Part shown: positions 1 through 64,000 of the stretch, one piece after another
How positions within the stretch are numbered: position 1 is the stretch's first letter
How the letters are laid out: each line of letters opens with the position of its first letter
From: Psammoneis japonica
Lineage: Eukaryota
Reading direction: 5' to 3'
DNA length: 64,000 nucleotides
Assembly (NCBI GenBank): GCA_008632985.1
Contig: QPGO01000015.1
Span: forward strand, 249,998-313,997
Notes under the pieces: model-generated
Seen by the model: only the letters and a program-made list of their open reading frames with translations
What the model was told of the DNA's origin: nothing
Database searches by the model: none
Position numbers and translations under genes: made by a program

Positions 1-24
1 GTCCTCTCATTTTGCCTGTCTCAG

Positions 25-387
25 ATCTTTACGATTCCTTTTATTCTGGCTGCTCATAAACATTATTCAGTTGACGTTTTCACAGCGCTGTACGTCACCC
101 CGCTTGTGAGCGAGATGCTCAGACTCAAGCTTCCTGATAAAGATATCAACTCCGCAGATATGGCTCGCCACTATGGGCTGCGCTTTTATCTTGCAAGGGG
201 TGCAAGTTCATATGTGGTAGCAATGTGGGGCAAGGAGTTTTATGTTGAACCTCACGATCTGCCGATGGACATGCAAGAAGCTCACAACAATCTCAACCAA
301 AGATATCCATCCAAAGGATATCCATCCAAAGGATGGGGGACAGAAACGGGCAATGAACTCATGGAACTGGACCCAATGATTGTATAG
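25..387 (+). CDS. Last exon of a sphingomyelin/IPC-synthase-like (PAP2_C domain) protein; gene starts before the window
   Basis: After acceptor ...tctcag (24) the frame reads IFTIPFILAAHKHYSVDVFTALY, matching the HY(T/S)VDV catalytic motif of SMS/IPCS enzymes. In frame with ORF 106..387. Confidence 0.7.
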   Translation: MFTIPFILAAHKHYSVDVFTALYVTPLVSEMLRLKLPDKDINSADMARHYGLRFYLARGASSYVVAMWGKEFYVEPHDLPMDMQEAHNNLNQRYPSKGYPSKGWGTETGNELMELDPMIV

Positions 388-1689
388 CAAAACACGAGCC
401 GTGAAGCAAGTTAATATCACGTCGGCTATTCGATGTGCTGTGACGCCAACGGTCTCAATAATGAATAGGTTTTTGCTTTTTTCCTCAACAGAACAATTCT
501 CTGACCATTTGGTGACGGAGCATCTAGAGTACAGCAAAGGCGTTATGGGGTGGAATAGCTCTTTACTTTCATCTTATCAACGTGCTTTACCGCCAGAGCG
601 GACGCGGAAGCTGAGGGTACCCTAATGGACAAAACATTCTGAAGCCAGAGCCTCCTGCCTCTAGGGCTAGTAGCCTGTTGCTGGTGAGTTTCCGAAGAAG
701 TCTACGTGTTGAAATGTCAACGTGATTACATACCATGCCGGACTCGGTATCGATTTTTGGCGCAATTAAGTCCATCCGATCGATAGTTGGGAAGGAGACG
801 AGGCTACAGTACCCTCTAGCTAGTAGGTACAGTACTGTCCAGGTTATCGCTGACGCGGAGGAAATGCGAAAACGTGATTTAACAGTCGCCAGTCAATCCC
901 AGTATGATGGGATCCGATTGCTCCCATCCTTTGAGAGATCTGTTTGCATCTTGGGAGAGTCGAGCTTCTTGACCACCTGACGAGTCCTCAGAGGAGGAAG
1001 ACTTCAGCAGAACAGTTGTTTGCTGCAAGACCCTGAAGGCGCCATGGGTAACGCGCATGGGTATAGGGATACTAGGGAAACTTTGACACCAGTTTGGCTG
1101 ACTGTGATCGTGCAGTTTGTTTTCGCTGAAGTGACTCTATGAAAGGATGATTCGAGTACAATATGGACGTGTGGAGGTGCTCGTGGTTTTCATTCTTCAG
1201 TGCTAGTAATGCACTTTTGATCATTTGTGGAAATGTCATTCACGCCACTCCCTTACTACTCGCCGTTGCAAGGCTTCCTACTCGAAACCAAGACCTGTGC
1301 TTGGCTCGATAAACCACTGTTGCTGCTCCAGCGTTTAACGGCTTGCTTGCATGCATGCAATCTTCGACAAAGCCATTGTTACTAGTCCAGCGTTTCACAG
1401 CTTGCTTGCATGCAATCTTCATGGCAATTCGAAGCTGCATAAGGTATTGCACAACAATTCAAGCTCCAGCATGGCCCTCTAGTCAGATACTGTGAGCTGG
1501 GGAGTTTACCCAATAGCTAACAAAACGAGCCCGATTACCATTCTGACGCATCAACTGAAGCAGTAGACCATCAAACTAACTCATATCTATCGTTTCTATT
1601 GTGCTGATTTGTTTTCGGTTTTAGCCTAGAAAGTCGAAACACATTGGGACTCGTATATCATATGGTACATCCATTGGAATCCCTCATGA

Positions 1690-2692
1690 CTAGAGGAACC
1701 CCATTGCTGTTAGCTCTTGCTTTGAAATGATAATAAGCTGTGCGAGAAAGACAACCTGAAGGATGCTAAGGCCCGTAAGGCAAAGTTTGACGATTTTAAT
1801 CACAGTCCTTCTCGACTTGGCGTGAGGGCTGTCGCCATTGAGAGCAAGAGCACAATCATTGGTGCAGTAGTAGCCAGCGATAGGCCACATGAAAACTCTG
1901 CAAATGAAGAAAGCGATCACGAAGCACACACCAATTGCAGCCTTGTGATTCGGGAATGCTTCGCCAAGCCCAGGGACGCCGTGCTGATTATCAAAATTCG
2001 CCAACACGCAAAGAATCGCTAATGGGATTTGAGGGAACGAACTGGTGAGTAGAATTCAAAAGTCCAAGGTGACGGGGGAAAGCGGCTTAACTCGTTCACT
2101 AACCTGTAGAAACCTCACTAACACCGAGAAAGAAAATCACGTAAAAGTGAGCAAACCCGGGATACATTGCGATAAACGAGGCCGCCATGCTTAAAACATG
2201 ATGAAAGATGTATTCTGGTCCGTCTCCCCATGCGATAGTGTCGGCAAGATTCTTGACCTGATAGGAGAAGAATATGAGAGCAATGCGGAATGCGGCTGGA
2301 CTATAGGTGAAGAGGCGTTGCTCGTATCCTGCGTCTGGCATGGAGTCGGTCCTTTTGAGGACACGCGACGTCATGTCTTGGCAAACCTTTCGGCTCCTCC
2401 AACCAAAGAACGCGACAGTAGCACAACTCACGGCATCAACCCCCAAGTGGCGAGCAAGGATGAAACGATTTGTTTCATCGGCCAGCAGAGGATGACGATC
2501 TTGTGTCATGAAGAAAACATAGCGGAGGGTCTGCTCAAGAATTATCATGATAGAAATCATCGCCGCACAGGTTACGAAGCTCGAGAACTTGCTCGGTGGA
2601 CTTCCGTCATCACTCAGATAAGAATCTTCTGTTGTCAGAAAGATTGGCTTCCGCTTTGCAGCGTTCTTGGTGCTTGCAGAGTCCTTGCACAT
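1690..2692 (-). CDS. TLC (TRAM/LAG1/CLN8) domain membrane protein, 2 exons
   Basis: ORFs 2099..2692 and 1690..2007 join via a GT-AG intron (2103..2019). Motifs EYIFHHVLS, FFLGVSEVST and FFICRV plus several TM helices. Confidence 0.75.
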
Positions 2693-3330
2693 GGTTGTCG
2701 TGCTCGTGACGGTGTGTTTTCGTTGAAAGAAATGCGATCATTGGAAAACACGGCGGCGGTGCGGTGAAAAGCAAGACACGAAAGGGCAACGTCAGCTCAA
2801 TGTCGGAAGCAGAGACGTCATCATCTTCGAACCACGATACGACGTTGTTGCGTTGCGTTGGTCGGTTGGTTGAACTTGGCGCGTTAAGTACGTTCGTCGT
2901 CCGATGCGACTTTCTGCGGGTATCCGTGCAGAATCAGTTTCCCCTGCCTAACCATTAATCCAACCAACTTCTACCAGCCACACCTCTCTACTATTCATAG
3001 AGCTAGAGAGTAGGGCTACCGGTAGACTACGATACTCTCTCTAGAGAGTAGAGCTACCTTACCAGTACAACATACGGTCGACTGGAACTTCGTGTGCACC
3101 AAACTCTAGAGGTAGAGATAGAATATCTATACTAACCAGGTACAGTTTTTGGGCTCATCTCGCCTACCGGTACCTTACCATAATAAGCTTTTTTGAACGG
3201 ACAACGTCGTCGGTAGATTTACAAGTTCTAATTGTTTGTCCATCATGAGTTCTTGGTCCCCTTCCCATTCCTCTCGAGCGCACTAAAGTGCTTGTTTGAA
3301 ATGACTTCCTTCGCGACACAAAAACACATA

Positions 3331-4140
3331 TTATGCCAAGCTCGACTTCGTGCCCCGGTCTACACCGATTTCGACTTGGTTGTCATCTCCGTCAAGCGGT
3401 AGCTCGATCCTCATTGGTCCAATTACAACGGCAACATCAGGGAGCAATTCCATGACAGATCTAGATTCCTCTGCTGTCTCCCCTCCGTCTCCGCTCCTAG
3501 CTGCGTCAACAATGCTTCCGAAGTACTTCTCCACGAAAGGGACTGCCTTCACCCCGGTCAACAATTGATGGGTTTCCATCGAGATGTCACTGCCGCCGTC
3601 TAATTTTACCATGTCACCACCAAAACATTCAATCTGCTCCCATGTCACTTGCTTTTTCCTTCCATCCATCCAAGGAAACGCAGTAATTGCTACTCTACGA
3701 TAACCACCATCCGCACACTCCAGGCATTCATCCAACTCTTCTTGGACAGCCAGCAGCCCCCAAGGCTTTTTGCTTTGAGCCGGTAAGAAATATCCCTGAA
3801 ACCAAGAAGAATCGAGTTCATGTAGACAAATGATTGCTTGACCATTGTACACTTCCACGTTTTTTGGGCGACTGTTCTGTTCTCCCCTTGTTCTCCTCGG
3901 CGATGTCAATTTGCACGACGGGTCGTCGCAGCACCACTCCATCTCGACACCACCAGAGCTCGTTTCTTTCTTGACGTTGGAGCGGCGTTTCACTTTTGTC
4001 CATCCCAATGGGAGTGGCGTGGCCGGTGCCGGAAATTCATTGACGGACTCGGCTCCGGTGTCGTCCACATTGCGGATTACGGCATCGCCCGACGCATCGA
4101 CGGCGTGTTCACTTTGACTCGCCTTTGGATCCGTTTCCAT
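3331..4140 (-). CDS. Hypothetical protein (269 aa)
   Basis: ATG-started ORF with normal composition; no family recognised. Confidence 0.6.
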   Translation of the reverse strand: METDPKASQSEHAVDASGDAVIRNVDDTGAESVNEFPAPATPLPLGWTKVKRRSNVKKETSSGGVEMEWCCDDPSCKLTSPRRTRGEQNSRPKNVEVYNGQAIICLHELDSSWFQGYFLPAQSKKPWGLLAVQEELDECLECADGGYRRVAITAFPWMDGRKKQVTWEQIECFGGDMVKLDGGSDISMETHQLLTGVKAVPFVEKYFGSIVDAARSGDGGETAEESRSVMELLPDVAVVIGPMRIELPLDGDDNQVEIGVDRGTKSSLA

Positions 4141-4563
4141 GTTTCTCTTGTTGTCGTCTCTCGATGAATACGCCGTAGAACCGACAAGTCAGTCAAAGCG
4201 AGAATAGCAGTGGAATAGTATAGCAAGCAATCAAGTAAGGGAGCAAAATAAGCGAACAAACCCAAACCCAAAACTCAAAACAATATCCTCAAAGCAGTAT
4301 CAGTATGGTACCGTAGTTAGTAAAGCATGCACAAGAAGCTTACTCATCAATGATAGAATGATGTGCTGTCAATCTGAATAGTAGCGATTAATTAAAATTA
4401 TCATGCACAAATAAAATATAAATTAAAAATAGAAGTATACATGATTGAATATTCGAATCGGCTTGGAGGGAGTTTTTCGAAATCAAAATGAAGACGCGCG
4501 TTCCAGTGCGCATCTTTGATGCGAATTCGAATACAGTAGGGCCCTATCTAATTTGCTCTCTCA

Positions 4564-5559
4564 CTATTGTTGCTTCCTATCCATCTCCTGCAATTTTGCA
4601 GACAAAAGCGCAGCGCTTTGTTCTGGAAGGTCGTTTATCTTTTCCTTGAGGTCTTCGATCCATCCCAGCTCTGAAATGAGTTCCAAGAATACAGCATCGC
4701 ATGAGCCTTTGGCAAAGAAATCTCGCTCGGGGCTGTCACCATAATCAATCCCCAACTCCGCACCCACGGGATCCTTGTTCACAACCACTCTCATCGTCGA
4801 TTCGGGCACATTATAGACGAGACTGTTCGCTGGAGACACAACCAAGGATGTACCAGCAACTATCAACAAGTCCAGTTCAGGCAAATCGTTCTGCGCACAT
4901 TCGAAGAACCGCGAGGGTAGCGACCGACCGAACAGTACCGTTGTTGGCTTTACCATGGCTTTACCACACGCCTTGCACACTATCGGAGAAGACTGCTTCG
5001 GAGCTTTATCATCTATTTTGTAAATGTCCTTGATGTGTGCTTGAACGTCATTACAGAATTCATCATAGTCGGCTTCATGTCCGCACGCCTCACACGACGC
5101 TTGAGAAATAGTCCCATGCACATTGACAATCTTGTCAGCAGGGATTCCATCACATTGACGATAGAGCCCGTCAATATTCTGAGTGTATACCCTTGTTAAC
5201 TTTTTTGTTCTGACATGTAGAAGCTCAGCAAACCAATGGGCGATTGTGGCTCTCCATTCTTTCTCTCGCGTCTTCAGGATAAAAGGCCGACGCACTTCCA
5301 AGTAAGGAAACGCCGTTTGTTGAAACATATCCCAGCTTACAACCTCAGTGGGATCAAGGCGCATCGCTTGACGCTGGGATTCTGTTGCAGTAATGAGATC
5401 AGGTTGCAAGGTGTCGTACATACCACCTGGACTTCGAAAGTCCGGAATCCCAGAAGCCACAGAGACTCCTGCACCTGTGAGTAACGCAACCGATTTGCAT
5501 TCCGGTGATAGCAAATATCGAGCCAACGAGGCAATGTCGACCGGAGCTGAAACCTTCAT
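4564..5559 (-). CDS. NAD-dependent deacetylase, Sir2/SIRT2-like (class I sirtuin)
   Basis: GAGVSVASGIPDFRSP, YTQNIDGL, HGT, two CxxC Zn pairs, KPTTVLFG, GTSLVVSP. Likely start MKVSAP at 5559. Confidence 0.92.
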   Translation of the reverse strand: MKVSAPVDIASLARYLLSPECKSVALLTGAGVSVASGIPDFRSPGGMYDTLQPDLITATESQRQAMRLDPTEVVSWDMFQQTAFPYLEVRRPFILKTREKEWRATIAHWFAELLHVRTKKLTRVYTQNIDGLYRQCDGIPADKIVNVHGTISQASCEACGHEADYDEFCNDVQAHIKDIYKIDDKAPKQSSPIVCKACGKAMVKPTTVLFGRSLPSRFFECAQNDLPELDLLIVAGTSLVVSPANSLVYNVPESTMRVVVNKDPVGAELGIDYGDSPERDFFAKGSCDAVFLELISELGWIEDLKEKINDLPEQSAALLSAKLQEMDRKQQ

Positions 5560-5779
5560 GAGAAAAGCAAATAAGAGACAATGTGGAATCAAGTTTTGAA
5601 GATTAGTTCATGCAGCGAGGTTGTGTTGCTTTTTTTTATTCATATTGCTTTTCGGAATTTTTGGACGTTTGCGCGGCCGCGGAGCGCGATTTTCAGAGGC
5701 GACTCCTCCTCCTCCTGCTGCCTCACGACTCGCTGTTCTTTCGAAGTACGAATGGGACTCTCCAAAGTAGAGTCCGAAC

Positions 5780-8400
5780 GCATTGACGACAATGCGTGAC
5801 AAGCGACACTTTTGTTGGAGGAAGGCCTCTTTCGCAAATGACGAGTTGTGAATGGGATCGAAAACACCGAGTGCTTGAGGAATGCTGTTGAGTTCAATCC
5901 CCGTTGCTGCCGTGACGTGATCCAACTGGAATGCAGAGCAGGGCTGAAGATTGCAGTTGATCGTGCAAGATGATGACTCCTCACACCATCAATTGTTCTT
6001 AGGCTCATGAAGGTTGCATTGAACAAGGATGGGTGAGTGCAGTTGTTCTGAGCGGAAGGTGCAATGCTTGTGGTGTGCATCTGACCTGTGCGACACTTGC
6101 TGGCCCTCAATGCCGAAGCAAGCCAACAACAAAAATTCTTCCTGCCGACTCAAAAACCATCATGGTGAAAGAGATTTCTGCACCTCCCTTCTCAAGAAAC
6201 CCCAGTTTGTGTTTGAAGATTTTGAGAGTGACCTGCTGTCCACATGGGAATGGCCACTGAGCGACCGTCGCTGGCGGGGGGTTTGAGGGTCGCATTGGTT
6301 GCAGCACGCATGGCGGCCAACATGTTTGGAGCCAAAGAAGAGGCATTGGTGCCAGGGGAAGCACTGGGCGAGGTGGCAGGAGGTGAGTCACCATCCTGAG
6401 CTGATGCCGGAGACAGAGCAGAAAGCAAAGATGTCACTGAGGAGATCGCCAGGACAACACCATCTTAGATCAAGTGCCGCAAGCAGCGGCCATCATGGGG
6501 TGTTGGTTGTGTTGTGAAAATGTCAATTGTGCACTGGGCAGTTGGCACTGGATTTTTAGACTGTGCAACTCATGCATGTCTCAGCACGCAAGTGGAAAAT
6601 TCACCATGTCACATGCACCACGTTGACTGATGAAATCGAAGAGGATGAAAAATGCAGCGGCATTGTTGGCACCATCGGCGTCAACAGAGCGGTGTTGTTG
6701 TTGTTCAAAACAATGTCCACCAGTGTCAACAAGGTTGTGCAATGAGTGTTTTGTTGTTTTGTGGTGCGGCACATGGGCCCCACTTGCTTGCAGCAGCAAA
6801 AGAGCGGCTCACAACCTCAGAGCAATCCACTGTCTGCACAGAAATGGCCACTCCACTGAGAGGTTTTGTCAAATCAGGGACTGCAACACCAAGTCATGGT
6901 TTGCCATTTTCTCTTTGCTCCAGTTTTGACAGACGTGCAATCCTGTTGTGCTTGCTGCAACAAACCACAAATCGATTGGTTGGAGTTCTGGCAACCACCG
7001 CAAACAAAATGTCTGGAGGACTTCTTGTTCCAAACTCAGGTGGTGCTCACATGCCCATTTTTGCACAAAAATGAATGTTTTGTGATGTGTGCATGCATTG
7101 CAACAATTGTTTGCACCGCAAATGTTGTGTTCATGACTGAAGCTCAAACAAACAAGTGAAAGGAAAACAAAAACAGTCATGGCTCTTTCAGCAGCCATGA
7201 CAGCCTCCTCTTTTCAACCTCGCGGACAATTGTTGAGGGGCATCATGAGGAACACAGCATTTGACATGGTTGGCACATGAACTGCACATGACAAAAATGG
7301 CTGCTGCAGTCTGTGGTGCACTTTTGCACTTGGCCATGGTGACTGCAGCTTTCAGAAGCAACAACCAGCCTCATTTTGCTCCCAATTTAATGCCAAGGAG
7401 ACTGTTTCTTTTCCTTCGTCGTGCAAGTCATTTCCCAGTTGTCAACTGGTGCAAGACTGTCAGTCATCGACATGGAGAAAGCAGTGGGAAAGGATCCAAA
7501 GTTGATGCCATTGTGGTGCTGATGCATTTCTTGATTCATCCTTCAATCAATTTGTTGCTCAATGAACATGTTGTTGAAACAGTTGAATCGCAAGTGTCAG
7601 AATGAATGCACAAAAAACTTTTTGCCTGTGTGCCACATTGACCCAATTTGTGCAAAAGAACGTTCATGCATGTTGCATGTCAGCACATCAATGTGAACAT
7701 AAATTGCTTGATGAAAAATTGAGCTCTCATCTTGCGGCACCATTTGGTGACAACAGACCCGATCAATCTTCAGAAATGAAATTGCAGGCACACACACGAG
7801 GCCTTTTTGCATGTGTTCATGTCCAAACATTTGAGTGTGTCCACTTTTTTACTGTTAAAAATTGCACTGCAAGTTTGAGCCATGCATTTAATGGGAAAAT
7901 GGGCATTTTTCATGCATGTGCGCACCCAAGTCTGGAGCAAGTGGAGTGTGAAGAAGACGCCAAAGGCTTCAAAGAAAAAGCAAACAATTGGAAGCAGAAG
8001 AAGGGTGAGCCATCCTTGGGCATGCGGCATTCATGTTTGACAACCTTGGCTCTTCTCCTCTCAGTGACATCTCAGTTGCAGGTTTCGCAGGACGACCAAT
8101 TCTTGAAAGCTCAACAAAGCAACTGTGGCAATCACAACAGTGTGCGCCAAAAGCAAGTGGTGTGTCAAGACGAAGAGAAGATTTTGTTTGTGCATCACAC
8201 GACAGCGATTTTGCTTGCATCGAAGTGAACAGATTTTGAAAACGGCGCAAGTTTTTCTGAACAAAGCAAAATAAGGCGGGAAAACAAACAGTGTCTCACT
8301 GTCACATTTTGTGCAGTTGTGGTGCGAACCGCTGGGTGGGTCTGCCCTTGTTGAAAGTTGAAACTTCCCGCACGACGAGCTCCGAACTCCAAAAAGAATG
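5780..8400. mobile_element. Degenerate repeat/TE-derived block, TpA-depleted; family not identifiable
   Basis: Almost no TA dinucleotides; overlapping Cys/His-rich, Tyr-free ORFs on both strands. Same signature as the identifiable retroelement at 18-21 kb. Confidence 0.55.
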
Positions 8401-8673
8401 AGCAGTTGCAGACGCTTGCGTGGGGCTGTTCTGGGGGACGTCTTCGGAAGTGAGACTGTCGAAGAAAGTTACGTAGATTTTGTACTAAAACAGTCTGTCA
8501 ATCAGTGCGATTGGGTATTTGGGACCTCTGGACAGATCCTACGTGTTTTTTTTTGCGTACAAATTGTACTGGGAAAGCCCCAAACGCACTGGCGATCAGA
8601 CCGCCTTCGACGATCTCACTTCCATCCAAAGACGCCCCCCAGTTCCAACTTCCAACAAACAGAAGCGACAACG

Positions 8674-9510
8674 ATGATGATTCCACGTCTTTGCTCCACT
8701 TTTGGACTGTTGCCCTTTATTCACTTTGCTGACTCCTTTAGCAACAATCGAATGGTCTTGCCGAGAACTGATGCCGGCAAATCGAGGTCGTCGGTCAAAG
8801 TGCAACGACAAGGTGTTGGAGCGCTGTTTCTGGCTTCTACTGGTGCCGATGTCAACGATGAAAATGTCGACACCGACAGCTTACCTGCTCTGATTGTATT
8901 CGATTTGGATGGTTGTCTGTGGCGCCCTGAAATGTATGAACTTCTTTGGTATTCTAATGGGCGTGGTGCACCATTCCGTCCAGATCCGAACATGCCGGGA
9001 CAGCTCTTGACTCGCGGAGATGAACCAGTGTATTTGCTTGGGCAAGCACGACAGATAATGAAAGAGATTTGGACCGAAAGAGAATCAAAGTATCGTGGCG
9101 TAACCTTGGGTATAAGCAGCCGAACGGATCAACCTGACTGGGCTCGAGAATTGTTGGACAAGTTCGGCATTGACGAAACGGAGAATCAGGGTACTTCGAG
9201 ATACGTGAGTCTTCGAGATGTGTTTGGAAAGGGTCCGATAGAAATATCTCATGATTCAAAAGTAAAACACTTTCAAAGAATTTCGCAACAACACGGTATT
9301 CCTATGGAGAAAATGCTCTTCTTCGACAATGAGTCTGGAAACTGCCGAGAGGTATCAAAGTTGGGTGTAACAGTTGCATACTGTCCGGATGGTGTGACAC
9401 AACAAGTTTGGGATGTGGCACTTGAGTCATTCCCTCAAAGCAACGGAGATATGATTGGCTTAGATATCTACGGATATGACACTTTACAAGGCGCTGATCG
9501 GTTCTATTAA
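8674..9510 (+). CDS. Magnesium-dependent phosphatase 1 (MDP-1, HAD family), probably plastid-targeted
   Basis: VFDLDGCLW, SSRT, K..HF and FFDNE HAD motifs. N-terminus MMIPRLCSTFGLLPFIHFADS|FSN resembles a signal peptide with Phe at +1 (ASAFAP-type). Confidence 0.85.
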   Translation: MMIPRLCSTFGLLPFIHFADSFSNNRMVLPRTDAGKSRSSVKVQRQGVGALFLASTGADVNDENVDTDSLPALIVFDLDGCLWRPEMYELLWYSNGRGAPFRPDPNMPGQLLTRGDEPVYLLGQARQIMKEIWTERESKYRGVTLGISSRTDQPDWARELLDKFGIDETENQGTSRYVSLRDVFGKGPIEISHDSKVKHFQRISQQHGIPMEKMLFFDNESGNCREVSKLGVTVAYCPDGVTQQVWDVALESFPQSNGDMIGLDIYGYDTLQGADRFY

Positions 9511-9588
9511 TAGTAGCGAATTGAGAGGCATTGAGCATTGGTTTCGACAGCATATTGTGTAGGCCAAAAAATATCGACTTGGCGCTTT

Positions 9589-10992
9589 CTAGTAGCGAGG
9601 CATCGAAGGGTCAACATCCTTCTGCCATCTCATGATCCCACCATCAAGGTTATAGAGGCGATCGGGCTCAACGCCTAGATCAATCAGCCGATTGCACGCC
9701 TTTTTGCCTCTCACTCCAGCCTTACAATACACCAGAACATCACCAGCCTTGGGGATATTGTCCACTTGGACCGTTCTGTGAGAAACAACTTTGTCAGTAA
9801 AAGGGAGAGCGACAATGTCGTGTTCTGTCCCAAGTCGGACGTCTAATACCCATGGTGACCAACCGTTCGACAACCTGTCTAGGCACGCCACTGGTTCAAT
9901 CGTATGAAAAGCCGGAGGGGTATCTGAAGATGATTCAGTCTCTGCTTCATCCATCGTTCTCCCCTCTGCTGTAGAATCCGTTTCTTTCGCTTTCGCTGGA
10001 GGAGAGGGCTGTTTCGGACCTGCGCAGAATCCTTGATAATCGATCAGTTCTGTGATTTCCTGTCGGTCTTTCAGCTTGGCTAGTCCAATCTCGCTGAATT
10101 TCATGGTAAGGGCATCAAACACCAGCACACGGCTACTCACGAGCCCTTCTCGACGTCCAAGAATGAATTTGATAACCTCTGTCGCTTGCAAACAACCCAT
10201 TGTTCCAGGAAGCACGCCCAAGACCCCACCCTCTGCACATGAAGGGACATCTCCTGGTGGGGGAGGTACTGGCAGCAGATCGCGATAGGTTGGACCGGTT
10301 CCATCCAAATTAAACACAGACAACTGTCCCTCGAACGCAAGAATGGCGGAGTAAACCCACGTCTTTTTCAATATGTCGCAGGCATCATTGATAAGATACT
10401 TGGTGGGAAAATTGTCGCTCCCATCCACTACAATGTCGTACGGCCTGTCGGTATCAAAGCCATCACCCAATATCCTCATGGCAGTTTGTGACGTGAATTC
10501 TTCTTCATAAAGTCGAACCTTGACGAAAGGATTTATGTCTTGGATGCGTTTCTGCGACGATTGACACTTTGACATTCCAACAGTGGATGTCCCGTGTATA
10601 ATCTGCCTTTGTAAATTCGACTCATCAACAGTATCACCATCAACAATACCTATGTGTCCAACACCGGCAGCTGCCAAGTACAACAGACAAGGCGATCCCA
10701 GACCACCGGCACCCACGACAAGGACACTGGCATCTCTTAGCGCCTTTTGACCAGCCATTCCGACATCACCCAGAACCAAGTGACGTGAATAGCGCGCAAT
10801 CTCGGGATTTGTCAAGTCCGTATCGTCATTGCTCGTACCAAGAGAAATTGATTTATCACGGGAAGAGGTACAAGTTCGACGTTCACCGAAAGCGTTGGAT
10901 GTGCTGGGCGAAACAACAAAAGCAGCTGACATGCCACACAGATTCAACTCCGCTGCAAGAACAACGATTGTGCCGGCAAACAAAGCCTTCAT
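9589..10992 (-). CDS. MoeB/ThiF adenylyltransferase-rhodanese fusion with bipartite plastid presequence
   Basis: RYSRHL, VGAGGLG, DESNLQRQIIH, VPSCAEGGVLGVLPG; rhodanese YCKAGVR and LDGGIMRW. Signal peptide ending SAA|FVV. Confidence 0.9.
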   Translation of the reverse strand: MKALFAGTIVVLAAELNLCGMSAAFVVSPSTSNAFGERRTCTSSRDKSISLGTSNDDTDLTNPEIARYSRHLVLGDVGMAGQKALRDASVLVVGAGGLGSPCLLYLAAAGVGHIGIVDGDTVDESNLQRQIIHGTSTVGMSKCQSSQKRIQDINPFVKVRLYEEEFTSQTAMRILGDGFDTDRPYDIVVDGSDNFPTKYLINDACDILKKTWVYSAILAFEGQLSVFNLDGTGPTYRDLLPVPPPPGDVPSCAEGGVLGVLPGTMGCLQATEVIKFILGRREGLVSSRVLVFDALTMKFSEIGLAKLKDRQEITELIDYQGFCAGPKQPSPPAKAKETDSTAEGRTMDEAETESSSDTPPAFHTIEPVACLDRLSNGWSPWVLDVRLGTEHDIVALPFTDKVVSHRTVQVDNIPKAGDVLVYCKAGVRGKKACNRLIDLGVEPDRLYNLDGGIMRWQKDVDPSMPRY

Positions 10993-11414
10993 CTTGATAC
11001 AGGTGGATGGCAGCCTCAGGTCACGAGCTAAGCGGTAAGTAGGGATGGTCGATGAAAGATGCTATGTATGTGCGGGTCGAAGATGCATGTGCCACATTGA
11101 ACACAACATCATGATGTGACCGGTGGATGCGCGATGGATCGATCGATCGATCGATCGAACGCCGCGCTGACAGGTCGTCGTCCGTCGTCCGGTTTATGTT
11201 TTGGCGCAACGCAGATTTGCAACTACTGCCTCTAGCTAGAGCCCTACATAGAAGTAGCTGAGTCGTACCGTACGTAGCTCTAGAGCGCTTGCGTTAGTCC
11301 CATGCTATTGATTAAACGTATGACTACAACTCCCGTGCATAAGACACTGCAGAGAAAAACTTGTTCAAGGAATCTTTTGAAGCGACCTTCCTCAATGCTG
11401 TTGAATCGATGATC

Positions 11415-11948
11415 CTATTTCGAGCCTGTTTCTACTGTTTCTAGACATGACATTGGAAACCACCCAATCGCAAAGTCTGGCGTAGATTCGTTCCCCTCGC
11501 TCACCTTTTGACTTTGTGAGCGGCAAAGATTGTACATTCCATCCGGTCCAACACTTTCCTCCAAAACGAAAACAACGTCCCCGACCTTGACATTTTGCAG
11601 ACATTTTGGGCCGTTAAACATTGACGGTATTCTCCGAACGACGCACTCAAAGAGAGGCGCCTTGGTTTCGAGGCTAGAGGCCCATTTCTGTTCCTTGACT
11701 CTGTCTTGAGCAGCTTCACGTCGAAAATGGGACAACAAGTCACTACGTGCCTTCTCTTGTTGGTATTGCAATACTTGATCTATTCCCAACAACCCAAGAA
11801 TAATCACTCCAATAGATATTTCTATGGTTCCGTTTTGTCTCCAAACACTGCATCGATCACGGAATGACGGCGCGGAAAAGCGTCTCTTTGGACAATTCGA
11901 TGTCATCAGAGACACTCTTTTCACGGCGAGCCTCCATTGCGTCCACAT
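11415..11948 (-). CDS. Single-TM protein with C-terminal SH3-like domain
   Basis: Basic N-terminus, one TM helix, then L..VKVGDVVFVLEE...GWFPMSCL resembling an SH3 fold. Confidence 0.55.
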   Translation of the reverse strand: MWTQWRLAVKRVSLMTSNCPKRRFSAPSFRDRCSVWRQNGTIEISIGVIILGLLGIDQVLQYQQEKARSDLLSHFRREAAQDRVKEQKWASSLETKAPLFECVVRRIPSMFNGPKCLQNVKVGDVVFVLEESVGPDGMYNLCRSQSQKVSEGNESTPDFAIGWFPMSCLETVETGSK

Positions 11949-12286
11949 TTTTTCTGGCTCTAAAAGACAGCAAACGTTCTGTAACCTGAAACACTTTTCA
12001 AATGTGCTTTATTCAACCTCCTGGTGTACCACAGAGCAGTAAAGCTGTTGGCACATCGTTGTGGTTCTCTGCTATCATAGCTGGAGAAAGCCACACCCGC
12101 GACCGCGCGCTTTTTCTCTTAGTCAGCGCCTGCGCGTCGTACGCTCGGAGGGAAATTACAAGGATGAAAGATACCGCGGGCGGGAGCTCGAATGAATCAA
12201 TTGGATGACTTTCGACTTATCGAACATCTTGATGATCGATCGATGACCGTTTCTCCTCTTTTGCTTCGCTTCTCGCTTCCTTCTCC

Positions 12287-13190
12287 ATGAGACAGCGCGT
12301 CAACAACAATCGTAATAGCAAGACCCGCAAAATGACCCGTATCAACGGTATCTATCAAGCTCTTGGAGGTCACATGCGGTCGCTCATGGCGGTTGGTGCG
12401 TTAGTGTTCATACTGGCGGTTTCACATCTTGCTTCCAAAGAACAGATTCCCTCGTCTTCACCTGGGCCGTTGAAAGATGCTTCAAGTGTCCCAATTTCGA
12501 AAGGAGAAATCCAAGGTGATGAAACAATACCATTCTACCTGTGCAAAGGTAGTGGTGACTTGGATATGGTGTTATTGCATGGAGCTGCCTTCACGAAGGA
12601 AGACTGGAAAACGAGCGGTTTGTTGCAAAGACTTAGCACAGTGCCCCAACTCGCGTCTGTGGTTGCGTTAGATTTGTCGCATCGGTCAAAGCATGACGGC
12701 TTAATGAAGGCACTAAATGCGTTACGAAAGAAGAAAATCATTTCTCGAACATCTCCAATTGCTCTCGTGACGCCCGTGAGTATTTCAAGCATGTATTTCG
12801 TGCTGTGCAACCAGAAACGCGGCTTTTCCTAACTAATATTCCATCTGACTTCATGTTCACAATTTGTTTCGTACACCACAGTCTGCCTCTGGGGAGTCCA
12901 TGGTTGACTGGGCATCCACATTGAAAGGAGATGAAATAGCCAAGTACATTAAATATTGGATTCCAGTGGCATCACCAGCCATTTCTCGCGCAGAAGCCGA
13001 GTGGTTCAAGAGTCTAGAAAAAGTAGAGATTATGGCAGTCTACGGATCAAAAGATGCTAGAGGTAAACAAGTTTCGCTTCGACTAGAACAATACACAAAA
13101 GCCCAGGTGGTCGAAATAAATGGTTCACATCCGTGCTATCTTGACAGCCCCGACTCGTTTGTGTCAGTTGTTAACGAATTTCTTCACTAA
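12287..13190 (+). CDS. ABHD14-like alpha/beta hydrolase with N-terminal membrane anchor, 2 exons
   Basis: Intron 12776..12881 restores LVTP|SASG (ABHD14 nucleophile motif). LLHGAAF, YGSKD and HPCYLDSP also present. Confidence 0.8.
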
Positions 13191-13293
13191 AACTCTATCT
13201 ACTAGATACGTTTTCATTTGTACCAAAAGTAGTTTGTGTTCGATAGATCTCTCAGAAAAAAGCTAAGGCATCAACAGGACTGACTGGGACTGC

Positions 13294-13349
13294 AGAAAAG
13301 CTGCTTAGAAAAGCTGCTTAGAAAAGCTGCTTAGAAAAGCTTCTTAGAA
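13294..13349. repeat. 13-bp tandem repeat (AGAAAAGCTGCTT) x~4
   Basis: Read directly; fourth copy has one substitution. Confidence 0.9.
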
Positions 13350-13509
13350 TGGAATTATCTGATTCAACTTGAAGCTTGCTAGTAGTAGGGTCTAAGAGTG
13401 CTCTCTATCTCTTTACTCTCGAGCGACTGTAGACCAAGACTGTAGTAAGAATAGAATTAGTAGCAAGCCAGTAGGTCTCTAGTTTTTATTGGTTAGGGAA
13501 ACTACCTAG

Positions 13510-14136
13510 CTAGCAGTACGCGCGCGTGAGAAGTTCACGTGCAACGTCATCTAGTGGCGCGGGGGGAGGGACAGACGCGGGGCAATGGCGGAACGGAGTC
13601 ATGTAGGTAGGAAAAGGGATGGATTTCGAGTTGGGGTTTGATGTTTGCGATTGTAGTTTGGTGGAGTAGCGGGTTAGTTGGTCAGCGAGCAATTTGGTGA
13701 TCGCGAGGCTCAGGCTTTGTAGACCCCATTGTGACGGTGTTGAGGAGTGGTGGGCCAGGCCAAAGCATTCGGCGGAGATGGTTTGCCAGGTGGCGGTGGC
13801 AGCAGGGAGGATGGCAGACGGGGATTGTTGGGCGCAGGCATATGCGGCATGGGCAGCTGGGTGTTGAAAACAGGTTTCAGTGTTCCAAGGTGGGGCAGGT
13901 GGAGCAGGGATGGGGAGGTCTTGGTTGGCGCCAAAAAGAAGGCGGTGGGCGAAGCAGCCTGGAGCTCCCAGGTGGTCGATGGTAAAGGGAATGAGGTAGA
14001 TACCGGCGTTGTTAAGGGCGGATGTAAGGGTTGCTTCGTGTTGGGTCTCGTGGGTTCCGTTGAACTTCCGTTTTGTGCTCGTGTGGTGTGCCTCGGTGTT
14101 TGTGCAACAGTCCATCCGTCGGATTACGAATTCCAC
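13510..14136 (-). mobile_element. Probable 3' fragment of a non-LTR retrotransposon ORF (RLE/CRE-like C-terminus)
   Basis: Pro/Ala/His-rich ORF without a convincing start; LIPFTIDHLGAPG..A..LL resembles the C-terminal PF..D..G..G motif of RLE-type LINEs. Strong strand skew. Confidence 0.5.
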
Positions 14137-14454
14137 ATGGAACTAGTGAATGTGAAGCAGCCGATAACCTATTGTAACATACCATTTGTAACCGAGCTTG
14201 AGGAAACCTTTTTATTCAACCACAACCGCAAATCTCCCGACATCAACATCACACAACATCACACATCACACATCATACGGTACAACATCATCCGATCCGT
14301 GTTGGTGCAAGAAGCGACTACAACAGCAGTGACAAGCTTGACCATTGGTACTCTATCGTTCCGACCTCTGGAATCTGCAGAGCACAGTTGAATACTTCAT
14401 AATTTGGGTAGAAGCGAGAAATACGAGCTAGGCTATTACGAATAATACATCACG

Positions 14455-16069
14455 ATGCGGTTTGGTTTGGCTTGGGCGATGTTGGCCCTCCAGATGGCAA
14501 ATGCTGCTGGTAAAACGGTGTTAATGGATACGTCAGGAGGCTTGAATCGACAAATTCCATCCGTTTCCACATCCAATGGTGTCGTGGCTGTTGTTTCTAG
14601 TCCTGGGACGCCGTCTCTGTTGACTTCGTCATCGGAAGTTTTGGCACTTGAAAAGGATGACGGGTCGCCTCTCTTGTCATGTCGTGGCGCAACATTGGGT
14701 GGGACTTCAACTTCAGAACGCGCTTCTCTCGCTGCAACATCGCTTGTAGCCGGTTCCATCATTGTGGATGGAATTACTGAGGGAGATGTGGAAGCTGGGC
14801 TTCGTTACACCCGTCACGCAAGAACTCTAACTGCGCTCTTCAGAGCACGTCTTGTTCATCCAACCGACAGTACACAATCAATCATTCTTTGTGTTGCTGG
14901 TCCTGTAAGCGACGAAGTTCAGTCTAGACTTAAAGCCGAAACAAAAGCAATCTTTGATGCTGCATCTGTCGAAAAGAAAGACAGTGCTGCCTCTCTTGCT
15001 GACATTTATGACATCCAGATTGTGCCCATGCAGTCGCAAAATGACGCAAACGAGGTACGTCAGCATTGCAACGCAAAGATCTTTGTTTCTTTAAATTGTT
15101 CTCATCAGTTAGGGTTGATTTCCATCTTTAATATCATAGGCCATTGCATTGGCTTCAAAAGCCGCACAGTCTCATGCAACCGCCTCTACGCTCAGTCAAC
15201 TGCTTTCTGATGCAACGACGCAGCTTCGCGAGTCCGGTGTTTCGGCAAAGGCGTTGGATCCACCGCAGGTAGCTCAAGCGTTTCTTAGCTGCCGACAGGC
15301 ATATTCCAAGCAAGCACGAACTGCTCGTGCAAAGCTTAGTGCTTGGAAGGGACGTGTATCACGAGGCTTGTGTGTGGACTCCTTCGGGAACGAAGCAGAA
15401 GGACTCATTCAAAGGACTCTTCAGGGATACGACACAGAGACTCTAGCAGCAGCGGGTTTGCCAGTAGTGGCTCCGACACGGTTGGAGCTGCGTGGACAGC
15501 TTCAGGCTTTGGTAGAAAGTGGTCTGAGAGAACTGCATTCTGTTCAGGCTTCCAACTTGGAAAAGACGGCACTCAAGAAGTTTAACGCCCAGCTGCTGAA
15601 GAAGGTAGGCACGCCCCAGGAGACAGATAACGAGGGAAATGCTGCTTTAATGAGAGGTGCTGCATTTGCATTTGAAACAGCTGTATCAGATTTAGATGTT
15701 CCTTCCCTTGGACTGACTAAGGACAACCCCATCCGTGAAATGAGGACGAGGATCAATGATGCTCTTGACGCGTTCCCGGACAGTCCTGCTGCCAAGATAA
15801 AGCGAATGAAGGGCGTGACAAAGACTACGAGCAAGGAACGCAAACCAGGCGAACGTTCAATGAATCTGGGTTTGGATTTGGTTGCCATGCTTAGGCCTGA
15901 TGGGTTCGGAAGTCTGCAAGGATTCTGTGGCTACCAACTCGGCGACAATAGTATTACGGTAGGCGTTCACAACGACGCGGATGACCCACAAGTTGTTTCT
16001 CAATTTGGGGGTGTCCGACCTCCTCTTTTGCGTGTCCAACCAAAGCTAAAGGTGGACGTTGAGCTATAG
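14455..16069 (+). CDS. Signal-peptide protein, 2 exons; helical region weakly like the Sey1/RHD3 middle domain
   Basis: Intron 15055..15139 joins the two ORFs in frame. SFG.EA..L...L..YD...R.QL...L..L...Q...L...AL..F pattern; no P-loop seen. Confidence 0.7.
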
Positions 16070-16842
16070 AGAGGTACAAGCCGGAGAAGTCAGATAGCGC
16101 TGTTCAATAGCGTCGGCGAACTACTAGCTAAAACTGGTGTTACTACTACAACTACTACAACTAGCTCTAGAGAGAGTAGTAGAGACTTTCAAGTGAGGAC
16201 TTACCAGTGATATCCGTGATGATGCTTCAAAGCAGCATATGTCTGCAGATTTTGGGGGATGACAACTGCGAGCCACAAATTCCTCAGTTGGAATTCACGG
16301 TTCCTTCCGTTTGTAACTACGCAACCCCACGTTCGTTGGACGATTCCTGCCTCTAGTTCAACTTAAAATTCTTTTTCTTATTTGGAGCATCCATGTTTGA
16401 GAGGAGGGCGTGGTAAGCAGCTTGACGATCGAAGTCGGAAAGAAGCCTTGTACGAAACTACAGCTACGCGCAGCTGATGGGAAACAGGTTTCTTTCACGC
16501 AAGATCGCCGTTCGTACAATCGTGCCGCTGGCAAATTAGCTGTTCCTTAGATAATCGTGCAGCTTGCTGGGATTCTCTGAGTATCATTGCCGCTCTACTG
16601 TAAGCTCATCTCTCATCAGAGATTTACAACTCGAGTCAGGAACTAGCATAGTCAGATCCGATGCGGTTAGTAGTATTTTGGCCTATTGTTAGTTTGAGTC
16701 GATGCGATAGCAATTAAAAGCTTAACTCTTGAAGCCATCATCAACTGCTATCAAATTATGTGCGATGCCGCCACTTGAGGAAGCATTCTGCCTCATTCAT
16801 GGCTTCTATGGCTTAGGTGTTGAGCATTTCTCTTGCTCTACT

Positions 16843-17376
16843 CTACTCGCTACCATTTTGGGCATATCCATGCACATCGATTCTCTTGGAAAAGCGCATC
16901 CTACGCAAACGCCTAGATCTTGCTTCTCTCGCCCTTTTGAGATCACTCAAACAAAACTCGGTGGGGCCGGCTCTTGCGAATTCAGGAGGAGTTTGCGACT
17001 TTGATTCGGAAATTTTCCACCCGCCGTCCTCTTCATCACTTGGCCAATCATCTCGAGACTCGGTGACGCAACTAGTATGGACTTGCTTGTTCATATTGAT
17101 AAAGGTTTCATTTCGTGATTTAATGCTTGGACTCGTGACGGACTCAGCGCTTATTTCTGACAATGTCTCTTCTATCTGAGGACTTCTTCCAATAGCTATC
17201 CTGTACGGAATACCAAAGTAGTCAACAGGCTCATCACATAAGTTTCGTTCCTTTGGTCCATCATCTCTTTCCTCGATATCTTGCTCTCTATCGGAAGTAA
17301 CAGGGTCCCGAGAAGAGATTGAGAGAGGCGCCGGTAGATCATCGTCACGTCGTTGAAAGCTGTCGGATACCGACAT
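16843..17376 (-). CDS. Hypothetical low-complexity protein
   Basis: Acidic, Ser-rich ORF starting MSVSDSF; no domain recognised. Confidence 0.4.
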   Translation of the reverse strand: MSVSDSFQRRDDDLPAPLSISSRDPVTSDREQDIEERDDGPKERNLCDEPVDYFGIPYRIAIGRSPQIEETLSEISAESVTSPSIKSRNETFINMNKQVHTSCVTESRDDWPSDEEDGGWKISESKSQTPPEFARAGPTEFCLSDLKRAREARSRRLRRMRFSKRIDVHGYAQNGSE

Positions 17377-18729
17377 TGTCAGCGCAATCACTTTGTTTCT
17401 ATTTTTTGCTGTGGCGTGCCTTGAGCGCTTGGCACACGTCGTCTCGTTTCATCAAATGGTGAGAGGCACGTTGGTAGCTCCTCACAAGGAAACAAAGTTG
17501 AGTCCGAAGACAACGCGTCTCCGCAACGTTAAAATGAAAAATGAGAGATTTCTGTTTGAATGGCAAGAGGTTTTCCTTCTTCACACTCAACCTTCGTCTC
17601 CGACAAATGCAAGATGTTTCGAGTTGGAGTGAGGGAACTAGCTACTCTAGCTCTCTACTCTTAGAGGGAGTTGTGCATGGATATTCCAAATAATTTTGTG
17701 AGACACGGAATCGCCAATCAAGAACGCAACGCCATTTCTATATTGATTTCTATATCATTATTAATACAATATTTAAATGACGATTTCCGTTGAGGACATT
17801 TTTGGACGCGCGGAATGGTCAGCGTGTGTGCCGACACAGGCCGACACATCACACTGGCTGAACTGTTCGTTGCTAATTCTCCCTGTCCTCAGGGTCAAGC
17901 ATCACCATCAGAGATCGGAGGGCTTCTTACGTTAGGTATCTGAGACTGTCCGGCAGTGAGTCATTGTTTTCAAACTTCTTACCACGAGTTGTCATCTTTC
18001 TTCATGCTGGGATGCTTGTGACGATTTTTTGCTTGCTCGAAAATGTCAGATTTCCAGTTTTTCTTTCTTCTGACGATTTTTGGCACGCCCGAAGGAATGC
18101 ATTTCCAATTTTTTTTCTGACAAATTTTCGCGCCAGCAAAATTTTCAGTTGAAATGGGTGTTTGTTCAGGGATGTCACTGAGTGCATTTCCAGTTTTTCT
18201 TTGCTTCTCTGATGATTTTTTCGGAAATCAGCCAGAAACATCATCGTTGCAGCAGCGAAGGGGCAAGGACAGACACATCCAACACCATCCGCAGCCTTGA
18301 ATGGATTGGAGTGCCAAGGGCATTCTCCGTTGCAACTCGTCACCTCCTGTTGAGGCCGGAGCAGGAGCTGCAATTTTGACACCTTCCCAACCCACAGGGC
18401 GGGGGCACACCCGCACCGGCACCCGCGCCGGCGGCCACCTCCTGAAAACCCGGGCCAGCCAGTCCTCAGACTGGCCTGCAGCCTGCCTCTGCCAGCTTGC
18501 AAGACCTGCATCAGCAGTGCCCCTGCAGTGATGAGCTGGGCAAGCCAGCAAAGGAACAGGTCAATCTCTTGCATCAGCCAGGCTCTGGCCCCAGTTGTCG
18601 CACACTTGCACAGGGAACCATGTCTGGCGGAGAATGTGGACCAGCTGCCCCATCCAGCTGCCAAGCCACTTAAAAGTCTCTGTGACAATGGAGCACCTGT
18701 CCAGTTTGCCACCCCAGACTTGATGCCAG

Positions 18730-19464
18730 CCCAGATCCAGATGGCCACCGACCGCGGCAGCCATCCGTCTGCACATGAGTGCCTGGGTTTTCTCAAGGCT
18801 GATGTGGTGGACATCATGATCCACAAGCACTGCTGGACTGTCCTGCTGCACTGCAAGGCTGCACAACTGCCGCACCTGTGCATGTCACCAATGGGCGTGG
18901 CACCGCAACACGACCGCCGTCCACGTGCCATCGTTGACTGCAGTTTCTGCAGCCTCAACAACGAGACCATCACGCAAGCCCCAACCGATGCCATGCAGTT
19001 TGGGTGCACACTCAACCATTTTCTACACAAGATTTTCTGTGCTGCCTGAAGCACAGCCCTGTCTGCATGCTCAAGCTGGACCTGTCATTCAGATGGACCC
19101 AGATCCAGATGGCCACCGACCGCGGCAGCCATCTGTCTGCACATGAGTGCCTGGGTTTTCTCAAGGCTGATGTGGTGGACATCATGATCCACAAGCACTG
19201 CTGGACTGTCCTGCTGCACTGCAAGGCTGCACAACTGCCGCACCTGTGCATGTCACCAATGGGCGTGGCACCGCAACACGACCGCCGTCCACGTGCCATC
19301 GTTGACTGCAGTTTCTGCAGCCTCAACGACGAGACCATCACGCAAGCCCCAACCGATGCCATGCAGTTTGGGTGCACACTCAACCATTTTCTACACAAGA
19401 TTTTCTGTGCTGCCTGAAGCACAGCCCTGTCTGCATGCTCAAGCTGGACCTGTCATTCAGACGG
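18730..19464. repeat. 368-bp tandem duplication inside the RT region
   Basis: 18730..19096 and 19098..19464 are near-identical, with three substitutions seen. Confidence 0.95.
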
Positions 19465-19564
19465 TTTCTGCCGGGTGGGCCTCCGGCTCCAAGACATGAC
19501 CAAGCTGGGGGTTGCCTTCCCAGTGGGCCCGGGCGAAGAACCCCTGATCGCCTCACCCTTGGTT

Positions 19565-19970
19565 TGACACATTCCAGCTCTGGGTGAGACCTTGCACTGT
19601 TGAACTGTGACGTGTTTGTTTTTTGTCATCCGTTGCATGTTTCTCATGCACATTTCTATGTGTTTTGTCACAAAAAATTGTTCCACAGCCACTGCCTGTT
19701 TTGCGAAGCCAAAGGCTTTTTTTCTGTTGTCTGCATTTGTGACAACAAAAATGTGCTGGGTGTGTTCTTCAATGTCTGAAGAATGCACCCGGGCATGCTG
19801 CAAAGAATGCGCTTCAAGTGTGGAGGAGGAGATGCGTTCGCAAAATTGCCTCTTTTTCTGTTGGCAATCATTCACACATCCATTGCTTGACAATTTTGCT
19901 GTGGAGCTCGCACGCAGAGTTCTGCAGGCCCAATGTCACAAAAAGTCCCACCTGGGGCTGGAACTCGTCG
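19565..19970. mobile_element. 406-bp MITE-like insertion with ~26-bp imperfect TIRs and GTT target-site duplication
   Basis: Left end TGACACATTCCAGCTCTGGGTGAGAC versus reverse complement of right end CGACGAGTTCCAGCCCCAGGTGGGAC. GTT at 19562-4 and 19971-3. Excision restores RT PLVLPMG. Confidence 0.85.
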
Positions 19971-21258
19971 GTTCTTCCCATGGGCCAAACGGAAAGCCCA
20001 CCGCACTTTTGCTTCAGCATGGAAACGGTCATGGATCTGGCAAACAACTGTGCACCAACCGTGTGGGACCCCCCACCTCACCCGCTTGAGTGGGCTGCGG
20101 CAACCCCGGCACCGGTGGACAGGTCCTTGCATGTCAACATGCCACCACCTCCTGGCAAGACTCCCATGCGTCAACTCGTCAACATCCCACTGCCGCAGTT
20201 GCTTCACCGCCATCATTGTCATGGCTCCCAACCACTGCAATGTTTCAACGTGCACGTCAACGATGAAATTGCGGCTGCTCAAGGAGCTGCAGCATGCCTC
20301 AACAAGGTCTGACAACACCTCCTGTACATCAACGCCCAAGTTTTCTGACCAAACACACCATCTGATGAACATTGGTGATGGGAATCTAACTCCCTCAAAA
20401 AGCTCTCCAAAGGTGATGCCTCCTGGTCCACCATCAAAGCAATCTTGGGTTGGATCATTGACACCCTGGCTGGGACAATCCAACTTCCCGTGTGTCGACA
20501 ACAACGATTGCTCTCCATCCTTGAGGACACCATTCCTTGCCGGCGTACATCCAACAAAACCACTCACAAGCTTTTGGGCGAAGTGCGCAGCATGTCATTG
20601 GCTGTCGCCGGCAGCGCTAGACTCCTGTCGAACTTGCAGCACTTGCTCACCATGTCTCGCAATTCATGCACAAAAATAAACAGCAATGCTCAATGCCAAC
20701 TGCAAGACCTCCATGCACTGGCAGTGGACATTGTGTCACAACCCACGAGGCTCACGGAGCTGTTCCCGGCTGCCGACGGGCACTGCTGCGGTGCTTGCGA
20801 TGCTGCAAAACCCGGGTTCGGCAGCGCGCTCCTTCCAGGGCCTGGCAAGTGCCACCACCCCCGGACCTCCAGGCATCCATCATTTTGGATGACAACCCAA
20901 CTGGCACCATCACCAACTCGGATCTTGGAACTCTCTCTGGCACTGTCACGCATGAAGCCGTTGTCGGCCGTGCCGTCAACGTCCGCGAGCGCTCGGTCCA
21001 CACGTGCTGTGACAACACCCCGTCAGTCTCCTGTCGCAGAAAGGGCTCCGTCACCACGGACGGCCCCGGCACCGACATTCTCCAAACTGGTGGTCTCCAA
21101 CAACGCCATCTCCGACACGTCTCCCGGCTGCACTGCACACCGGGGCCAGCCAACCTGTTGGCAGACACGTGCTCAGGACAGCACAGTGCACGCGCGCAAA
21201 AAAGTGACGCTCGACGCTCGACGCTTCAATCTCGATCCTCCAATCCGCACTCAGCGCC

Positions 21259-21615
21259 ATGTCGCACAAGACTTTACCGTCGCTGTTGCGTCACTTCATT
21301 GGATCAGAGGTAGTGGTAGAAATAAAGACAGGTCGCATGTACAGAGGGGAGCTGGTATCGACGGATGACTACATGAATGTATCACTGCAAGACGCAAAAC
21401 AAACACAGTTTCCAGAGTTCTCTCGCAAACGACCTCGAACCGAAGTGCCAGCCTCTGCCTCCGACTCCTTCTTATTCAACTGCATGCAGATCCGAGGCAG
21501 TAACATTCGTTATATTCACTTTCCAAACGAATTAGACTTGGCGGAAGGTGTGAGAGCTGGCTTAGACCGAGAGCGTGCTGCGGCGAACAAATATCGACGT
21601 GGACTTCGCAAATAA
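21259..21615 (+). CDS. Sm/LSm-fold protein, LSm10-like
   Basis: Sm1 (VVVEIKTGRMYRGELVSTDDYMNVSL) and Sm2 (IRGSNIRYIHFP) motifs. Confidence 0.8.
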   Translation: MSHKTLPSLLRHFIGSEVVVEIKTGRMYRGELVSTDDYMNVSLQDAKQTQFPEFSRKRPRTEVPASASDSFLFNCMQIRGSNIRYIHFPNELDLAEGVRAGLDRERAAANKYRRGLRK

Positions 21616-21771
21616 ATGAAGACCTCGCTTACTGTCGCAGCTTTCTTCTCCCTTTGTACAAGTAGAGGCCCATCACAAATCAATAAGAAACTCGTTTTCT
21701 CAAGAGCCTCAGGAAACTTTGGTATTATCGGTGTCAAATCTTGGCTCGGTCGGACGAGACTATTCTACAAA

Positions 21772-23181
21772 ATGTCCTTCTCCTCTTCTAATGCCGAGCA
21801 TTTAGCCGTGTGCTCAAAGTGCGGAGGTGAAGGTCGAATTTCACGACCACCCTCCAGAAAGGCTCGACTCAGATATAAGCGAGCGAGGACTGGCGATTTA
21901 CCGCCTCCTCGGTGGGAGCCATGCAGTACTTGTTCTTCAACAGGATTGACGAATACAAAGCCACCAGAACAAGCCCCGTTCAACGTGGCGATTATTGGCG
22001 GTGGTATTGGGGGGTTGGCTCTAGCTGTGGCGTGTCGACATCGCTCTATTCCGTGTACTGTGTACGAACGCGACTTGCACTTTGGTCAACGGTCACAAGG
22101 ATACGGATTGACGATGCAGCAAGCGTCCAAAGCTCTCAGGTCATTTGGTATTGATTTACAAGGGGGCATCACTTCCACGAAGCATGTAGTGCATACTCCT
22201 GACGGAGCTGTGGTAGGGGAGTGGGGCATGCGCAAATGGGGGGAGAGCCAAAAGAATCCTAAACGTCAGAACGTGCATATTGCACGGCAGGCACTCCGGT
22301 GCCAACTATTAGAAGAATATGGCGGTTCACAGTCGGTTGCATGGAATTGTAGGCTCTTGAAAATGGAAGCACGCGATGGTCGCACGGAGCTTACTTTTGC
22401 CAACTCCGGAGAAGGAGAGCAAGTAGTTACAGCTTGGGCAGATGTTGTGGTGGGAGCTGACGGTATTAGAAGCACTGTTCGTGATGCGATTGTGGGAGAG
22501 GTTGCGGCTCCTCTCCGATACTTGGATTGCATCGTCATCCTAGGAATATGTCCAAGGACTGAAATTCGATCAGAATCACCTCTGTTAGATGGAGAAACAG
22601 TCTTCCAAACCGCAGATGGTACAACTCGCCTTTATGCAATGCCGTACTCTAGGCACGAGTACATGTGGCAGCTGAGCTTCCCCATGTCGGAGGCCAGTGC
22701 CACAGAGCTAAGTCGGACCGGCTCATCTGCATTGAAAGATGAAGCAATCAACAAGTGCCGCTCGTGGCATGATCCCATTCTGAGTCTCTTGGAAGCTACA
22801 CCAAGAGATCTAGTTTCGGGTTACCCTGTCTATGACCGAGCGATCCTTAAACCTGAGATGCTCCAGAAGCAGGCTGTCACTTTGATTGGAGATGCAGCTC
22901 ATCCAATGAGTCCTTTCAAAGGTCAAGGCGCGAATCAAGCATTGCTTGATGCGCTCTCCCTTGCCCGAGCACTCTACAAAGCTGCGAGCTCAGACACGAT
23001 TGGCATTCGGGACAGTATTGAAAATTATGAGAAAGAAATGATTGAACGAACTTCTGTTAAGGTGCAAGCGTCCGCTGATGCTGCACGATTCCTGCACACA
23101 GACGTGGCGATTCAAGAAGGTAATGTCACTCGAGGTGCGGCGGCGATGAACGCTTTGAGGGAAGATAGTGATAATGCATGA
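21772..23181 (+). CDS. FAD-dependent monooxygenase with N-terminal CxxCxGxG..CxxC Zn-binding motif
   Basis: GGGIGG, VVGADG and GDAAHPMSPFKGQGANQA. CSKCGGEG and CSTCSSTG at the N-terminus. Likely start MSFSSS at 21772. Confidence 0.88.
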   Translation: MSFSSSNAEHLAVCSKCGGEGRISRPPSRKARLRYKRARTGDLPPPRWEPCSTCSSTGLTNTKPPEQAPFNVAIIGGGIGGLALAVACRHRSIPCTVYERDLHFGQRSQGYGLTMQQASKALRSFGIDLQGGITSTKHVVHTPDGAVVGEWGMRKWGESQKNPKRQNVHIARQALRCQLLEEYGGSQSVAWNCRLLKMEARDGRTELTFANSGEGEQVVTAWADVVVGADGIRSTVRDAIVGEVAAPLRYLDCIVILGICPRTEIRSESPLLDGETVFQTADGTTRLYAMPYSRHEYMWQLSFPMSEASATELSRTGSSALKDEAINKCRSWHDPILSLLEATPRDLVSGYPVYDRAILKPEMLQKQAVTLIGDAAHPMSPFKGQGANQALLDALSLARALYKAASSDTIGIRDSIENYEKEMIERTSVKVQASADAARFLHTDVAIQEGNVTRGAAAMNALREDSDNA

Positions 23182-23624
23182 TCTCTACTCTAGACTAGTA
23201 GAGCTTCTTCTACTTCTCCCTACTCTCTATCCGGGAATGACGGGAGTCGAATTATGCATCGTGTCTCAAGGTGGTTGTCAGGTCAACTTTATTGTTTTGC
23301 AGTGGCTATCTCTTCTTTTGAGCTTTTGTCATTCGAAGGCACAAGAGAAGTGCTGATCGACCGCCACCGACCATTTTTAATTGAATGTCGAGTGACCAAA
23401 GCTAGCGGCGGTGAGCAAAACTGTGTCAGTAAACTTTTAAACTGAAGGTTGAAGACCGAAGCCATTTCTTGTTGATCTTCACTATCAATGCAGAGTAGCA
23501 CAATGCCACAAGTGGTAATTCTTTGACTCCATTTTTTGTTTTGGTTCCTTGGGAAAAAGGCAAGTGTGGAATCCGCGAGGAGATGACAGACAGCGATCTC
23601 TCCATTGAATTGTAAAATGTAAAA

Positions 23625-24850
23625 CAAGGAGAAGGAGGCATCAAAGAAGCTGCTTTAGCATGCCCAACGCAGCATGCAGGGCATTTTGCAGAGGGGATGG
23701 GGGAAGCACTGTCTGTGTGAAAGATGGAGAGGAAGCAAATGGCATGAGAGGAGAGGTGATGTGCAACATCATGAGTGAGAGTCTGAGTCACCCACTGAGA
23801 AGGGGAGGAGGAGGAATGGTGCATGGTGCCAAAGTGATCACTGATGAGCTGATTCTGGCAAAGTCAGCAAAGGAAAGGAAAAAGGAGGAAGAAGTGAGTG
23901 CACAACAGATGTGAACACCAGCAGGGTGGAGAAGAGGACAAGAGGGCAGGAGGTTTGCAGGCTCAGTGCAAGCAAACATCAATGGGCAAATGACACAGGG
24001 GCCCCAGGTCCACCAAATGGCAAAGATGGTGTCACAGAGGCCATTGGAGAGCTTGAGCTTGTGATTGCAATGGTGTGAGAGAAATGGGAAGGCTCAGTTT
24101 TTACAGGCATTGAGGGTGGCATGGAAGCAGGGGCAGCGAGAGCCAACGAGGCACACGGAGGCCAGGAAGGATGGGAAGGTGCTGTTTGTTCTGGGCAGCA
24201 ATGGTGCAGGCATCAGAGGCAAGGCAAGTGCTGAAACAGTGGCAAGAAAGGGAGTGAAGGGGAAGGCTTGTATGGGGGAAAGGGGGAAGGCTTGCAGGGG
24301 GGCAGGGATGAGACTTCTTGAGTGTTGCTGGGGCTGAGGGGGGAGCATCAGCAAGGGCAGCCAGAGGAGGCAGCAGCACCTTGCTGATGAGTGTGGCAGA
24401 GATGGTGAGCCAGACCAGGAAGCATGACTGACTTGACAAGAGTGGCCAAGGAGGGAGAAGGAAGCCGGGAGTCAGAGGCAAGGGCGGAAAAGCAAAGCCA
24501 CAGAGGAGGTGTGCAAAAGTGGAGATGATGGGAGCGAGGGTCGTTCCAAGAGGAGAGGGAGATTTTGAAGCAGCAGGGATGGTCAGCAGAGTTGCCAAAT
24601 GGCAGTTGGACTCCATGAGTGGCAAAGCGGAAGGAGCGATGGAGGGCCACAAGAAAGGAAGGAATGGCAGTGGCGGAAGGGAATTTGAAATTGAGATCTT
24701 GCGAGGGGCAAATGGGCCGCGTCGCCTCTTGCGCTGCTTCTTATCTGCCGCTACGGCGCCGGCAAAGCAGTGTCACCCAACCTGTTTTTCTTCTCTGTTT
24801 TTTCTTACTTCTTTGGTTGTCTTTCGTTGACAAGAGGGCAGTCATGGGCA
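23625..24850. mobile_element. Degenerate TpA/CpG-depleted repeat fragment with strong purine skew (possibly LINE-derived, minus strand)
   Basis: G/A-rich plus strand like the 13.5-kb fragment; near absence of TA; broken Pro/Leu/Ser-rich frames. Confidence 0.5.
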
Positions 24851-25008
24851 ACAGTTCTATGGCGAAATTGATGAAACGATGTAACAGCAAGGACAGGAAG
24901 AAGAAGGAAGGCAATAGCTCATAACGGATCTTTTATATTCACTCCATCCATTGACTGTATTGATTGTTTACTACCGACATACAGTAAAGAAGGCCCTTCG
25001 CTTCGCTG

Positions 25009-25338
25009 ATGCATTCGGTAGCTCTGTTTGTTGTATTGATATTTTCATATTTATGTGGGGTTGTTGCAGCAAGGAGCACCAGGCTCTTGTGGATGCTACA
25101 CGTACCTCCAGTTGCTCGCAACCGCCTCATGTCTCAATCGGAGCGTTTGCCTCTTGCGGATAAGTCTGAGCCTCGCCCTAAACTAGGACGCCAGAAGATA
25201 CCTCCACAGAATTCAAATCGTTCCGCGAAGGAGGAAGATGACGACGACGAAGACTTGTGGTGGCTCACTCGTCTCCTAATTCCCAAGAAGATGCGACAGC
25301 AAAAGGGTATACCAATTCCTGGTAAGAAAAGGAAATAA
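25009..25338 (+). CDS. Small hypothetical secreted protein
   Basis: Hydrophobic signal-like N-terminus, acidic patch and basic tail. Confidence 0.45.
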   Translation: MHSVALFVVLIFSYLCGVVAARSTRLLWMLHVPPVARNRLMSQSERLPLADKSEPRPKLGRQKIPPQNSNRSAKEEDDDDEDLWWLTRLLIPKKMRQQKGIPIPGKKRK

Positions 25339-25570
25339 TGAAAGCATGTGCACCTTGGGACTTGGGAATAATTCGAACTTCACTTTGCAGAATGCGACGA
25401 TAGATAGAACGATTTATAAATACTTCTTGTCGCTACAGCAGTCTTGACAAGTAACCGTGCAATAATTATTAAAAGATTGATTGGCCTCCCTTGGAATGTA
25501 CCGGTACTGCCACCTAGGAAGAGAAAGAATAAACCCTGCTCCAAGGCTATTGCTCGGCAACGACATTCTG

Positions 25571-27036
25571 CTATCGTCGAGAGCATTCACAACATGAGCA
25601 TACAACCTTTGCATTTATGCCATCGCAGTCTACATCGAGAAATCGGAGGTAAAGGTCGTAGTCTTCCCTTCTTTCATCCAGGACATCGCATATTGGTTCC
25701 ATGGTGCCGGTGAAATTGTTCCCGTTCAGGTACAAGGAAACTGAATAGCACAACAGAAAGGACATGAAGTGGAATGAGCCAACAATCTTACAACTAAATG
25801 TGTAAAATTGTCAAGGATAAACTTACCCAATCTCTCAAGAAGCAACAATGAGTTGGTGGGAATTGGTCGTTCAAACTGGTTGTTTTCCAACTGCAGGACT
25901 TGTAGGTTGACAAGGTTTCCGACCTTGTTGGAGAGTCCCCCGTTGAACTGATTATTGTTCAAATCGAGCGCAAGCAACCTGGTCAAGCCATAGAGCTCGT
26001 CGGGGATACCGCCAACCATGGCATTGTCGTCCAGATCTAGGTACTCCAACTGCGTAAGTTGTCCGACTTGTGATAAAAGAGGACCAGAAATCTTCTTGTT
26101 TCCATCCATAATCAATGACTTGAGCGTGACGAGGTCAAAGAGTTCGACAGGAAACCCCCCCTCGAGGCCATTGGCGGGAAGTTCAATGTGTGTGAGGGGT
26201 GATAGCGAATCCGGTGGCAGATCATCCTCGGCATCCTCGCATTTCAATCCAAACCAGTAGCACTCGTTGCTGGCGTCGAGAAATCGCGTAGCGTTTGGAA
26301 GGAGGGCGTTATCTCGTAGTTCGAGATTGACATCGACGCAATCGCCCACATTGTCCGAGGATGGGAGATCAGCTCGGCAGTTGAGCCAGTCGTCTCCGTT
26401 GAATTGAAAGTACAACAGGGCTGCGGTGTATCGTTGAAGCACGCGATTGGCATTTAGGGGACACAGGGTTGCCCCATCGACATTGTCGAGCCAATCGAGC
26501 GCTGCATACTGTGGAGACGTAGGGTCAGTCAAGTCTTCAGTGCTTGAGACCGACGAACATACCGTTCGCAAGAAGGAGGATCGATCTCGAGCCGTCATTT
26601 GACACTTGGCGAGAATGATGCTGTCTCTCGATGTCACGGTAGGTGCTGGCGTTGGCTGTGCGGTTACATCTACATCGCTTCCAGTCGGGGTTGGCGGTGG
26701 TGTCTCGGGTGGGAGCGTATCAGGATTTGTCACGACCGACGGCGGTGGCGATGGAGGCGGAAATGAAACTGTCGGGTTTGCCGTAGGCGCGATCGGAACA
26801 GGCGATGAAGTAAGGTCAGCCGACATTGACATTTCCAAAACAGCTCGATCAAACCACTCCACTGAATTGTCGAGGTCTTTCCATATCAGTGACTGTTCAA
26901 TGAGCTGTTGCTGTTGTTGTGAACTCCAAAGATCGGAGTCGCTTCCCATGCGCATACGCCGCAACCCACCGGCCGCCGCCCATGATGCTTGTTGCCACGG
27001 GCTTAGCACCGCCACCAGCCCGATGCAGCGACGCAT
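25571..27036 (-). CDS. Leucine-rich-repeat cell-surface/secreted protein, 2 exons
   Basis: Pro/Thr-rich stalk; SPQYAALDWL and LQRY motifs; plant-type LRRs (L..L.L..N.L.G.IP). Intron 25826..25741 joins a Cys-rich cap. Start at 27036 or 27159. Confidence 0.85.
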
Positions 27037-28415
27037 TGCCGCGAAGGTGATTCCGAGTCGACGACGACATTGGTTGTAATTGTTACAAGTTGCGGTCATA
27101 ACGTCTGCACGCTGGACTTGCGGTGGAAGGTGGCCAGAGGTCGCTGAACAGTTTCTCATTATTTATTCTTGGAATAACGCGGCAGTCGGCGACATTATTT
27201 GCTTCTTCATCTCCCTCCAATTCCGGGTCCAAGTAGTTCCAAAATGCTAATAGTCTTGCTTACTCACTCGAGCAAACAACAAATCAGAGCAGTTCCTACT
27301 ATCACGGCAAATAACGCAGAGGAACAGGGGTGTCAGTGCTGTTGTTTAGTACGCGCGAGAGGTGTTGATACTGGACCGTTTTCGGATTTCAAAACGATCG
27401 AAATATTTAATGTGTTTCAAATATAAATATTCAACCTTGAAGTGTATATTACATGGAAATCTTATGAGTTTCGATTCACTTAGGCGACCAACGGATGGCA
27501 TTTTCTTTAAGGACTTAGGCTTTGAAAATGTCGCATTTCACGCCTGTCGAGTCTTATTTACCGGATAGTGCACTCAAACCCGCCAAAATTAGAGGAATTC
27601 AAGATTATATTAGTATTTAATGCTTAATTTTCTTTTATACCTGCACGCGTAGGAGTATCGAGTTTGTGAGGAAATAGTGGCGGGGGTCGGACGATGCGCA
27701 TTTGCTAATTCTTGGACGGCACGGGCGAAATACGGACGATTCTTCGATTCCACTCGATCGCTCGCGCGATCGCTCGCGCGATCGCTCGCTGTGACTGATT
27801 GAATGAATGAAAGAGGCGAAGCAAGTTACAGTAGGGCCTAATAGTTAATAGGTCCTACTGTTGCGAGGAACAACAAAGTAAGAAGACCACGTCGTTCCGG
27901 TTAAAGTATTAGGAGATCAACAAAGAATGGAAATCTGATAGAAGAAGATGAAGACTGAGCAACAGAACGCGCTTCTTACAATGAGAAAACTTGCAGTGCG
28001 TCAGCTGTGGCAAAAACTCTGCTCTCCTTGTAGCTCTGACGTAGCAAACTTATCCTCAGCAACCAATTTATAAAATGTCGCATGTACAGCTCTAGAGAAA
28101 AACATGAAAGATAAACCTCCTCTCTCTCTCTAGAGAGAGAGAGAGACAGCCAGTGTCTCTAGTGTGGGGGATGCAAATTCACATTTCGAAAGAACCGCTA
28201 CAAGGTTACGAACTACGACTACAACGAACCTGAGACTGAGGCGCATTCAATAACCGGATTGTCATCTTGAGCCCCGACATTATGGATTCTTCGATAGAAA
28301 GGGCAAAATGGGCGCCTGAAACATGCAGCAATTTGAGCATTTGTGTCGTGACGAAGTGCTTGTCGCAAGCATGTCAAGTTGTTGGGAGTGGATCTGTTCA
28401 TTCAAAAGCAAATAG

Positions 28416-29039
28416 TTAGTCCGAGTCACTGTCACTGGCTAGATTGATTGCACACTCTCGACTTTGTCCTTGATTGTCACGTGAGATTTGTCGTCTGGAA
28501 TTACATGCAGAACAACAAGAGGACACAGTCTCGTTCACCACTGTGCACCTGGCGCAAGTCCAAGAGGTTTGGGACCTGAAGATTTTTGCTTTATTTTCGT
28601 GGATTCGAGACGTCAATTCTCCTCTTTTCGTTTTGCCATTGCGTGATTGGCTGTGTGAATCCGAGTTTGTGCGTTTGGCAGAAACAGCTTTGCTTGGACG
28701 GGGCCTCGTGTCGGAAATTTGCGTTCCTTGTTTCGCGGTTTCCTGTTTTTCAAAACGTTTAGCCGCAGCTTCTCCTGCAGCCAAAATTGCGTTTCGTGAT
28801 GAGGCTCTCGATTTGCGACTCGTGGTGGCTTTGATGGTGGATCCGTCGTGTGGCAAGCTGCGCTTTCGACTGCCACCAAGTGCGCGACCCTGCGTCTTCC
28901 TCCAAGCTGAAGCTTTGCGTTCTGCTGCCTTGGCGGCAACTTTTTCAGATTCTTCTCCATGACTAAACTCTAGAGTGTGTTGGTAATGATGCTGATACTT
29001 GCATCCAGACCCTTCGGGACATGGTCGGCGGCGTGGCAT
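28416..29039 (-). CDS. PBZ-type zinc finger plus RanBP2/NZF-type zinc finger protein
   Basis: CPEGSGCKYQHHYQHTLEFSH at the N-terminus; WTCARCTVVNETVSSCCSAC near the C-terminus; tail INLASDSDSD. Confidence 0.7.
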   Translation of the reverse strand: MPRRRPCPEGSGCKYQHHYQHTLEFSHGEESEKVAAKAAERKASAWRKTQGRALGGSRKRSLPHDGSTIKATTSRKSRASSRNAILAAGEAAAKRFEKQETAKQGTQISDTRPRPSKAVSAKRTNSDSHSQSRNGKTKRGELTSRIHENKAKIFRSQTSWTCARCTVVNETVSSCCSACNSRRQISRDNQGQSRECAINLASDSDSD

Positions 29040-29351
29040 CTTTTTTCCTTTTTTTTGGAGCGCAGAATTTTTTTGTTTGGAAGCGCGCAATCGACTTTAG
29101 TGATGTGCGCTCTATGAACACGTTTCCAATGCTAAAAGGCTAGAGTAGTACCGGTATGTTATGTTAGTTAGTTTGTAGGTCAAGTGTAGGTGCCGGTACG
29201 GTAGCCCTACCGGTTTGTGATGTGTGTTTTCTTTGCCAAGAGCGCGCAAGTTCCACAGGATTCACTCTACTCTCTCTAGAGCGGGTAAAGTAGTTTGTAC
29301 ATCATGGCATCAAGAGCGTAAATCTATGGGTATGACTTTGAATCTTTGTTG

Positions 29352-31313
29352 CTACAACTCATCGGCGTCTGGAACAGCATCAACTCTTGTGCTGTTCATC
29401 AGTCCTCTCCAGTATGCGTCCACGTCAAATAGCCTTTCCTGCAAGCTTCTTCTACCAGAATGCTCTTGATCTCCCTGTTTTGAACCTTGTTTCTTGAGAT
29501 CAAGCTTGCCTAGGGCTGAACCCTTCAATCCTAGCAGTTCCTCGTCGATGAGCGCGTTCTTCCCCTCACCAACGACAGCACGAAGAATCTCGACAGCCTC
29601 ACGATGCTGCTTGTTGCTCTCTTCGTAATCCTCCAAAAACAAGTACACCAACGCCATGTTCAGCTTCAGATCAGCTATGAAACGATCTTCACCATCGACG
29701 TTATCGAGATACAGTTCCAGTGCCCTTTGAAAGTGACCTAATGCACTTTCCTTCTCATGTGTAGTCAGTTTCAAGATACCAATAGTGGCTTGCAGCTGAA
29801 CTTCGTAGAGCTCGTCAGCTTGGTAATACTGTTCATCAGCATCGCTGTATTCGTCGGAAAGTGGAACTTCGTGTCCTCCGTAGAGAGATTCATGATATTC
29901 ACGGAGGGATTCTTCTTGGGTGTGTAGCATTTTATCGATATCCGATGTATCCATCTCTGATTCGCTTGGCAAAATAGTAAGAGGAACTCCATGCAGAGAC
30001 ACTAGATTCATGGCTTTCTCGTATTTTTCGTTCGCTTCATCGTACATGCCCATTTGCAGGTATGCCTCAGTGATGCTGTACGAAAGTTCAGCTACTAGGG
30101 AGAGATGTCCTTCTTGCATGTCAGAGTCATCAAACTGCGCAAGATCTTCGTATATTAGAATAGCTTCCTCCCATTCTTGTATCACATCTTCATTTGAACC
30201 CATAATAAGAGATGCCGATCCAGAGCTGTGTAGATTATTGGCCACCATATTTTGATGGTCTCTTTTCAGTTCCGCGTCTCTATCGACACGGTTAGCAGCT
30301 CTTCGATACACCTCCGTCGCAGCTTTCAACTTTTGCTTTCCTGCTTCGGCATTATCTAGGATTTGGTTAAGCTGCATGTTCGTGTTCGATGCCCCGAGGA
30401 TATTCATAGAAGTATCTTGCGTGCTTTCAATAAGCAAAATTCCCACACGCGTTGCTACGTCGGCCCACCTCAGTTCAATGTCATTAAATGTAGTTTCATC
30501 TAGACGACTGACAGCATCCTGCAACAACTGGTGAAACGTGTCTTCTGACTCCCGGTAGTACAGCAGAGTGTTGTCCAAATGTGAGTTGTCCGAATGCAAT
30601 TGGTACGATTCTGCAAGTAATGATGTCGTTATTCCGATCGCAATGTTGATGTCATCACGGTCCATGGCATTGTCAAGCTGCGGTAGTACTCGCTTGAACA
30701 ACTTGAGAGATTCCTCATAGGCATTTATCGCTAACTCCAAAACATCATTAGATACTTCTACGTCAACACCCAATGATCCATGCATGGCCTCACCTCTATG
30801 TGCCAAGGCGAGGACTGAGAGCTGATCCGCAAGGTCAATGTCATTTGCGTTGCGGGAATATGACCTGGAGATGCTGTTTAACGCTCTTGCAACTTCCGAT
30901 CCGTAACTATCAAATGGTTGGACGTAAGATCGAGATCCTATAACCATGTATTTTTCAGTGTCGGTATTCTTATCCGAGCCCATCATTACAGTGGTTTCGT
31001 CTTGTTTGTTCGTGTCGGCCTCGTGTGGTTTTGGCTTTCGAGAAAAGGTGGCTTCAAGGCAGTATGGGTCATTCTTTTCTTCGATGCAATGCTCTATTCG
31101 CCATTCGGATTCTGACAATCTGTTCAAGATGACTTGACAAACAATATTTCCGTTGTCATCTGAATGGCACTCCATTTGAGATAGTGTCGATGCATCCTGG
31201 CCAGCTGCAGTGATTTCGGTTGTGAGCAGGATTGCTGCAACGCAAACGCACCAGACAGCAAATCGCTGTCGGCTCCAATCCAGTTCGTTCGCTACCATTC
31301 GTTCTGCTTCCAA
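29352..31313 (-). CDS. TPR-repeat protein with signal peptide and C-terminal ADEL (ER-retention-like)
   Basis: Hydrophobic N-terminal segment, A...Y..AL helical repeats, ends DADEL. True start is probably the downstream Met. Confidence 0.75.
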   Translation of the reverse strand: MEAERMVANELDWSRQRFAVWCVCVAAILLTTEITAAGQDASTLSQMECHSDDNGNIVCQVILNRLSESEWRIEHCIEEKNDPYCLEATFSRKPKPHEADTNKQDETTVMMGSDKNTDTEKYMVIGSRSYVQPFDSYGSEVARALNSISRSYSRNANDIDLADQLSVLALAHRGEAMHGSLGVDVEVSNDVLELAINAYEESLKLFKRVLPQLDNAMDRDDINIAIGITTSLLAESYQLHSDNSHLDNTLLYYRESEDTFHQLLQDAVSRLDETTFNDIELRWADVATRVGILLIESTQDTSMNILGASNTNMQLNQILDNAEAGKQKLKAATEVYRRAANRVDRDAELKRDHQNMVANNLHSSGSASLIMGSNEDVIQEWEEAILIYEDLAQFDDSDMQEGHLSLVAELSYSITEAYLQMGMYDEANEKYEKAMNLVSLHGVPLTILPSESEMDTSDIDKMLHTQEESLREYHESLYGGHEVPLSDEYSDADEQYYQADELYEVQLQATIGILKLTTHEKESALGHFQRALELYLDNVDGEDRFIADLKLNMALVYLFLEDYEESNKQHREAVEILRAVVGEGKNALIDEELLGLKGSALGKLDLKKQGSKQGDQEHSGRRSLQERLFDVDAYWRGLMNSTRVDAVPDADEL

Positions 31314-31784
31314 GCTTGTGAAGCTTAACTCTCGGGTCTATCTATACACGTTGATCGTGCAAAGGTGTCGATTCTTTGCTGGTTGTACAATTGGTGGCTC
31401 TTGGTGGAAGATAATGTAGCATGTGCGCCGCAATTTCTCTCTCCGTCATCATCATCTTGTGAGTGTCGCGGCGTCTGACGAGAGCGAGAGAAGGCCACAT
31501 ACAAGCAGCGTTAGATTGACGATTTCGTCATCTACTGATCTATAGATGATATTTATTATATCTATGTAAATTCAATAATAATTATATAGCCATTTTAGAT
31601 TTTTCAGCAGCATAAACTTTAATTGAATTGTTGAAGTTATTTTATGAAAAATTCAAGAATTAAGTATTTATATATATGTTTAAAAGGTATTAAACTACGT
31701 ATACAAAATATTGGCGCTCCCGCACCCATGAAGGTGAAGCGCCGATGTTCTCATCACACTCAAACCTCAAACCGCGACTTGACG

Positions 31785-33951
31785 ATGAGCGGCCGACTGC
31801 AGCTTTCAATCACTGCAAGGAAGCTTCCTAACCTTTCGCGGTTCCTAGGCACGTCAGATCCATTTGCAGTGGTGACAGTTCGTGGGGACAACCCTGATAA
31901 CCCTCCCGCCGTCGTTGGGCATACAGAAGTGTGAGTCTTAGTCAGCCCTCGTGAAACAGTACGGGAGCCTACGTGTAACTCCTTTTCTTACTTCTCGCTC
32001 AAACTCTCTTGCCTACTTCACAAATCTGCAGAGCCTATGATAATCTTAATCCGTCATGGGCGACAGTGATCGTGCTAGAGAACTATAGGTTCGGTGTTCC
32101 AATGTTTTTTGAGGTCGGTGTGTTTGACTTTGAGAACAAAGTGACGGGGAAGCGCCAGAAAGAATTAGCCATAGAAAGCAGCGTGGCAGGACATTTAATC
32201 ACAGGCGATGTCACAGATACCGATGTTCTCGTTGGATTGAAGAGCGGGACATTCGATCACAAAGTGATGGGCACAGCACTTTTTGAAGTCGGCGAAGTGC
32301 TTGGGTCAAAAGGAAATCTTGCTTCGAAAGCCCTCAACTACAAAGCTCAAGGGGCTCATGTCTCTGTATGTCTCGAACGGAGCTCTCAGGAAGGCAAACA
32401 AGGTACCATTCGTTTCCGACTTCGGGGATCAGACTTGCGAAGTAAGCAGTCTTTTATGCGGGCGAAGATCAATCCGTTTTTTGAAGTTTACCGTCGGGTG
32501 GATAGTCCGACTGGAGCCACATGGTAGGTCAATTCCTCATGATTGTGCTTATTGTAGGATTGTCTTCATTTCTCAATTATTAAGCAATTTGAAATATTTT
32601 TCAAGGTCGAGTGTCTTTCGAAGCAACGCGGTACGGGCAAGTTCAAATCCGATATGGGACGAAGCAGTGATGGAAATGGAAACATTTTGCAATGGTGATT
32701 ATGATCGGATCATTAAGATCAATGTTTATGATCGCCGGCGAAACGGGCCACCAAAACAATTCGGAGAGGTGGAAACAACTGTAAATAACTTTATTGATGC
32801 GGGTAAGTCTGGGCTGCCTTTGACGCTTATTGGCAAGGACGGGAGCAGCAGCGGCAGCATCCAGGTTATGCGTGTGGAGGTACAGGGCGCTTCAGCCGAC
32901 AGGATGGTTAGCTCGCCTAGTGGCAGAATACCGCCCCAACCCCGTCTTGCCCGTAGGCCCGAGTTTGTTGACTATCTGAGTGGTGGCTGCCAAATCAGTC
33001 TCGCAGTAGCCATTGACTTTACAGCCTCGAACGGTAAGTACCTCAACTTTCACCTTTTTCCCGTGTGCATTAGCGAATGCTTTGCTGACGCTGTCGCTTG
33101 CTGTGTTGACACGCTAGGTAATCCGGGCCAAAAAGGGACTCCGCATTATTTCCATCCTGATTCACCGGACTCGTTTAATGACTACGAAAAAGCAATCTAC
33201 GCTGTAGGGACAATCTTGGCAAAATATGATGCAAACCAGATGTTCCCCGTATGGGGATTCGGTGCGAAATATGACCATATTGTGCGTCACTGCTTTCAGT
33301 GCGGCGATGATGTGGAAGTACACGGCGTCAATGGCATCCTTGAAGCATATCGTGGAGTATTTGAGACTCCTTTGACAATGAGTCATCCGACAGACTTGAC
33401 GGAAGTCATTCAGACCGCTAGTTTGTACGCGCAGCACGAGCAGGTATGTTGTTGTTGTTCGACTCGGCATCCATCGTGCGCAGGTATTCGTGATCACTTA
33501 CCTTTTGCGGCTAATTATCGTTTGCACCTTTTAGGCTGAAGCGCAGGAGAGCAATCAACTCTCCTACACCATTCTCCTAATCTTAACAGCTGGCAACATT
33601 GAGAATGTAAGAGAAACCAAGTATGAACTCAATGATGCCAGCAATTCTCCTCTGTCAGTAGTAATTGTTGGTATCGGTGACGACAATTTTTCAAGGATGG
33701 AATTCCTTGACGATCATGATCCAGGAACGGATACTGGTCGTGATATTACAAAGTTTGTGCGGTTCAGTGATTTCAAAAGCTTCAACGCCCTTACCGAGGC
33801 TGTCTTTGACGAAATTCCGGATCAAGTTGTAGACTACTTCTATGAACGGGACATGTTACCCGGCGTTAAAGAAGAGACGGAACTCGATGACGTAGAAGTG
33901 CAACCGGCTGACGATGACGAAAGAACGATTAATTTCTTGCCTGGACATTGA
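31785..33951 (+). CDS. Copine (C2-C2-vWA), 5 exons
   Basis: TSDPF, NLNPSW, SSNPIW, VAIDFTASNG, FPVWGFGA, SPLSVVIVGIG. Introns 31931-32031, 32524-32605, 33034-33117 and 33444-33534. Confidence 0.92.
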
Positions 33952-34439
33952 GACATTCGCAAATCAAAATACGGTATCTCACCAACGTGATGGACCGCAA
34001 AAGTAGTGTCATGTCACGTTAAAGCCCACCTGTTTTTAAAGAATGAGAAGTTTTGTTGCATGGCAGGGCATCTTCAGTAGGTCCATGTGTTTGGCTGGAA
34101 ACGTTCTTAATGAAGTTGGTAACAAAAGGATATCGGTACTTGGATTCTCTAAGAGATGGACTGCTCCTTACGATGCCTTACTCTAGAATAAGGAACCGGA
34201 AAAAGCGTAGATACCGTGAAATAGTCTGTAAAGAGCAAACACTAACTCCATGGCTAACGGTTCTGATGGCAGAAATGACCTGCTCGTCGGCTAGAGTTCG
34301 GCTTCTCTCAACAATTGTTAGCTTTGCCGTTGAGAATGTTGGTGTGCGCAGAATAATCATTCGTTGGCCCTGCCATGACACGCCTGAATTTACTGGGTGT
34401 TGCGTGCCGGGAGGTGTCCCTCCTCACAAAAAGGTTCCT

Positions 34440-37400
34440 GCTGGTTAGAACATGAAGCATGGAACCACATCGATCAAGCTCAGTTCATTTCAGTGCACCT
34501 TGATTGAATTTTCACACTGGAAAGGTCTCAACAACACAGCAGAGATAAAAAGCTGGTGCTGGAATCACATGAAGAGGACATTGACATTCATTGTGTGGAA
34601 GCTTTTGATCTCAAGGTTTTTCTGCCCCCCCAAGCTTGGGAGAGGTTTAAACCCCCCACCCACCCACCCCCCACCCCACCAGGCCTTTCCCACATGAAAA
34701 TTGCTCGAGTTTGGTCAAGACCACTTGGCCAGCCCCCCTGTCTGTCATCGGAAGAGTGTGTGTCCTTTGACACCAAAGACTGATCCATCTCCTGCATTGT
34801 CAATGCAAATTGTCTAAAGGCTGGGATGCCTTGGCACTTGGGTGTTTCTTTTGACAATTGGGCGGGGGAGCAAACTGACAAACTTGGACAAACATCAGAA
34901 ATCTGCACCCCACACCAGAACTCAACACAATCCAATGGTCAGCAACAACTTCAATGCCCAAGGAGTGGCACTTGGCTGTCATGGAGAAGTTGAAGCAAAA
35001 AAGACTGGAGCTCAGGCTTTCTTGCTCTTTTGATGCAAACCCTTGAACAAGCAGCTCAAGGATTGCACATGCAACCTGCACTGGGGCTGCCACACAAGCA
35101 ATTTCCACACTGCATTTGATGCTCAGGAGAGTGCCCAGGGGGCTTCTCTTGTTTTGTGGTGTCAATGCTGCCATTGCTTAAAATGTTGGTTGCTGGCAGT
35201 GCCTTGTGCAGATTTGCCAAGGCACGTTGTCAAAGAAAAAAATCATGATGGCCTTCTGCTGGGCCACCACCAAATTGCAAGCCAAGAAGGCAGTGGTGCA
35301 GTCAGGGCACCAGCGGCACACTCAAATTGGCACTTGTTTTTTCAGTCAAGTGCCTTTGTTTGTGGTTTGTTGTTTGGCATCTGTGCCTTGAAACAACAGC
35401 CTGCAACATGTTTTGACTTTTGACAAGAAAATCAAACAACAGCCAAATTTTTACACCCCTGGGACTGTGCTCTCCACAGGTGTCACAATTTTTCAAAAGC
35501 CAACCAAGTTGGTCACTGTGGTTGCAACTCTAAATTAACACTCACTCATTTTTGCCACAAATCTGGCATTGCCAAGCTGTCATTCAGGTTGACACTTTTT
35601 TTTCAGCGGTCATGGATTTGCAATGTGTTTTATTTTGTGGCCCAGCATCTCATTCAAAGTTGGCTTGCATGTTTGGAAGAGCTTCAGCTCAGTTGCCCAC
35701 TGCATGTTTTTTTCATTTTTGCTGATTTCATGTTGTTGTTGCATCAGGCACCACACAACTCAGCCACCAATCCATCATTTGCATGAGACAGTGGCACATC
35801 CCTGCTGCAATCTGATGTGTCCTCATCACACACCTGACAACAATGACAAGACTCTCTCTTCAAAACAAACTTCTTGTTGAGCCAACCCCATTTTGATGGA
35901 CAGTGCAGCTGCACACTTCAATCTTTTCCTTCCATCCAGTGTCAGTTGGCACTTCAGAGCCCAGCTCACACAGCAACAGCCATGCTGTCATTCAACCCCT
36001 GTCATCATTCATGCTTCTTGTTGCCAAGAGTGCTCATCAAGAACCAACTCAACCTTGTTGTTGCATCATTGCAATTTGACAAATTCCATCACCAACCTAG
36101 ATCACGTCACATGGGTCTGTCTCTGCACTTCATTCAGCACCACTTTGAAGCTGCAAATTGACAACAAGCACACCACAAACATTTTTTGGGGGCACCAAGT
36201 CATCAAGGCTGGCATGGCTGCAATTTGATTTTGTGTTTTTGTTTTGGTCTGGGCTTGCACACAGCACTCTGTTTTGGCAGTGGCAGTGGATTTCTCTGTG
36301 CCAGTGAATGCCAAAATATGTCCACTGTTTGGGCTGCTCTTCTCCTGTTTGCTCTGTGAATGCATCAGTTTTGTCCATTGCAGAAGATTGCAGAGGGTCA
36401 TTTGGAGGCCACACTTGTCAAAGTGCTGGCACCAATTTGCTTGTTGGAGATCAGGTGGGCATTGTTCTGCATGCACCCAACTCCAGGACCCAGGCTGCAT
36501 GAGTGGCAGTTGCAACCAAGGATTTGGCAAGAGAAAACACATTTGACATTGAGACTTGGTGCAGAGGTTGGCACAGATGATTGACACCACATTGCAATGA
36601 GAGCTGTGTCATTGAAAAAATTGGCCATGAAGACTCACTCAACAACTCACAGCAGGAAAGCTTGACAAGGCCGCAAGCCTCCAAGAATTGTGTGGCATGC
36701 AATCAGCACAGCTCAACTTCACATTTCACATTTCTAACTCACATGCAAATCAATCCTCCCATGAGATCCATTTTTGCTTGAACTTTGGATCAGAGCAAAT
36801 TTCTCCATTCTCCTCAAGCCATTTCACCCCTGCCAAACAACTCCATGTTTCTGGCATTCCCACTCAGTGCACTCTTTTTGAAGTTTCACTCACCTGTTGC
36901 CACCCAGCAATGAAAACTTTGAAAGAGTCACTCTGGAGTTTAGAAATCCCAGTCTGCTGCTGTTCTTGGGAGCAAGGTGACACAGGGGGTCACAACACCA
37001 CAGGATCAACCTTCTTGCAATGCCCAACCACAATTTTTCAGAGTGTCAGCTGGGGTTTGCCAGACACAACTGCCATGGCAGTGTCCTCAGCTTGCTGTCA
37101 TCAGGTTGGTTGGTGCCATTGTGGGGTCTTTTCACTTTGGAGTTTGAAAGTTCAAGTCTGCTGCAAGATTGACATTGCAATGCCCAGCCACAGCCCTTGG
37201 GGTGTCACCTGGGGTCTGCCAGATGCTGCCAGTGTCCTCCTCTCAGCATGCCATTGTCAGGTTGGTTGGCACTGTCATGGGGCCCTTGCACTTGCTGGAG
37301 TTCGGAAACTCATGTGCACTGCTGTTGGAGACAACAATGTGACATGCTGGGGGCACAACACCACAAGATCAGCCTTGCAATGCTCAGACACAGTTCTCAA

Positions 37401-40400
37401 AATGTTGCCTGGGACCTGCCAGATGCCAGATGCCACCACAGTCCTCAGCCATCATTTGTCAGGTTGGTTCTTGGTGCTGCCATGAATCCTTGCACTCTGG
37501 AGTTGGGAAAGTCAAGTCTGTGGCTGTCAAGGACCAGGTGACATGGGGCCACAATGTCACAAGATCAACCTGACAAAGCTGAAACACAGTTCTTAAAGAA
37601 GTCTCATCTCCCTGGCATGTGGCTCAACAGAGCTTTGTCACTCACAAGTGCTGGCAGCAAGAGCATGTGCTGGCACAGACACACACAGTGGACATCTGTC
37701 TTTTACATCATGCCACCAACATGCACGAAAGAGTCTTGAAAAATGATCTTCTTGGCTCAGACACATTGAAGCCAGAGCACCCAAGAGACTGTTGCTCAGC
37801 AAATGGCACATCTGTTGCCACCACAAAAACAATGGAGTCAACACAGACGATTCTCCTCCTCCAATGTTGTTTGTCTTTTTTGCTTCCTCCTGCTGCAGGA
37901 ACCCTTGTGGCATGAAATCTCAATGCAGCATGCATCCGCTGGTGGAAAACATGGTGAGACCACACAGCATCCCATCATGCTGCACTGCACACCAGCACAG
38001 CATGGTGTTGGCACCAAGAAAGCATGCAGCTCAGAGGGTGTGGCTCTGCATCAGGCACTTCCAGAAGAGGGTGCTGGAGTGTCTGTGCAAAGCATGCACA
38101 CATTGACTGCCCCCCAACATGGGCAAGATGCAGTGCTGACACAAGCAATGAGCGAGTGTTTGTGAGTGCACATCATCTGGGATTGGAGAAATGTGGAGCA
38201 ACTTTGATGTTGTCCAAAATGTGAACAAATGGGAGAACCCGTGCACCCCTGTTCACACAACTCTCTGTTTCCCCAGCTGCCAGCCAGTCTCACAATTGTC
38301 ACAGCAGTGCTTTTGTGACCCATCTGTTTTTTTTTCATCACCTGTCTGTGTGGGGTGTGGGGCAAAGCAACATTGCTCCCACAAAGTGCAAAAGGTTGCA
38401 AATCTCTGTTTTGACAGACAATGCCAGTCAACAAGGGCAATGGCTGCTGTGAAGCTAACCATGAAAAGCAGATCAAGCCACCAATTCTCCCTGAAATGTC
38501 CAGAGAAGAAGGATCTGCAGAAGGAAGAGCACCAGATGCAGAAGCTCTGCAGTGATCCTGGAGATCTGGGCACTGCTCCAACACACAAGCTGAGCCTGCC
38601 ACACTTCTCAGGTGGCTCTTGCAAAGAGCACCTTTGTTCATTTGAGCACAACTGGAGCAGCTCTTGAAGTCTCACCTGGGGTCCACCAGAGACCACCAAT
38701 GCCACTCTCAGCTTGCATTTGTCAGGTTGGTTGGTGCTGTCATGGGGTCCTCTCACTCTGGGGTTGGGAAAGTCAAGTCTGCTGCTGCAGGAAACAAGGT
38801 GACATGGGGCCACAATGCCACCATGAGATTGACCTTGCAATGCCCACGGCTCTCAAAGTGTTGCCTGCTGCAATCTGCCAAACACAGCCAGTGTCCTCAG
38901 CTTGCTGTTGTCAGGTTGGTTTGTGCCATCATGGGGGCCTTTCATGCTCTGGAGTTTGGAAGTTCAAGTGTGCTGCTGGCTGTTGGGGACAAGGTGACAT
39001 GGGGCCACACACCACAAGATCAATCTTGCAGTGCCCCCAGCCACAGTTCTGAAAGCACCACCTGGTGTCTGCCAGATGCTGCCAGTGTCCTCCTCAGCTT
39101 GCAACTGTTGGGTTGGTTGGCACCACCATGTGGTCCTTTCACCATGGAGCTGGCAAGAAGTTCAAGTCTGGTGCTCCTCCTGCTGAAACAAGGTGACGTG
39201 GAGCCACAACCAAACAAGACAGGCCTTGCACTGCTCTCAACCATGGTTGTTGCAGTGCAACCTGGGGTTCACAAGAGACCACCAATGCCCTCAGCTTGCT
39301 GCTGTTGATGCAGGTTGGTTGGCACCACCTTGGGGTCCTTTTGTTCTTGAGTGTTGGGAGTTTGAGCTGTGACAGAGCCCTGCAACTGCACAACACTGGC
39401 TCTCAGCACTGAACCACACTTCTTGGAGAGTGTTGCCTGGGGTTCACCAGGCAGAGACCACCAGCACCCTCAGTCTGCCATTGCTTCTTGTTGGGTTGGT
39501 TGGTGTGCCATCATGGGGGTGCTTCACTCTGAAGTTGGGAACTTCAAGTCTGTGTCAACCTGCCAGTGGGGACAAGGTGCCACACGGGGGACCACAGGCC
39601 ACAGCAGCACACAAGAGACTGTGCTGGCATGGGCAACCACTTGTTGGGAAGGAGGGGCTGCAGCATCCACATGTTTTCTCTGGGGAAGGCTGCTGCTCTG
39701 GCTCTTTGCAGGAACACACATGCAGCGCTGTGGCTGTGCTGACCCAGCCAACCTCTTGCTCAACCAGCTCCCTGTCTGTGACCTCGTGCCTGCAAGTTTC
39801 AGTCATGGTGAGAGTGATTTGTCACAAACAACCCAAAGCTTCAAAGAGAAGTTGAAGAAGTGAAAGGTTTTTTTAAACTTGCCACTTGCAAAATGATGCA
39901 GGAGGCAATGATCACAAGGCTGACTGGCTTGGCTCCATGGCTCAAAAAGGCATGTCTCATCACCACACAAAACAAGACAAAAACAAAGGATGCATCCAAA
40001 CAACACACAAACAATGATGGCATTGCAAGAAGGCACCAACAAAGCCCAGGACTCTGCACATGCTAACAAAGAAAAGCCATGTGGGAAAGGCAAGAGATCA
40101 GAAGTGTGACATGGGAGCAGGCAGCTTGCAGCAAACAACAAGCTGATGCTCTCCTTTTCCACTTTGTTCTTTGTTTCTTGAAACTCAGACAAGTTGACAA
40201 AAACAGCCAAGGACAAGAAACAAAGTGCTGCAACATTGCACACAGGTGAGCAGAAAGCAACAGCTTTGTTGTGCCATGCTTGCCAAAGAAGCCATGGCAA
40301 ACTGTCAATTTCTCTGCTGTCTTGCACTCTGCAAATGTGTTGCTGTCACATCTCACAATGAAAAGTTGTCACAAAAATTGGCTCTCTTTGGAGCACGAAA

Positions 40401-42920
40401 GATTCTTGGAGCATGATGCAATGCCAGCACGGCCAAGAACACCAAGATGAAAAACAGACTGCAAGAGGCAATGGGACAGACAATGGGATGTTGACTCATG
40501 GGGATTGAAGGCAACAGAATGACAGTGTGGGACAAAAGCATTTGTGAAATGAGAGCATGTGCAAAATGTCAAACATTGCCAGGGCAAAAAAAGAAAAAAA
40601 GAAAGAAAATTCCAATTTGCAAGTGCACATTGTGCAGAGCAGGAGTGTGTGGAAATTGACCTGAAGCACCACTCTGAGGTGCTGGCACCAAACCAAAGCA
40701 GCTGGCAACATGCTGAGCCTCATCAATGCTCAATTTAAACACAGGCTTGAAGACAACAAGCCAATTTCACAGCCCATGTGTCAAGGAGTGGGCAAGGTGA
40801 GCACCATCAGTGGAGCCCAGCAAATGGGGGCAATTCCTGGCAAGATGCTCATCCCTCTGAGCCCAAATGGCCTTGACTTCTGGCTTGGCATCATGTCTCT
40901 GCATGGATTTCCCAGTCTCACCATGTCACATCCATGTCCCACAAGCTTTGCATTGAGCCCAAATGCAATTGCCTGCTGCTGCCACCCAGTTGAACTTGCA
41001 ACTCAGAGAAGAATCCTCTGGACAATTCCAAGAAAAATGGTGGTCCTGCAGACATGCAAGCTGAGCTTCACTCCACTGAGTGGAAAAGCATCCATTGAAA
41101 ATGTGTCTCCAACCTGCCCTGTCTTGGGAAGCAGCCACCAAGCAAGTGCTGTTGTGCACATCATCTGTGCAAAGCAGCTCGCTGCAAAAAAAAGAGATTC
41201 CAGTGCTGCCAACAGAAGGTCTCAAAGGGGATGACAGGATTTGAACAAGATTTTGGTTTGTCACACATGATTGTGTGCACTCTCAGTTCTGCGTGTGACA
41301 TGTGATTTTGTTTGCTTTCAAGCCACTTGGCTTGCAAGAACAACAACAGCAATGCTGGCATCATGACACACATCTTTTGGCTCCTGTGATGGCATCTGTG
41401 CAGATGATGCTCATCTGCTGTTTAGACAGCATCAAGGAGTTGATGTTTTCTTCCACTCATTTCCTCTTCAATTTCTGTCAGGGGAGGAGATGTCATGTGA
41501 ATGTCGTCACACTTCTTTTGTGACCCCCAAAGAAACTTGTGCCTCCTCCGAGAACATGACCACAACTCTCCATGGGGTGCCAGCAGTGGATGCAACAGTC
41601 TGGTCTGGTGCAAATGCAATGGCGCACACTTGACACTCCAACGTTGTTGTCTGCAATTGTTGCACTGTGGCAAAGTTTAAAATGAATCTTGTCAAGGCCG
41701 TGCACTGTGAAGTGCCGAAGTTCATTGACTCCAGTTCCCCCCCCCCCNNNNNNNNNNNNNNAATTTTTGTAATTGTGAAATGTCATTTGTTCACAATGCA
41801 GGAGCACTTGACAAAAACACAGGCTTCTCATCAAGCAAATTTGAATTTTGAACAAGAGCAGCAGTTGCACATTCCAGACAAGACTGGCGATGGTGGTTGC
41901 TTTGCTTTGACATTTTTTTGCTTTGTTTTCATGCAAGAATGACCCAAGTCTCACATTGAGCATGGGGCCATTTCAGCCATGTTCCACCCACCACCTGCCC
42001 ATGCAGTGTGTACTTTGATTCACCAAGAAGTTTTCTGCTGAAGGACATTTGCAATCATGATCAGATGTGCCAATTTCTTCAAGTCGGGTTTTCGCTCAAT
42101 GATTCTGAGCTTCAGCTTTGAGACCTTGCTGCACTTTGTTCACATTTTTGCCTGCCCCAGATGCTGCACAAGCTTCTTCAAGTCACATGGCAAAGATTGT
42201 GGGGGGAGACAGCAGTTCTTCAGCTCAGCCAACAAAGGGGGCTGGAGAGGAGAGAACTTGATTCTTTTCTGTTTCAGCACCTGCCTGTCACCAGCACCTT
42301 TTCTTTGCATGCACACAGACCATGGCAGTCAGCCAAATTTCCTCTTCTGTTTTAGAGTGTGCTGCTCTCATGGCTTCTGTTCAGTCAGCAGAAACCAGCT
42401 TGTCAGTGACCATGTGAACGAATTTGCAAAAAGAGGCATCTTTGGAAAGAGCAGCTTGCTCCAACAAAATCCCTTGTTGCCCGCCACATGACAAATGCCA
42501 ACAGTGTGTGGTGGTGGTTGGGAAAAGTTGAAGCCATGTTGTCATTGTGGTCCTCAGTGGCAGCAGTGGCAGCCCCGTCAACAACCATCTGAAGGTGGCG
42601 ACTCACATCTGCCAAAAGTCAATGGGGGCAGCAACTCAGCGGGGCTTGAGAAAGCACACCTTGCTGCTCTGTGTGTGGCCACTCTTTTTTTAAGAAGCCC
42701 ATCACCTCAAGCTCAAAAGGAGAAACACCAGTTGAGGGTTCAAGACTTGCCAATTGCCAGAGCGCCCACTTTGATTCAAGCCCTCGGCCAACAAGAAGGA
42801 AGGTTCTTGCTGTGTGCACAGGAGAGCCCCCCCTCCCAACGAGAACAGCACACACCAGGAGGGATGGGGCATGGTTCTTGCTGGCCAGAGAGCGTGCAGT
42901 TGTCTTTGCTCCAGGCCCAC
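34440..42920. mobile_element. Large heavily decayed repeat block lacking both TpA and CpG (contains an N gap at 41748-41761)
   Basis: TG/CA-saturated sequence; almost Tyr-free, Cys/His-rich spurious ORFs; internal ~190-bp repeat family. Confidence 0.65.
36925..39600. repeat. Degenerate ~160-200-bp tandem repeat array, interrupted at ~37600-38660
   Basis: Core (CA)GGTTGGTT recurs at ~37102, 37258, 37460, 38723, 38912, 39110, 39311 and 39493, usually followed by CACTCTGGAGTT..GAA.TTCAAGTCTG and CAAGGTGACATGGGG.CACA. Confidence 0.8.
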
Positions 42921-43326
42921 TCTACACAGCCAGCTAGAGACCTCTTCTCTGCCTGCTGTACAGCAGAGCACCGCAGGCCGCAGGACTGCCGCGCCAGTTA
43001 GTTTGAGAGATCATGATGTATGCTGCGACGCACGGACTGCAGTGCCACACATTTCGGTAAATCTTGTTCATCATCCAACATCATCGCTGAATTGTTACAC
43101 GCAGTGTCTACGTACTTTCGGCATTTGAAAATGTGATGCTTCTTTCATGAGTAAAGATCCTAAATAGTATAAACCTATATTCATGGATACGGTAGTCATT
43201 ATTGAGATTATCATTCGACCAGCCAGTACATACCGTATGCATAGTCTACAGTAGGTATCGTGGATTATGGCTCCCACTCTTGTCCAACTGCCAACTGCCA
43301 CTTTTTTCTCCAGCGAAACATGCACC

Positions 43327-43818
43327 ATGAGAAAAAGGTTACTCAGCATCCTTACTGTGGTCCTGCACTTTAGTGAATCATGCCATGCTGCCGTCGGTGA
43401 ATGTCTTTCTGTAAGCCCTGATCATTCAAGTTACTTTTGTATTGACAGCACCGCCACCCCACCGCGGAAATGCGAAAATAAGCATAAGAATTGTGAGAAG
43501 TGGGCGAACGACGGCGAATGTAAGAAGAATCCAGGTTACATGCTCAATTCGTGTGCACAAAGCTGCGAATCGTGCATCAACTTGCATGTAGGAGAGACGC
43601 AATCTGCCGATGATGCCGAAACGGCCCGCGCAGTTCTGAAGAGACTTTTGCAAACACAACAGTACATCGAAAAGCATGCACCGACTTCTGAGAAATGTCA
43701 AAATATGCACGAGTTCTGTACGCTTTGGGCTGTGAAGGGAGAATGTGAAGAAAGAAGAGCCTTTATGCAAAAGGAGTGTGCGCCTGCTTGTCGAACCTGC
43801 CACCTTCTTCAAGGCTAG
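43327..43818 (+). CDS. Secreted protein with two ShKT domains
   Basis: Signal peptide; CENKHKNCEKWANDGECKKNPGYMLNSCAQSCESC and CQNMHEFCTLWAVKGEC...CAPACRTC. Confidence 0.88.
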   Translation: MRKRLLSILTVVLHFSESCHAAVGECLSVSPDHSSYFCIDSTATPPRKCENKHKNCEKWANDGECKKNPGYMLNSCAQSCESCINLHVGETQSADDAETARAVLKRLLQTQQYIEKHAPTSEKCQNMHEFCTLWAVKGECEERRAFMQKECAPACRTCHLLQG

Positions 43819-43943
43819 AAACTTGTGATTGCTTGGAGATATTATGCCTTCTGTTGAAACGTGGTGCGCTTTGCAATTTTCGGATACTATAGTGCTACAT
43901 TTTCAAAGCACACTGTGCTCATACATCTTACACTGTAGGCCAC

Positions 43944-44779
43944 CTATCGTCGGCGTTTGAATTTCTTTCTGCTGCGAACGGAATGTTGTTTACGAGCTGC
44001 TCTCGACTGTTGTGGGGACACTTGCTTTTTGATCTTTGTCGTCAAACGTGTTGGATCGAACATTGCGTCCATGAACATTTGTGGGTTTTGAATCGCTTCA
44101 GAATCTTCCCGTACTTCTAACATCAAGGGTATCCGTCGTCCTTTTGCGTAAACGATAATAAGGCCGCGAAACTGCTCGACCGCTCCGTTGTGATCTTGCA
44201 TAATTTTCTTTGTTTCAGAAGCAGTTGGGTCGAGGTAGATATCTCCAAGATGGTATTCCATCGGTTTTGTTGACAGAGTCACCCAGGGGAGATTGTGTAC
44301 CCACACCTTCACAATCCCAGAGTGATCTAAGGCTAGTTTTGACACAAGGCTCTTGGGAAACTTTGCTGCAAAAAAGTTTACTGCCGCGGCCACCGTCAGA
44401 CCAAGATAACCGATCGTCGGACTCATGTGCACGGACTCTAGCGGTGAAGAATTAATGGCTGGAATAAAATCCAACACATACCAAAGCCAGTAAGCGGAAT
44501 GAAGCGTGGAAAACCCGAGTACGACTCTTGGGTACAGCCATCGCTCAGGAGACCGATTGTAGAAGACGATATCCTCGTCTGCATGGTCGTTTTGACATCG
44601 GACGACGAGAAGAAGCGATGTCGTATTGGCAATTGAAAGTTTGGCAAAGCCATGGGCCTGGCGAATGCGAAATGTGATTCCGAGAAGACCCTTCGAAAGG
44701 AGGCTGGTTTTGCGTCCCATGCGAAGCCACGAGCTATGAGGCTTCTTGATATTATTTTGTTGTGCACCCGAAAACGCAT
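43944..44779 (-). CDS. Probable mitochondrial two-TM membrane protein; apparent 1-nt frameshift near 44592
   Basis: Presequence-like frame MRFRVHNKII...RFFSSSDVK joins NDHADEDIVFY if one A is added to an A4 run. Two TM helices follow. Confidence 0.6.
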
Positions 44780-45087
44780 ACTTTACTGTCTCCTCTCAGC
44801 GTCTACCAAGAATGATCGGCTTATGCAGTATGCCGTTCAGAGTAGCAAGAGTAGTCCAAAGTGTGTATGATATGATGTGACACTGAAGACAACTTGGTGT
44901 CTTCAATCTGTTGAATCATCTGGAGGAGTCAGTCGTCCGGCGCGAGGCGACGAGATGAGCGAGAGGTGCGTGCGTGCGTTTTCGCGTGGTTGGAAGGCGT
45001 CATGATGCGACGTGAAAGTGTTCGAGGTGCCTTGCCCGCTTCTGCGATGAACGATGAACATCAACATTTCACCGGGAGATTAGGAAA

Positions 45088-48000
45088 ATGGACTGGACAG
45101 CAGCCAAAGCGGGTGGCGAAAAGAGCTATGGTGCAACGGAAGACGCCGCGCAAGCTGCGAGCCACGAAAGCGAAGCCCTTGTTGGTGAAGCCATCATTAC
45201 AACTGATAACGAGGAAGAATCACCGAAACGCAGTGTCAGGAACTCGAGCAACCGCCGATCCTCTCCTTGGTGGGGCTTTGGCGTTGTGGGTGATTTTTTC
45301 CGCAATTTGCACCGGAATCACCCCGTTGGCCAACTGACGCGAGTCTTTCTTGTCATCGGCGTGGTGATATGTATGTTCAGCCTTGGATTGGTCTTATCAT
45401 CCGGCAAGTCAGCCGTCAATGAGACAACGAGCAGCACCTTCCATCGGCCTTTCACTAATCCATTCGAAAAAGTGGATAGAGCATCGTATAGCCAGCCGGC
45501 TTCCAGTATTGTGAATCCGGAGTTGTTCCATCCTCTTCTTCTGTTCAATGCTTCGGCGCAGCCCAAAAGACAGAAATCGATCTCGCCACTGCTCAACGTA
45601 CCGTTTCCAACTGGAGCCTTCTGGACCAATCTTGTGCTGCAGACTACATCGGATTTTGGCTTGTCTTTCCCTTGCGTAGCTTACCCATATGCGTTTAAGT
45701 GGTCTGAGTCGTTCCTACAAGCATCGTACCCGGCACTTCATCGAAAGATAGAGCGACTCGCAATCCGTGACAGTTTTATTCCCGACATGAAGTTTTCGAC
45801 GGCAGAAAATGTGATCAAGCGATATGTGACGGCATTTGATTCACTCAGTGTCACCATTCGTTTCCTCACTGATGGAGGTGGGTACTGGGAAAGCTGTCTT
45901 GTTCAAGGTAGCCCGTATATTACAGGTAAGTTGATGAACTTTTGTGAATGATTCTGAATTCTGGCGTGGTTCAACTGTTTGACCTTGCAACGTTGGATTC
46001 TCAGTGAAGTATCAAGAAGCGACCCCGATACTGACCGCCCTCTCCACATTCAATAAGGTTGTATGTCCTATCGATGCAGACGGCAACTACAACGACGGAA
46101 CTGCTTCAGGCCTTCGGAATAACAGTTCGAACGTGCTTCGTGGAATCAAGGGCACCGTCTGTAGATTGTTGAAAAAGGTGAGGACAGCGGCCACGCTATA
46201 CCCTCTCTTCTTGTGAATGTGTCATTCACTCATTTTTGCCGACCCGATAACCCTGAAAGAATGGAAGTGATTCCTCAGAGAAAGATGTTGTGTTAGCTGG
46301 TGTACAGTTCCTTCTTCAAACACAAGAAGGAATATCCTGGATACTATTTGCATCTGAACCAATCACTTTGAAATTCAATACAATTCAAAGGACAAAGGTC
46401 ATGGTAAGCGATCGTTTTTCAGGTGTACTTCGTCTAGCACTGGTTCCTCCGTCGCCGGGAGAGGATAGTACAACTGGCAGTGCCCCATTTTCTACTTCGA
46501 CTGGCTTGCGCCGACTCGTGTATCATTCTCGAGTCTATCCAGTCGGTGGCAGCGTTTCATGGAGCTTTCAAACCTTGTCCCGGTCGTCGCCTTCTCAAAA
46601 TGGACTAGCGCAAATATCTGGTCGCTTGGAGGGCGTTACAGCCTCGAGCATCCCTACACAGCGGGTCGGGACGATTCGTTTTCAATTCAAAACAAAAGAG
46701 ATGAATCCGGATTCGGCCCCAAACAACTCAGAGGAGGAGTTGCTGATGCTTTCTTTACCGCACCATACCGAATCGCTTAGATCAGATGTTCTTCTCCCAC
46801 TCGATCAGTTTGATTTCGTGTACATGACCATCAAAGGTCAAATGACTCCTGTAATTGGTGACTCCTGGGCATACGAAGAACCTTTAAATCCAATTGGATT
46901 CGACGATATGGTAACAAACAAAAGACAGCCAGAAGATTTGCGGAGCATCCTTATGCAGAGTGTCCAAAATGATATCAAGATCAATCTGCCTACGTTGGAT
47001 GAAAATATCTACGGATTTGGAAAGCAGGTTGCCCGTCTCGCCCAGCTTGCTCATATTGCAAATACCATCTCACCAGTCACAAACGAAACAGCTCATGGTC
47101 GTCGTCAAGCCGACAGTTTGGTTGAGATAACACAAAGTGCCGTTCGGTCTTTGCATTCCCTCCTTACCAAATTTCTACGTGGCGACGTTACGGATGGACT
47201 TCTCTTTGACGGTAACTTTGGTGGATTGGTGACGAAGGCTGGCCTATTGAACTCTGAGGCAGACTTTGGGAACGGATGGTAAGTGTTATCGATAGACGTG
47301 AAGTGCATGTCTTTCGATCATGAACGCTGTCAAGTGGTTCCTTAGTCCTGCGTTTTGCCTTGCCGTAACGCAGGTATAACGACCATCATTTCCACTACGG
47401 GTGAGTTTTTGCTGCGGCCCTCATGGTGGTAGCATCATCATCGTCGAAATATCGCTCATTAGCAGTGGCCATGCCTCTTTTCTACTCTCTTCAGATACAT
47501 TCTCTATGCTTGCGCTGTATTGGGAAACATCAATCGCACTTTCGTGGAAGAATACAGCTCTTACGTCGATGCTATTCTCTTTGACGTGGCTCACGACGTT
47601 AACATGGATTCCAATGAAGGAGGGGATGCATTCTTTCCACTGGCTCGTCACAAATCTTGGTTTGACGGGCACTCCTTTGCTTCCGGTCTTTTTCCTTTCG
47701 CAAATGGCAAGTCACAAGAGAGCTCCAGTGAAGCAGTAAACTGTTACCTTGGAGCGTACCTTTGGTCGTTGGTTAGATTCGGGATCCAAGATACCGCTGG
47801 TCAGGCTCGTACTGATTTTGCAAGACTGTTGCTCGCCACTGAAATTCGCGGGGCAAGAAAGTACTGGCACATGTTGCCTCCAAATGATGATGGTGCAGAA
47901 AATTCTGCCGCGTACAAGGTTCCGAAAATCTATGATTCTACCTTCTCGAAAAATTACATGGTGGTACGGACAAGCTAGTAATTTCTTTTTTCCCCTCACC

Positions 48001-48571
48001 GTTTTTCTACTTTGTGTCGCTTTCTCACTGAGCTTGTCATTATTCGTCAATGGTAAACCAGGGAAATCTGGGAATGCTCGATGCAGTTTGCTCAACATGG
48101 TTTGGTACAGCCAGCCTTTATGTTCATATGATTAATTTCATGCCAGTAACAGCAGCAACTTCTCAGTTGTTCGACAAGAGCTATGTTCGAGAGGAATTCA
48201 GAAACGTCCTGGCGGCCCTTTTGCCTACTACAGAAATGGCTTGGAAGGGCTTCGTCGTTTGCGATCAAGCAATCGTCGACCCATCGGCAGCATGGAAAGA
48301 TGCGCAGAGTTTGGTCAGCAATGAACTGGATGCATCGTTAAGCAAGAGCCAGGTGCTGTATTGGATAAGCACTCGACCCAAGTTCGATCTTGTTGCCCCT
48401 CTGTTTACGCCATCGTCCCCTGTAATATCAAAAAATGAGACCAACAAAAACGAACAGGACGACGTTTCTTCTTGTGAGAGCAATGACGGGTGTCTTAGTC
48501 TTGGGCTAAGGGGTAGCTGTTGTCCAACTACAAGTGGAATAATGCTGAGCTGCTGTGATTCAGAGAGGTAG
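45088..48571 (+). CDS. GH81 endo-1,3(4)-beta-glucanase, type II membrane anchored, multi-exon
   Basis: PFPTGAFWTN, LVQGSPYIT, YGFGKQVARLA, DFGNGW|YNDHHFHYG|Y, WFDGHSFASG, SQESSSEAVN. Cys-rich C-terminal module. Confidence 0.92.
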
Positions 48572-49127
48572 AGATCCTTTTCTTGTGGCTAATTCTTGCG
48601 GTGTTGGAAAGTGTAGCTAAGACGACATATCATGTTGAAGTGAAGTGCGTCGCACCCCACCCACTTCAAAGGAATAATCGACCCGCTTCAATGAAACCCA
48701 GATGTATCCCGCAGGAGCATATATTATACCATATATAACGTGCATAAGCTACTCACCGTCGGTACTTATCTATTTTCCTTCGCTTTTCTCTCTTTAGCTC
48801 TTCCTAGAGACTAGAGGGCTACTCTCCAGTTGCACCCCAACAAGGAGGTCTGTGTTTGTTGGCTGACTGTCTTATCCCCGTTCTCCAGTTCGTTCGCGGC
48901 CATCTATCCACTTTCCCGCCATTTTGTCTGGTCGCCGTCCGATCGCACAACCACAACACACACAATGCATGGAGCGGCGGGTGCGACCTTACGGTATTTC
49001 GGCAGAGAGGGAAGTCCAACAACGACTAACTGCGATATTCGCGGCAGCGGAAGCCTCTTGTTCGTATAAACTTTTCGTGTTTGATATTTGCTTCTGAATC
49101 AGTCAAGGGAATAGGTCGTCAGACAAA

Positions 49128-49511
49128 ATGATGCCGCTCTTTACTTCCTCATTGCGGAACGTGACGTTCCAATGGGGACTGCAAGCTTTCAACTACACGT
49201 CCCTTTGGCAATGTCGCGGCATGGCCAAGAGTGTACTCAAGACAAACAAGAGTGCAGCCAAACGTTTTCGCCTTAGAGGAAATGGTAGCATCAAGCGGTA
49301 AGCAAATTGTGGATTGGATTGTGTGAATCGGCAACTTCCTTCCGACGTTTCCTGACGTGTATTCATGGTATCTCGAGCTTATAGGAACAAGTCAGGCAAA
49401 TCCCATAATACTGGCTACAAAGGAAGAGCACGCGTTAATCGCCTCGCCAGTTCCACTTCCATCAGAGGGGCTGCCATTGAGAAACGCATGCGACGCCTCA
49501 TCGGCGCATAA
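49128..49511 (+). CDS. MRPL35: Mitochondrial ribosomal protein bL35m, 2 exons (absent from ORF track)
   Basis: Presequence then LKTNKSAAKRFRLRGNGSIKR | intron 49298-49384 | NKSGKSHNTGYKGRARVNRL...RRLIGA*. Confidence 0.88.
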
Positions 49512-49684
49512 CGGTCACGTTGGTCGTTAGGTTGATTGCGCGACATGCTGAAGCGGAATCCTTTGCAGTGGGATCAGCCTATCACTCAAGCTGAATTCTA
49601 ATCTCTAGTAGGCTTACTGGTACATTTGAATCCTGTCCAAAAGCGTGTGCGTTTGATTTGATTAGTGTCGATGCAAAATATGTT

Positions 49685-50918
49685 TTACTTGATCTTCTCC
49701 GTCAATTCTGGAATTGCCTCAAAAAGATCTGCCACCAAGCCATAGTCCGCCACCTGGAAAATTGGCGCCTCAGGATCCTTGTTGATGGCAACAATAGTTT
49801 TGAATCCTTCATACCAGACAAGTGTTGAATCGCACCAGAAATTCCCACCTTCATGATACATCGCTGAAATGTGAGACACAAATCGGGAGCAAATAGCAAT
49901 ACGGCACTTTGTCTACCAATTTCTAACTCACCGCAATATACAAATCAGGAGCCACAACTTTTCCGGTTTGGCCCACCTGCAGATCATTCGGGACAAAGCC
50001 AGCATCCACCGCTGCCCGTGAAGCTCCAACAGCAGCTCCCAACTTGTCCGCAAGTGCATCCAAAAGTGCAAAGTTTTCTCCCGACTTCATTCCGCGCCCA
50101 CCACTAATGACGACTGGTGCAGAACCAAGATCCGGGCGATCACTTTCCGACACGTCTTCTCCTACCCATTTGGAATTTTCAAAAGGAGTGGCGTCGAGTT
50201 GCTCCACCTCGACCGCAGACGATCCTCCATGGCGGCTTTCTCAAACGAGGTGGCGCGTACGGTCAGTACCTTGAGATCATCTTTTGCAACGACTTTTGCC
50301 AAGGCGTTTCCGGCGTACATGGGCCTTACAAACGTGTCTAGCAGTGCGAAAAGAAGAAAAATACCGCAATTTGATGGTTTAGCGGGCGACAGACATCGTG
50401 CATTAGTGACAATTTTGCAACTCAATCTTCTTTTTTCTGAGCATAAGTCAACCTCATATAGCGCAAGATAAAGCAAGAGTACATATAAGTGATTTACCTG
50501 GTTGTTCAATTTCAATGATATCTGTAACTGGCGCCACATCGAGCATAGCGGCAGCTCTCGGCATGACACTCGACCCAAACTTGGATGCGGGCGCGACAAT
50601 GTGCGAAAAGCTATTTGTCTCCTGCGCCTTTTGCACTGCATTCGCAACCGTTTCGATCAGTCGATCTCCAATAGGGGCGTGCAAGACCTTTGAGACACCC
50701 GCTGGAACACTTGTGGGAGCCTTCTCGCCCACCACCAGCAGCGAGATGGGCCCGTCGTTGAGTTGTTGAGCGGCAGTCACAGCGGATTGAGTTCCCGCCG
50801 ATGGGACAGCGTCATCCGATAAGGGTTCCGAAACGACTAGCGTAGATGCGAGACGGCGAGATGACGACAAAGCAAGTGAACGTCGCGCCAACAGGCAGCT
50901 GGAACGAAAGCCAATCAT
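49685..50918 (-). CDS. ETFA: Electron transfer flavoprotein alpha subunit; 2 introns and two apparent 1-nt frameshifts
   Basis: [83 protein letters not shown]. Confidence 0.95.
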
Positions 50919-50989
50919 GGTCGGTTGGATCTGGAAAATGCGAGGAGGTGAGAGGGATCTTATGCGATAAATAAGCTAATCGTGTGTAT

Positions 50990-51170
50990 TGAATAAGCAA
51001 AGTGTTCGTTAAAAACTAATTTTAGAGACAGGACAAAATAAGGTATTGGTATCAAAAATTCTTATTCTAAAAATATTTTCACTTCGATGAAAAGTATCGA
51101 CGATGCGAAGCCTAAATCTGATCGTCATCTTTTCATTTACACATCATTGAATACATTTTAATGAACGAAT
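50990..51170. promoter_or_regulatory. AT-rich island in the ETFA/thiolase divergent intergenic region (putative bidirectional promoter)
   Basis: Sharp AT enrichment between head-to-head starts; the same pattern recurs at 31540-31710, 54930-55040 and 61430-61620. Confidence 0.45.
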
Positions 51171-51360
51171 CCACGAATCAAGCGCGTCACATGATTAGTG
51201 ATGGCGGTTGTCAGAAAAAGCAGTCGCGTTGCCTCCCGTTGGATGCACAAGCCGAGTTGTCGCTGCCGGAAGAATCGAATCGAAACTGCATTGTCTGTCA
51301 TCGCGACAACGTGTTGTCTCAAGTCTAGAGATCATAAATTAACAAGAACAAGAAGGCGCA

Positions 51361-52654
51361 ATGTCGATTAGTGGAATTTTCGTTGTTGCTGCCAAGCGCA
51401 CTCCGTTCGGTGCCTTTGGTGGCTCACTCAAGGCCATATCGGCGACAGATCTCGGTGTTGTCTCTACGAAAGCTGCCTTGGAGCAGGGAAAGATCGATCC
51501 GGCCGCGGTCGACGCTGTGTACTTTGGCAATGTGATTCAGTCGTCACCCGACGCAGCGTATTTAGCACGTCATGTGGGGTTGCAGTGCGGCATGCCGATT
51601 TCGACGCCTGCCTTGACTCTCAATCGCCTGTGCGGCTCTGGTTATGAAACTGTCGTCCAGGGAGCAAACGCCATTCGATTGGGGGATGCTAGCATCGCAG
51701 TTTGTGGTGGAACTGAAAACATGTCAGCGGCGCCTCTTCAAGTGTCTGGAAACGATGCTCGTTGGGGTGTTAACCTCGGATCGGGAATGTCTATGCGTGA
51801 CGCATTGTGGGACGGCCTTACTGACTCCTTGTCCGATACACCCATGGGAATAACTGCTGAAAACCTTGCGGAAAAGCACGGAATTTCTCGTCAGGTGAGA
51901 ACGTTATCAGTAGAGATATTTCTGAGTCGCTTCTCGTCAATACTAAATATTTACTCACAAATCTTTTCTGCACTAATTGCGGTTTGCGTTACAGGAGTGT
52001 GATGAATTTGCAATTCGAAGCCAGACCACATGGCAAGAGGCAAAGGAGAAAGGCATATTTGACCTTGAAATCGCGCCGGTTGAAATCAAAACCAGAAAGG
52101 GAACAATGGTTGTGGATACCGACGAGCATCCCAGGCCTGAAACTACTCTGGAAAAAATTGCTTCTCTCAAACCAGTCTTCAAAAAGGACGGTGTCGTGAC
52201 TGCTGCCAACGCTTCTGGAATTTGCGATGGAGCTGGAACTATCATTTTGGCGTCTGAAGCTGCTGTCAAGGAACACAACTTGACGCCCCTTGCCCGTCTG
52301 ACGTCTTTTGGTGTTGTCGGCTGTGAACCAACCGAGATGGGAATTGGACCCGTTCCCGCTATTCAAATGGCAATGCAGCGGAGAGGAATTTCGCTCGCAG
52401 ACGTTGACCGTGTGGAAATTAACGAGGCGTTCGCTGCACAGTTCCTGGCTTGTGCAAAGGAACTCGAGCTAGACATGAGCAAGACGAATCTTCATGGAGG
52501 AGCCATTTCCCTGGGTCATCCGCTTGGCGCGTCTGGAAGCCGTATCGTGGCCCATCTTGCAAATGAGTTCCAACAAAGCGATGGAAATATTCATGTGGGC
52601 GCAGCCTGCATTGGAGGCGGACAAGGCATTGCGGTCGTTCTCGAACGTGCTTGA
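51361..52654 (+). CDS. 3-ketoacyl-CoA thiolase (ACAA2-like), 2 exons
   Basis: KRTPFG, NRLCGSG, NEAFA, GHPLGASG, CIGGGQG. Intron 51895-51994. Confidence 0.95.
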
Positions 52655-52771
52655 TAAGTCTCTGTCGTCAATGTGCACCTACTTTGCCTTACCTTACAAT
52701 GCCTAAACTAGAAAAGGCACTTTCACGTGCTCTATTGATTGCTACTAGAGAGCTAGTTAATCATAAAGGAG

Positions 52772-53584
52772 CTACTCATCATCAGTAGTTGAAGTTGAAT
52801 CGAACCATCTACCAAGGGCTATTGCGTCCATTGTCACAGCAAAGTAGCATGGTCCTGTGATACTCGAGAGCGCTAGGTCCCGATAGTTCTCTCCCAAGAT
52901 AACCTCTGCAATCTTAGCAAGAGGAGTGGATGCGGTGGCAAGGTCCTTTAGAGGAAGATAGTCGCCTGCCTCGGGCAAGTAATGCCAGAATCCGTTAGCT
53001 ACAAACGGAAGCTCTGACAACGGACCACCGATGCCGGTTATTATACCTGATAAAAGTGCCGAAAGCGTCCCATCTAGAGTGATCCATTGTATTACAGCTG
53101 CTGCTGCCATTACAAGCAGATTGTTGGTTTCGCTTGACCCATGAAGTGGCAATGCATCCAAAGCGTGAGGGTGAGTTTCTAAGAATTCCGACAGCTTGAT
53201 AATTAGAGCGGTTGTTGCTACAGCCAATATTGCTTTTCTTTGTAGTCTTTTGGCTCCGACAGAAAGCTTGGGTATGCTATTTTCATCTCGATGAAGCAAC
53301 GCTTCGAACAGTCTCGGCAAAATCCCCCCCAAAACAACGTACGCAATTCCCAATAGCGGCGGGACAGCCCAAGAGGTACAAAAGAAAAAATCGCTTGCTG
53401 TACTGAAAAAATCTTCGTTTGCGATGAAGGGCGGCCATCCCAATGATACAGGTGCGAAGTCATACGTTAAAAGGCACTGATTGTGGAGCGAGTCAACGAC
53501 TGGACCCACCGTTGTACCTGTGAGAAAGAGCCTTGCTGACGTGCCGAAACTAGGGAGTACCGCACGAGGCAATGTTCCTTTCAT
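52772..53584 (-). CDS. Multi-pass membrane protein (possibly INSIG-like family)
   Basis: Several TM helices; VDSLH, WAVPPLLG, GPLSE and W.Y motifs. The 5' end is uncertain. Confidence 0.6.
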   Translation of the reverse strand: MKGTLPRAVLPSFGTSARLFLTGTTVGPVVDSLHNQCLLTYDFAPVSLGWPPFIANEDFFSTASDFFFCTSWAVPPLLGIAYVVLGGILPRLFEALLHRDENSIPKLSVGAKRLQRKAILAVATTALIIKLSEFLETHPHALDALPLHGSSETNNLLVMAAAAVIQWITLDGTLSALLSGIITGIGGPLSELPFVANGFWHYLPEAGDYLPLKDLATASTPLAKIAEVILGENYRDLALSSITGPCYFAVTMDAIALGRWFDSTSTTDDE

Positions 53585-53819
53585 TGCGATGTTCTATGAA
53601 TAATTTAGATCGAGAATACTGATGGAAAGATTATCGTAACGTGGGTTTACAGTCGCCATTTTCTCTACAGTACATTGCATTTTATCCCGTCCAACGTTGC
53701 AATGTGAATGACGTGGCATAGTCTAGTGGTCATTCGCGTGAGTTTTGTCGGATGGTTTTGAGTTTCATTTCTCAAAAAAATGATGACGCGTCTGTCCCTG
53801 GCCCGATTTTGTTCACGGC

Positions 53820-53950
53820 AGAGAGTAGAAGAGCTCTACTCTACTACCTGTAGGACTAGCTAGAAAGAGTAGAGAGACGAGAGCTCTACTCTCTAGCTAG
53901 CTCTCTAGTCCTACTGTAGAGTAGAGGCCCTTCTCTCTCTAGAGATACTA
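53820..53950. other. CTAG/TAG-rich quasi-palindromic island
   Basis: Dense CTAG, CTCTA and TAGAG words forming an imperfect inverted repeat at ~53834-53926. Confidence 0.7.
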
Positions 53951-54259
53951 AAAGGTAGTCAATTGTTGAATGATTGAGATTGCTGTTTGCTTTCCTGCTT
54001 CCTGCTGTTATTGAGCTAAACATTCGCAGTACCGTAGTTTCTACCGTGTACCACCACAAGGAATAGAAACGGCATCATCTATCATCAAAATTTTAACTGC
54101 CGACTCGACTGTTGGATTCAAGATAGCGTCTTGCACGACGCGTACTTTGTTGACGGTCGAATGAACACTCATCATTATTTCATTATACGACAACAGTTCG
54201 CTAGCAAGTACGATACTTTACAATGAACATTTTCTATTTTAATTTTTTCTGTTCGACAG

Positions 54260-54314
54260 CATAGACTGGTCTCCAATTGCAAGCGACATAGACTGGTCTC
54301 CAATTGCAAGCGAC
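54260..54314. repeat. 27-bp perfect tandem duplication
   Basis: CATAGACTGGTCTCCAATTGCAAGCGA x2. Confidence 0.9.
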
Positions 54315-54394
54315 TTCTTTTGAAAAAACCAGAAAAGAAGAGCGGTACCAGCAACAGAAAAAAATTCCAAAATAAACCAGCTTCGTTCACCGTC

Positions 54395-54697
54395 TTAGTC
54401 AGCCTTGGGAATGTAATCTTTCCAGTTAAATGGAAGCTTATGCTTAAGTGTGACTTCCCCTGTTCTTGGATCTTGCACAATGTCTTCTCGAAGACGAATG
54501 CGATACCGCCTGTGCTTCATTCGCTTCTTAGATCTCGTCACTTTTTTCTTTGGGACGGCAAACCACAATGCTTGATCAAATAAAGAGGGTGCTTCTGGAA
54601 ACAGCGAAGGGGAGATACCTGCCATTTGATAAGAAGGAAATGGTCTATACACACAAAGTGTCAGGGATTCTGAGATTATTTGAAGTGCTCTCCACAT
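54395..54697 (-). CDS. MRPL32: Mitochondrial ribosomal protein bL32m
   Basis: Presequence then AVPKKKVTRSKKRMK...DPRTGEVTLKHKL (Cys-less variant). Confidence 0.85.
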   Translation of the reverse strand: MWRALQIISESLTLCVYRPFPSYQMAGISPSLFPEAPSLFDQALWFAVPKKKVTRSKKRMKHRRYRIRLREDIVQDPRTGEVTLKHKLPFNWKDYIPKAD

Positions 54698-55353
54698 GGT
54701 GACGCGAAAACAAAGCACCAATGATCAAATGTTGAACTTGTTGCAGTTTTATGCAGCGGCCTTCTCTGCTTTTATGAACGGATGGGAAGTCCTTTCGGGC
54801 AGATAGTCTTCTGCAAACAATGGGAACAAACCAGCAAAAGCCTAGCAACAGCAAACACAAGAGACACTGTCAACACGAAACACGACACTGCACACGCGAG
54901 AGTGTCTGCGTTGTTGCGTGCCTCGATTATTAGAAGTATTTTTGTACAAAAATGTGATAGTGATTCATTCAATCATGTATGTATAATATATGATGGAGTT
55001 TTCTACTAATATTCGTATATTTACTTTTATCTATTTTGGTAGATCCTATGGTCCAGCCGCCAGCCGGCCATGGCATGAGCCGAGCAGCCGGCCGAGCGAG
55101 GCAGGATACCGGTAAGTAGACCTAGACCAGAAAAAAAATTGGATGAGAAACATGCTTGAGGTGACTTCTACTAAACTTAGTAGAAGTACAGTACCTGGTA
55201 GCAATCCCGGTGTTGCGCTTCGTAACGTGAGAAAAAGATAGAAGAATAAAACTGCTGCTGAACAGAGGTGGAGAAGGACAATAATTATTGTTGACATTGT
55301 TGAAAGTTCGACTCGGTGCGGTGCGTAAAACGGTTTCCCATTTCCCAGCGACA

Positions 55354-55752
55354 ATGGAGGGGGGCAGTAGAAATGTTAAGGAAGCACCAATCGGCAGCAG
55401 CAGGCACGCATCGAATGTGGGCGGTGCGACGGGACCACAAGCTGGATTGCCTGATCGAGGGCGCTCTATAATGAGGGATGATATTCTGAGCAAGGATTAT
55501 GTTCACATTGCGGATCTTATGTCACAATTCGATTGTCAGGTAAAATCTTTCGCTTCGAATATGGGCGAGTTGATCGAGACTGTGCCTGCAAACGACGCGA
55601 TGACAGCGATGTGGGAATCTCTCGCTAACCCTACGGCCATCAGAAAACATGCCAATCGCAGCGAGGAAACCATGCGCGACTTGGACACAGTAACTGTACG
55701 GGGCGAAAACGATGAAGACACAAATGATCCCATTTTGCTTTTGAAAAGCTGA
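55354..55752 (+). CDS. Small hypothetical protein
   Basis: ATG-started ORF between an AT-rich promoter-like island and a TAG-rich island. Confidence 0.45.
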   Translation: MEGGSRNVKEAPIGSSRHASNVGGATGPQAGLPDRGRSIMRDDILSKDYVHIADLMSQFDCQVKSFASNMGELIETVPANDAMTAMWESLANPTAIRKHANRSEETMRDLDTVTVRGENDEDTNDPILLLKS

Positions 55753-56152
55753 GTTATTGAACGAGAAAAAGTTCTATGCGTCAATTCTCGGGTACCATAA
55801 GTTTCGTTCGACTTAATGATGAAATTATAGACATGGGGACCAGCTCATGCTACCGAAACTCCAACCCGTCGCATTTAGTCTACAGTAGGGCCCTAGAGCG
55901 GTCTTTCAGAGAAAGCACTGTAACGGGAGTAGTAGCAGAAGACTAGTCGTATTTTATTCGCCAGACTAACCATTACGCAAAGTAAAACAAGAGAAATGCT
56001 GATATTTCCGAATTTTGTAGTAGTTGCCATGGACGCGCGTGGCAATCACAGGGGCTCGGAAAATTCAATACCGTAACAGCGAAAGTTCACTAATATAGTG
56101 GTTTCGTTACCTATCAGATGCGCTACTCACTACGGGTGTGAATCAACGCTTT

Positions 56153-59100
56153 CTAGTATTGTCCTCTGTATATGTGATGCTTTTGATAGCCCTGATATAC
56201 TGATCGAAACAAAGCCTTCCCAGTTGAATGCATCAAAGCATTCAATTGTTTCGTCTCGAACTCGCTCATCATGTCCAGAATGTGATATATTGCCGGAACT
56301 AGTTTGTTTTTCAGTGATGCATCCATCTCACTTCGAAGTGCATGGATGAACTCAAGGACGATCCCCAGGATGTGCTTCTTGAATACGTCTTTGTGGGGTG
56401 ACAGTAGCTCACAAATTCTTGCGAACTGTTTTGCTCGCCTAGTCCTTTCGAGTTCATTCAACGAGCTCGGGAGGACACCCATAAAGAGTGATCGCATCGT
56501 GCTTGTCAAAGAAGGCGCGCATGTACTCAGTTGCTTTGGAAATCGTTGGAGGAGTGAAGCCACTAGAGAGCAGCACATATTGAACACATTGTTGTTCTCT
56601 GTTTGAGAAGTTCTCGAACGTTCAAATGCCAGTGACGCATTCACGCTAGAGAGGATGGTGGCAAGATCTCGCTCTCTCAAGACGACAACATCTTTGTTTT
56701 CCATCATCGCGAGAATTGCTTTTGTTGCCACTTGAACGCACACCCCTTCCGACAAAGATGCTTCGCCTGTACTCGGGGCGAACAGATCCAGCGAAAGGGA
56801 TAACAGGCTACGAGAAACTTCTGATAGAATTTCGCGCTGCTCCAGACCCTTCAAGCTCAAAAGAAGAAGAGTGTACACGTGTACGGAACACAGGGTGGAG
56901 TCAACGCGATGGGAAGTTCGCGTGAGTACGAGTATTTGATGAAGAAAGCTTCGGAGCGTATCAGTATCTAAATTGGTAGCAATTCCAGACATCGCTGCAT
57001 TCAACAATGGTGATGGCTCTCCAGCGGAGGACAGAAACCGGCTTCGCACAATTGTGAGGAAAGCACTGGAAATATCTGAAGACCACACTTTCTGAAACAC
57101 GGTGCAGCTATCACCGAAAACACACGCAAGAAAATACATGGCGCTGCTTCTGAGGTTGGAATCGGCCTTACCGCCCTCCTCCGACAGAGCGCAAAGCACA
57201 CTTTTGCAGATGTGCGCCGCACTGTTGAAGATTTCGGCTTTCTGGTCGGCGTCAAATCCACAGTCGTACGTACCAAGAACACGTATCATATCTCCAAGGA
57301 GCACCATGCATTCAGCTTGCGTAAAAGTGTCGTTCGAGATGGTGTCGCTTTCTTCCACTGTACTAGTAACCATGAATTTCCATAGGTGGCTGTAAACGGA
57401 CTGTACAAGTCTCACTATCACATCGGAGGCGAGCATTACCTGTCTCTCTGGTTCATCTTGTGACTGCGCGGCGTGCTGTCTGTACTGATTGCTCAATGTC
57501 AAAATCCTTTTCATTACAGGTCCGGCAAGATTGACCCGAACGCGGCAACCAACATCATCGGTAGAGCTCCTGAGGAGATCATCGAAAGCCTTCACGAAAA
57601 TGTTCGCCTGTTGAGAAACCGTGACGCAATGAGAAAATATTGCATCAACCAGTTGCCCAGTTTCCATCAGCAAGCGTTTTTGGTCTCTTGAGGAGTACGG
57701 TGAAGCGAGCATAGCCATAGCAGATCGGCAAATGCCGTTCATGATAGTGCGGAGGCATTCATCATTTTTCGTCCCGATCCATGGTTGAGTGTTGTTGTTC
57801 AATGCCATAGTGGCTGCTTTTCTAGCGGCACATGCAATCTGGACTATCCTCACATTGCTGTGGAGGGACGTACATGCTGAATGTAGAAGCCAAGAAAACA
57901 CGTCAAGCCTCATGGCCGAGTCCAACTGAATGGAATGGTCGGCGCTGCTTTGAGACATTTCCGCTGCCGCGTTCAACACAGAAAGAATCCGCAATCCGCG
58001 AGATGCTTCCTTATCCTTTAAGGACTCCATTGTAAATTGATTGTGCTTTGGCATCCCTTTCGTTGAGAAGAGCATTGTCAAATCCCCTGCGGAAAGAGGA
58101 CTCCACGATGAATCGTCTGGAATGGAGAAGAGGTTAATATCCTTGAAAAAAAGGGTGTTCTGATTGTGTGTCGATGGGATTGGGTCGATCATGGATTCCT
58201 GGAACATGCGTAAAGCACACGAGTAACCAACTCGTACAAACCACGTTGCTACAGCCCCGACTTCAAAGAAAGATGCGTCTCTCAATAAAGATGTCGTCAC
58301 CCGACGGTCGTGAGAAAGAACGTCATAGGCTACCGGCTCACCAGAAGGGAAGACGGATACGTTGACTCTCTCACTCTGACCACTATGTTCATCAGGAACT
58401 GCAAGCGTGTAGAAGAACCATCTCAGAAACGTCTTAACGTGCAATGTCTCCGAATAGGCAGCCCAGAATGGGATTGTCTGAGCAAGAATCGTCCATCGAC
58501 TTCGAGATAATTCAGATTCCAGGTAGGATTGATTTTCATTATCGTTGTTGGCTTCATGACCAGCACTAGCAACTTGAAAAGCAAACTTTACCAAGCTGCG
58601 AGCTTCCTCAATGAGCTCGGTACTTCCTTCTTCTATTGAATCCTCGCCTGTTCTCTCAACTTGACCACGATCGTAAATCTTAGAATAAAGGTACTGAATT
58701 CGATAACAGGCAAGAAACTGTAACTCCCTGAGTGAAGAATTGAAAGTGCTGGCGCGGTTGGCTGATGCTAGCGAGCTTTTCCTTTGGCTGCTAACAGATT
58801 GAACAGCATTGCTGAGAAAAGCAGAGATTTTCTCATTCACCGCGACTGCTTCGGTATTCCTCTCGTTTTCTCCTCCCAACCAGAATTCGCATCGAGTCTG
58901 GAGATCGACAAGCCAACCAGCTAGAACGAGCCCATGTTTTATCCGACTGATACATTGGGAAACGCCACTTTCTGTCGCGATAGAGTTCTCCGACAAAAGA
59001 GGAAGAGTCGATGCCTTGAGAGTGTCTTGGCAAAATCGAGCGATGTTCAAGGCTGTGTATTGGTCAACTCTGACGTTTCGGATAACAAGAATAAAAATGT

Positions 59101-61240
59101 GAACAACTGCGCACAGCGCTTGTTTCGCCTCTTCGTAGTTCTTCTTTCTATCTTGATCATCTTCGCCATATTGAACCTGTGTCGCCGTCGAAACCCACGT
59201 GTTCAGAGACTGAAACAGAGTTTCTACTTGACCGTGAGGACAGGTTCGGATGGCAACAGCAAATGCCTCGGTGAATTTCTGATCAAAAGTGATGGCGACT
59301 AGAATTCTGAAACAGCAGTCGCGAGTGTCTTGAGTATCCGGTCCCTGCATTTTATTAACAATAGACAAGAACTCCCCCAAGAAGTGATCCAGTTGTCTGA
59401 GCTTCTCATAAGTTTTTACCACGGTCACAATAAATTCCACGAGCCTGTGAAACGTAACATTATATTGCGCTGTATCCAGCAGATGAGACGCGCGAAGGAT
59501 GCATAGCGAGAAAACTTGCGACAATCTTTCGTGGACAAACAGATGGTTCAAGCGAGTCAGACTTTGGAAGATGGAAACCATCTCACTCGTTTCCTCGGCA
59601 CATATCTGAGAAGTTTTATCCACTGTCATGCGTTTCATTACGTTTGCTGCAACCCAATCCACATAATCAAAACGACGACTGTCTTTGTCTTCATATGACG
59701 GTAGATAAACATCGTGTTTCAATAGGAGCGAAAGGCAATGATCAAGTGAACTCAATAAGCATAGGCTAACGTTGCTGCGTGTCTCGTTTGTGCCCGAATT
59801 GGAGAATGGAATAAAAAGGCAAGAAAGTATGGGACACGCGATGACATTGCACCAGAAACGAAACTGCAAATCAGCAATTTGCATAGATCCTAATCGTTTC
59901 TTTCCCCGATGTGACGCTCCGCCGCCACTCATCTGACGACATTTCCATTCATTCGTCATCACCACGAAGCCCTCCAGAAGAAGCGGAGAAAGATATGCGG
60001 CAGCGATCACGCTTTCTTTGTCCCTAGCCTCGTCAGTAGCCACGGAGCTCACCATCTCGTTTATCGAGCGTTCAAGATTCTCTTGGTAGCAGTGTATCTG
60101 AGAGCCTTTGCCTTGTTCATGGTCTCCCTCTTTAGTGTTTCTTTCCCGTGCTGCTCCAGCTGTCGTGGTGCCTATTTCACTGTCCGTGGCCGGAGTGACC
60201 CTTGGAACCGACATGGGCATACTGTAAAAACCTTCAATGTTGGTGGAAGGATCAAATAATCCTTTCCACAAGAGCTCCCGTATCACTTCTTGTGACCTTG
60301 TTACCAGCTCTATAGACTCATCTTGAACGGTATGTACGTCGTAGAGTCGTGACAAGGATACCAGAACTGGGACGGATGAGAGCAAGTTGAAGATCTTCTT
60401 GGGGCTGGCCACTCCAAGTCGCAGAAGTTTGCGAAGCAGCGAAACTGTTGAAAGAATCACTTGCGCACACGCTCTAGATATCGTCAACGTCGAGCTCGTA
60501 TCGTCCTGTTGAAAAGCTTTGACGTGTGAGTGAATAGATCCAAGCAGTGAGAGGCATGCTACGTCCATGGTTGGACGGTAGAGTTGGTCGGTGAGACGTT
60601 CATAGCATCTGGCTGCACACGCTGTTAACGAATTCAGATCCTCCTCCGTTTCTCCCCCGTCTTCTATATCGGCATAGCTCGTGCTAGCTCTTGTCGCGTG
60701 CAAAGCAAAATATGGGATCAACTTGTTGAGTGCGCTTTGCGTCAGAATTGACGATGCCACGCCCAATTCCTGCCTTGTCTCATCAACGTTTCGGTCTGAA
60801 CCTTGCGAGAAATAGAACACGTCTAAGCAGCGTAAAATCGTTTCCCAGTACTGTCTCTCTAACCCCGTCACCTCTTGAAACTCTGAGACGCCTTGTGCGC
60901 AAGTAGTTGTTGATATCTGGACAAGGTGTTTGGTTGCCCACGGCAGAAGCATAGCTGCAACATCTCGTTTCGATACTAACGAATTTGTCGCATCACCAGA
61001 CAAGTAAACAAGGAGAGCATCAACCGTGTGGGAAATTCCTTTGTCCCCATCAGGCTGACTTGATCCATTCAGAAAGTCTTGTACGACTTCAAGGATGTCA
61101 TCGCCACTACTACTCTGCTTGTGGGACGCGTTTTCCCTGTCGTTTCTTGACAACAAAAAGGGATTGGGACGCTGTAATATTTCCTGGTGACTCTTTTTCC
61201 CATGTGGAGAGGCGGCATCACTTCTTCTTTTCCGTTTCAT
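56153..61240 (-). CDS. URB2: Nucleolar pre-ribosome factor Urb2/Npa2-like (1695 aa, intronless)
   Basis: N-terminal NLS (MKRKRR). C-terminal Urb2-like domain ...LVPAIYHILD....KALFRSVYQGYQKHHIYRG. Confidence 0.8.
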   Translation of the reverse strand: MKRKRRSDAASPHGKKSHQEILQRPNPFLLSRNDRENASHKQSSSGDDILEVVQDFLNGSSQPDGDKGISHTVDALLVYLSGDATNSLVSKRDVAAMLLPWATKHLVQISTTTCAQGVSEFQEVTGLERQYWETILRCLDVFYFSQGSDRNVDETRQELGVASSILTQSALNKLIPYFALHATRASTSYADIEDGGETEEDLNSLTACAARCYERLTDQLYRPTMDVACLSLLGSIHSHVKAFQQDDTSSTLTISRACAQVILSTVSLLRKLLRLGVASPKKIFNLLSSVPVLVSLSRLYDVHTVQDESIELVTRSQEVIRELLWKGLFDPSTNIEGFYSMPMSVPRVTPATDSEIGTTTAGAARERNTKEGDHEQGKGSQIHCYQENLERSINEMVSSVATDEARDKESVIAAAYLSPLLLEGFVVMTNEWKCRQMSGGGASHRGKKRLGSMQIADLQFRFWCNVIACPILSCLFIPFSNSGTNETRSNVSLCLLSSLDHCLSLLLKHDVYLPSYEDKDSRRFDYVDWVAANVMKRMTVDKTSQICAEETSEMVSIFQSLTRLNHLFVHERLSQVFSLCILRASHLLDTAQYNVTFHRLVEFIVTVVKTYEKLRQLDHFLGEFLSIVNKMQGPDTQDTRDCCFRILVAITFDQKFTEAFAVAIRTCPHGQVETLFQSLNTWVSTATQVQYGEDDQDRKKNYEEAKQALCAVVHIFILVIRNVRVDQYTALNIARFCQDTLKASTLPLLSENSIATESGVSQCISRIKHGLVLAGWLVDLQTRCEFWLGGENERNTEAVAVNEKISAFLSNAVQSVSSQRKSSLASANRASTFNSSLRELQFLACYRIQYLYSKIYDRGQVERTGEDSIEEGSTELIEEARSLVKFAFQVASAGHEANNDNENQSYLESELSRSRWTILAQTIPFWAAYSETLHVKTFLRWFFYTLAVPDEHSGQSERVNVSVFPSGEPVAYDVLSHDRRVTTSLLRDASFFEVGAVATWFVRVGYSCALRMFQESMIDPIPSTHNQNTLFFKDINLFSIPDDSSWSPLSAGDLTMLFSTKGMPKHNQFTMESLKDKEASRGLRILSVLNAAAEMSQSSADHSIQLDSAMRLDVFSWLLHSACTSLHSNVRIVQIACAARKAATMALNNNTQPWIGTKNDECLRTIMNGICRSAMAMLASPYSSRDQKRLLMETGQLVDAIFSHCVTVSQQANIFVKAFDDLLRSSTDDVGCRVRVNLAGPVMKRILTLSNQYRQHAAQSQDEPERQVMLASDVIVRLVQSVYSHLWKFMVTSTVEESDTISNDTFTQAECMVLLGDMIRVLGTYDCGFDADQKAEIFNSAAHICKSVLCALSEEGGKADSNLRSSAMYFLACVFGDSCTVFQKVWSSDISSAFLTIVRSRFLSSAGEPSPLLNAAMSGIATNLDTDTLRSFLHQILVLTRTSHRVDSTLCSVHVYTLLLLSLKGLEQREILSEVSRSLLSLSLDLFAPSTGEASLSEGVCVQVATKAILAMMENKDVVVLRERDLATILSSVNASLAFERSRTSQTENNNVFNMCCSLVASLLQRFPKQLSTCAPSLTSTMRSLFMGVLPSSLNELERTRRAKQFARICELLSPHKDVFKKHILGIVLEFIHALRSEMDASLKNKLVPAIYHILDMMSEFETKQLNALMHSTGKALFRSVYQGYQKHHIYRGQY

Positions 61241-61761
61241 GGTGAAGGGAGGGCGTGAGATTTCGCAGATTGCGGACTATGATTTGTCGTTCGTCATGGT
61301 GAAGAAGGGGTTCCAGGTTGCTCTGCTCGGCGGCGGTGGGCGGTGCTTTACAATAGCAATCTTTCGCGCTGTGGAGTCATTACGTAGAAATCGTGTAGGA
61401 CAGTACCAAGTCAAGTCTGTCTGTCTGTCCTTAGTGAATTTTAACTTTGCGAAAAATGGATTTGACTGTTTTCTGATCAGGCGTATTTTTCTTCAACACA
61501 TTTGCAAAAATACGCCTGTCCCGATAACAGTCAAGTCCATTTTTGCACAAATTGTGTGAACATAACAGTTTCAGTACAAAAACGTGTAGATTCTACAGGC
61601 GTCCTTAATTAATTTATGGGTTATACGTCACGGGTCATTTTCAAAAGATTCCCATTGCTCGCGCGTTGGCGCGCACCCCAAGAGTATCGCACTGAGTTGA
61701 AGGCCAGACCACCACCCCAAGATATCCAAGCCAAGATCCCAAACCAAAAACGCCATGGCGC

Positions 61762-62620
61762 ATGGCGTTTGTTTTTATGGCAACGCTTTTCCTCTTATTC
61801 TTTTCTCTACTGGAAGTCGTGACAGGTTTCCAGCTATCGACACGCCCTGATCCTGTACAGAATCACGTTCCAAGAATGAGTAGTCAACAGTCAGTGTCCG
61901 CAGAGTGGGACGCAATGGCGGGCGAATGGGACGTGAGTTTCTGCTTCGTTCGTGCACTTTGCTCGCAATGTTTCTCTCGACCCGATCCCGCTCAACTAAA
62001 ATGACATCCTTTTATCCTGTCATCCAAACTTTGAAAAGGATCTGGCGTCCGGATATTCCAAAAGCTTTGTCAAGATGATGTGGGAGCATACAGGGCTGCT
62101 CGACAAGTCTGGGGATCTAATCGTTGTCGACTTTGGCTGCGGCACCGGTCTCCTTACAGAAGAGCTGCGGACTAGCGTATCACAGGTGGTTTGTATCGAC
62201 GCTGCTCCCCAAATGGTAAAGCAAGTTGAGGAGAAGATTCGGGCTGGCGAATGGCGGAATGTTCGATCTTATTGTGCTGTTCTGGGTGACCCTAAATCAT
62301 TCACTCAAGAGGTTCGTGATGTCCTGCAAGAGCTGAGAGGCAAAGTTGATCTTATTGCTGCCTCCTCTGTGTTGAGTTTTATCCCAGAGCAGGACATTGC
62401 GGAAACAATGAAGGTCTTAGGTGAGCTTCTGCGTCCCGAAGGGCTTCTGTGTCATTCCGATTGGCCAAAGAGCGAGAAGCATCCCGACGGTTTCACGCCC
62501 GAGAAAGCGAAAGGGGTGTACGAAATGGCAGGCCTCAATGAAAAATCGATGAAGGAAATATCAATGGTGATGGGTGATTACGAAGACCCGGTTTTTATTG
62601 GCGTTGCCGTCAAGCAATGA
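61762..62620 (+). CDS. Class I SAM-dependent methyltransferase, probably plastid-targeted, 2 exons
   Basis: Signal peptide ending VTG|FQL; EWDAMAGEWD | intron 61933-62038 | DLASGY; VVDFGCGTG. Confidence 0.85.
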
Positions 62621-62693
62621 GCGAGAGAGCTTTTTGCATTTTAACTCAAACAAGTTTTTAGATAACCCGTAGAGACTTCGTGATCACACATTG

Positions 62694-64000
62694 TCACTGG
62701 TTTGTTCGCAGATGTTCGTGGCTCAAAAGAAGTATTCCTGCTACTGTCAAGGAACCGCACGCAAGCCACTTAATAATCCTATTGAATCCCTGCACTTCAC
62801 GGAAATAGAAAATTCCCCACAGACCAGCGACCAACAACTGCGATTGGACAATGCTGTAGCCGACACCCTCACCCAGATTTTGTACCGCCAGAATGGAGCA
62901 AAAATTGCCTATGCTCCAAAGAAGTCCTGCTGTGGCTCCAGGTAGCCACATGATTCGAAGGTGGAAAGAAGGGAGAGCCGCAACCGAAGAGGATAGAGAC
63001 TTTGTGTTGAGGACATGGTACGAGAATCTAACAAACCACATGAGAATCAAAACCGTCGATGCTCCCACTGCAAAACTGATGATGTATCCAAGACCCTCGG
63101 CATCGCGTTTTGCGTAATGCATTGGGACAAGAATACTTCCGCCCCATATTCCATCGACGGCGGCACATACGAGCCCGACTCGATGAACATGCGCAGCAGC
63201 GGCACCACGCACAATTTGATATTCAGCTTCGCTTTCTTCCAATGAGATCTCAGCATCAGAACATTCTTCTACTGCAACTTCAGAAGCTACAACAGCATCA
63301 TCAGAGGAGATCAATGGCTTTCCAGCTCGCGTGATGGAGATGAGTCAGAACGATGCTCTGCAACGCTGTCATCACTGCTTGAATCTACTTGAGCAGGCGA
63401 AGAGAAATAACTCATACCCCACAACCCTATGATCATGAGTAGCACTGCTACAGTTGCAAACCATCGCTTTCTTACTTTCTCTCGGAAAACGAAAATACCC
63501 CAAACAAATGCCACCATGATTTTGAGAGTAGACCAAATTCCTTGACTCACCGCAAGGCCTGAGGTACGCACGGCGTAAATTCCCGCGGTCCCTCCAGGAA
63601 CCCAGAATAGACCCGAAACCAAACCCCACGGGGTGAATATTACTTTTTCTCCTGTCGTAGAACGAGAGATTCATATGGAGACTTTATAAGTACGGTCATT
63701 CGTCGATCTGCATCCACATTTTCATCGACAGCATGTACACGCAAATTTACCTAGGAGGACGACGGACCAACAAGTGAGGAAGCACATGCCTGTCTTGTAT
63801 GACTGCATCACTAGTGAATAGAAACAAGCAAAACAATGAGAAAAGAGGCAATTTCATCCTAATATGGCACCAGAAGACTCACCCAGCGGATCAATATTAA
63901 CGGAGTTGGCGGCTTCACCTTTGATCGGGACGGCGAACGAGCCAAAGGCCAAGCATGAAACGAAAGCTGCAATCCAACCGAAAGAACTCATTAGTAAATA
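62694..64000 (-). CDS. TMEM144-like (DMT superfamily) transporter; 5' end at or beyond the window edge; apparent 1-nt frameshift near 63320
   Basis: CLAFGSFAVPIK, FTPWGLVSGLFWVPG, GLAVSQGIW, AGLLWSIGN, LVAGLWGIFYFRE. Confidence 0.8.

Follow-up and report, generated by a model that had tools for sequence, protein, structure and literature searches.

Near-total loss of TpA in four sharply bounded blocks of a diatom genomic window

Four mutually unrelated blocks, together 15.3 kb of the 64,000-nucleotide stretch of Psammoneis japonica DNA analysed here (the window), have been almost emptied of TpA, and we regard this observation as confirmed. The blocks contain 42 TpA in all, an observed/expected ratio (o/e) of 0.04 compared with 0.61 in the flanks, and TG plus CA stand at ~1.8 times expectation (CA/TG o/e 1.75-1.79). 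Block edges were set by the last or first TA of the flank, and the resulting limits (Table 1) are sharp to tens of bases. Counts per 500 bp range from 0 to 5 TA in the blocks versus 7 to 42 in the flanks; when 500-bp windows were stepped by 100 bp, all 462 lying wholly outside the blocks held at least 6 TA and all 134 lying wholly inside held at most 5. With P(A|T) = 0.159, as in the flanks, setting the expected number of TA per block, the deficit gave binomial P values between 1e-10 and 1e-121, and TA retention relative to that rate was 6.6-8.5% across all four blocks. These counts and P values uphold the four TA-starved, TG/CA-rich blocks proposed in an earlier note on this DNA. Two spans listed there as free of TA fared differently: 17982-19023 contains a single TA at 18671, while 20680-21270 does lack TA and falls within a slightly longer TA-free stretch.

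Table 1. Blocks and internal features, in positions of the window
Feature	Positions	Strand	Counts or basis
Block 1: TpA-erased, CpG-poor; no assigned family	5769..8469	.	9 TA vs 106.1 expected; CG 69
Block 2: degenerate retroelement, pol-like pseudogene; CpG half lost	17981..21274	+	9 TA vs 118.8 expected; homologues
Tandem duplication in block 2: two 367-bp copies, 99.2% alike	18730..19464	+	
Stretch in block 2 without pol homology, TpA-poor, very high summed contig depth	19480..19900	.	
Sub-stretch of block 2, TpA erased, CpG intact	20678..21274	+	TA 0 (22.3 expected), CG 49 (53.8 expected)
Block 3: purine-rich, TpA-erased, CpG-poor; no assigned family	23657..24741	.	2 TA vs 26.6 expected
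Block 4, largest: TpA and CpG almost gone; no assigned family	34649..42922 (left limit approximate)	.	22 TA vs 331.1 expected; CG 42
Two arrays of ~190-bp internal repeats in block 4	36928..39603 (about 36928-37600, 38650-39603)	+	
14 N in a row within block 4, following a poly-C tract	41748..41761	.	

Pyrimidine-purine (YR) steps are equally common inside and outside the blocks (0.2421 versus 0.2400). Per kb, the flanks have 42.3 TA, 54.2 CG, 70.6 CA and 73.0 TG, and the blocks 2.8, 18.1, 116.2 and 105.1, such that the loss of TA and CG (75.6 per kb) matches the gain of TG and CA (77.7 per kb). Because the YR count is conserved and loss equals gain, the changes are transitions only. About half of the TG/CA excess, attributed by the earlier note to TpA alone, comes from ordinary CpG decay. 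The same blocks are depleted of CpG (276, o/e 0.29 compared with 0.97 in the flanks), a point on which that note had laid no stress.

The changes occurred on both strands and were decided site by site. TG and CA counts are close in each block (299/278, 308/376, 112/111 and 912/1043 for blocks 1-4), and a runs test of how TG and CA succeed each other along the blocks gave z values of 0.9, 0.9, -1.2 and 0.6. When the internal repeat units of block 4 were aligned, TG stood against CA at 75 of 591 TG/CA steps, compared with 4 of 187 for AG/GA and 4 of 269 for CT/TC. Differing resolution between genomic copies is seen at one site, 18803-18804: T|G in the window stands against C|A in another copy from the genome, and Met in 30 of 47 homologues implies that T|A was ancestral. 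What the data show is which way the change ran, that it affected both strands equally, that it is specific to the dinucleotide, that it stays within the blocks and that it is inherited; direction is homologue-based for block 2 and follows from the conserved YR count for blocks 1, 3 and 4. The YR count, the near equality of TG and CA, and the replacement of Tyr by His and Cys codons described below bear out the proposal that TpA was converted to TpG/CpA on both strands, with sharp edges and sparing of flanking genes.

Block 2 supplies the ancestral reference. By homology it is a retroelement pol relative, of a family whose polyproteins bear a predicted reverse transcriptase: the ORF at 20379-21368 has 831 homologues at an E value of 0.001 or better in a full HMMER scan (the best 51% identical) where a word-indexed protein search found none, tblastn matches cover 18500-19500 and 19900-21200, and of six long homologues searched for domains, three show a weak RVT_1 match that stays under the 29.6 cut-off (22.4-26.5 bits). 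The block's own frames gave no Pfam match. Of the 406 codon columns that the homologues conserve, the window is identical in 277, and none of the eight conserved Tyr columns is kept (CAC four times, TGC three times, GAC once); these amount to six independent sites, since two pairs fall in the tandem duplicate, and at one of the sites 62 of 66 homologues have Tyr. Arg is conserved in 38 columns, and in 16 of these the window has TGY, TGA, CAA or CAY. The earlier description of block ORFs as Tyr-free and rich in Cys and His is borne out in the block-2 ORF for Tyr (0% versus 1.7% in homologues) and Cys (3.0% versus 1.3%) and fails for His (3.6% versus 3.8%), although a lack of Tyr is trivial because Tyr codons require TA. 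In 80 related metagenome loci TpA is ordinary (o/e 0.25-1.02), and only 8 of their 3,289 500-bp windows lie at a TA o/e of 0.15 or below, none with fewer than two TA. The tandem copies within block 2 differ at three positions, each CG against TG/CA, and as their TG/CA choices are common to both, TpA loss predates the duplication.

Loss of TpA is separable from loss of CpG, and is the faster of two processes. The uniform TA retention accompanies CG o/e values of about 0.48, 0.61, 0.27 and 0.08 in blocks 1-4. Across 17982-18281 there are 0 TA where 23.9 are expected and 11 CG where 13.2 are expected; the CpG-intact sub-stretch at the right end of block 2 (Table 1) lies within the homologue-aligned part, and its conserved Tyr positions read CAC and GAC. 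The signature of methylated-CpG decay is present as well, in a CpG deficit matched by TpG/CpA gain, in the conversion of Arg codons to TGN/CAN and in the three differences between the tandem copies.

The other blocks are less readily named. Block 1, translated in six read-through frames, gave no Pfam match, nor did block 3, in which 48% of steps are RR, and block 4 matched neither Pfam nor Atlas. Contigs from a public sequencing run (X1) rebuild the blocks without loss of depth, evidence against base miscalling: locus-specific contigs have a depth of 59-64 both inside and outside the blocks, each departing from the window at 0-2 letters (2 over 5001-7742 for block 1, 0-1 for block 3). Miscalling, a further concern of the earlier note, thus finds no support so far as a single run goes, all read evidence coming from one sample of one study that is probably the assembly's source. 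The term 'repeat-restricted' used there oversimplifies. Summed contig depth, which is not copy number, points to repeated DNA within portions of blocks 1 and 2. Counting contigs at least 80% alike, the left part of block 1 and block 3 stay close to the single-copy depth of the flanks; just outside the blocks, 8470-8640 and 13500-13850 combine high summed depth with normal TpA, so repetition alone is no trigger. At 19480-19900, where tblastn gave no matches (~19500-19900), summed depth reaches 1,832 to 44,558 compared with about 60 in the flanks, and 19482-19781 holds 1 TA where 18.9 are expected. This stretch appears to be TpA-poor in most of its copies too; it could have multiplied after TpA loss, in which case mutation in place need not be assumed for all copies.

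On balance we lean towards the explanation that the blocks are dead, degenerate inserts struck by two separable transition processes, of which the one at TpA would be enzyme-driven and aimed by silencing. The change of CpG to TpG/CpA would be the ordinary, clock-like decay of methylated CpG, and that of TpA to TpG/CpA (A:T to G:C) a faster second process, saturated in the four blocks regardless of CpG state. The TpA process, we infer, would depend on an enzyme that works at the self-complementary TpA step, with the silencing machinery directing it at these inserts. The likeliest route would parallel that from 5mC to T, with a mark or lesion on one TpA base mispairing as its transition partner at replication; candidate lesions are oxidised thymines such as 5hmU or 5fU, or adenine converted to hypoxanthine, directly or via 6mA. 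A bolder version, which we put forward tentatively as possible rather than probable, is a genome defence at the DNA level in diatoms, or in this species at least, opposite in direction to RIP, in which a second symmetric mark or lesion at TpA in silenced inserts drives A:T to G:C hypermutation until no TpA is left. The mark would be made by a JBP/TET-like dioxygenase, yielding oxidised thymine, or adenine would be deaminated directly or via 6mA. Such a defence would strip an invader of TAA/TAG stops, Tyr codons and TATA-like signals and turn the insert into a TG/CA-rich sequence class that is itself potentially recognisable. We know of no natural enzyme that makes A:T to G:C changes at TpA in double-stranded DNA.

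The strongest competing account, which we nonetheless consider unlikely, holds that the elements were TpA-free, and so already dead, on arrival, either because a mutated master multiplied or because hypermutation took place during the transposition cycle, on a cDNA or extrachromosomal intermediate, leaving the chromosome untargeted. The coincidence of the sharp edges with inserts, the TG/CA pattern shared by the tandem copies and the TpA poverty of the high-depth stretch at 19480-19900 would all fit, as would the rarity, among the differences listed (40 of 476), of other copies with TA where the window has TG/CA. This account sits poorly with the same state in four unrelated sequences, three of them not recognisable as retroelements, with equal change of both strands, unlike single-strand cDNA or RNA editing, and with the ancestral T|A that was resolved differently in two genomic copies. 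Moreover, an element that has lost every conserved Tyr and carries TGA stops in place of Arg codons cannot have served as an autonomous master.

Still less probable is that TpA loss is a by-product of the repair of deaminated 5mC, the T:G mismatch inviting an error-prone patch or a repair biased to C:G; in E. coli, very-short-patch repair, the nearest parallel, depletes CTAG. CpG depletion in the blocks makes methylation and T:G mismatches plausible, and an efficient repair could spare CpG while mutating its neighbours, which would fit the CpG-intact sub-stretch. Against it, a bias that erases >90% of TpA should protect CpG, which is nearly gone from block 4, and TpA loss is equally complete at any degree of CpG loss. 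Error-prone synthesis by polymerase eta, a candidate mechanism of the earlier note, is disfavored on its own account and as the source of such a patch: its WA motif should erode AA as well, yet AA is not depleted (o/e 1.21 in the blocks, 1.13 in the flanks).

A sequencing or assembly artefact, in which modified bases of heterochromatin are misread, turning genuine TA and CG into apparent TG or CA, seems very improbable. Methylated repeats are a classic site of systematic miscalls, and the single read sample, probably the assembly's own, has no platform on record; strand-specific misreading, however, would split sites into TG- and CA-reads and halve word depth. The depth of the locus-specific contigs stays at 59-64, with 0-2 letters differing from the window, and the choice between TG and CA was copied faithfully in the tandem duplication and differs heritably between paralogues. 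Least credible of all is a genome-wide neutral bias against TpA and CpG that shows wherever selection is absent, the blocks being merely the oldest junk DNA: TpA is indeed low in the flanks too, but several 500-bp windows outside the blocks have a TA o/e of 0.9-1.04, TA-rich stretches adjoin the blocks within tens of bases, and TpA is saturated even in DNA that keeps its CpG, normally the fast clock, so age alone is insufficient.

In the literature searched, no earlier description of such TpA erasure was found. To our knowledge, all described mutational genome defences (RIP, APOBEC) and the decay of methylated DNA run from C:G to T:A. Block-limited, saturating A:T to G:C change at one dinucleotide would, if true, imply a DNA modification in the heterochromatin of diatoms or an enzyme activity on double-stranded DNA, and we know of no description of either. 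There are practical consequences for annotation, as TpA-erased relics evade similarity searches (Pfam found none here) and the blocks fill with long false ORFs in six frames because TGA is the sole stop left. Divergence-based dating of transposons will give wrong ages. Taken together, TpA (fast, saturating) and CpG (slower) give a two-clock readout, and with it a cheap way to chart the silenced regions of diatom genomes with nothing more than their sequence.

Among known systems, RIP of Neurospora and other ascomycetes is alike in being hypermutation of one dinucleotide, by transitions only and on both strands, limited with sharp edges to inserted or repeated DNA whose genes it destroys. RIP turns C:G into T:A at CpA and makes TpA, whereas the diatom blocks show A:T to G:C at TpA, and TpA is gone. 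The RIP indices are 0.056 for TpA/ApT (flanks, 0.65) and 1.91 for (CpA+TpG)/(ApC+GpT) (flanks, 1.25), where a passage of PMC7884421 gives thresholds of at least 0.89 and at most 1.03, respectively. The blocks do not carry the RIP signature: both indices, like the TpA and CA/TG ratios, point the opposite way. Methylated-CpG decay, the deamination of 5mC in silenced transposons, is the same as the CpG half of the block pattern; it leaves TpA alone, whereas in the blocks TpA loss exceeds CpG loss and occurs with CpG intact.

Very-short-patch repair always resolves T:G to C:G and shares with the blocks the net change of TA to CA/TG, but is bound to CTWGG, slow, genome-wide and bacterial, and protects the methylated site. 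ADAR, which acts on double-stranded RNA, makes clustered A-to-G changes, prefers U before the edited A and also edits A after A. Its hypermutation, carried into retroelement copies, would yield A-to-G clusters as in the blocks, but would do so through RNA and on the transcribed strand only; an ADAR-like editor is disfavored, with AA intact, both TGC and CAC at Tyr positions on the sense strand, and TG about equal to CA throughout. Polymerase eta in somatic hypermutation errs at WA motifs (A after A or T), and its A-to-G changes at TA resemble those in the blocks save that AA is hit too. The JBP/TET marks base J and 5-hydroxymethyluracil are set symmetrically on T, at the TpA steps of kinetoplastid telomere repeats, and such marks on T occur at TpA and TpC in dinoflagellate DNA. 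We know of none in diatoms, nor of any case in which they erase TpA; the records that came up for 5-hydroxymethyluracil with diatoms were dinoflagellate papers only. T-to-C changes could nevertheless have a chemical origin in these thymine marks.

Counts of TA per 500 bp ranged from 0 to 5 in four blocks of the window and from 7 to 42 in the flanks that make up the rest (flank observed/expected ratio, o/e, mostly 0.4-1.0). When windows were moved in 100-bp steps, all 462 lying fully outside the blocks held at least 6 TA and all 134 lying fully inside held at most 5, making the two classes disjoint. The deficit that the earlier note had reported in these blocks is therefore borne out (binomial P from 1e-10 to 1e-121 across the blocks), and each block limit is abrupt, spanning no more than tens of bases, with TA-rich flank DNA adjoining. 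Two details required amendment: a stretch of block 2 called TA-free is nearly so, with a single TA at 18671, and the blocks described as TpA-poor are depleted of CpG as well (CG o/e ~0.08-0.61). Residual TAs in the blocks are enriched for TTAA (11/42 vs 4.7% of flank TAs) and for CTAA/TTAG (12/42 vs 8.9%), which could mark recent mutations or else a context that is disfavoured.

TpA-poor blocks, repeats within them, and contigs from the public sequencing run X1 compared with the window; expected TA was computed from the flank rate P(A|T)=0.159
Feature	Position	Strand	Observation
Block 1	5769-8469		TA 9 vs 106.1 expected; TG/CA 299/278; CG o/e ~0.48
Block 2	17981-21274	+	TA 9 vs 118.8 expected; TG/CA 308/376; CG o/e ~0.61
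Block 3	23657-24741		TA 2 vs 26.6 expected; TG/CA 112/111; CG o/e ~0.27
Block 4	~34649-42922		TA 22 vs 331.1 expected; TG/CA 912/1043; CG o/e ~0.08
Tandem duplication	within block 2		367 bp
Stretch without pol homology	~19480-19900, in block 2		summed depth 1,832-44,558 (contigs at least 80% alike) vs ~60 in flanks
Two arrays of internal repeats	within block 4		repeats of ~190 bp
X1 contig	5001-7742		2 letters differ
X1 contig	14070-18751		0 letters differ
X1 contig	19935-21172		2 letters differ
X1 contig	21145-23805		1 letter differs
X1 contig	23784-25000		0 letters differ

Pooled dinucleotide counts (o/e in brackets) and frequencies in the blocks (15,251 bp) and flanks (48,735 bp)
Step	Blocks	Flanks
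TA	42 (0.04), 2.8/kb	2,062 (0.61), 42.3/kb
CG	276 (0.29), 18.1/kb	2,640 (0.97), 54.2/kb
CA	1,771 (1.79), 116.2/kb	3,439 (1.16), 70.6/kb
TG	1,602 (1.75), 105.1/kb	3,555 (1.14), 73.0/kb

Relative to the flanks, the blocks have lost 75.6/kb of TA and CG and gained 77.7/kb of CA and TG, and pyrimidine-purine steps make up the same share of both (0.2421 in blocks vs 0.2400 in flanks), so the purine/pyrimidine skeleton is intact and TA and CG have been converted to TG/CA by transitions. AA shows no depletion (o/e 1.21 in blocks vs 1.13 in flanks), TT likewise, and G+C rises only slightly, to 0.504 from 0.473 in the flanks. GC-biased gene conversion is rejected in view of the undepleted AA/TT and the small shift in G+C. 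ADAR-like editing and polymerase eta, the latter a candidate in the earlier note, are rejected too, since AA is undiminished and the changes fall on both strands.

The involvement of both strands is evident from the similar numbers of TG and CA in each of the four blocks and from the presence in block 2 of both Tyr to His (sense-strand T to C) and Tyr to Cys (sense-strand A to G) replacements. TG and CA follow one another in random order along the blocks (runs z 0.9, 0.9, -1.2 and 0.6), which implies that there are no long single-strand tracts; this absence of strand coherence speaks against a processive single-strand deaminase. The window has GAT|GTG at 18803-18804, where a contig of another genomic copy has GAC|ATG. 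Since this codon is Met in 30 of 47 homologues of the block-2 family and Val in 1, an ancestral T|A was resolved at this single site as TG in one copy and as CA in the second; for the TG/CA pair close by, at 18770-18771, an ancestral CpG is the better explanation. Among paralogous units of block 4, 75 of the 591 TG/CA steps that align have TG opposite CA, against 18/271 for GT/AC, 4/187 for AG/GA and 4/269 for CT/TC (13 overlapping alignments, with counts that are not independent). The tandem copies in block 2 have a common TG/CA pattern and differ at three sites, all CG vs TG/CA, which places TpA loss first, with CpG decay continuing later.

As judged from its homologues, block 2 is a degenerate retroelement. 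A full HMMER scan with ORF 20379-21368 returned 831 homologues at E <= 0.001, the best 51% identical, and tblastn locates the retroelement family on the + strand, at 18500-19500 and at 19900-21200; RVT_1 was matched weakly, below its curated cut-off, by three of the six long block-2 homologues scanned. A word-indexed protein search found no match for two block-2 ORFs, missing these relatives because a word index is limited on mutated sequence. We aligned block 2 with 150 homologues and scored a codon column as conserved if it held 8 or more aligned homologues and half of them or more were in agreement; at 277 of 406 such columns the window matches them. None of the eight conserved Tyr columns is kept as Tyr, the window reading CAC at four, TGC at three and GAC at one. 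With two pairs lying in the tandem duplicate, these represent six independent sites (three His, two Cys, one Asp). Tyr frequency among homologues at these columns runs from 34/53 up to 62/66, the best-conserved site, at 19469, being presumably the polymerase motif tyrosine. Of 38 conserved Arg columns, 17 are still Arg (15 of them CGN), and the changed ones comprise 16 one-step CpG products (TGY 5, TGA 3, CAA 4, CAY 4), Lys 4 and Pro 1. Elsewhere the family is TpA-normal, to go by 80 related metagenome loci with TA o/e of 0.25-1.02, in which only 8 of 3,289 500-bp windows have TA o/e <= 0.15 and every such window holds 2 TA or more; recruitment through conserved peptides biases this set to well-kept copies. 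Because of the mutated conserved residues and the TpA-normal relatives, we reject CpG/UpA avoidance in DNA of foreign or viral origin. The blocks display heritable transitions at the two pyrimidine-purine steps that are self-complementary; these changes affect both strands, are made site by site and do not extend beyond the inserted, degenerate DNA.

The flanks carry ORFs of a normal eukaryotic kind (SIR2, acid phosphatase, ThiF/MoeB, FAD monooxygenase, LRR, TPR, copine, Urb2). The MoeB gene has named relatives, 66-75% identical, in diatoms only (Seminavis, Nitzschia, Cyclotella, Discostella and Mayamaea among them), indicating a diatom origin of the region; an Atlas search with this gene gave no taxonomic information. 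Contigs of a second public run, X2, skip 12775-12882, which has GT..AG ends, and ~15052-15138; both are likely introns, and X2, labelled 'DNA?', may nevertheless be RNA-derived. Its near-absent cover over blocks 2 and 3 counts neither for nor against expression.

The four blocks have no mutual similarity, which rules out a common family. In tblastx of all blocks against the 80 related loci block 2 alone matched, with none for blocks 1, 3 and 4; Pfam gave no match for ten block ORFs, six read-through frames of blocks 1-3 or block 4, Atlas no usable match for one block-4 ORF, and Rfam no match anywhere in the 64-kb window. Within block 1, one X1 contig (depth 56) and one X2 contig link position 6224 to 6888 by 17 other letters, implying a related sequence elsewhere in the sample that lacks 663 bp of the block. 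The depth of the block-2 stretch without pol homology points to a very abundant repeat, summed depth not being a copy number. Purines strongly predominate on the + strand of block 3 (48% of steps are purine-purine; 458 G vs 207 C), and the block appears to resemble low-complexity GA-rich sequence more than a coding element. Long C-rich tracts lie at 34625-34680, near the start of block 4, and just before a run of 14 N (tract and N run together within 41738-41761) that is probably an assembly gap after a poly-C homopolymer. In block 4, a six-frame scan (34000-43200) found 13 ORFs, 150-284 aa long, that overlap and occupy several frames; they arise because TAA and TAG are gone, and such open frames could mislead gene finders into calling genes.

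Loss of TpA before insertion, either in a mutated master copy or by hypermutation during transposition, would account for the sharp block edges and for the abundant TpA-poor stretch in block 2, but we consider it unlikely given the strand symmetry, the four unrelated sequences affected and the single site at which two copies have different outcomes.

Site-by-site erasure of TpA is also distinguishable from CpG loss. Measured against the flank rate, the four blocks all retain 6.6-8.5% of TpA while CG o/e varies from 0.08 to 0.61; at 20678-21274 there are 0 TA (22.3 expected from base content) and 49 CG (53.8 expected), and at 17982-18281 there are 0 TA (23.9 expected) and 11 CG (13.2 expected). 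The even retention and these CpG-retaining, TA-free stretches imply that TpA erasure is separable from CpG loss and more complete. No substitution in a genome is usually faster than the decay of methylated CpG; we infer that TpA erasure ran several-fold faster, a speed that would be the behaviour of enzyme-driven hypermutation and not of drift. A by-product of T:G repair is an improbable source of the TpA loss, since AA is intact and CpG is very low in block 4.

The region occurs in three runs only, all of one sample and study and probably the source of the assembly, so that agreement with them is not independent confirmation. Locus-specific X1 contigs have a word depth of 59-64, the same inside and outside the blocks. 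Strand-specific misreading of a modified base would split the reads and halve this depth, and its evenness therefore argues against miscalls, as does the inheritance of the TG/CA choice through the tandem duplication, rendering a sequencing artefact very improbable. A genome-wide neutral bias is scarcely credible when the flanks are TA-rich and neutral-looking and TpA loss is saturated where CpG is intact.

Just beyond block 1, at 8470-8640, summed X1 depth reaches ~14,900 vs ~60 and TpA is ordinary; this looks like an abundant short repeat escaping TpA erasure. A second stretch, 13500-13850, overlaps ORFs on both strands; its G+C is 0.58 and its summed depth 778-1,405, with TpA and CpG at normal levels. 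These TpA-normal stretches of high depth imply that repetition alone is insufficient to pick out the blocks; selection by a length threshold or by chromatin state would fit.

The CpG half of the pattern is probably ordinary 5mC decay, whereas the TpA half would require a separate agent recognizing the symmetric TpA step. On the thymine side, a JBP/TET-like enzyme could generate an oxidized thymine (5hmU/5fU type) that pairs with G; such thymine marks occur at TpA in kinetoplastids and dinoflagellates. On the adenine side, deamination to hypoxanthine, direct or via 6mA, could serve, and because the duplex outcome is identical the two routes are inseparable by sequence. Formally, both changes, C to T as well as A to G, count as deaminations, and 5mC and T are both 5-methylpyrimidines; given these parallels, one machinery could conceivably mark the two palindromic steps.

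In a literature search that covered few of the subscription journals, no description was found of TpA erasure in the repeats of diatoms or other eukaryotes. What is shown here is a footprint and not a system, and a prior description is possible. The block pattern does not fit the APOBEC signature, and it contains methylated-CpG decay but goes further. Closest in its way of working is repeat-induced point mutation (RIP) of fungi, for which PMC7884421 gives index thresholds of at least 0.89 for TpA/ApT and at most 1.03 for (CpA+TpG)/(ApC+GpT). From the pooled counts, the first index is 0.056 in the blocks vs 0.65 in the flanks and the second 1.91 vs 1.25; the process in the blocks thus works like RIP but has the opposite polarity, and with both indices opposite it fails the defining feature of RIP.

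Follow-up and report, generated by a model that had tools for sequence, protein, structure and literature searches.

Fungal RIP converts CpA/TpG into TpA and thereby enriches TA, and in animals ADAR and APOBEC3 target RNA or single-stranded cDNA that has yet to integrate, and the resulting changes are strand-biased. The closest described system is found in the chlorarachniophyte Bigelowiella natans, in which integrated NCLDV and virophage DNA undergoes A->G/T->C hypermutation at TpA only (Mettrop et al. 2026, bioRxiv 10.64898/2026.01.13.699255). According to the accessible part of this preprint, the hypermutation was seen de novo in mutation-accumulation lines, the affected clusters were defined by thresholds of Rho TpA <=0.43 and CpA+TpG >=1.52, and the TpA-depleted CDS were enriched in RT and DDE domains. 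In diatoms, TEs are described as the main targets of CG methylation (PMC9998398). When we searched the literature on diatoms for hypermutation at TpA or a process like RIP, the only returns were the B. natans preprint, the supplements of which may list further taxa or regions, and papers on fungal RIP; the accessible parts of Maumus 2009 (PMC2806351) and Hoguin 2023 (PMC9998398) mention no such signature.

We analyzed a 64-kb stretch of DNA, referred to here as the window. An earlier note had placed a loss of TA at retroelement catalytic motifs between positions 18540 and 21175. This effect is real but wider, covering all of 17981-21274 (island 2) as well as three further, unrelated islands (Table 1). 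In the 3.3 kb of island 2, we observed 9 TA where ~101 were expected from the window background and 150 CG where ~238 were expected; the shortage of TA is far too large for chance. CA and TG were enriched to a similar degree (O/E of 1.64 and 1.71), indicating that both strands were about equally affected. Across the four islands, TA O/E was 0.04-0.09, with ~91-95% of the expected TA gone, and CA/TG O/E was 1.6-1.9. The combined deficit of TA and CG was matched by the excess of CA and TG (177 lost and 199 gained in island 1, 180 and 210 in island 2, 77 and 68 in island 3, and 742 and 724 in island 4). Fungal RIP resembles this pattern in its dense context-specific transitions in repeats, fairly sharp borders, stops and dead transposons. 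However, the islands have moved in the opposite direction, and RIP was thus rejected. The residual TA showed a context bias (TTAA, CTAA; n=56).

Table 1. Positions of the islands, of the retroelement parts and of neighboring features in the window (TA and CG: observed vs expected)
Feature	Position	Strand	Evidence or content
TA-erased island 1	5768..8718	.	TA 18 vs ~124, CG 89 vs ~160
TA-erased island 2, containing the RT/RNase H fragment	17981..21274	.	Dinucleotide counts, read depth
Island 2 5' part, T-rich, TA-free, multi-copy	17981..18530	+	Depth 84-205
RT N-terminal and fingers part (IVDCSF, PVCMLKLD, SDGFCRVG)	18531..19564	+	Collinear tblastn HSPs
367-bp tandem duplication	18730..19464 (18730-19096, 19098-19464)	+	Copies 99.2% identical
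Nested insertion, 406 bp	19565..19970	.	Gap in all protein alignments, TIRs, depth
RT palm, thumb, connection (LPMGQTESPP; HVND at 20253-20264)	19971..20879	+	phmmer, tblastn
Three in-frame TGA stops	20310-12, 20346-48, 20376-78	+	Relatives mostly Arg there; fits CGA->TGA
RNase H part (TNSDL..., CDNTP...)	20819..21175	+	Other frame than RT; tblastn
Neighboring host gene, LSM-domain protein	21250..21615	+	Pfam LSM E=1.1e-15
TA-erased island 3	23656..24742	.	TA 3 vs ~30, CG 16 vs ~66
TA-erased island 4	34648..42923	.	TA 23 vs ~329, CG 41 vs ~478

The borders of island 2 were investigated using read depth from run X1, a public run of the same organism and the sole DNA run containing the locus (as contigs), which may be the assembly's own source; no RNA run was listed for the locus. 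Depth exceeded that of unique DNA (~60) beginning at ~18000 and came back down after ~21243; thus, the borders of the island match repeat borders. The TA-free zone ended at most ~100 bp from the switch to single-copy sequence, and the borders were sharp, with TA absent over 600-700 bp and then present at the usual density. Ordinary TA resumed at 21275, and CpG was undepleted in the upstream 75 bp of the LSM gene. The TA-free zone also includes ~550 bp without retroelement homology: neither ORF1 nor ORF2 of intact relatives showed detectable homology to 17981-18530, and when ORF1 and ORF3, each from six relatives, were used as tblastn queries, no match fell below E=0.1. A single new TA at 20325 (His->Tyr) was left un-remutated, indicating that the process is not continuously active at island 2.

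Judging by sequence, what remains at 18531-21175 is a dead and broken piece of the RT/RNase H gene of an Ngaro-like tyrosine-recombinase retrotransposon. We took 150 relatives from 1286 HMMER matches at E<=1e-3 and aligned them to the window by tblastn, and the RT and RNase H parts were collinear with these family members over the whole fragment (for example, residues 29-182 and 76-232 of P0004 on the N-terminal and fingers part). The RT piece matched P0002 at E=5.7e-67 in phmmer, with 46-49% identity to the best relatives, and a word-based protein search with this piece gave 1 match at near lengths and 5 at longer lengths. The copy lacks both ends, carries frameshifts and is broken up by an internal duplication and an insertion. 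Frameshifts lie ahead of LKHSPVC and ahead of SDGF, and another near 20830-20845 leads into the frame of the RNase H part, in which HCTPGPANLLAD at 21131-21166 is the counterpart of (S)YIPGxxNxMAD of the relatives. Pfam searches with read-through translations of island 2 detected no family, RT domain included; indeed, RVT_1 was sub-threshold even in intact relatives. No second DIRS-like copy was found in the window by tblastn with the 150 relatives, and in a blastn search of island 2 against the window its own duplication was the sole match.

In intact relatives, ORF1 (~715 aa) is followed by RT/RH (~830 aa) and then by an overlapping ORF3 of ~390 aa. The structural model of ORF3 (pLDDT 76.7) folds like Cre/Tre, Xer, phage and Tn1549 integrases (Foldseek E=2.3e-6; 45 matches at E<=1e-3, with the 30 listed all tyrosine recombinases), and on this model ORF3 is predicted to be a Cre-like tyrosine recombinase. 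By eye, RPGE, QKNG, SLRxGA and GRWRS...RYLH motifs could be discerned in ORF3. Sequence searches with ORF3 gave nothing in Pfam, and a profile search of the PDB gave chance P450 matches at E~0.7. The ORF1-RT/RH-YR order and the split direct repeats (A1...B1-A2-B2) of one relative, L058 (2017-2139 = 7805-7927 and 7665-7806 = 7946-8087, 100% identical), resemble Ngaro/PAT elements of the order DIRS. No split direct repeats were found in L018, and head-to-tail arrays were present in L001, L029 and L074. A methyltransferase-like domain appears to be absent from the family, judged by ORF length. The earlier label of DIRS/Ngaro is thus good for the family, but the copy in the window keeps RT/RH alone: we found no ORF1, no termini and, by tblastn with ORF3 of six relatives, no tyrosine recombinase, the latter because the copy stops just after RNase H.

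We then compared the motifs of the fragment with those of the relatives. All of the motif changes that had been read from the sequence were confirmed. The RT motif YVDD, which is Y/F-V-D-D in the relatives, reads CAC GTC AAC GAT (HVND), and YIPG of RNase H reads TGC ACA CCG GGG (CTPG) at 21134-21145. The changes in PVY and DGFYR were also found (SPVCMLKLD, and SDGFCRVG at 19469), and IVDCSF for IVDYSF occurs twice, at 18939 and 19307, because the tandem duplication spans it. The three TGA codons stand where Arg would fit; the relatives have Arg there in 96/139, 107/140 and 94/123 cases (69-76%). The alignment and tabulation of Tyr positions that the earlier note had proposed as a check revealed that none of the 6 columns with Tyr in >=60% of relatives kept it, 5 being His or Cys, whereas among the other conserved columns 181 of 244 were retained (Fisher p=3.8e-4). 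With Tyr in >=30% of relatives there were 11 columns, 9 of them unique after removal of the duplicated copy; none is Tyr in the window, where the 9 residues are H, C, C, H, C, H, D, H and C. Tyr->His was about as frequent as Tyr->Cys, again indicating that both strands were affected. Over 575 aligned columns, the window had 1 Tyr, 27 Cys and 25 Arg compared to 11.9, 7.2 and 44.9 in the relatives. Residue counts per motif in 30 long relatives, restricted to the six commonest residues per column, gave Tyr in 30/30 for DGF[Y]R, 25/30 for HR[Y], 20/30 for IVD[Y], 16 (with Phe in 14) for [Y/F]VDD, 14/30 (with His in 6) for GPV[Y] and 16/30 (with His in 8) for [Y]IPG. As to whether relatives also carry Cys or His at these sites, His is thus a minority residue at three motif positions, and Cys was not among the six commonest residues.

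Among 69 changed conserved columns, 22 fit a single CG>CA/TG change and 7 a single TA>CA/TG change; Val->Ala fits GTA>GCA, and Leu->Pro fits CTA>CCA. The relatives used for polarization are 35-49% identical to the window in protein sequence, so most nucleotide changes were derived from the dinucleotide balance rather than site by site. CpG decay accounts for more of the detectable amino-acid damage than TA loss. The proposal that TA loss disabled the element therefore stands in part: it contributes, but truncation, frameshifts, duplication, interruption and CpG decay do so as well.

Such changes could in principle be an artifact, with modified bases in silenced repeats mis-called (T/A as C/G at TpA, and C as T at CpG); TpA and CpG are both plausible modification sites, and the effect is limited to repeats. 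We consider this extremely improbable. Contigs of X1, which may be the source of the assembly itself, reproduced island 2 with 0-2 differences per 1.2-kb piece, and the 31-mer depth of ~60 and contigs of up to 315 kb in X1 indicate that the reads are accurate. Moreover, the frameshifts, truncations, duplication and nested insertion are as in a truly dead copy, and two relatives from other sources, P0148 and P0054, are likewise nearly Tyr-free (0.0% and 0.3%).

The tandem duplication gives an indication of timing. Its copies differ at 3 sites, all CpG<->TpG/CpA, and no TG<->CA doublet was found between them. This pattern suggests that TA was gone before the duplication and that CpG decay went on afterwards, in which case TA loss would have been fast.

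None of the relatives has the 406-bp nested insertion. Its ends form imperfect terminal inverted repeats of ~29 bp (20/29 matching, with 8 of the 9 mismatches being transitions), and a GGTT direct repeat lies on either side. This TIR element belongs to a very high-copy family, with a summed depth of up to ~154,000 compared to ~60 for unique DNA. The copy in the window contains 1 TA; in other copies from the genome, TA or CG stands at the corresponding sites, and at 19770, for example, T was found in 18,536 of 39,813 depth units. Many copies thus keep TA at the compared sites, which makes copy number by itself an unlikely trigger. A second genomic copy, on a 281-nt contig, showed 31 differences; within ~280 bp there were six TG<->CA doublets, and other contigs had a seventh at 18302/3. 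The second copy resolved the same sites in the opposite way, indicating that the copies mutated independently. By our estimate, the seven doublets are in excess relative to the ~6-7 single CpG differences, which argues for ancestral TA; an ancestral CpG could also yield such a doublet.

The nested element bears on when the changes arose. In an alternative scenario, retroelement dsRNA (by ADAR-like A->I editing with a 5' U preference) or cDNA was hyper-edited and then integrated. The best-identified island is indeed a retroelement, and separate events would also give TG<->CA differences between two copies; for the retroelement part alone, separate pre-integration editing of each copy would yield identical doublets. 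A->G beside a 5' U is a known ADAR preference, as discussed in the accessible text of the B. natans preprint. The islands share with ADAR and APOBEC3 activity deaminase-type transitions with a neighbor preference that inactivate retroelements. However, the nested DNA-transposon-like insert and the 550-bp non-homologous stretch are equally TA-free, the three islands without RT signal share the pattern, and the strands are equally affected, as seen in the balance of Tyr->His against Tyr->Cys and in the equal enrichment of CA and TG. Editing with a neighbor preference is also expected to be far less complete than the erasure seen here, the TpA specificity of which is near absolute. We thus regard pre-integration editing as quite improbable. 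The claim that TA was lost after insertion is supported, though not proven, by the nested element, the non-homologous flank, the borders and the second copy.

The remaining islands and the background of the window were also investigated. No similarity between island 1 and island 2 was found at the DNA level or with DIRS proteins, and six-frame Pfam searches of islands 1 and 4 detected no family. Island 4 contains degenerate ~190-200-bp repeats and a 14-N gap; five long ORFs from it gave nothing in Pfam at E<=10, and the best ESM Atlas score of 0.77 was uninformative. A likeness of its ~65-aa repeats to RCC1 repeats, seen by eye, is unsupported. Among the four islands, mobile DNA was recognized as the target in island 2 only. 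The host genes in the window are long intronless ORFs, and a MOCS3-like ORF had its best named matches in Seminavis, Nitzschia, Mayamaea, Cyclotella and other diatoms (65-75% identity).

If TpA and CpG decayed everywhere by a general bias, the islands could simply be the oldest unconstrained DNA, and the window background is indeed mildly low in TA (O/E of 0.61), as in most genomes. This explanation without targeting is very improbable. Non-coding DNA outside the islands (16 segments, 11.7 kb) had a TA O/E of 0.78 (0.53-1.05) and a CG O/E of 1.01, and the sharp borders are likewise at odds with a general bias. Moreover, TA was fully erased even where CpG was just ~40% decayed, as in island 2, and before a duplication that has since gained just 3 differences. 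Related metagenome loci had a TA O/E of 0.47-0.99 in 78 of 78 cases, a sample drawn from the best 80 of 450, obtained in part with a search pattern that contained Tyr, and skewed to intact copies. TA loss is therefore neither a trait of the family nor a genome-wide neutral trend and is confined to the islands within this window. The notion that TA was the ancestral state also held: intact relatives have Tyr at positions that are His or Cys in the window, the related loci are TA-normal, and the deficit of TA and CG equals the excess of CA and TG.

The window comes from a diatom, and we consider it likely that it records region-targeted, DNA-level TpA->TpG/CpA hypermutation together with CpG decay. 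A region-targeted process would turn nearly every TpA in the four islands into TpG or CpA, through A:T->G:C transitions at a self-complementary dinucleotide that would hit both strands about equally. Slower decay of CpG to TpG/CpA would run in parallel, in keeping with what CpG methylation of diatom transposons leads one to expect. Since CA/TG is the end point of either route, the two would together give Tyr->His/Cys, Arg->Cys/His/Gln/stop and, after C, Asp->Asn, the combination seen in HVND. The process would act on integrated DNA rather than on RNA or cDNA, because the nested TIR element is TA-free and the island borders are repeat borders.

By analogy to B. natans, an enzyme may deaminate the adenine of TpA (A->I), with the product being read as G. 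A modification of the T in TpA, such as 5-hydroxymethyluracil made by a TET/JBP-type enzyme and mispairing with G, would instead give T->C, and since TpA is self-complementary, T->C on one strand is indistinguishable from A->G on the other. In dinoflagellate DNA, 5hmU prefers TpA. However, A-deamination is the only proposal for this signature in the literature accessible to us, and thymine modification appears distinctly unlikely. More speculatively, a heterochromatin- or repeat-directed DNA deaminase system of diatoms, possibly a single ADAT2-like enzyme with dual specificity for the A of TpA and the C of CpG, might rapidly erase both self-complementary pyrimidine-purine dinucleotides from invading DNA. 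Such a "reverse RIP," shared with rhizarians and hence old in SAR, would have shaped about a quarter of the 64-kb window; we consider this larger scheme conceivable, if unlikely.

Under the favored reading of hypermutation plus CpG decay, the locus resembles B. natans, as described in the accessible part of the preprint, in the conversion of TpA to TpG/CpA on both strands and in its limitation to particular regions, which in B. natans are foreign or mobile DNA and in island 2 are mobile DNA. Compared to the thresholds used there, the diatom islands reach 0.04-0.09 for TpA and 1.6-1.9 for CpA+TpG. The host is a diatom (stramenopile) here and a chlorarachniophyte (rhizarian) there. The hypermutable regions of B. 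natans keep many TA, whereas 91-95% of those expected are gone from the diatom islands, and the strong CpG depletion of the islands has no counterpart in the accessible text of the preprint, where CpG is unmentioned. In B. natans, de novo mutations and viral DNA were described; in this case, we observed a fossil signature in a YR retrotransposon and a nested TIR element. Of the 69 changed conserved columns, 22 are explained by CpG decay of the kind known from methylated transposons, as are the Arg->stop change at each of the three TGA codons and every one of the 3 sites at which the two halves of the tandem duplication differ. Such decay cannot remove TpA, however, and TA loss is complete where only ~40% of CpG is gone.

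The signature has practical consequences for annotation. DNA without TA cannot hold TAA or TAG, which results in long spurious ORFs, and HMM libraries miss mutated domains, as Pfam did for the RT of the window. Mutational genome defense aimed at TpA has been reported once so far, in the 2026 chlorarachniophyte preprint as far as its accessible text and our search extend. The diatom signature would extend the process to a second major lineage and indicates that it can proceed to near-total TA erasure, that it affects transposons and not just integrated viruses, and that it is spatially linked to CpG-depleted, presumably methylated, repeats. CRISPR knock-outs are described as possible in Phaeodactylum (PMC9998398). 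Some diatoms are thus genetically tractable, so that the responsible enzyme and its targeting signal would be directly testable.

The RT/RNase H remnant of island 2, one of the four TA-erased islands of the window, was recognisable on translation, spread over three frames and containing stops. No family was found in it by Pfam; with 19962-20870 as the query, a full HMMER search across 1.8 billion representatives yielded 1286 relatives (E≤1e-3); the best of them (E=5.7e-67) were 46 to 49% identical to the query. The earlier note had listed altered retroelement motifs (IVDCSF, PVC, DGFCR, HVND and CTPG) and three TGA stops, all of which were found in the sequence, and had proposed that TA was ancestral and was lost after insertion, disabling the element. 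This proposal was supported. The best 150 of the 1286 relatives were aligned onto the window by tblastn, in four collinear blocks, and Tyr, Arg and stop columns were tabulated. Tyr columns were never Tyr in the window, which had His or Cys, and once Asp, in the 11 columns (9 unique) with Tyr in at least 30% of relatives. The window residue was the same in 181 of the 250 unique columns conserved at ≥60%, with none of the 6 Tyr columns (Fisher p=3.8e-4) and 11 of the 23 Arg columns (p=0.012) retained. Over 575 aligned columns, 1 Tyr, 27 Cys and 25 Arg were counted, versus 11.9, 7.2 and 44.9 expected from the relatives. When the 69 changed conserved columns were classed by type of change, a single TA>CA/TG explained 7, a single CG>CA/TG 22, another transition 7 and a transversion 20, with 13 requiring more than one change. 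The relatives also mostly had Arg opposite the stops at 20310, 20346 and 20376 (96/139, 107/140 and 94/123, respectively), as the note had suspected. Among 30 long relatives, Tyr was found in 30/30 at DGF[Y]R, in 16 at [Y/F]VDD (Phe in 14), in 16 at [Y]IPG (His in 8) and in 14 at GPV[Y] (His in 6). A minority of the long relatives thus naturally have His at some of the positions, and the residues listed there did not include Cys.

The sole Tyr codon of the aligned element (TAC, 20325-20327) corresponds to His in 101/143 relatives, indicating that the TA there is new and arose by C>T. This new TA is still in place, which means that activity of the process at the locus is not continuous. Two of the 150 relatives, P0148 and P0054, which come from other sources, were nearly Tyr-free (0.0% and 0.3% Tyr), with 6.4% and 9.8% Cys+His and with His or Cys in conserved Tyr columns. 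Judged from their sequences, copies in other (meta)genomes may have been hit by the same hypermutation.

The altered catalytic motifs are a symptom of an effect that spans the whole island. In 1-kb bins, the observed/expected ratio (O/E) of TA fell to 0.02-0.10 in four stretches, together making up about 24% of the window. With expectations computed from the window's own background O/E, the gain of CA+TG balanced the loss of TA+CG in all four islands (see table), as predicted by conversion through transitions. We found neither DNA similarity among the islands nor a DIRS-like protein signal common to them.

Features of the window, with observed/expected dinucleotide counts for the islands
Feature	Position	Strand or frame	Details
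Island 1	5768-8718		TA 18/124, CG 89/160; TA+CG lost 177, CA+TG gained 199
Island 2	17981-21274		TA 9/101, CG 150/238; TA+CG lost 180, CA+TG gained 210
Island 3	23656-24742		TA 3/30, CG 16/66; TA+CG lost 77, CA+TG gained 68
Island 4	34648-42923		TA 23/329, CG 41/478; TA+CG lost 742, CA+TG gained 724
tblastn blocks	18531-19043, 19094-19564, 19971-20879, 20819-21175
IVDCSF	18939 and 19307		two occurrences in remnant
SPVCMLKLD			RT remnant
SDGFCRVG	19469 (Cys codon)		RT remnant
VHVNDE	20253-20264 (HVND)		CAC GTC AAC GAT; RT remnant
HCTPGPANLLAD	21134-21145 (CTPG)		TGC ACA CCG GGG; RNase H part
In-frame TGA	20310, 20346, 20376		RT remnant
Tandem duplicates	18730-19096, 19098-19464		367 bp, within RT
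TIR element	19565-19970		406-bp insertion
Long ORF	8398-8880	+	in TA-free DNA
Long ORF	18002-18994	-	in TA-free DNA
Long ORF	20592-21368	+	in TA-free DNA
Long ORF	36697-37485	+	in TA-free DNA
Degenerate repeats	37086-37560, 38650-39350		island 4; ~190-200 bp (~65 aa)
Run of 14 N	41748-41761		assembly gap within island 4
MOCS3-like ORF	9589-10992	-	best named matches in diatoms, 65-75% identity

The 56 residual TA of the islands were enriched in TTAA (21% versus 5% in the background) and CTAA/TTAG (25% versus 9%), with T 5' of T in 50/112 half-sites (22% in the background); this could mean that the process favours certain contexts or that new TA arises with a bias. Long ORFs are expected by chance in TA-free DNA, since TAA and TAG are impossible there. 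The acid-phosphatase domain of ORF 8398-9510 begins only at residue 162, and the N-terminal part within island 1 is probably spurious. Island 4, which contains degenerate repeats and an assembly gap, may represent foreign DNA or a gene that was hypermutated rather than a transposon. A resemblance of its repeats to the RCC1 type, seen by eye in the + frame (V.WG.N...), was unsupported by Pfam (E≤10) and the ESM Atlas.

The loss of TA could have been a trait of the family, or a general neutral trend. The first was ruled out by 78/78 related metagenome loci with a normal TA O/E of 0.47-0.99, in a sample skewed to intact copies (one search pattern included Tyr, and the sample was cut to the best 80 of 450). 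The second was ruled out by non-coding DNA outside the islands (16 segments, 11.7 kb), in which TA O/E was 0.78 (0.53-1.05) and CG O/E 1.01. The borders of island 2 were sharp: the last normal TA was at 17980, and normal density resumed at 21275, 25 nt inside the adjoining LSM gene. In run X1, a public sequencing run of the same organism, depth was about 60 for unique DNA, climbed from about 18000 and was back to about 58 past about 21243; the borders of island 2 thus match those of repeated DNA.

The unit of intact relatives is about 5.9 kb and comprises ORF1 (~715 aa), ORF2 with RT/RH (~830 aa), in the same frame and separated by one stop, and an overlapping ORF3 (~390 aa). In locus L009, ORF1 (819-2963) and the RT/RH ORF (2967-5426) are parted in this way, making read-through possible, and identical 300-nt ends are spaced 5934 nt. 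Three other loci (L001, L029 and L074) carry head-to-tail arrays, in which the unit recurs about every 5.86 kb. ORF3 had no match in Pfam or PDB sequence searches; in a Foldseek search (E=2.3e-6), its AlphaFold model (pLDDT 76.7) resembled Cre/Tre, Xer, phage and Tn1549 integrases, with 45 matches at E≤1e-3; the 30 listed among these were all tyrosine recombinases. In locus L058, split direct repeats are arranged as A1...B1-A2-B2. The ORF order, the ORF3 fold and these repeats identify the family as a tyrosine-recombinase retrotransposon with a Ngaro/PAT-like layout. The window copy lacks ORF1 and ORF3 and has at least three frameshifts, a tandem duplication and an insertion absent from every relative.

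This insertion has imperfect TIRs of about 29 bp (20/29 matching, with 8 of the 9 mismatches being transitions) and is bordered by a GGTT direct repeat. Its summed contig depth in run X1 reached about 154,000 versus about 60 for unique DNA, indicating an extremely abundant MITE-like family in Psammoneis japonica. The window copy holds 1 TA in 406 bp, and other genomic copies, many of which retain TA and CG at the compared sites, have TA or CG at its altered sites. At 19770, CA in the window faced TA in 18,536 of 39,813 depth units; at 19754, 19784, 19866, 19902 and 19926, TG or CA faced CG; and TTGA faced TTAA in the loose-end consensus of the other copies.

A second genomic copy of the 5' RT region (281-nt contig, depth 50.7) showed 31 differences, chiefly transitions, and 6 gaps. 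Six were adjacent TG<->CA doublets, with a seventh at 18302/3 in other contigs, as expected when one ancestral TA (or CG) resolves independently in two copies. Since single CpG-type differences numbered only about 6-7 and CpG decay in island 2 was only about 40%, most doublets are estimated to derive from TA. The tandem duplicates differed at 3 positions, all CpG<->TpG/CpA, and showed no doublets; TA was thus lost before the duplication and CpG decay continued later, which makes the duplication a relative clock. Tyr->His and Tyr->Cys were in balance and CA and TG equally enriched, indicating that both strands were affected. As the source of TA loss, editing at the level of retroelement RNA or cDNA is a poorer fit, since the nested TIR element is also TA-free and both strands are affected. 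The combined evidence favours a fast, region-bound process, which would act on integrated double-stranded DNA.

The host genes of the window are long, intronless ORFs; diatom matches of the MOCS3-like ORF include Seminavis, Nitzschia, Mayamaea, Discostella, Cyclotella and Conticribra. CG methylation of diatom TEs, on record in PMC9998398, explains the CpG depletion in the islands. Our literature search found no diatom equivalent of the signature, and the sole account of it that the search yielded was a 2026 preprint on Bigelowiella natans (bioRxiv 10.64898/2026.01.13.699255). According to the accessible part of that preprint, which makes no mention of diatoms or CpG, 230/231 mutations in two integrated viral regions of mutation-accumulation lines were A->G or T->C, all claimed to be at TpA; the genome has 124 clusters poor in TpA and rich in CpA+TpG, and an ADAT2-like adenine deaminase is proposed as the enzyme. 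The window holds a diatom case of TpA-erasing regional hypermutation, layered on CpG decay and captured on a dead Ngaro-like fragment holding a nested TIR element. The kind of process itself was recently described in B. natans, and the diatom case adds to it.
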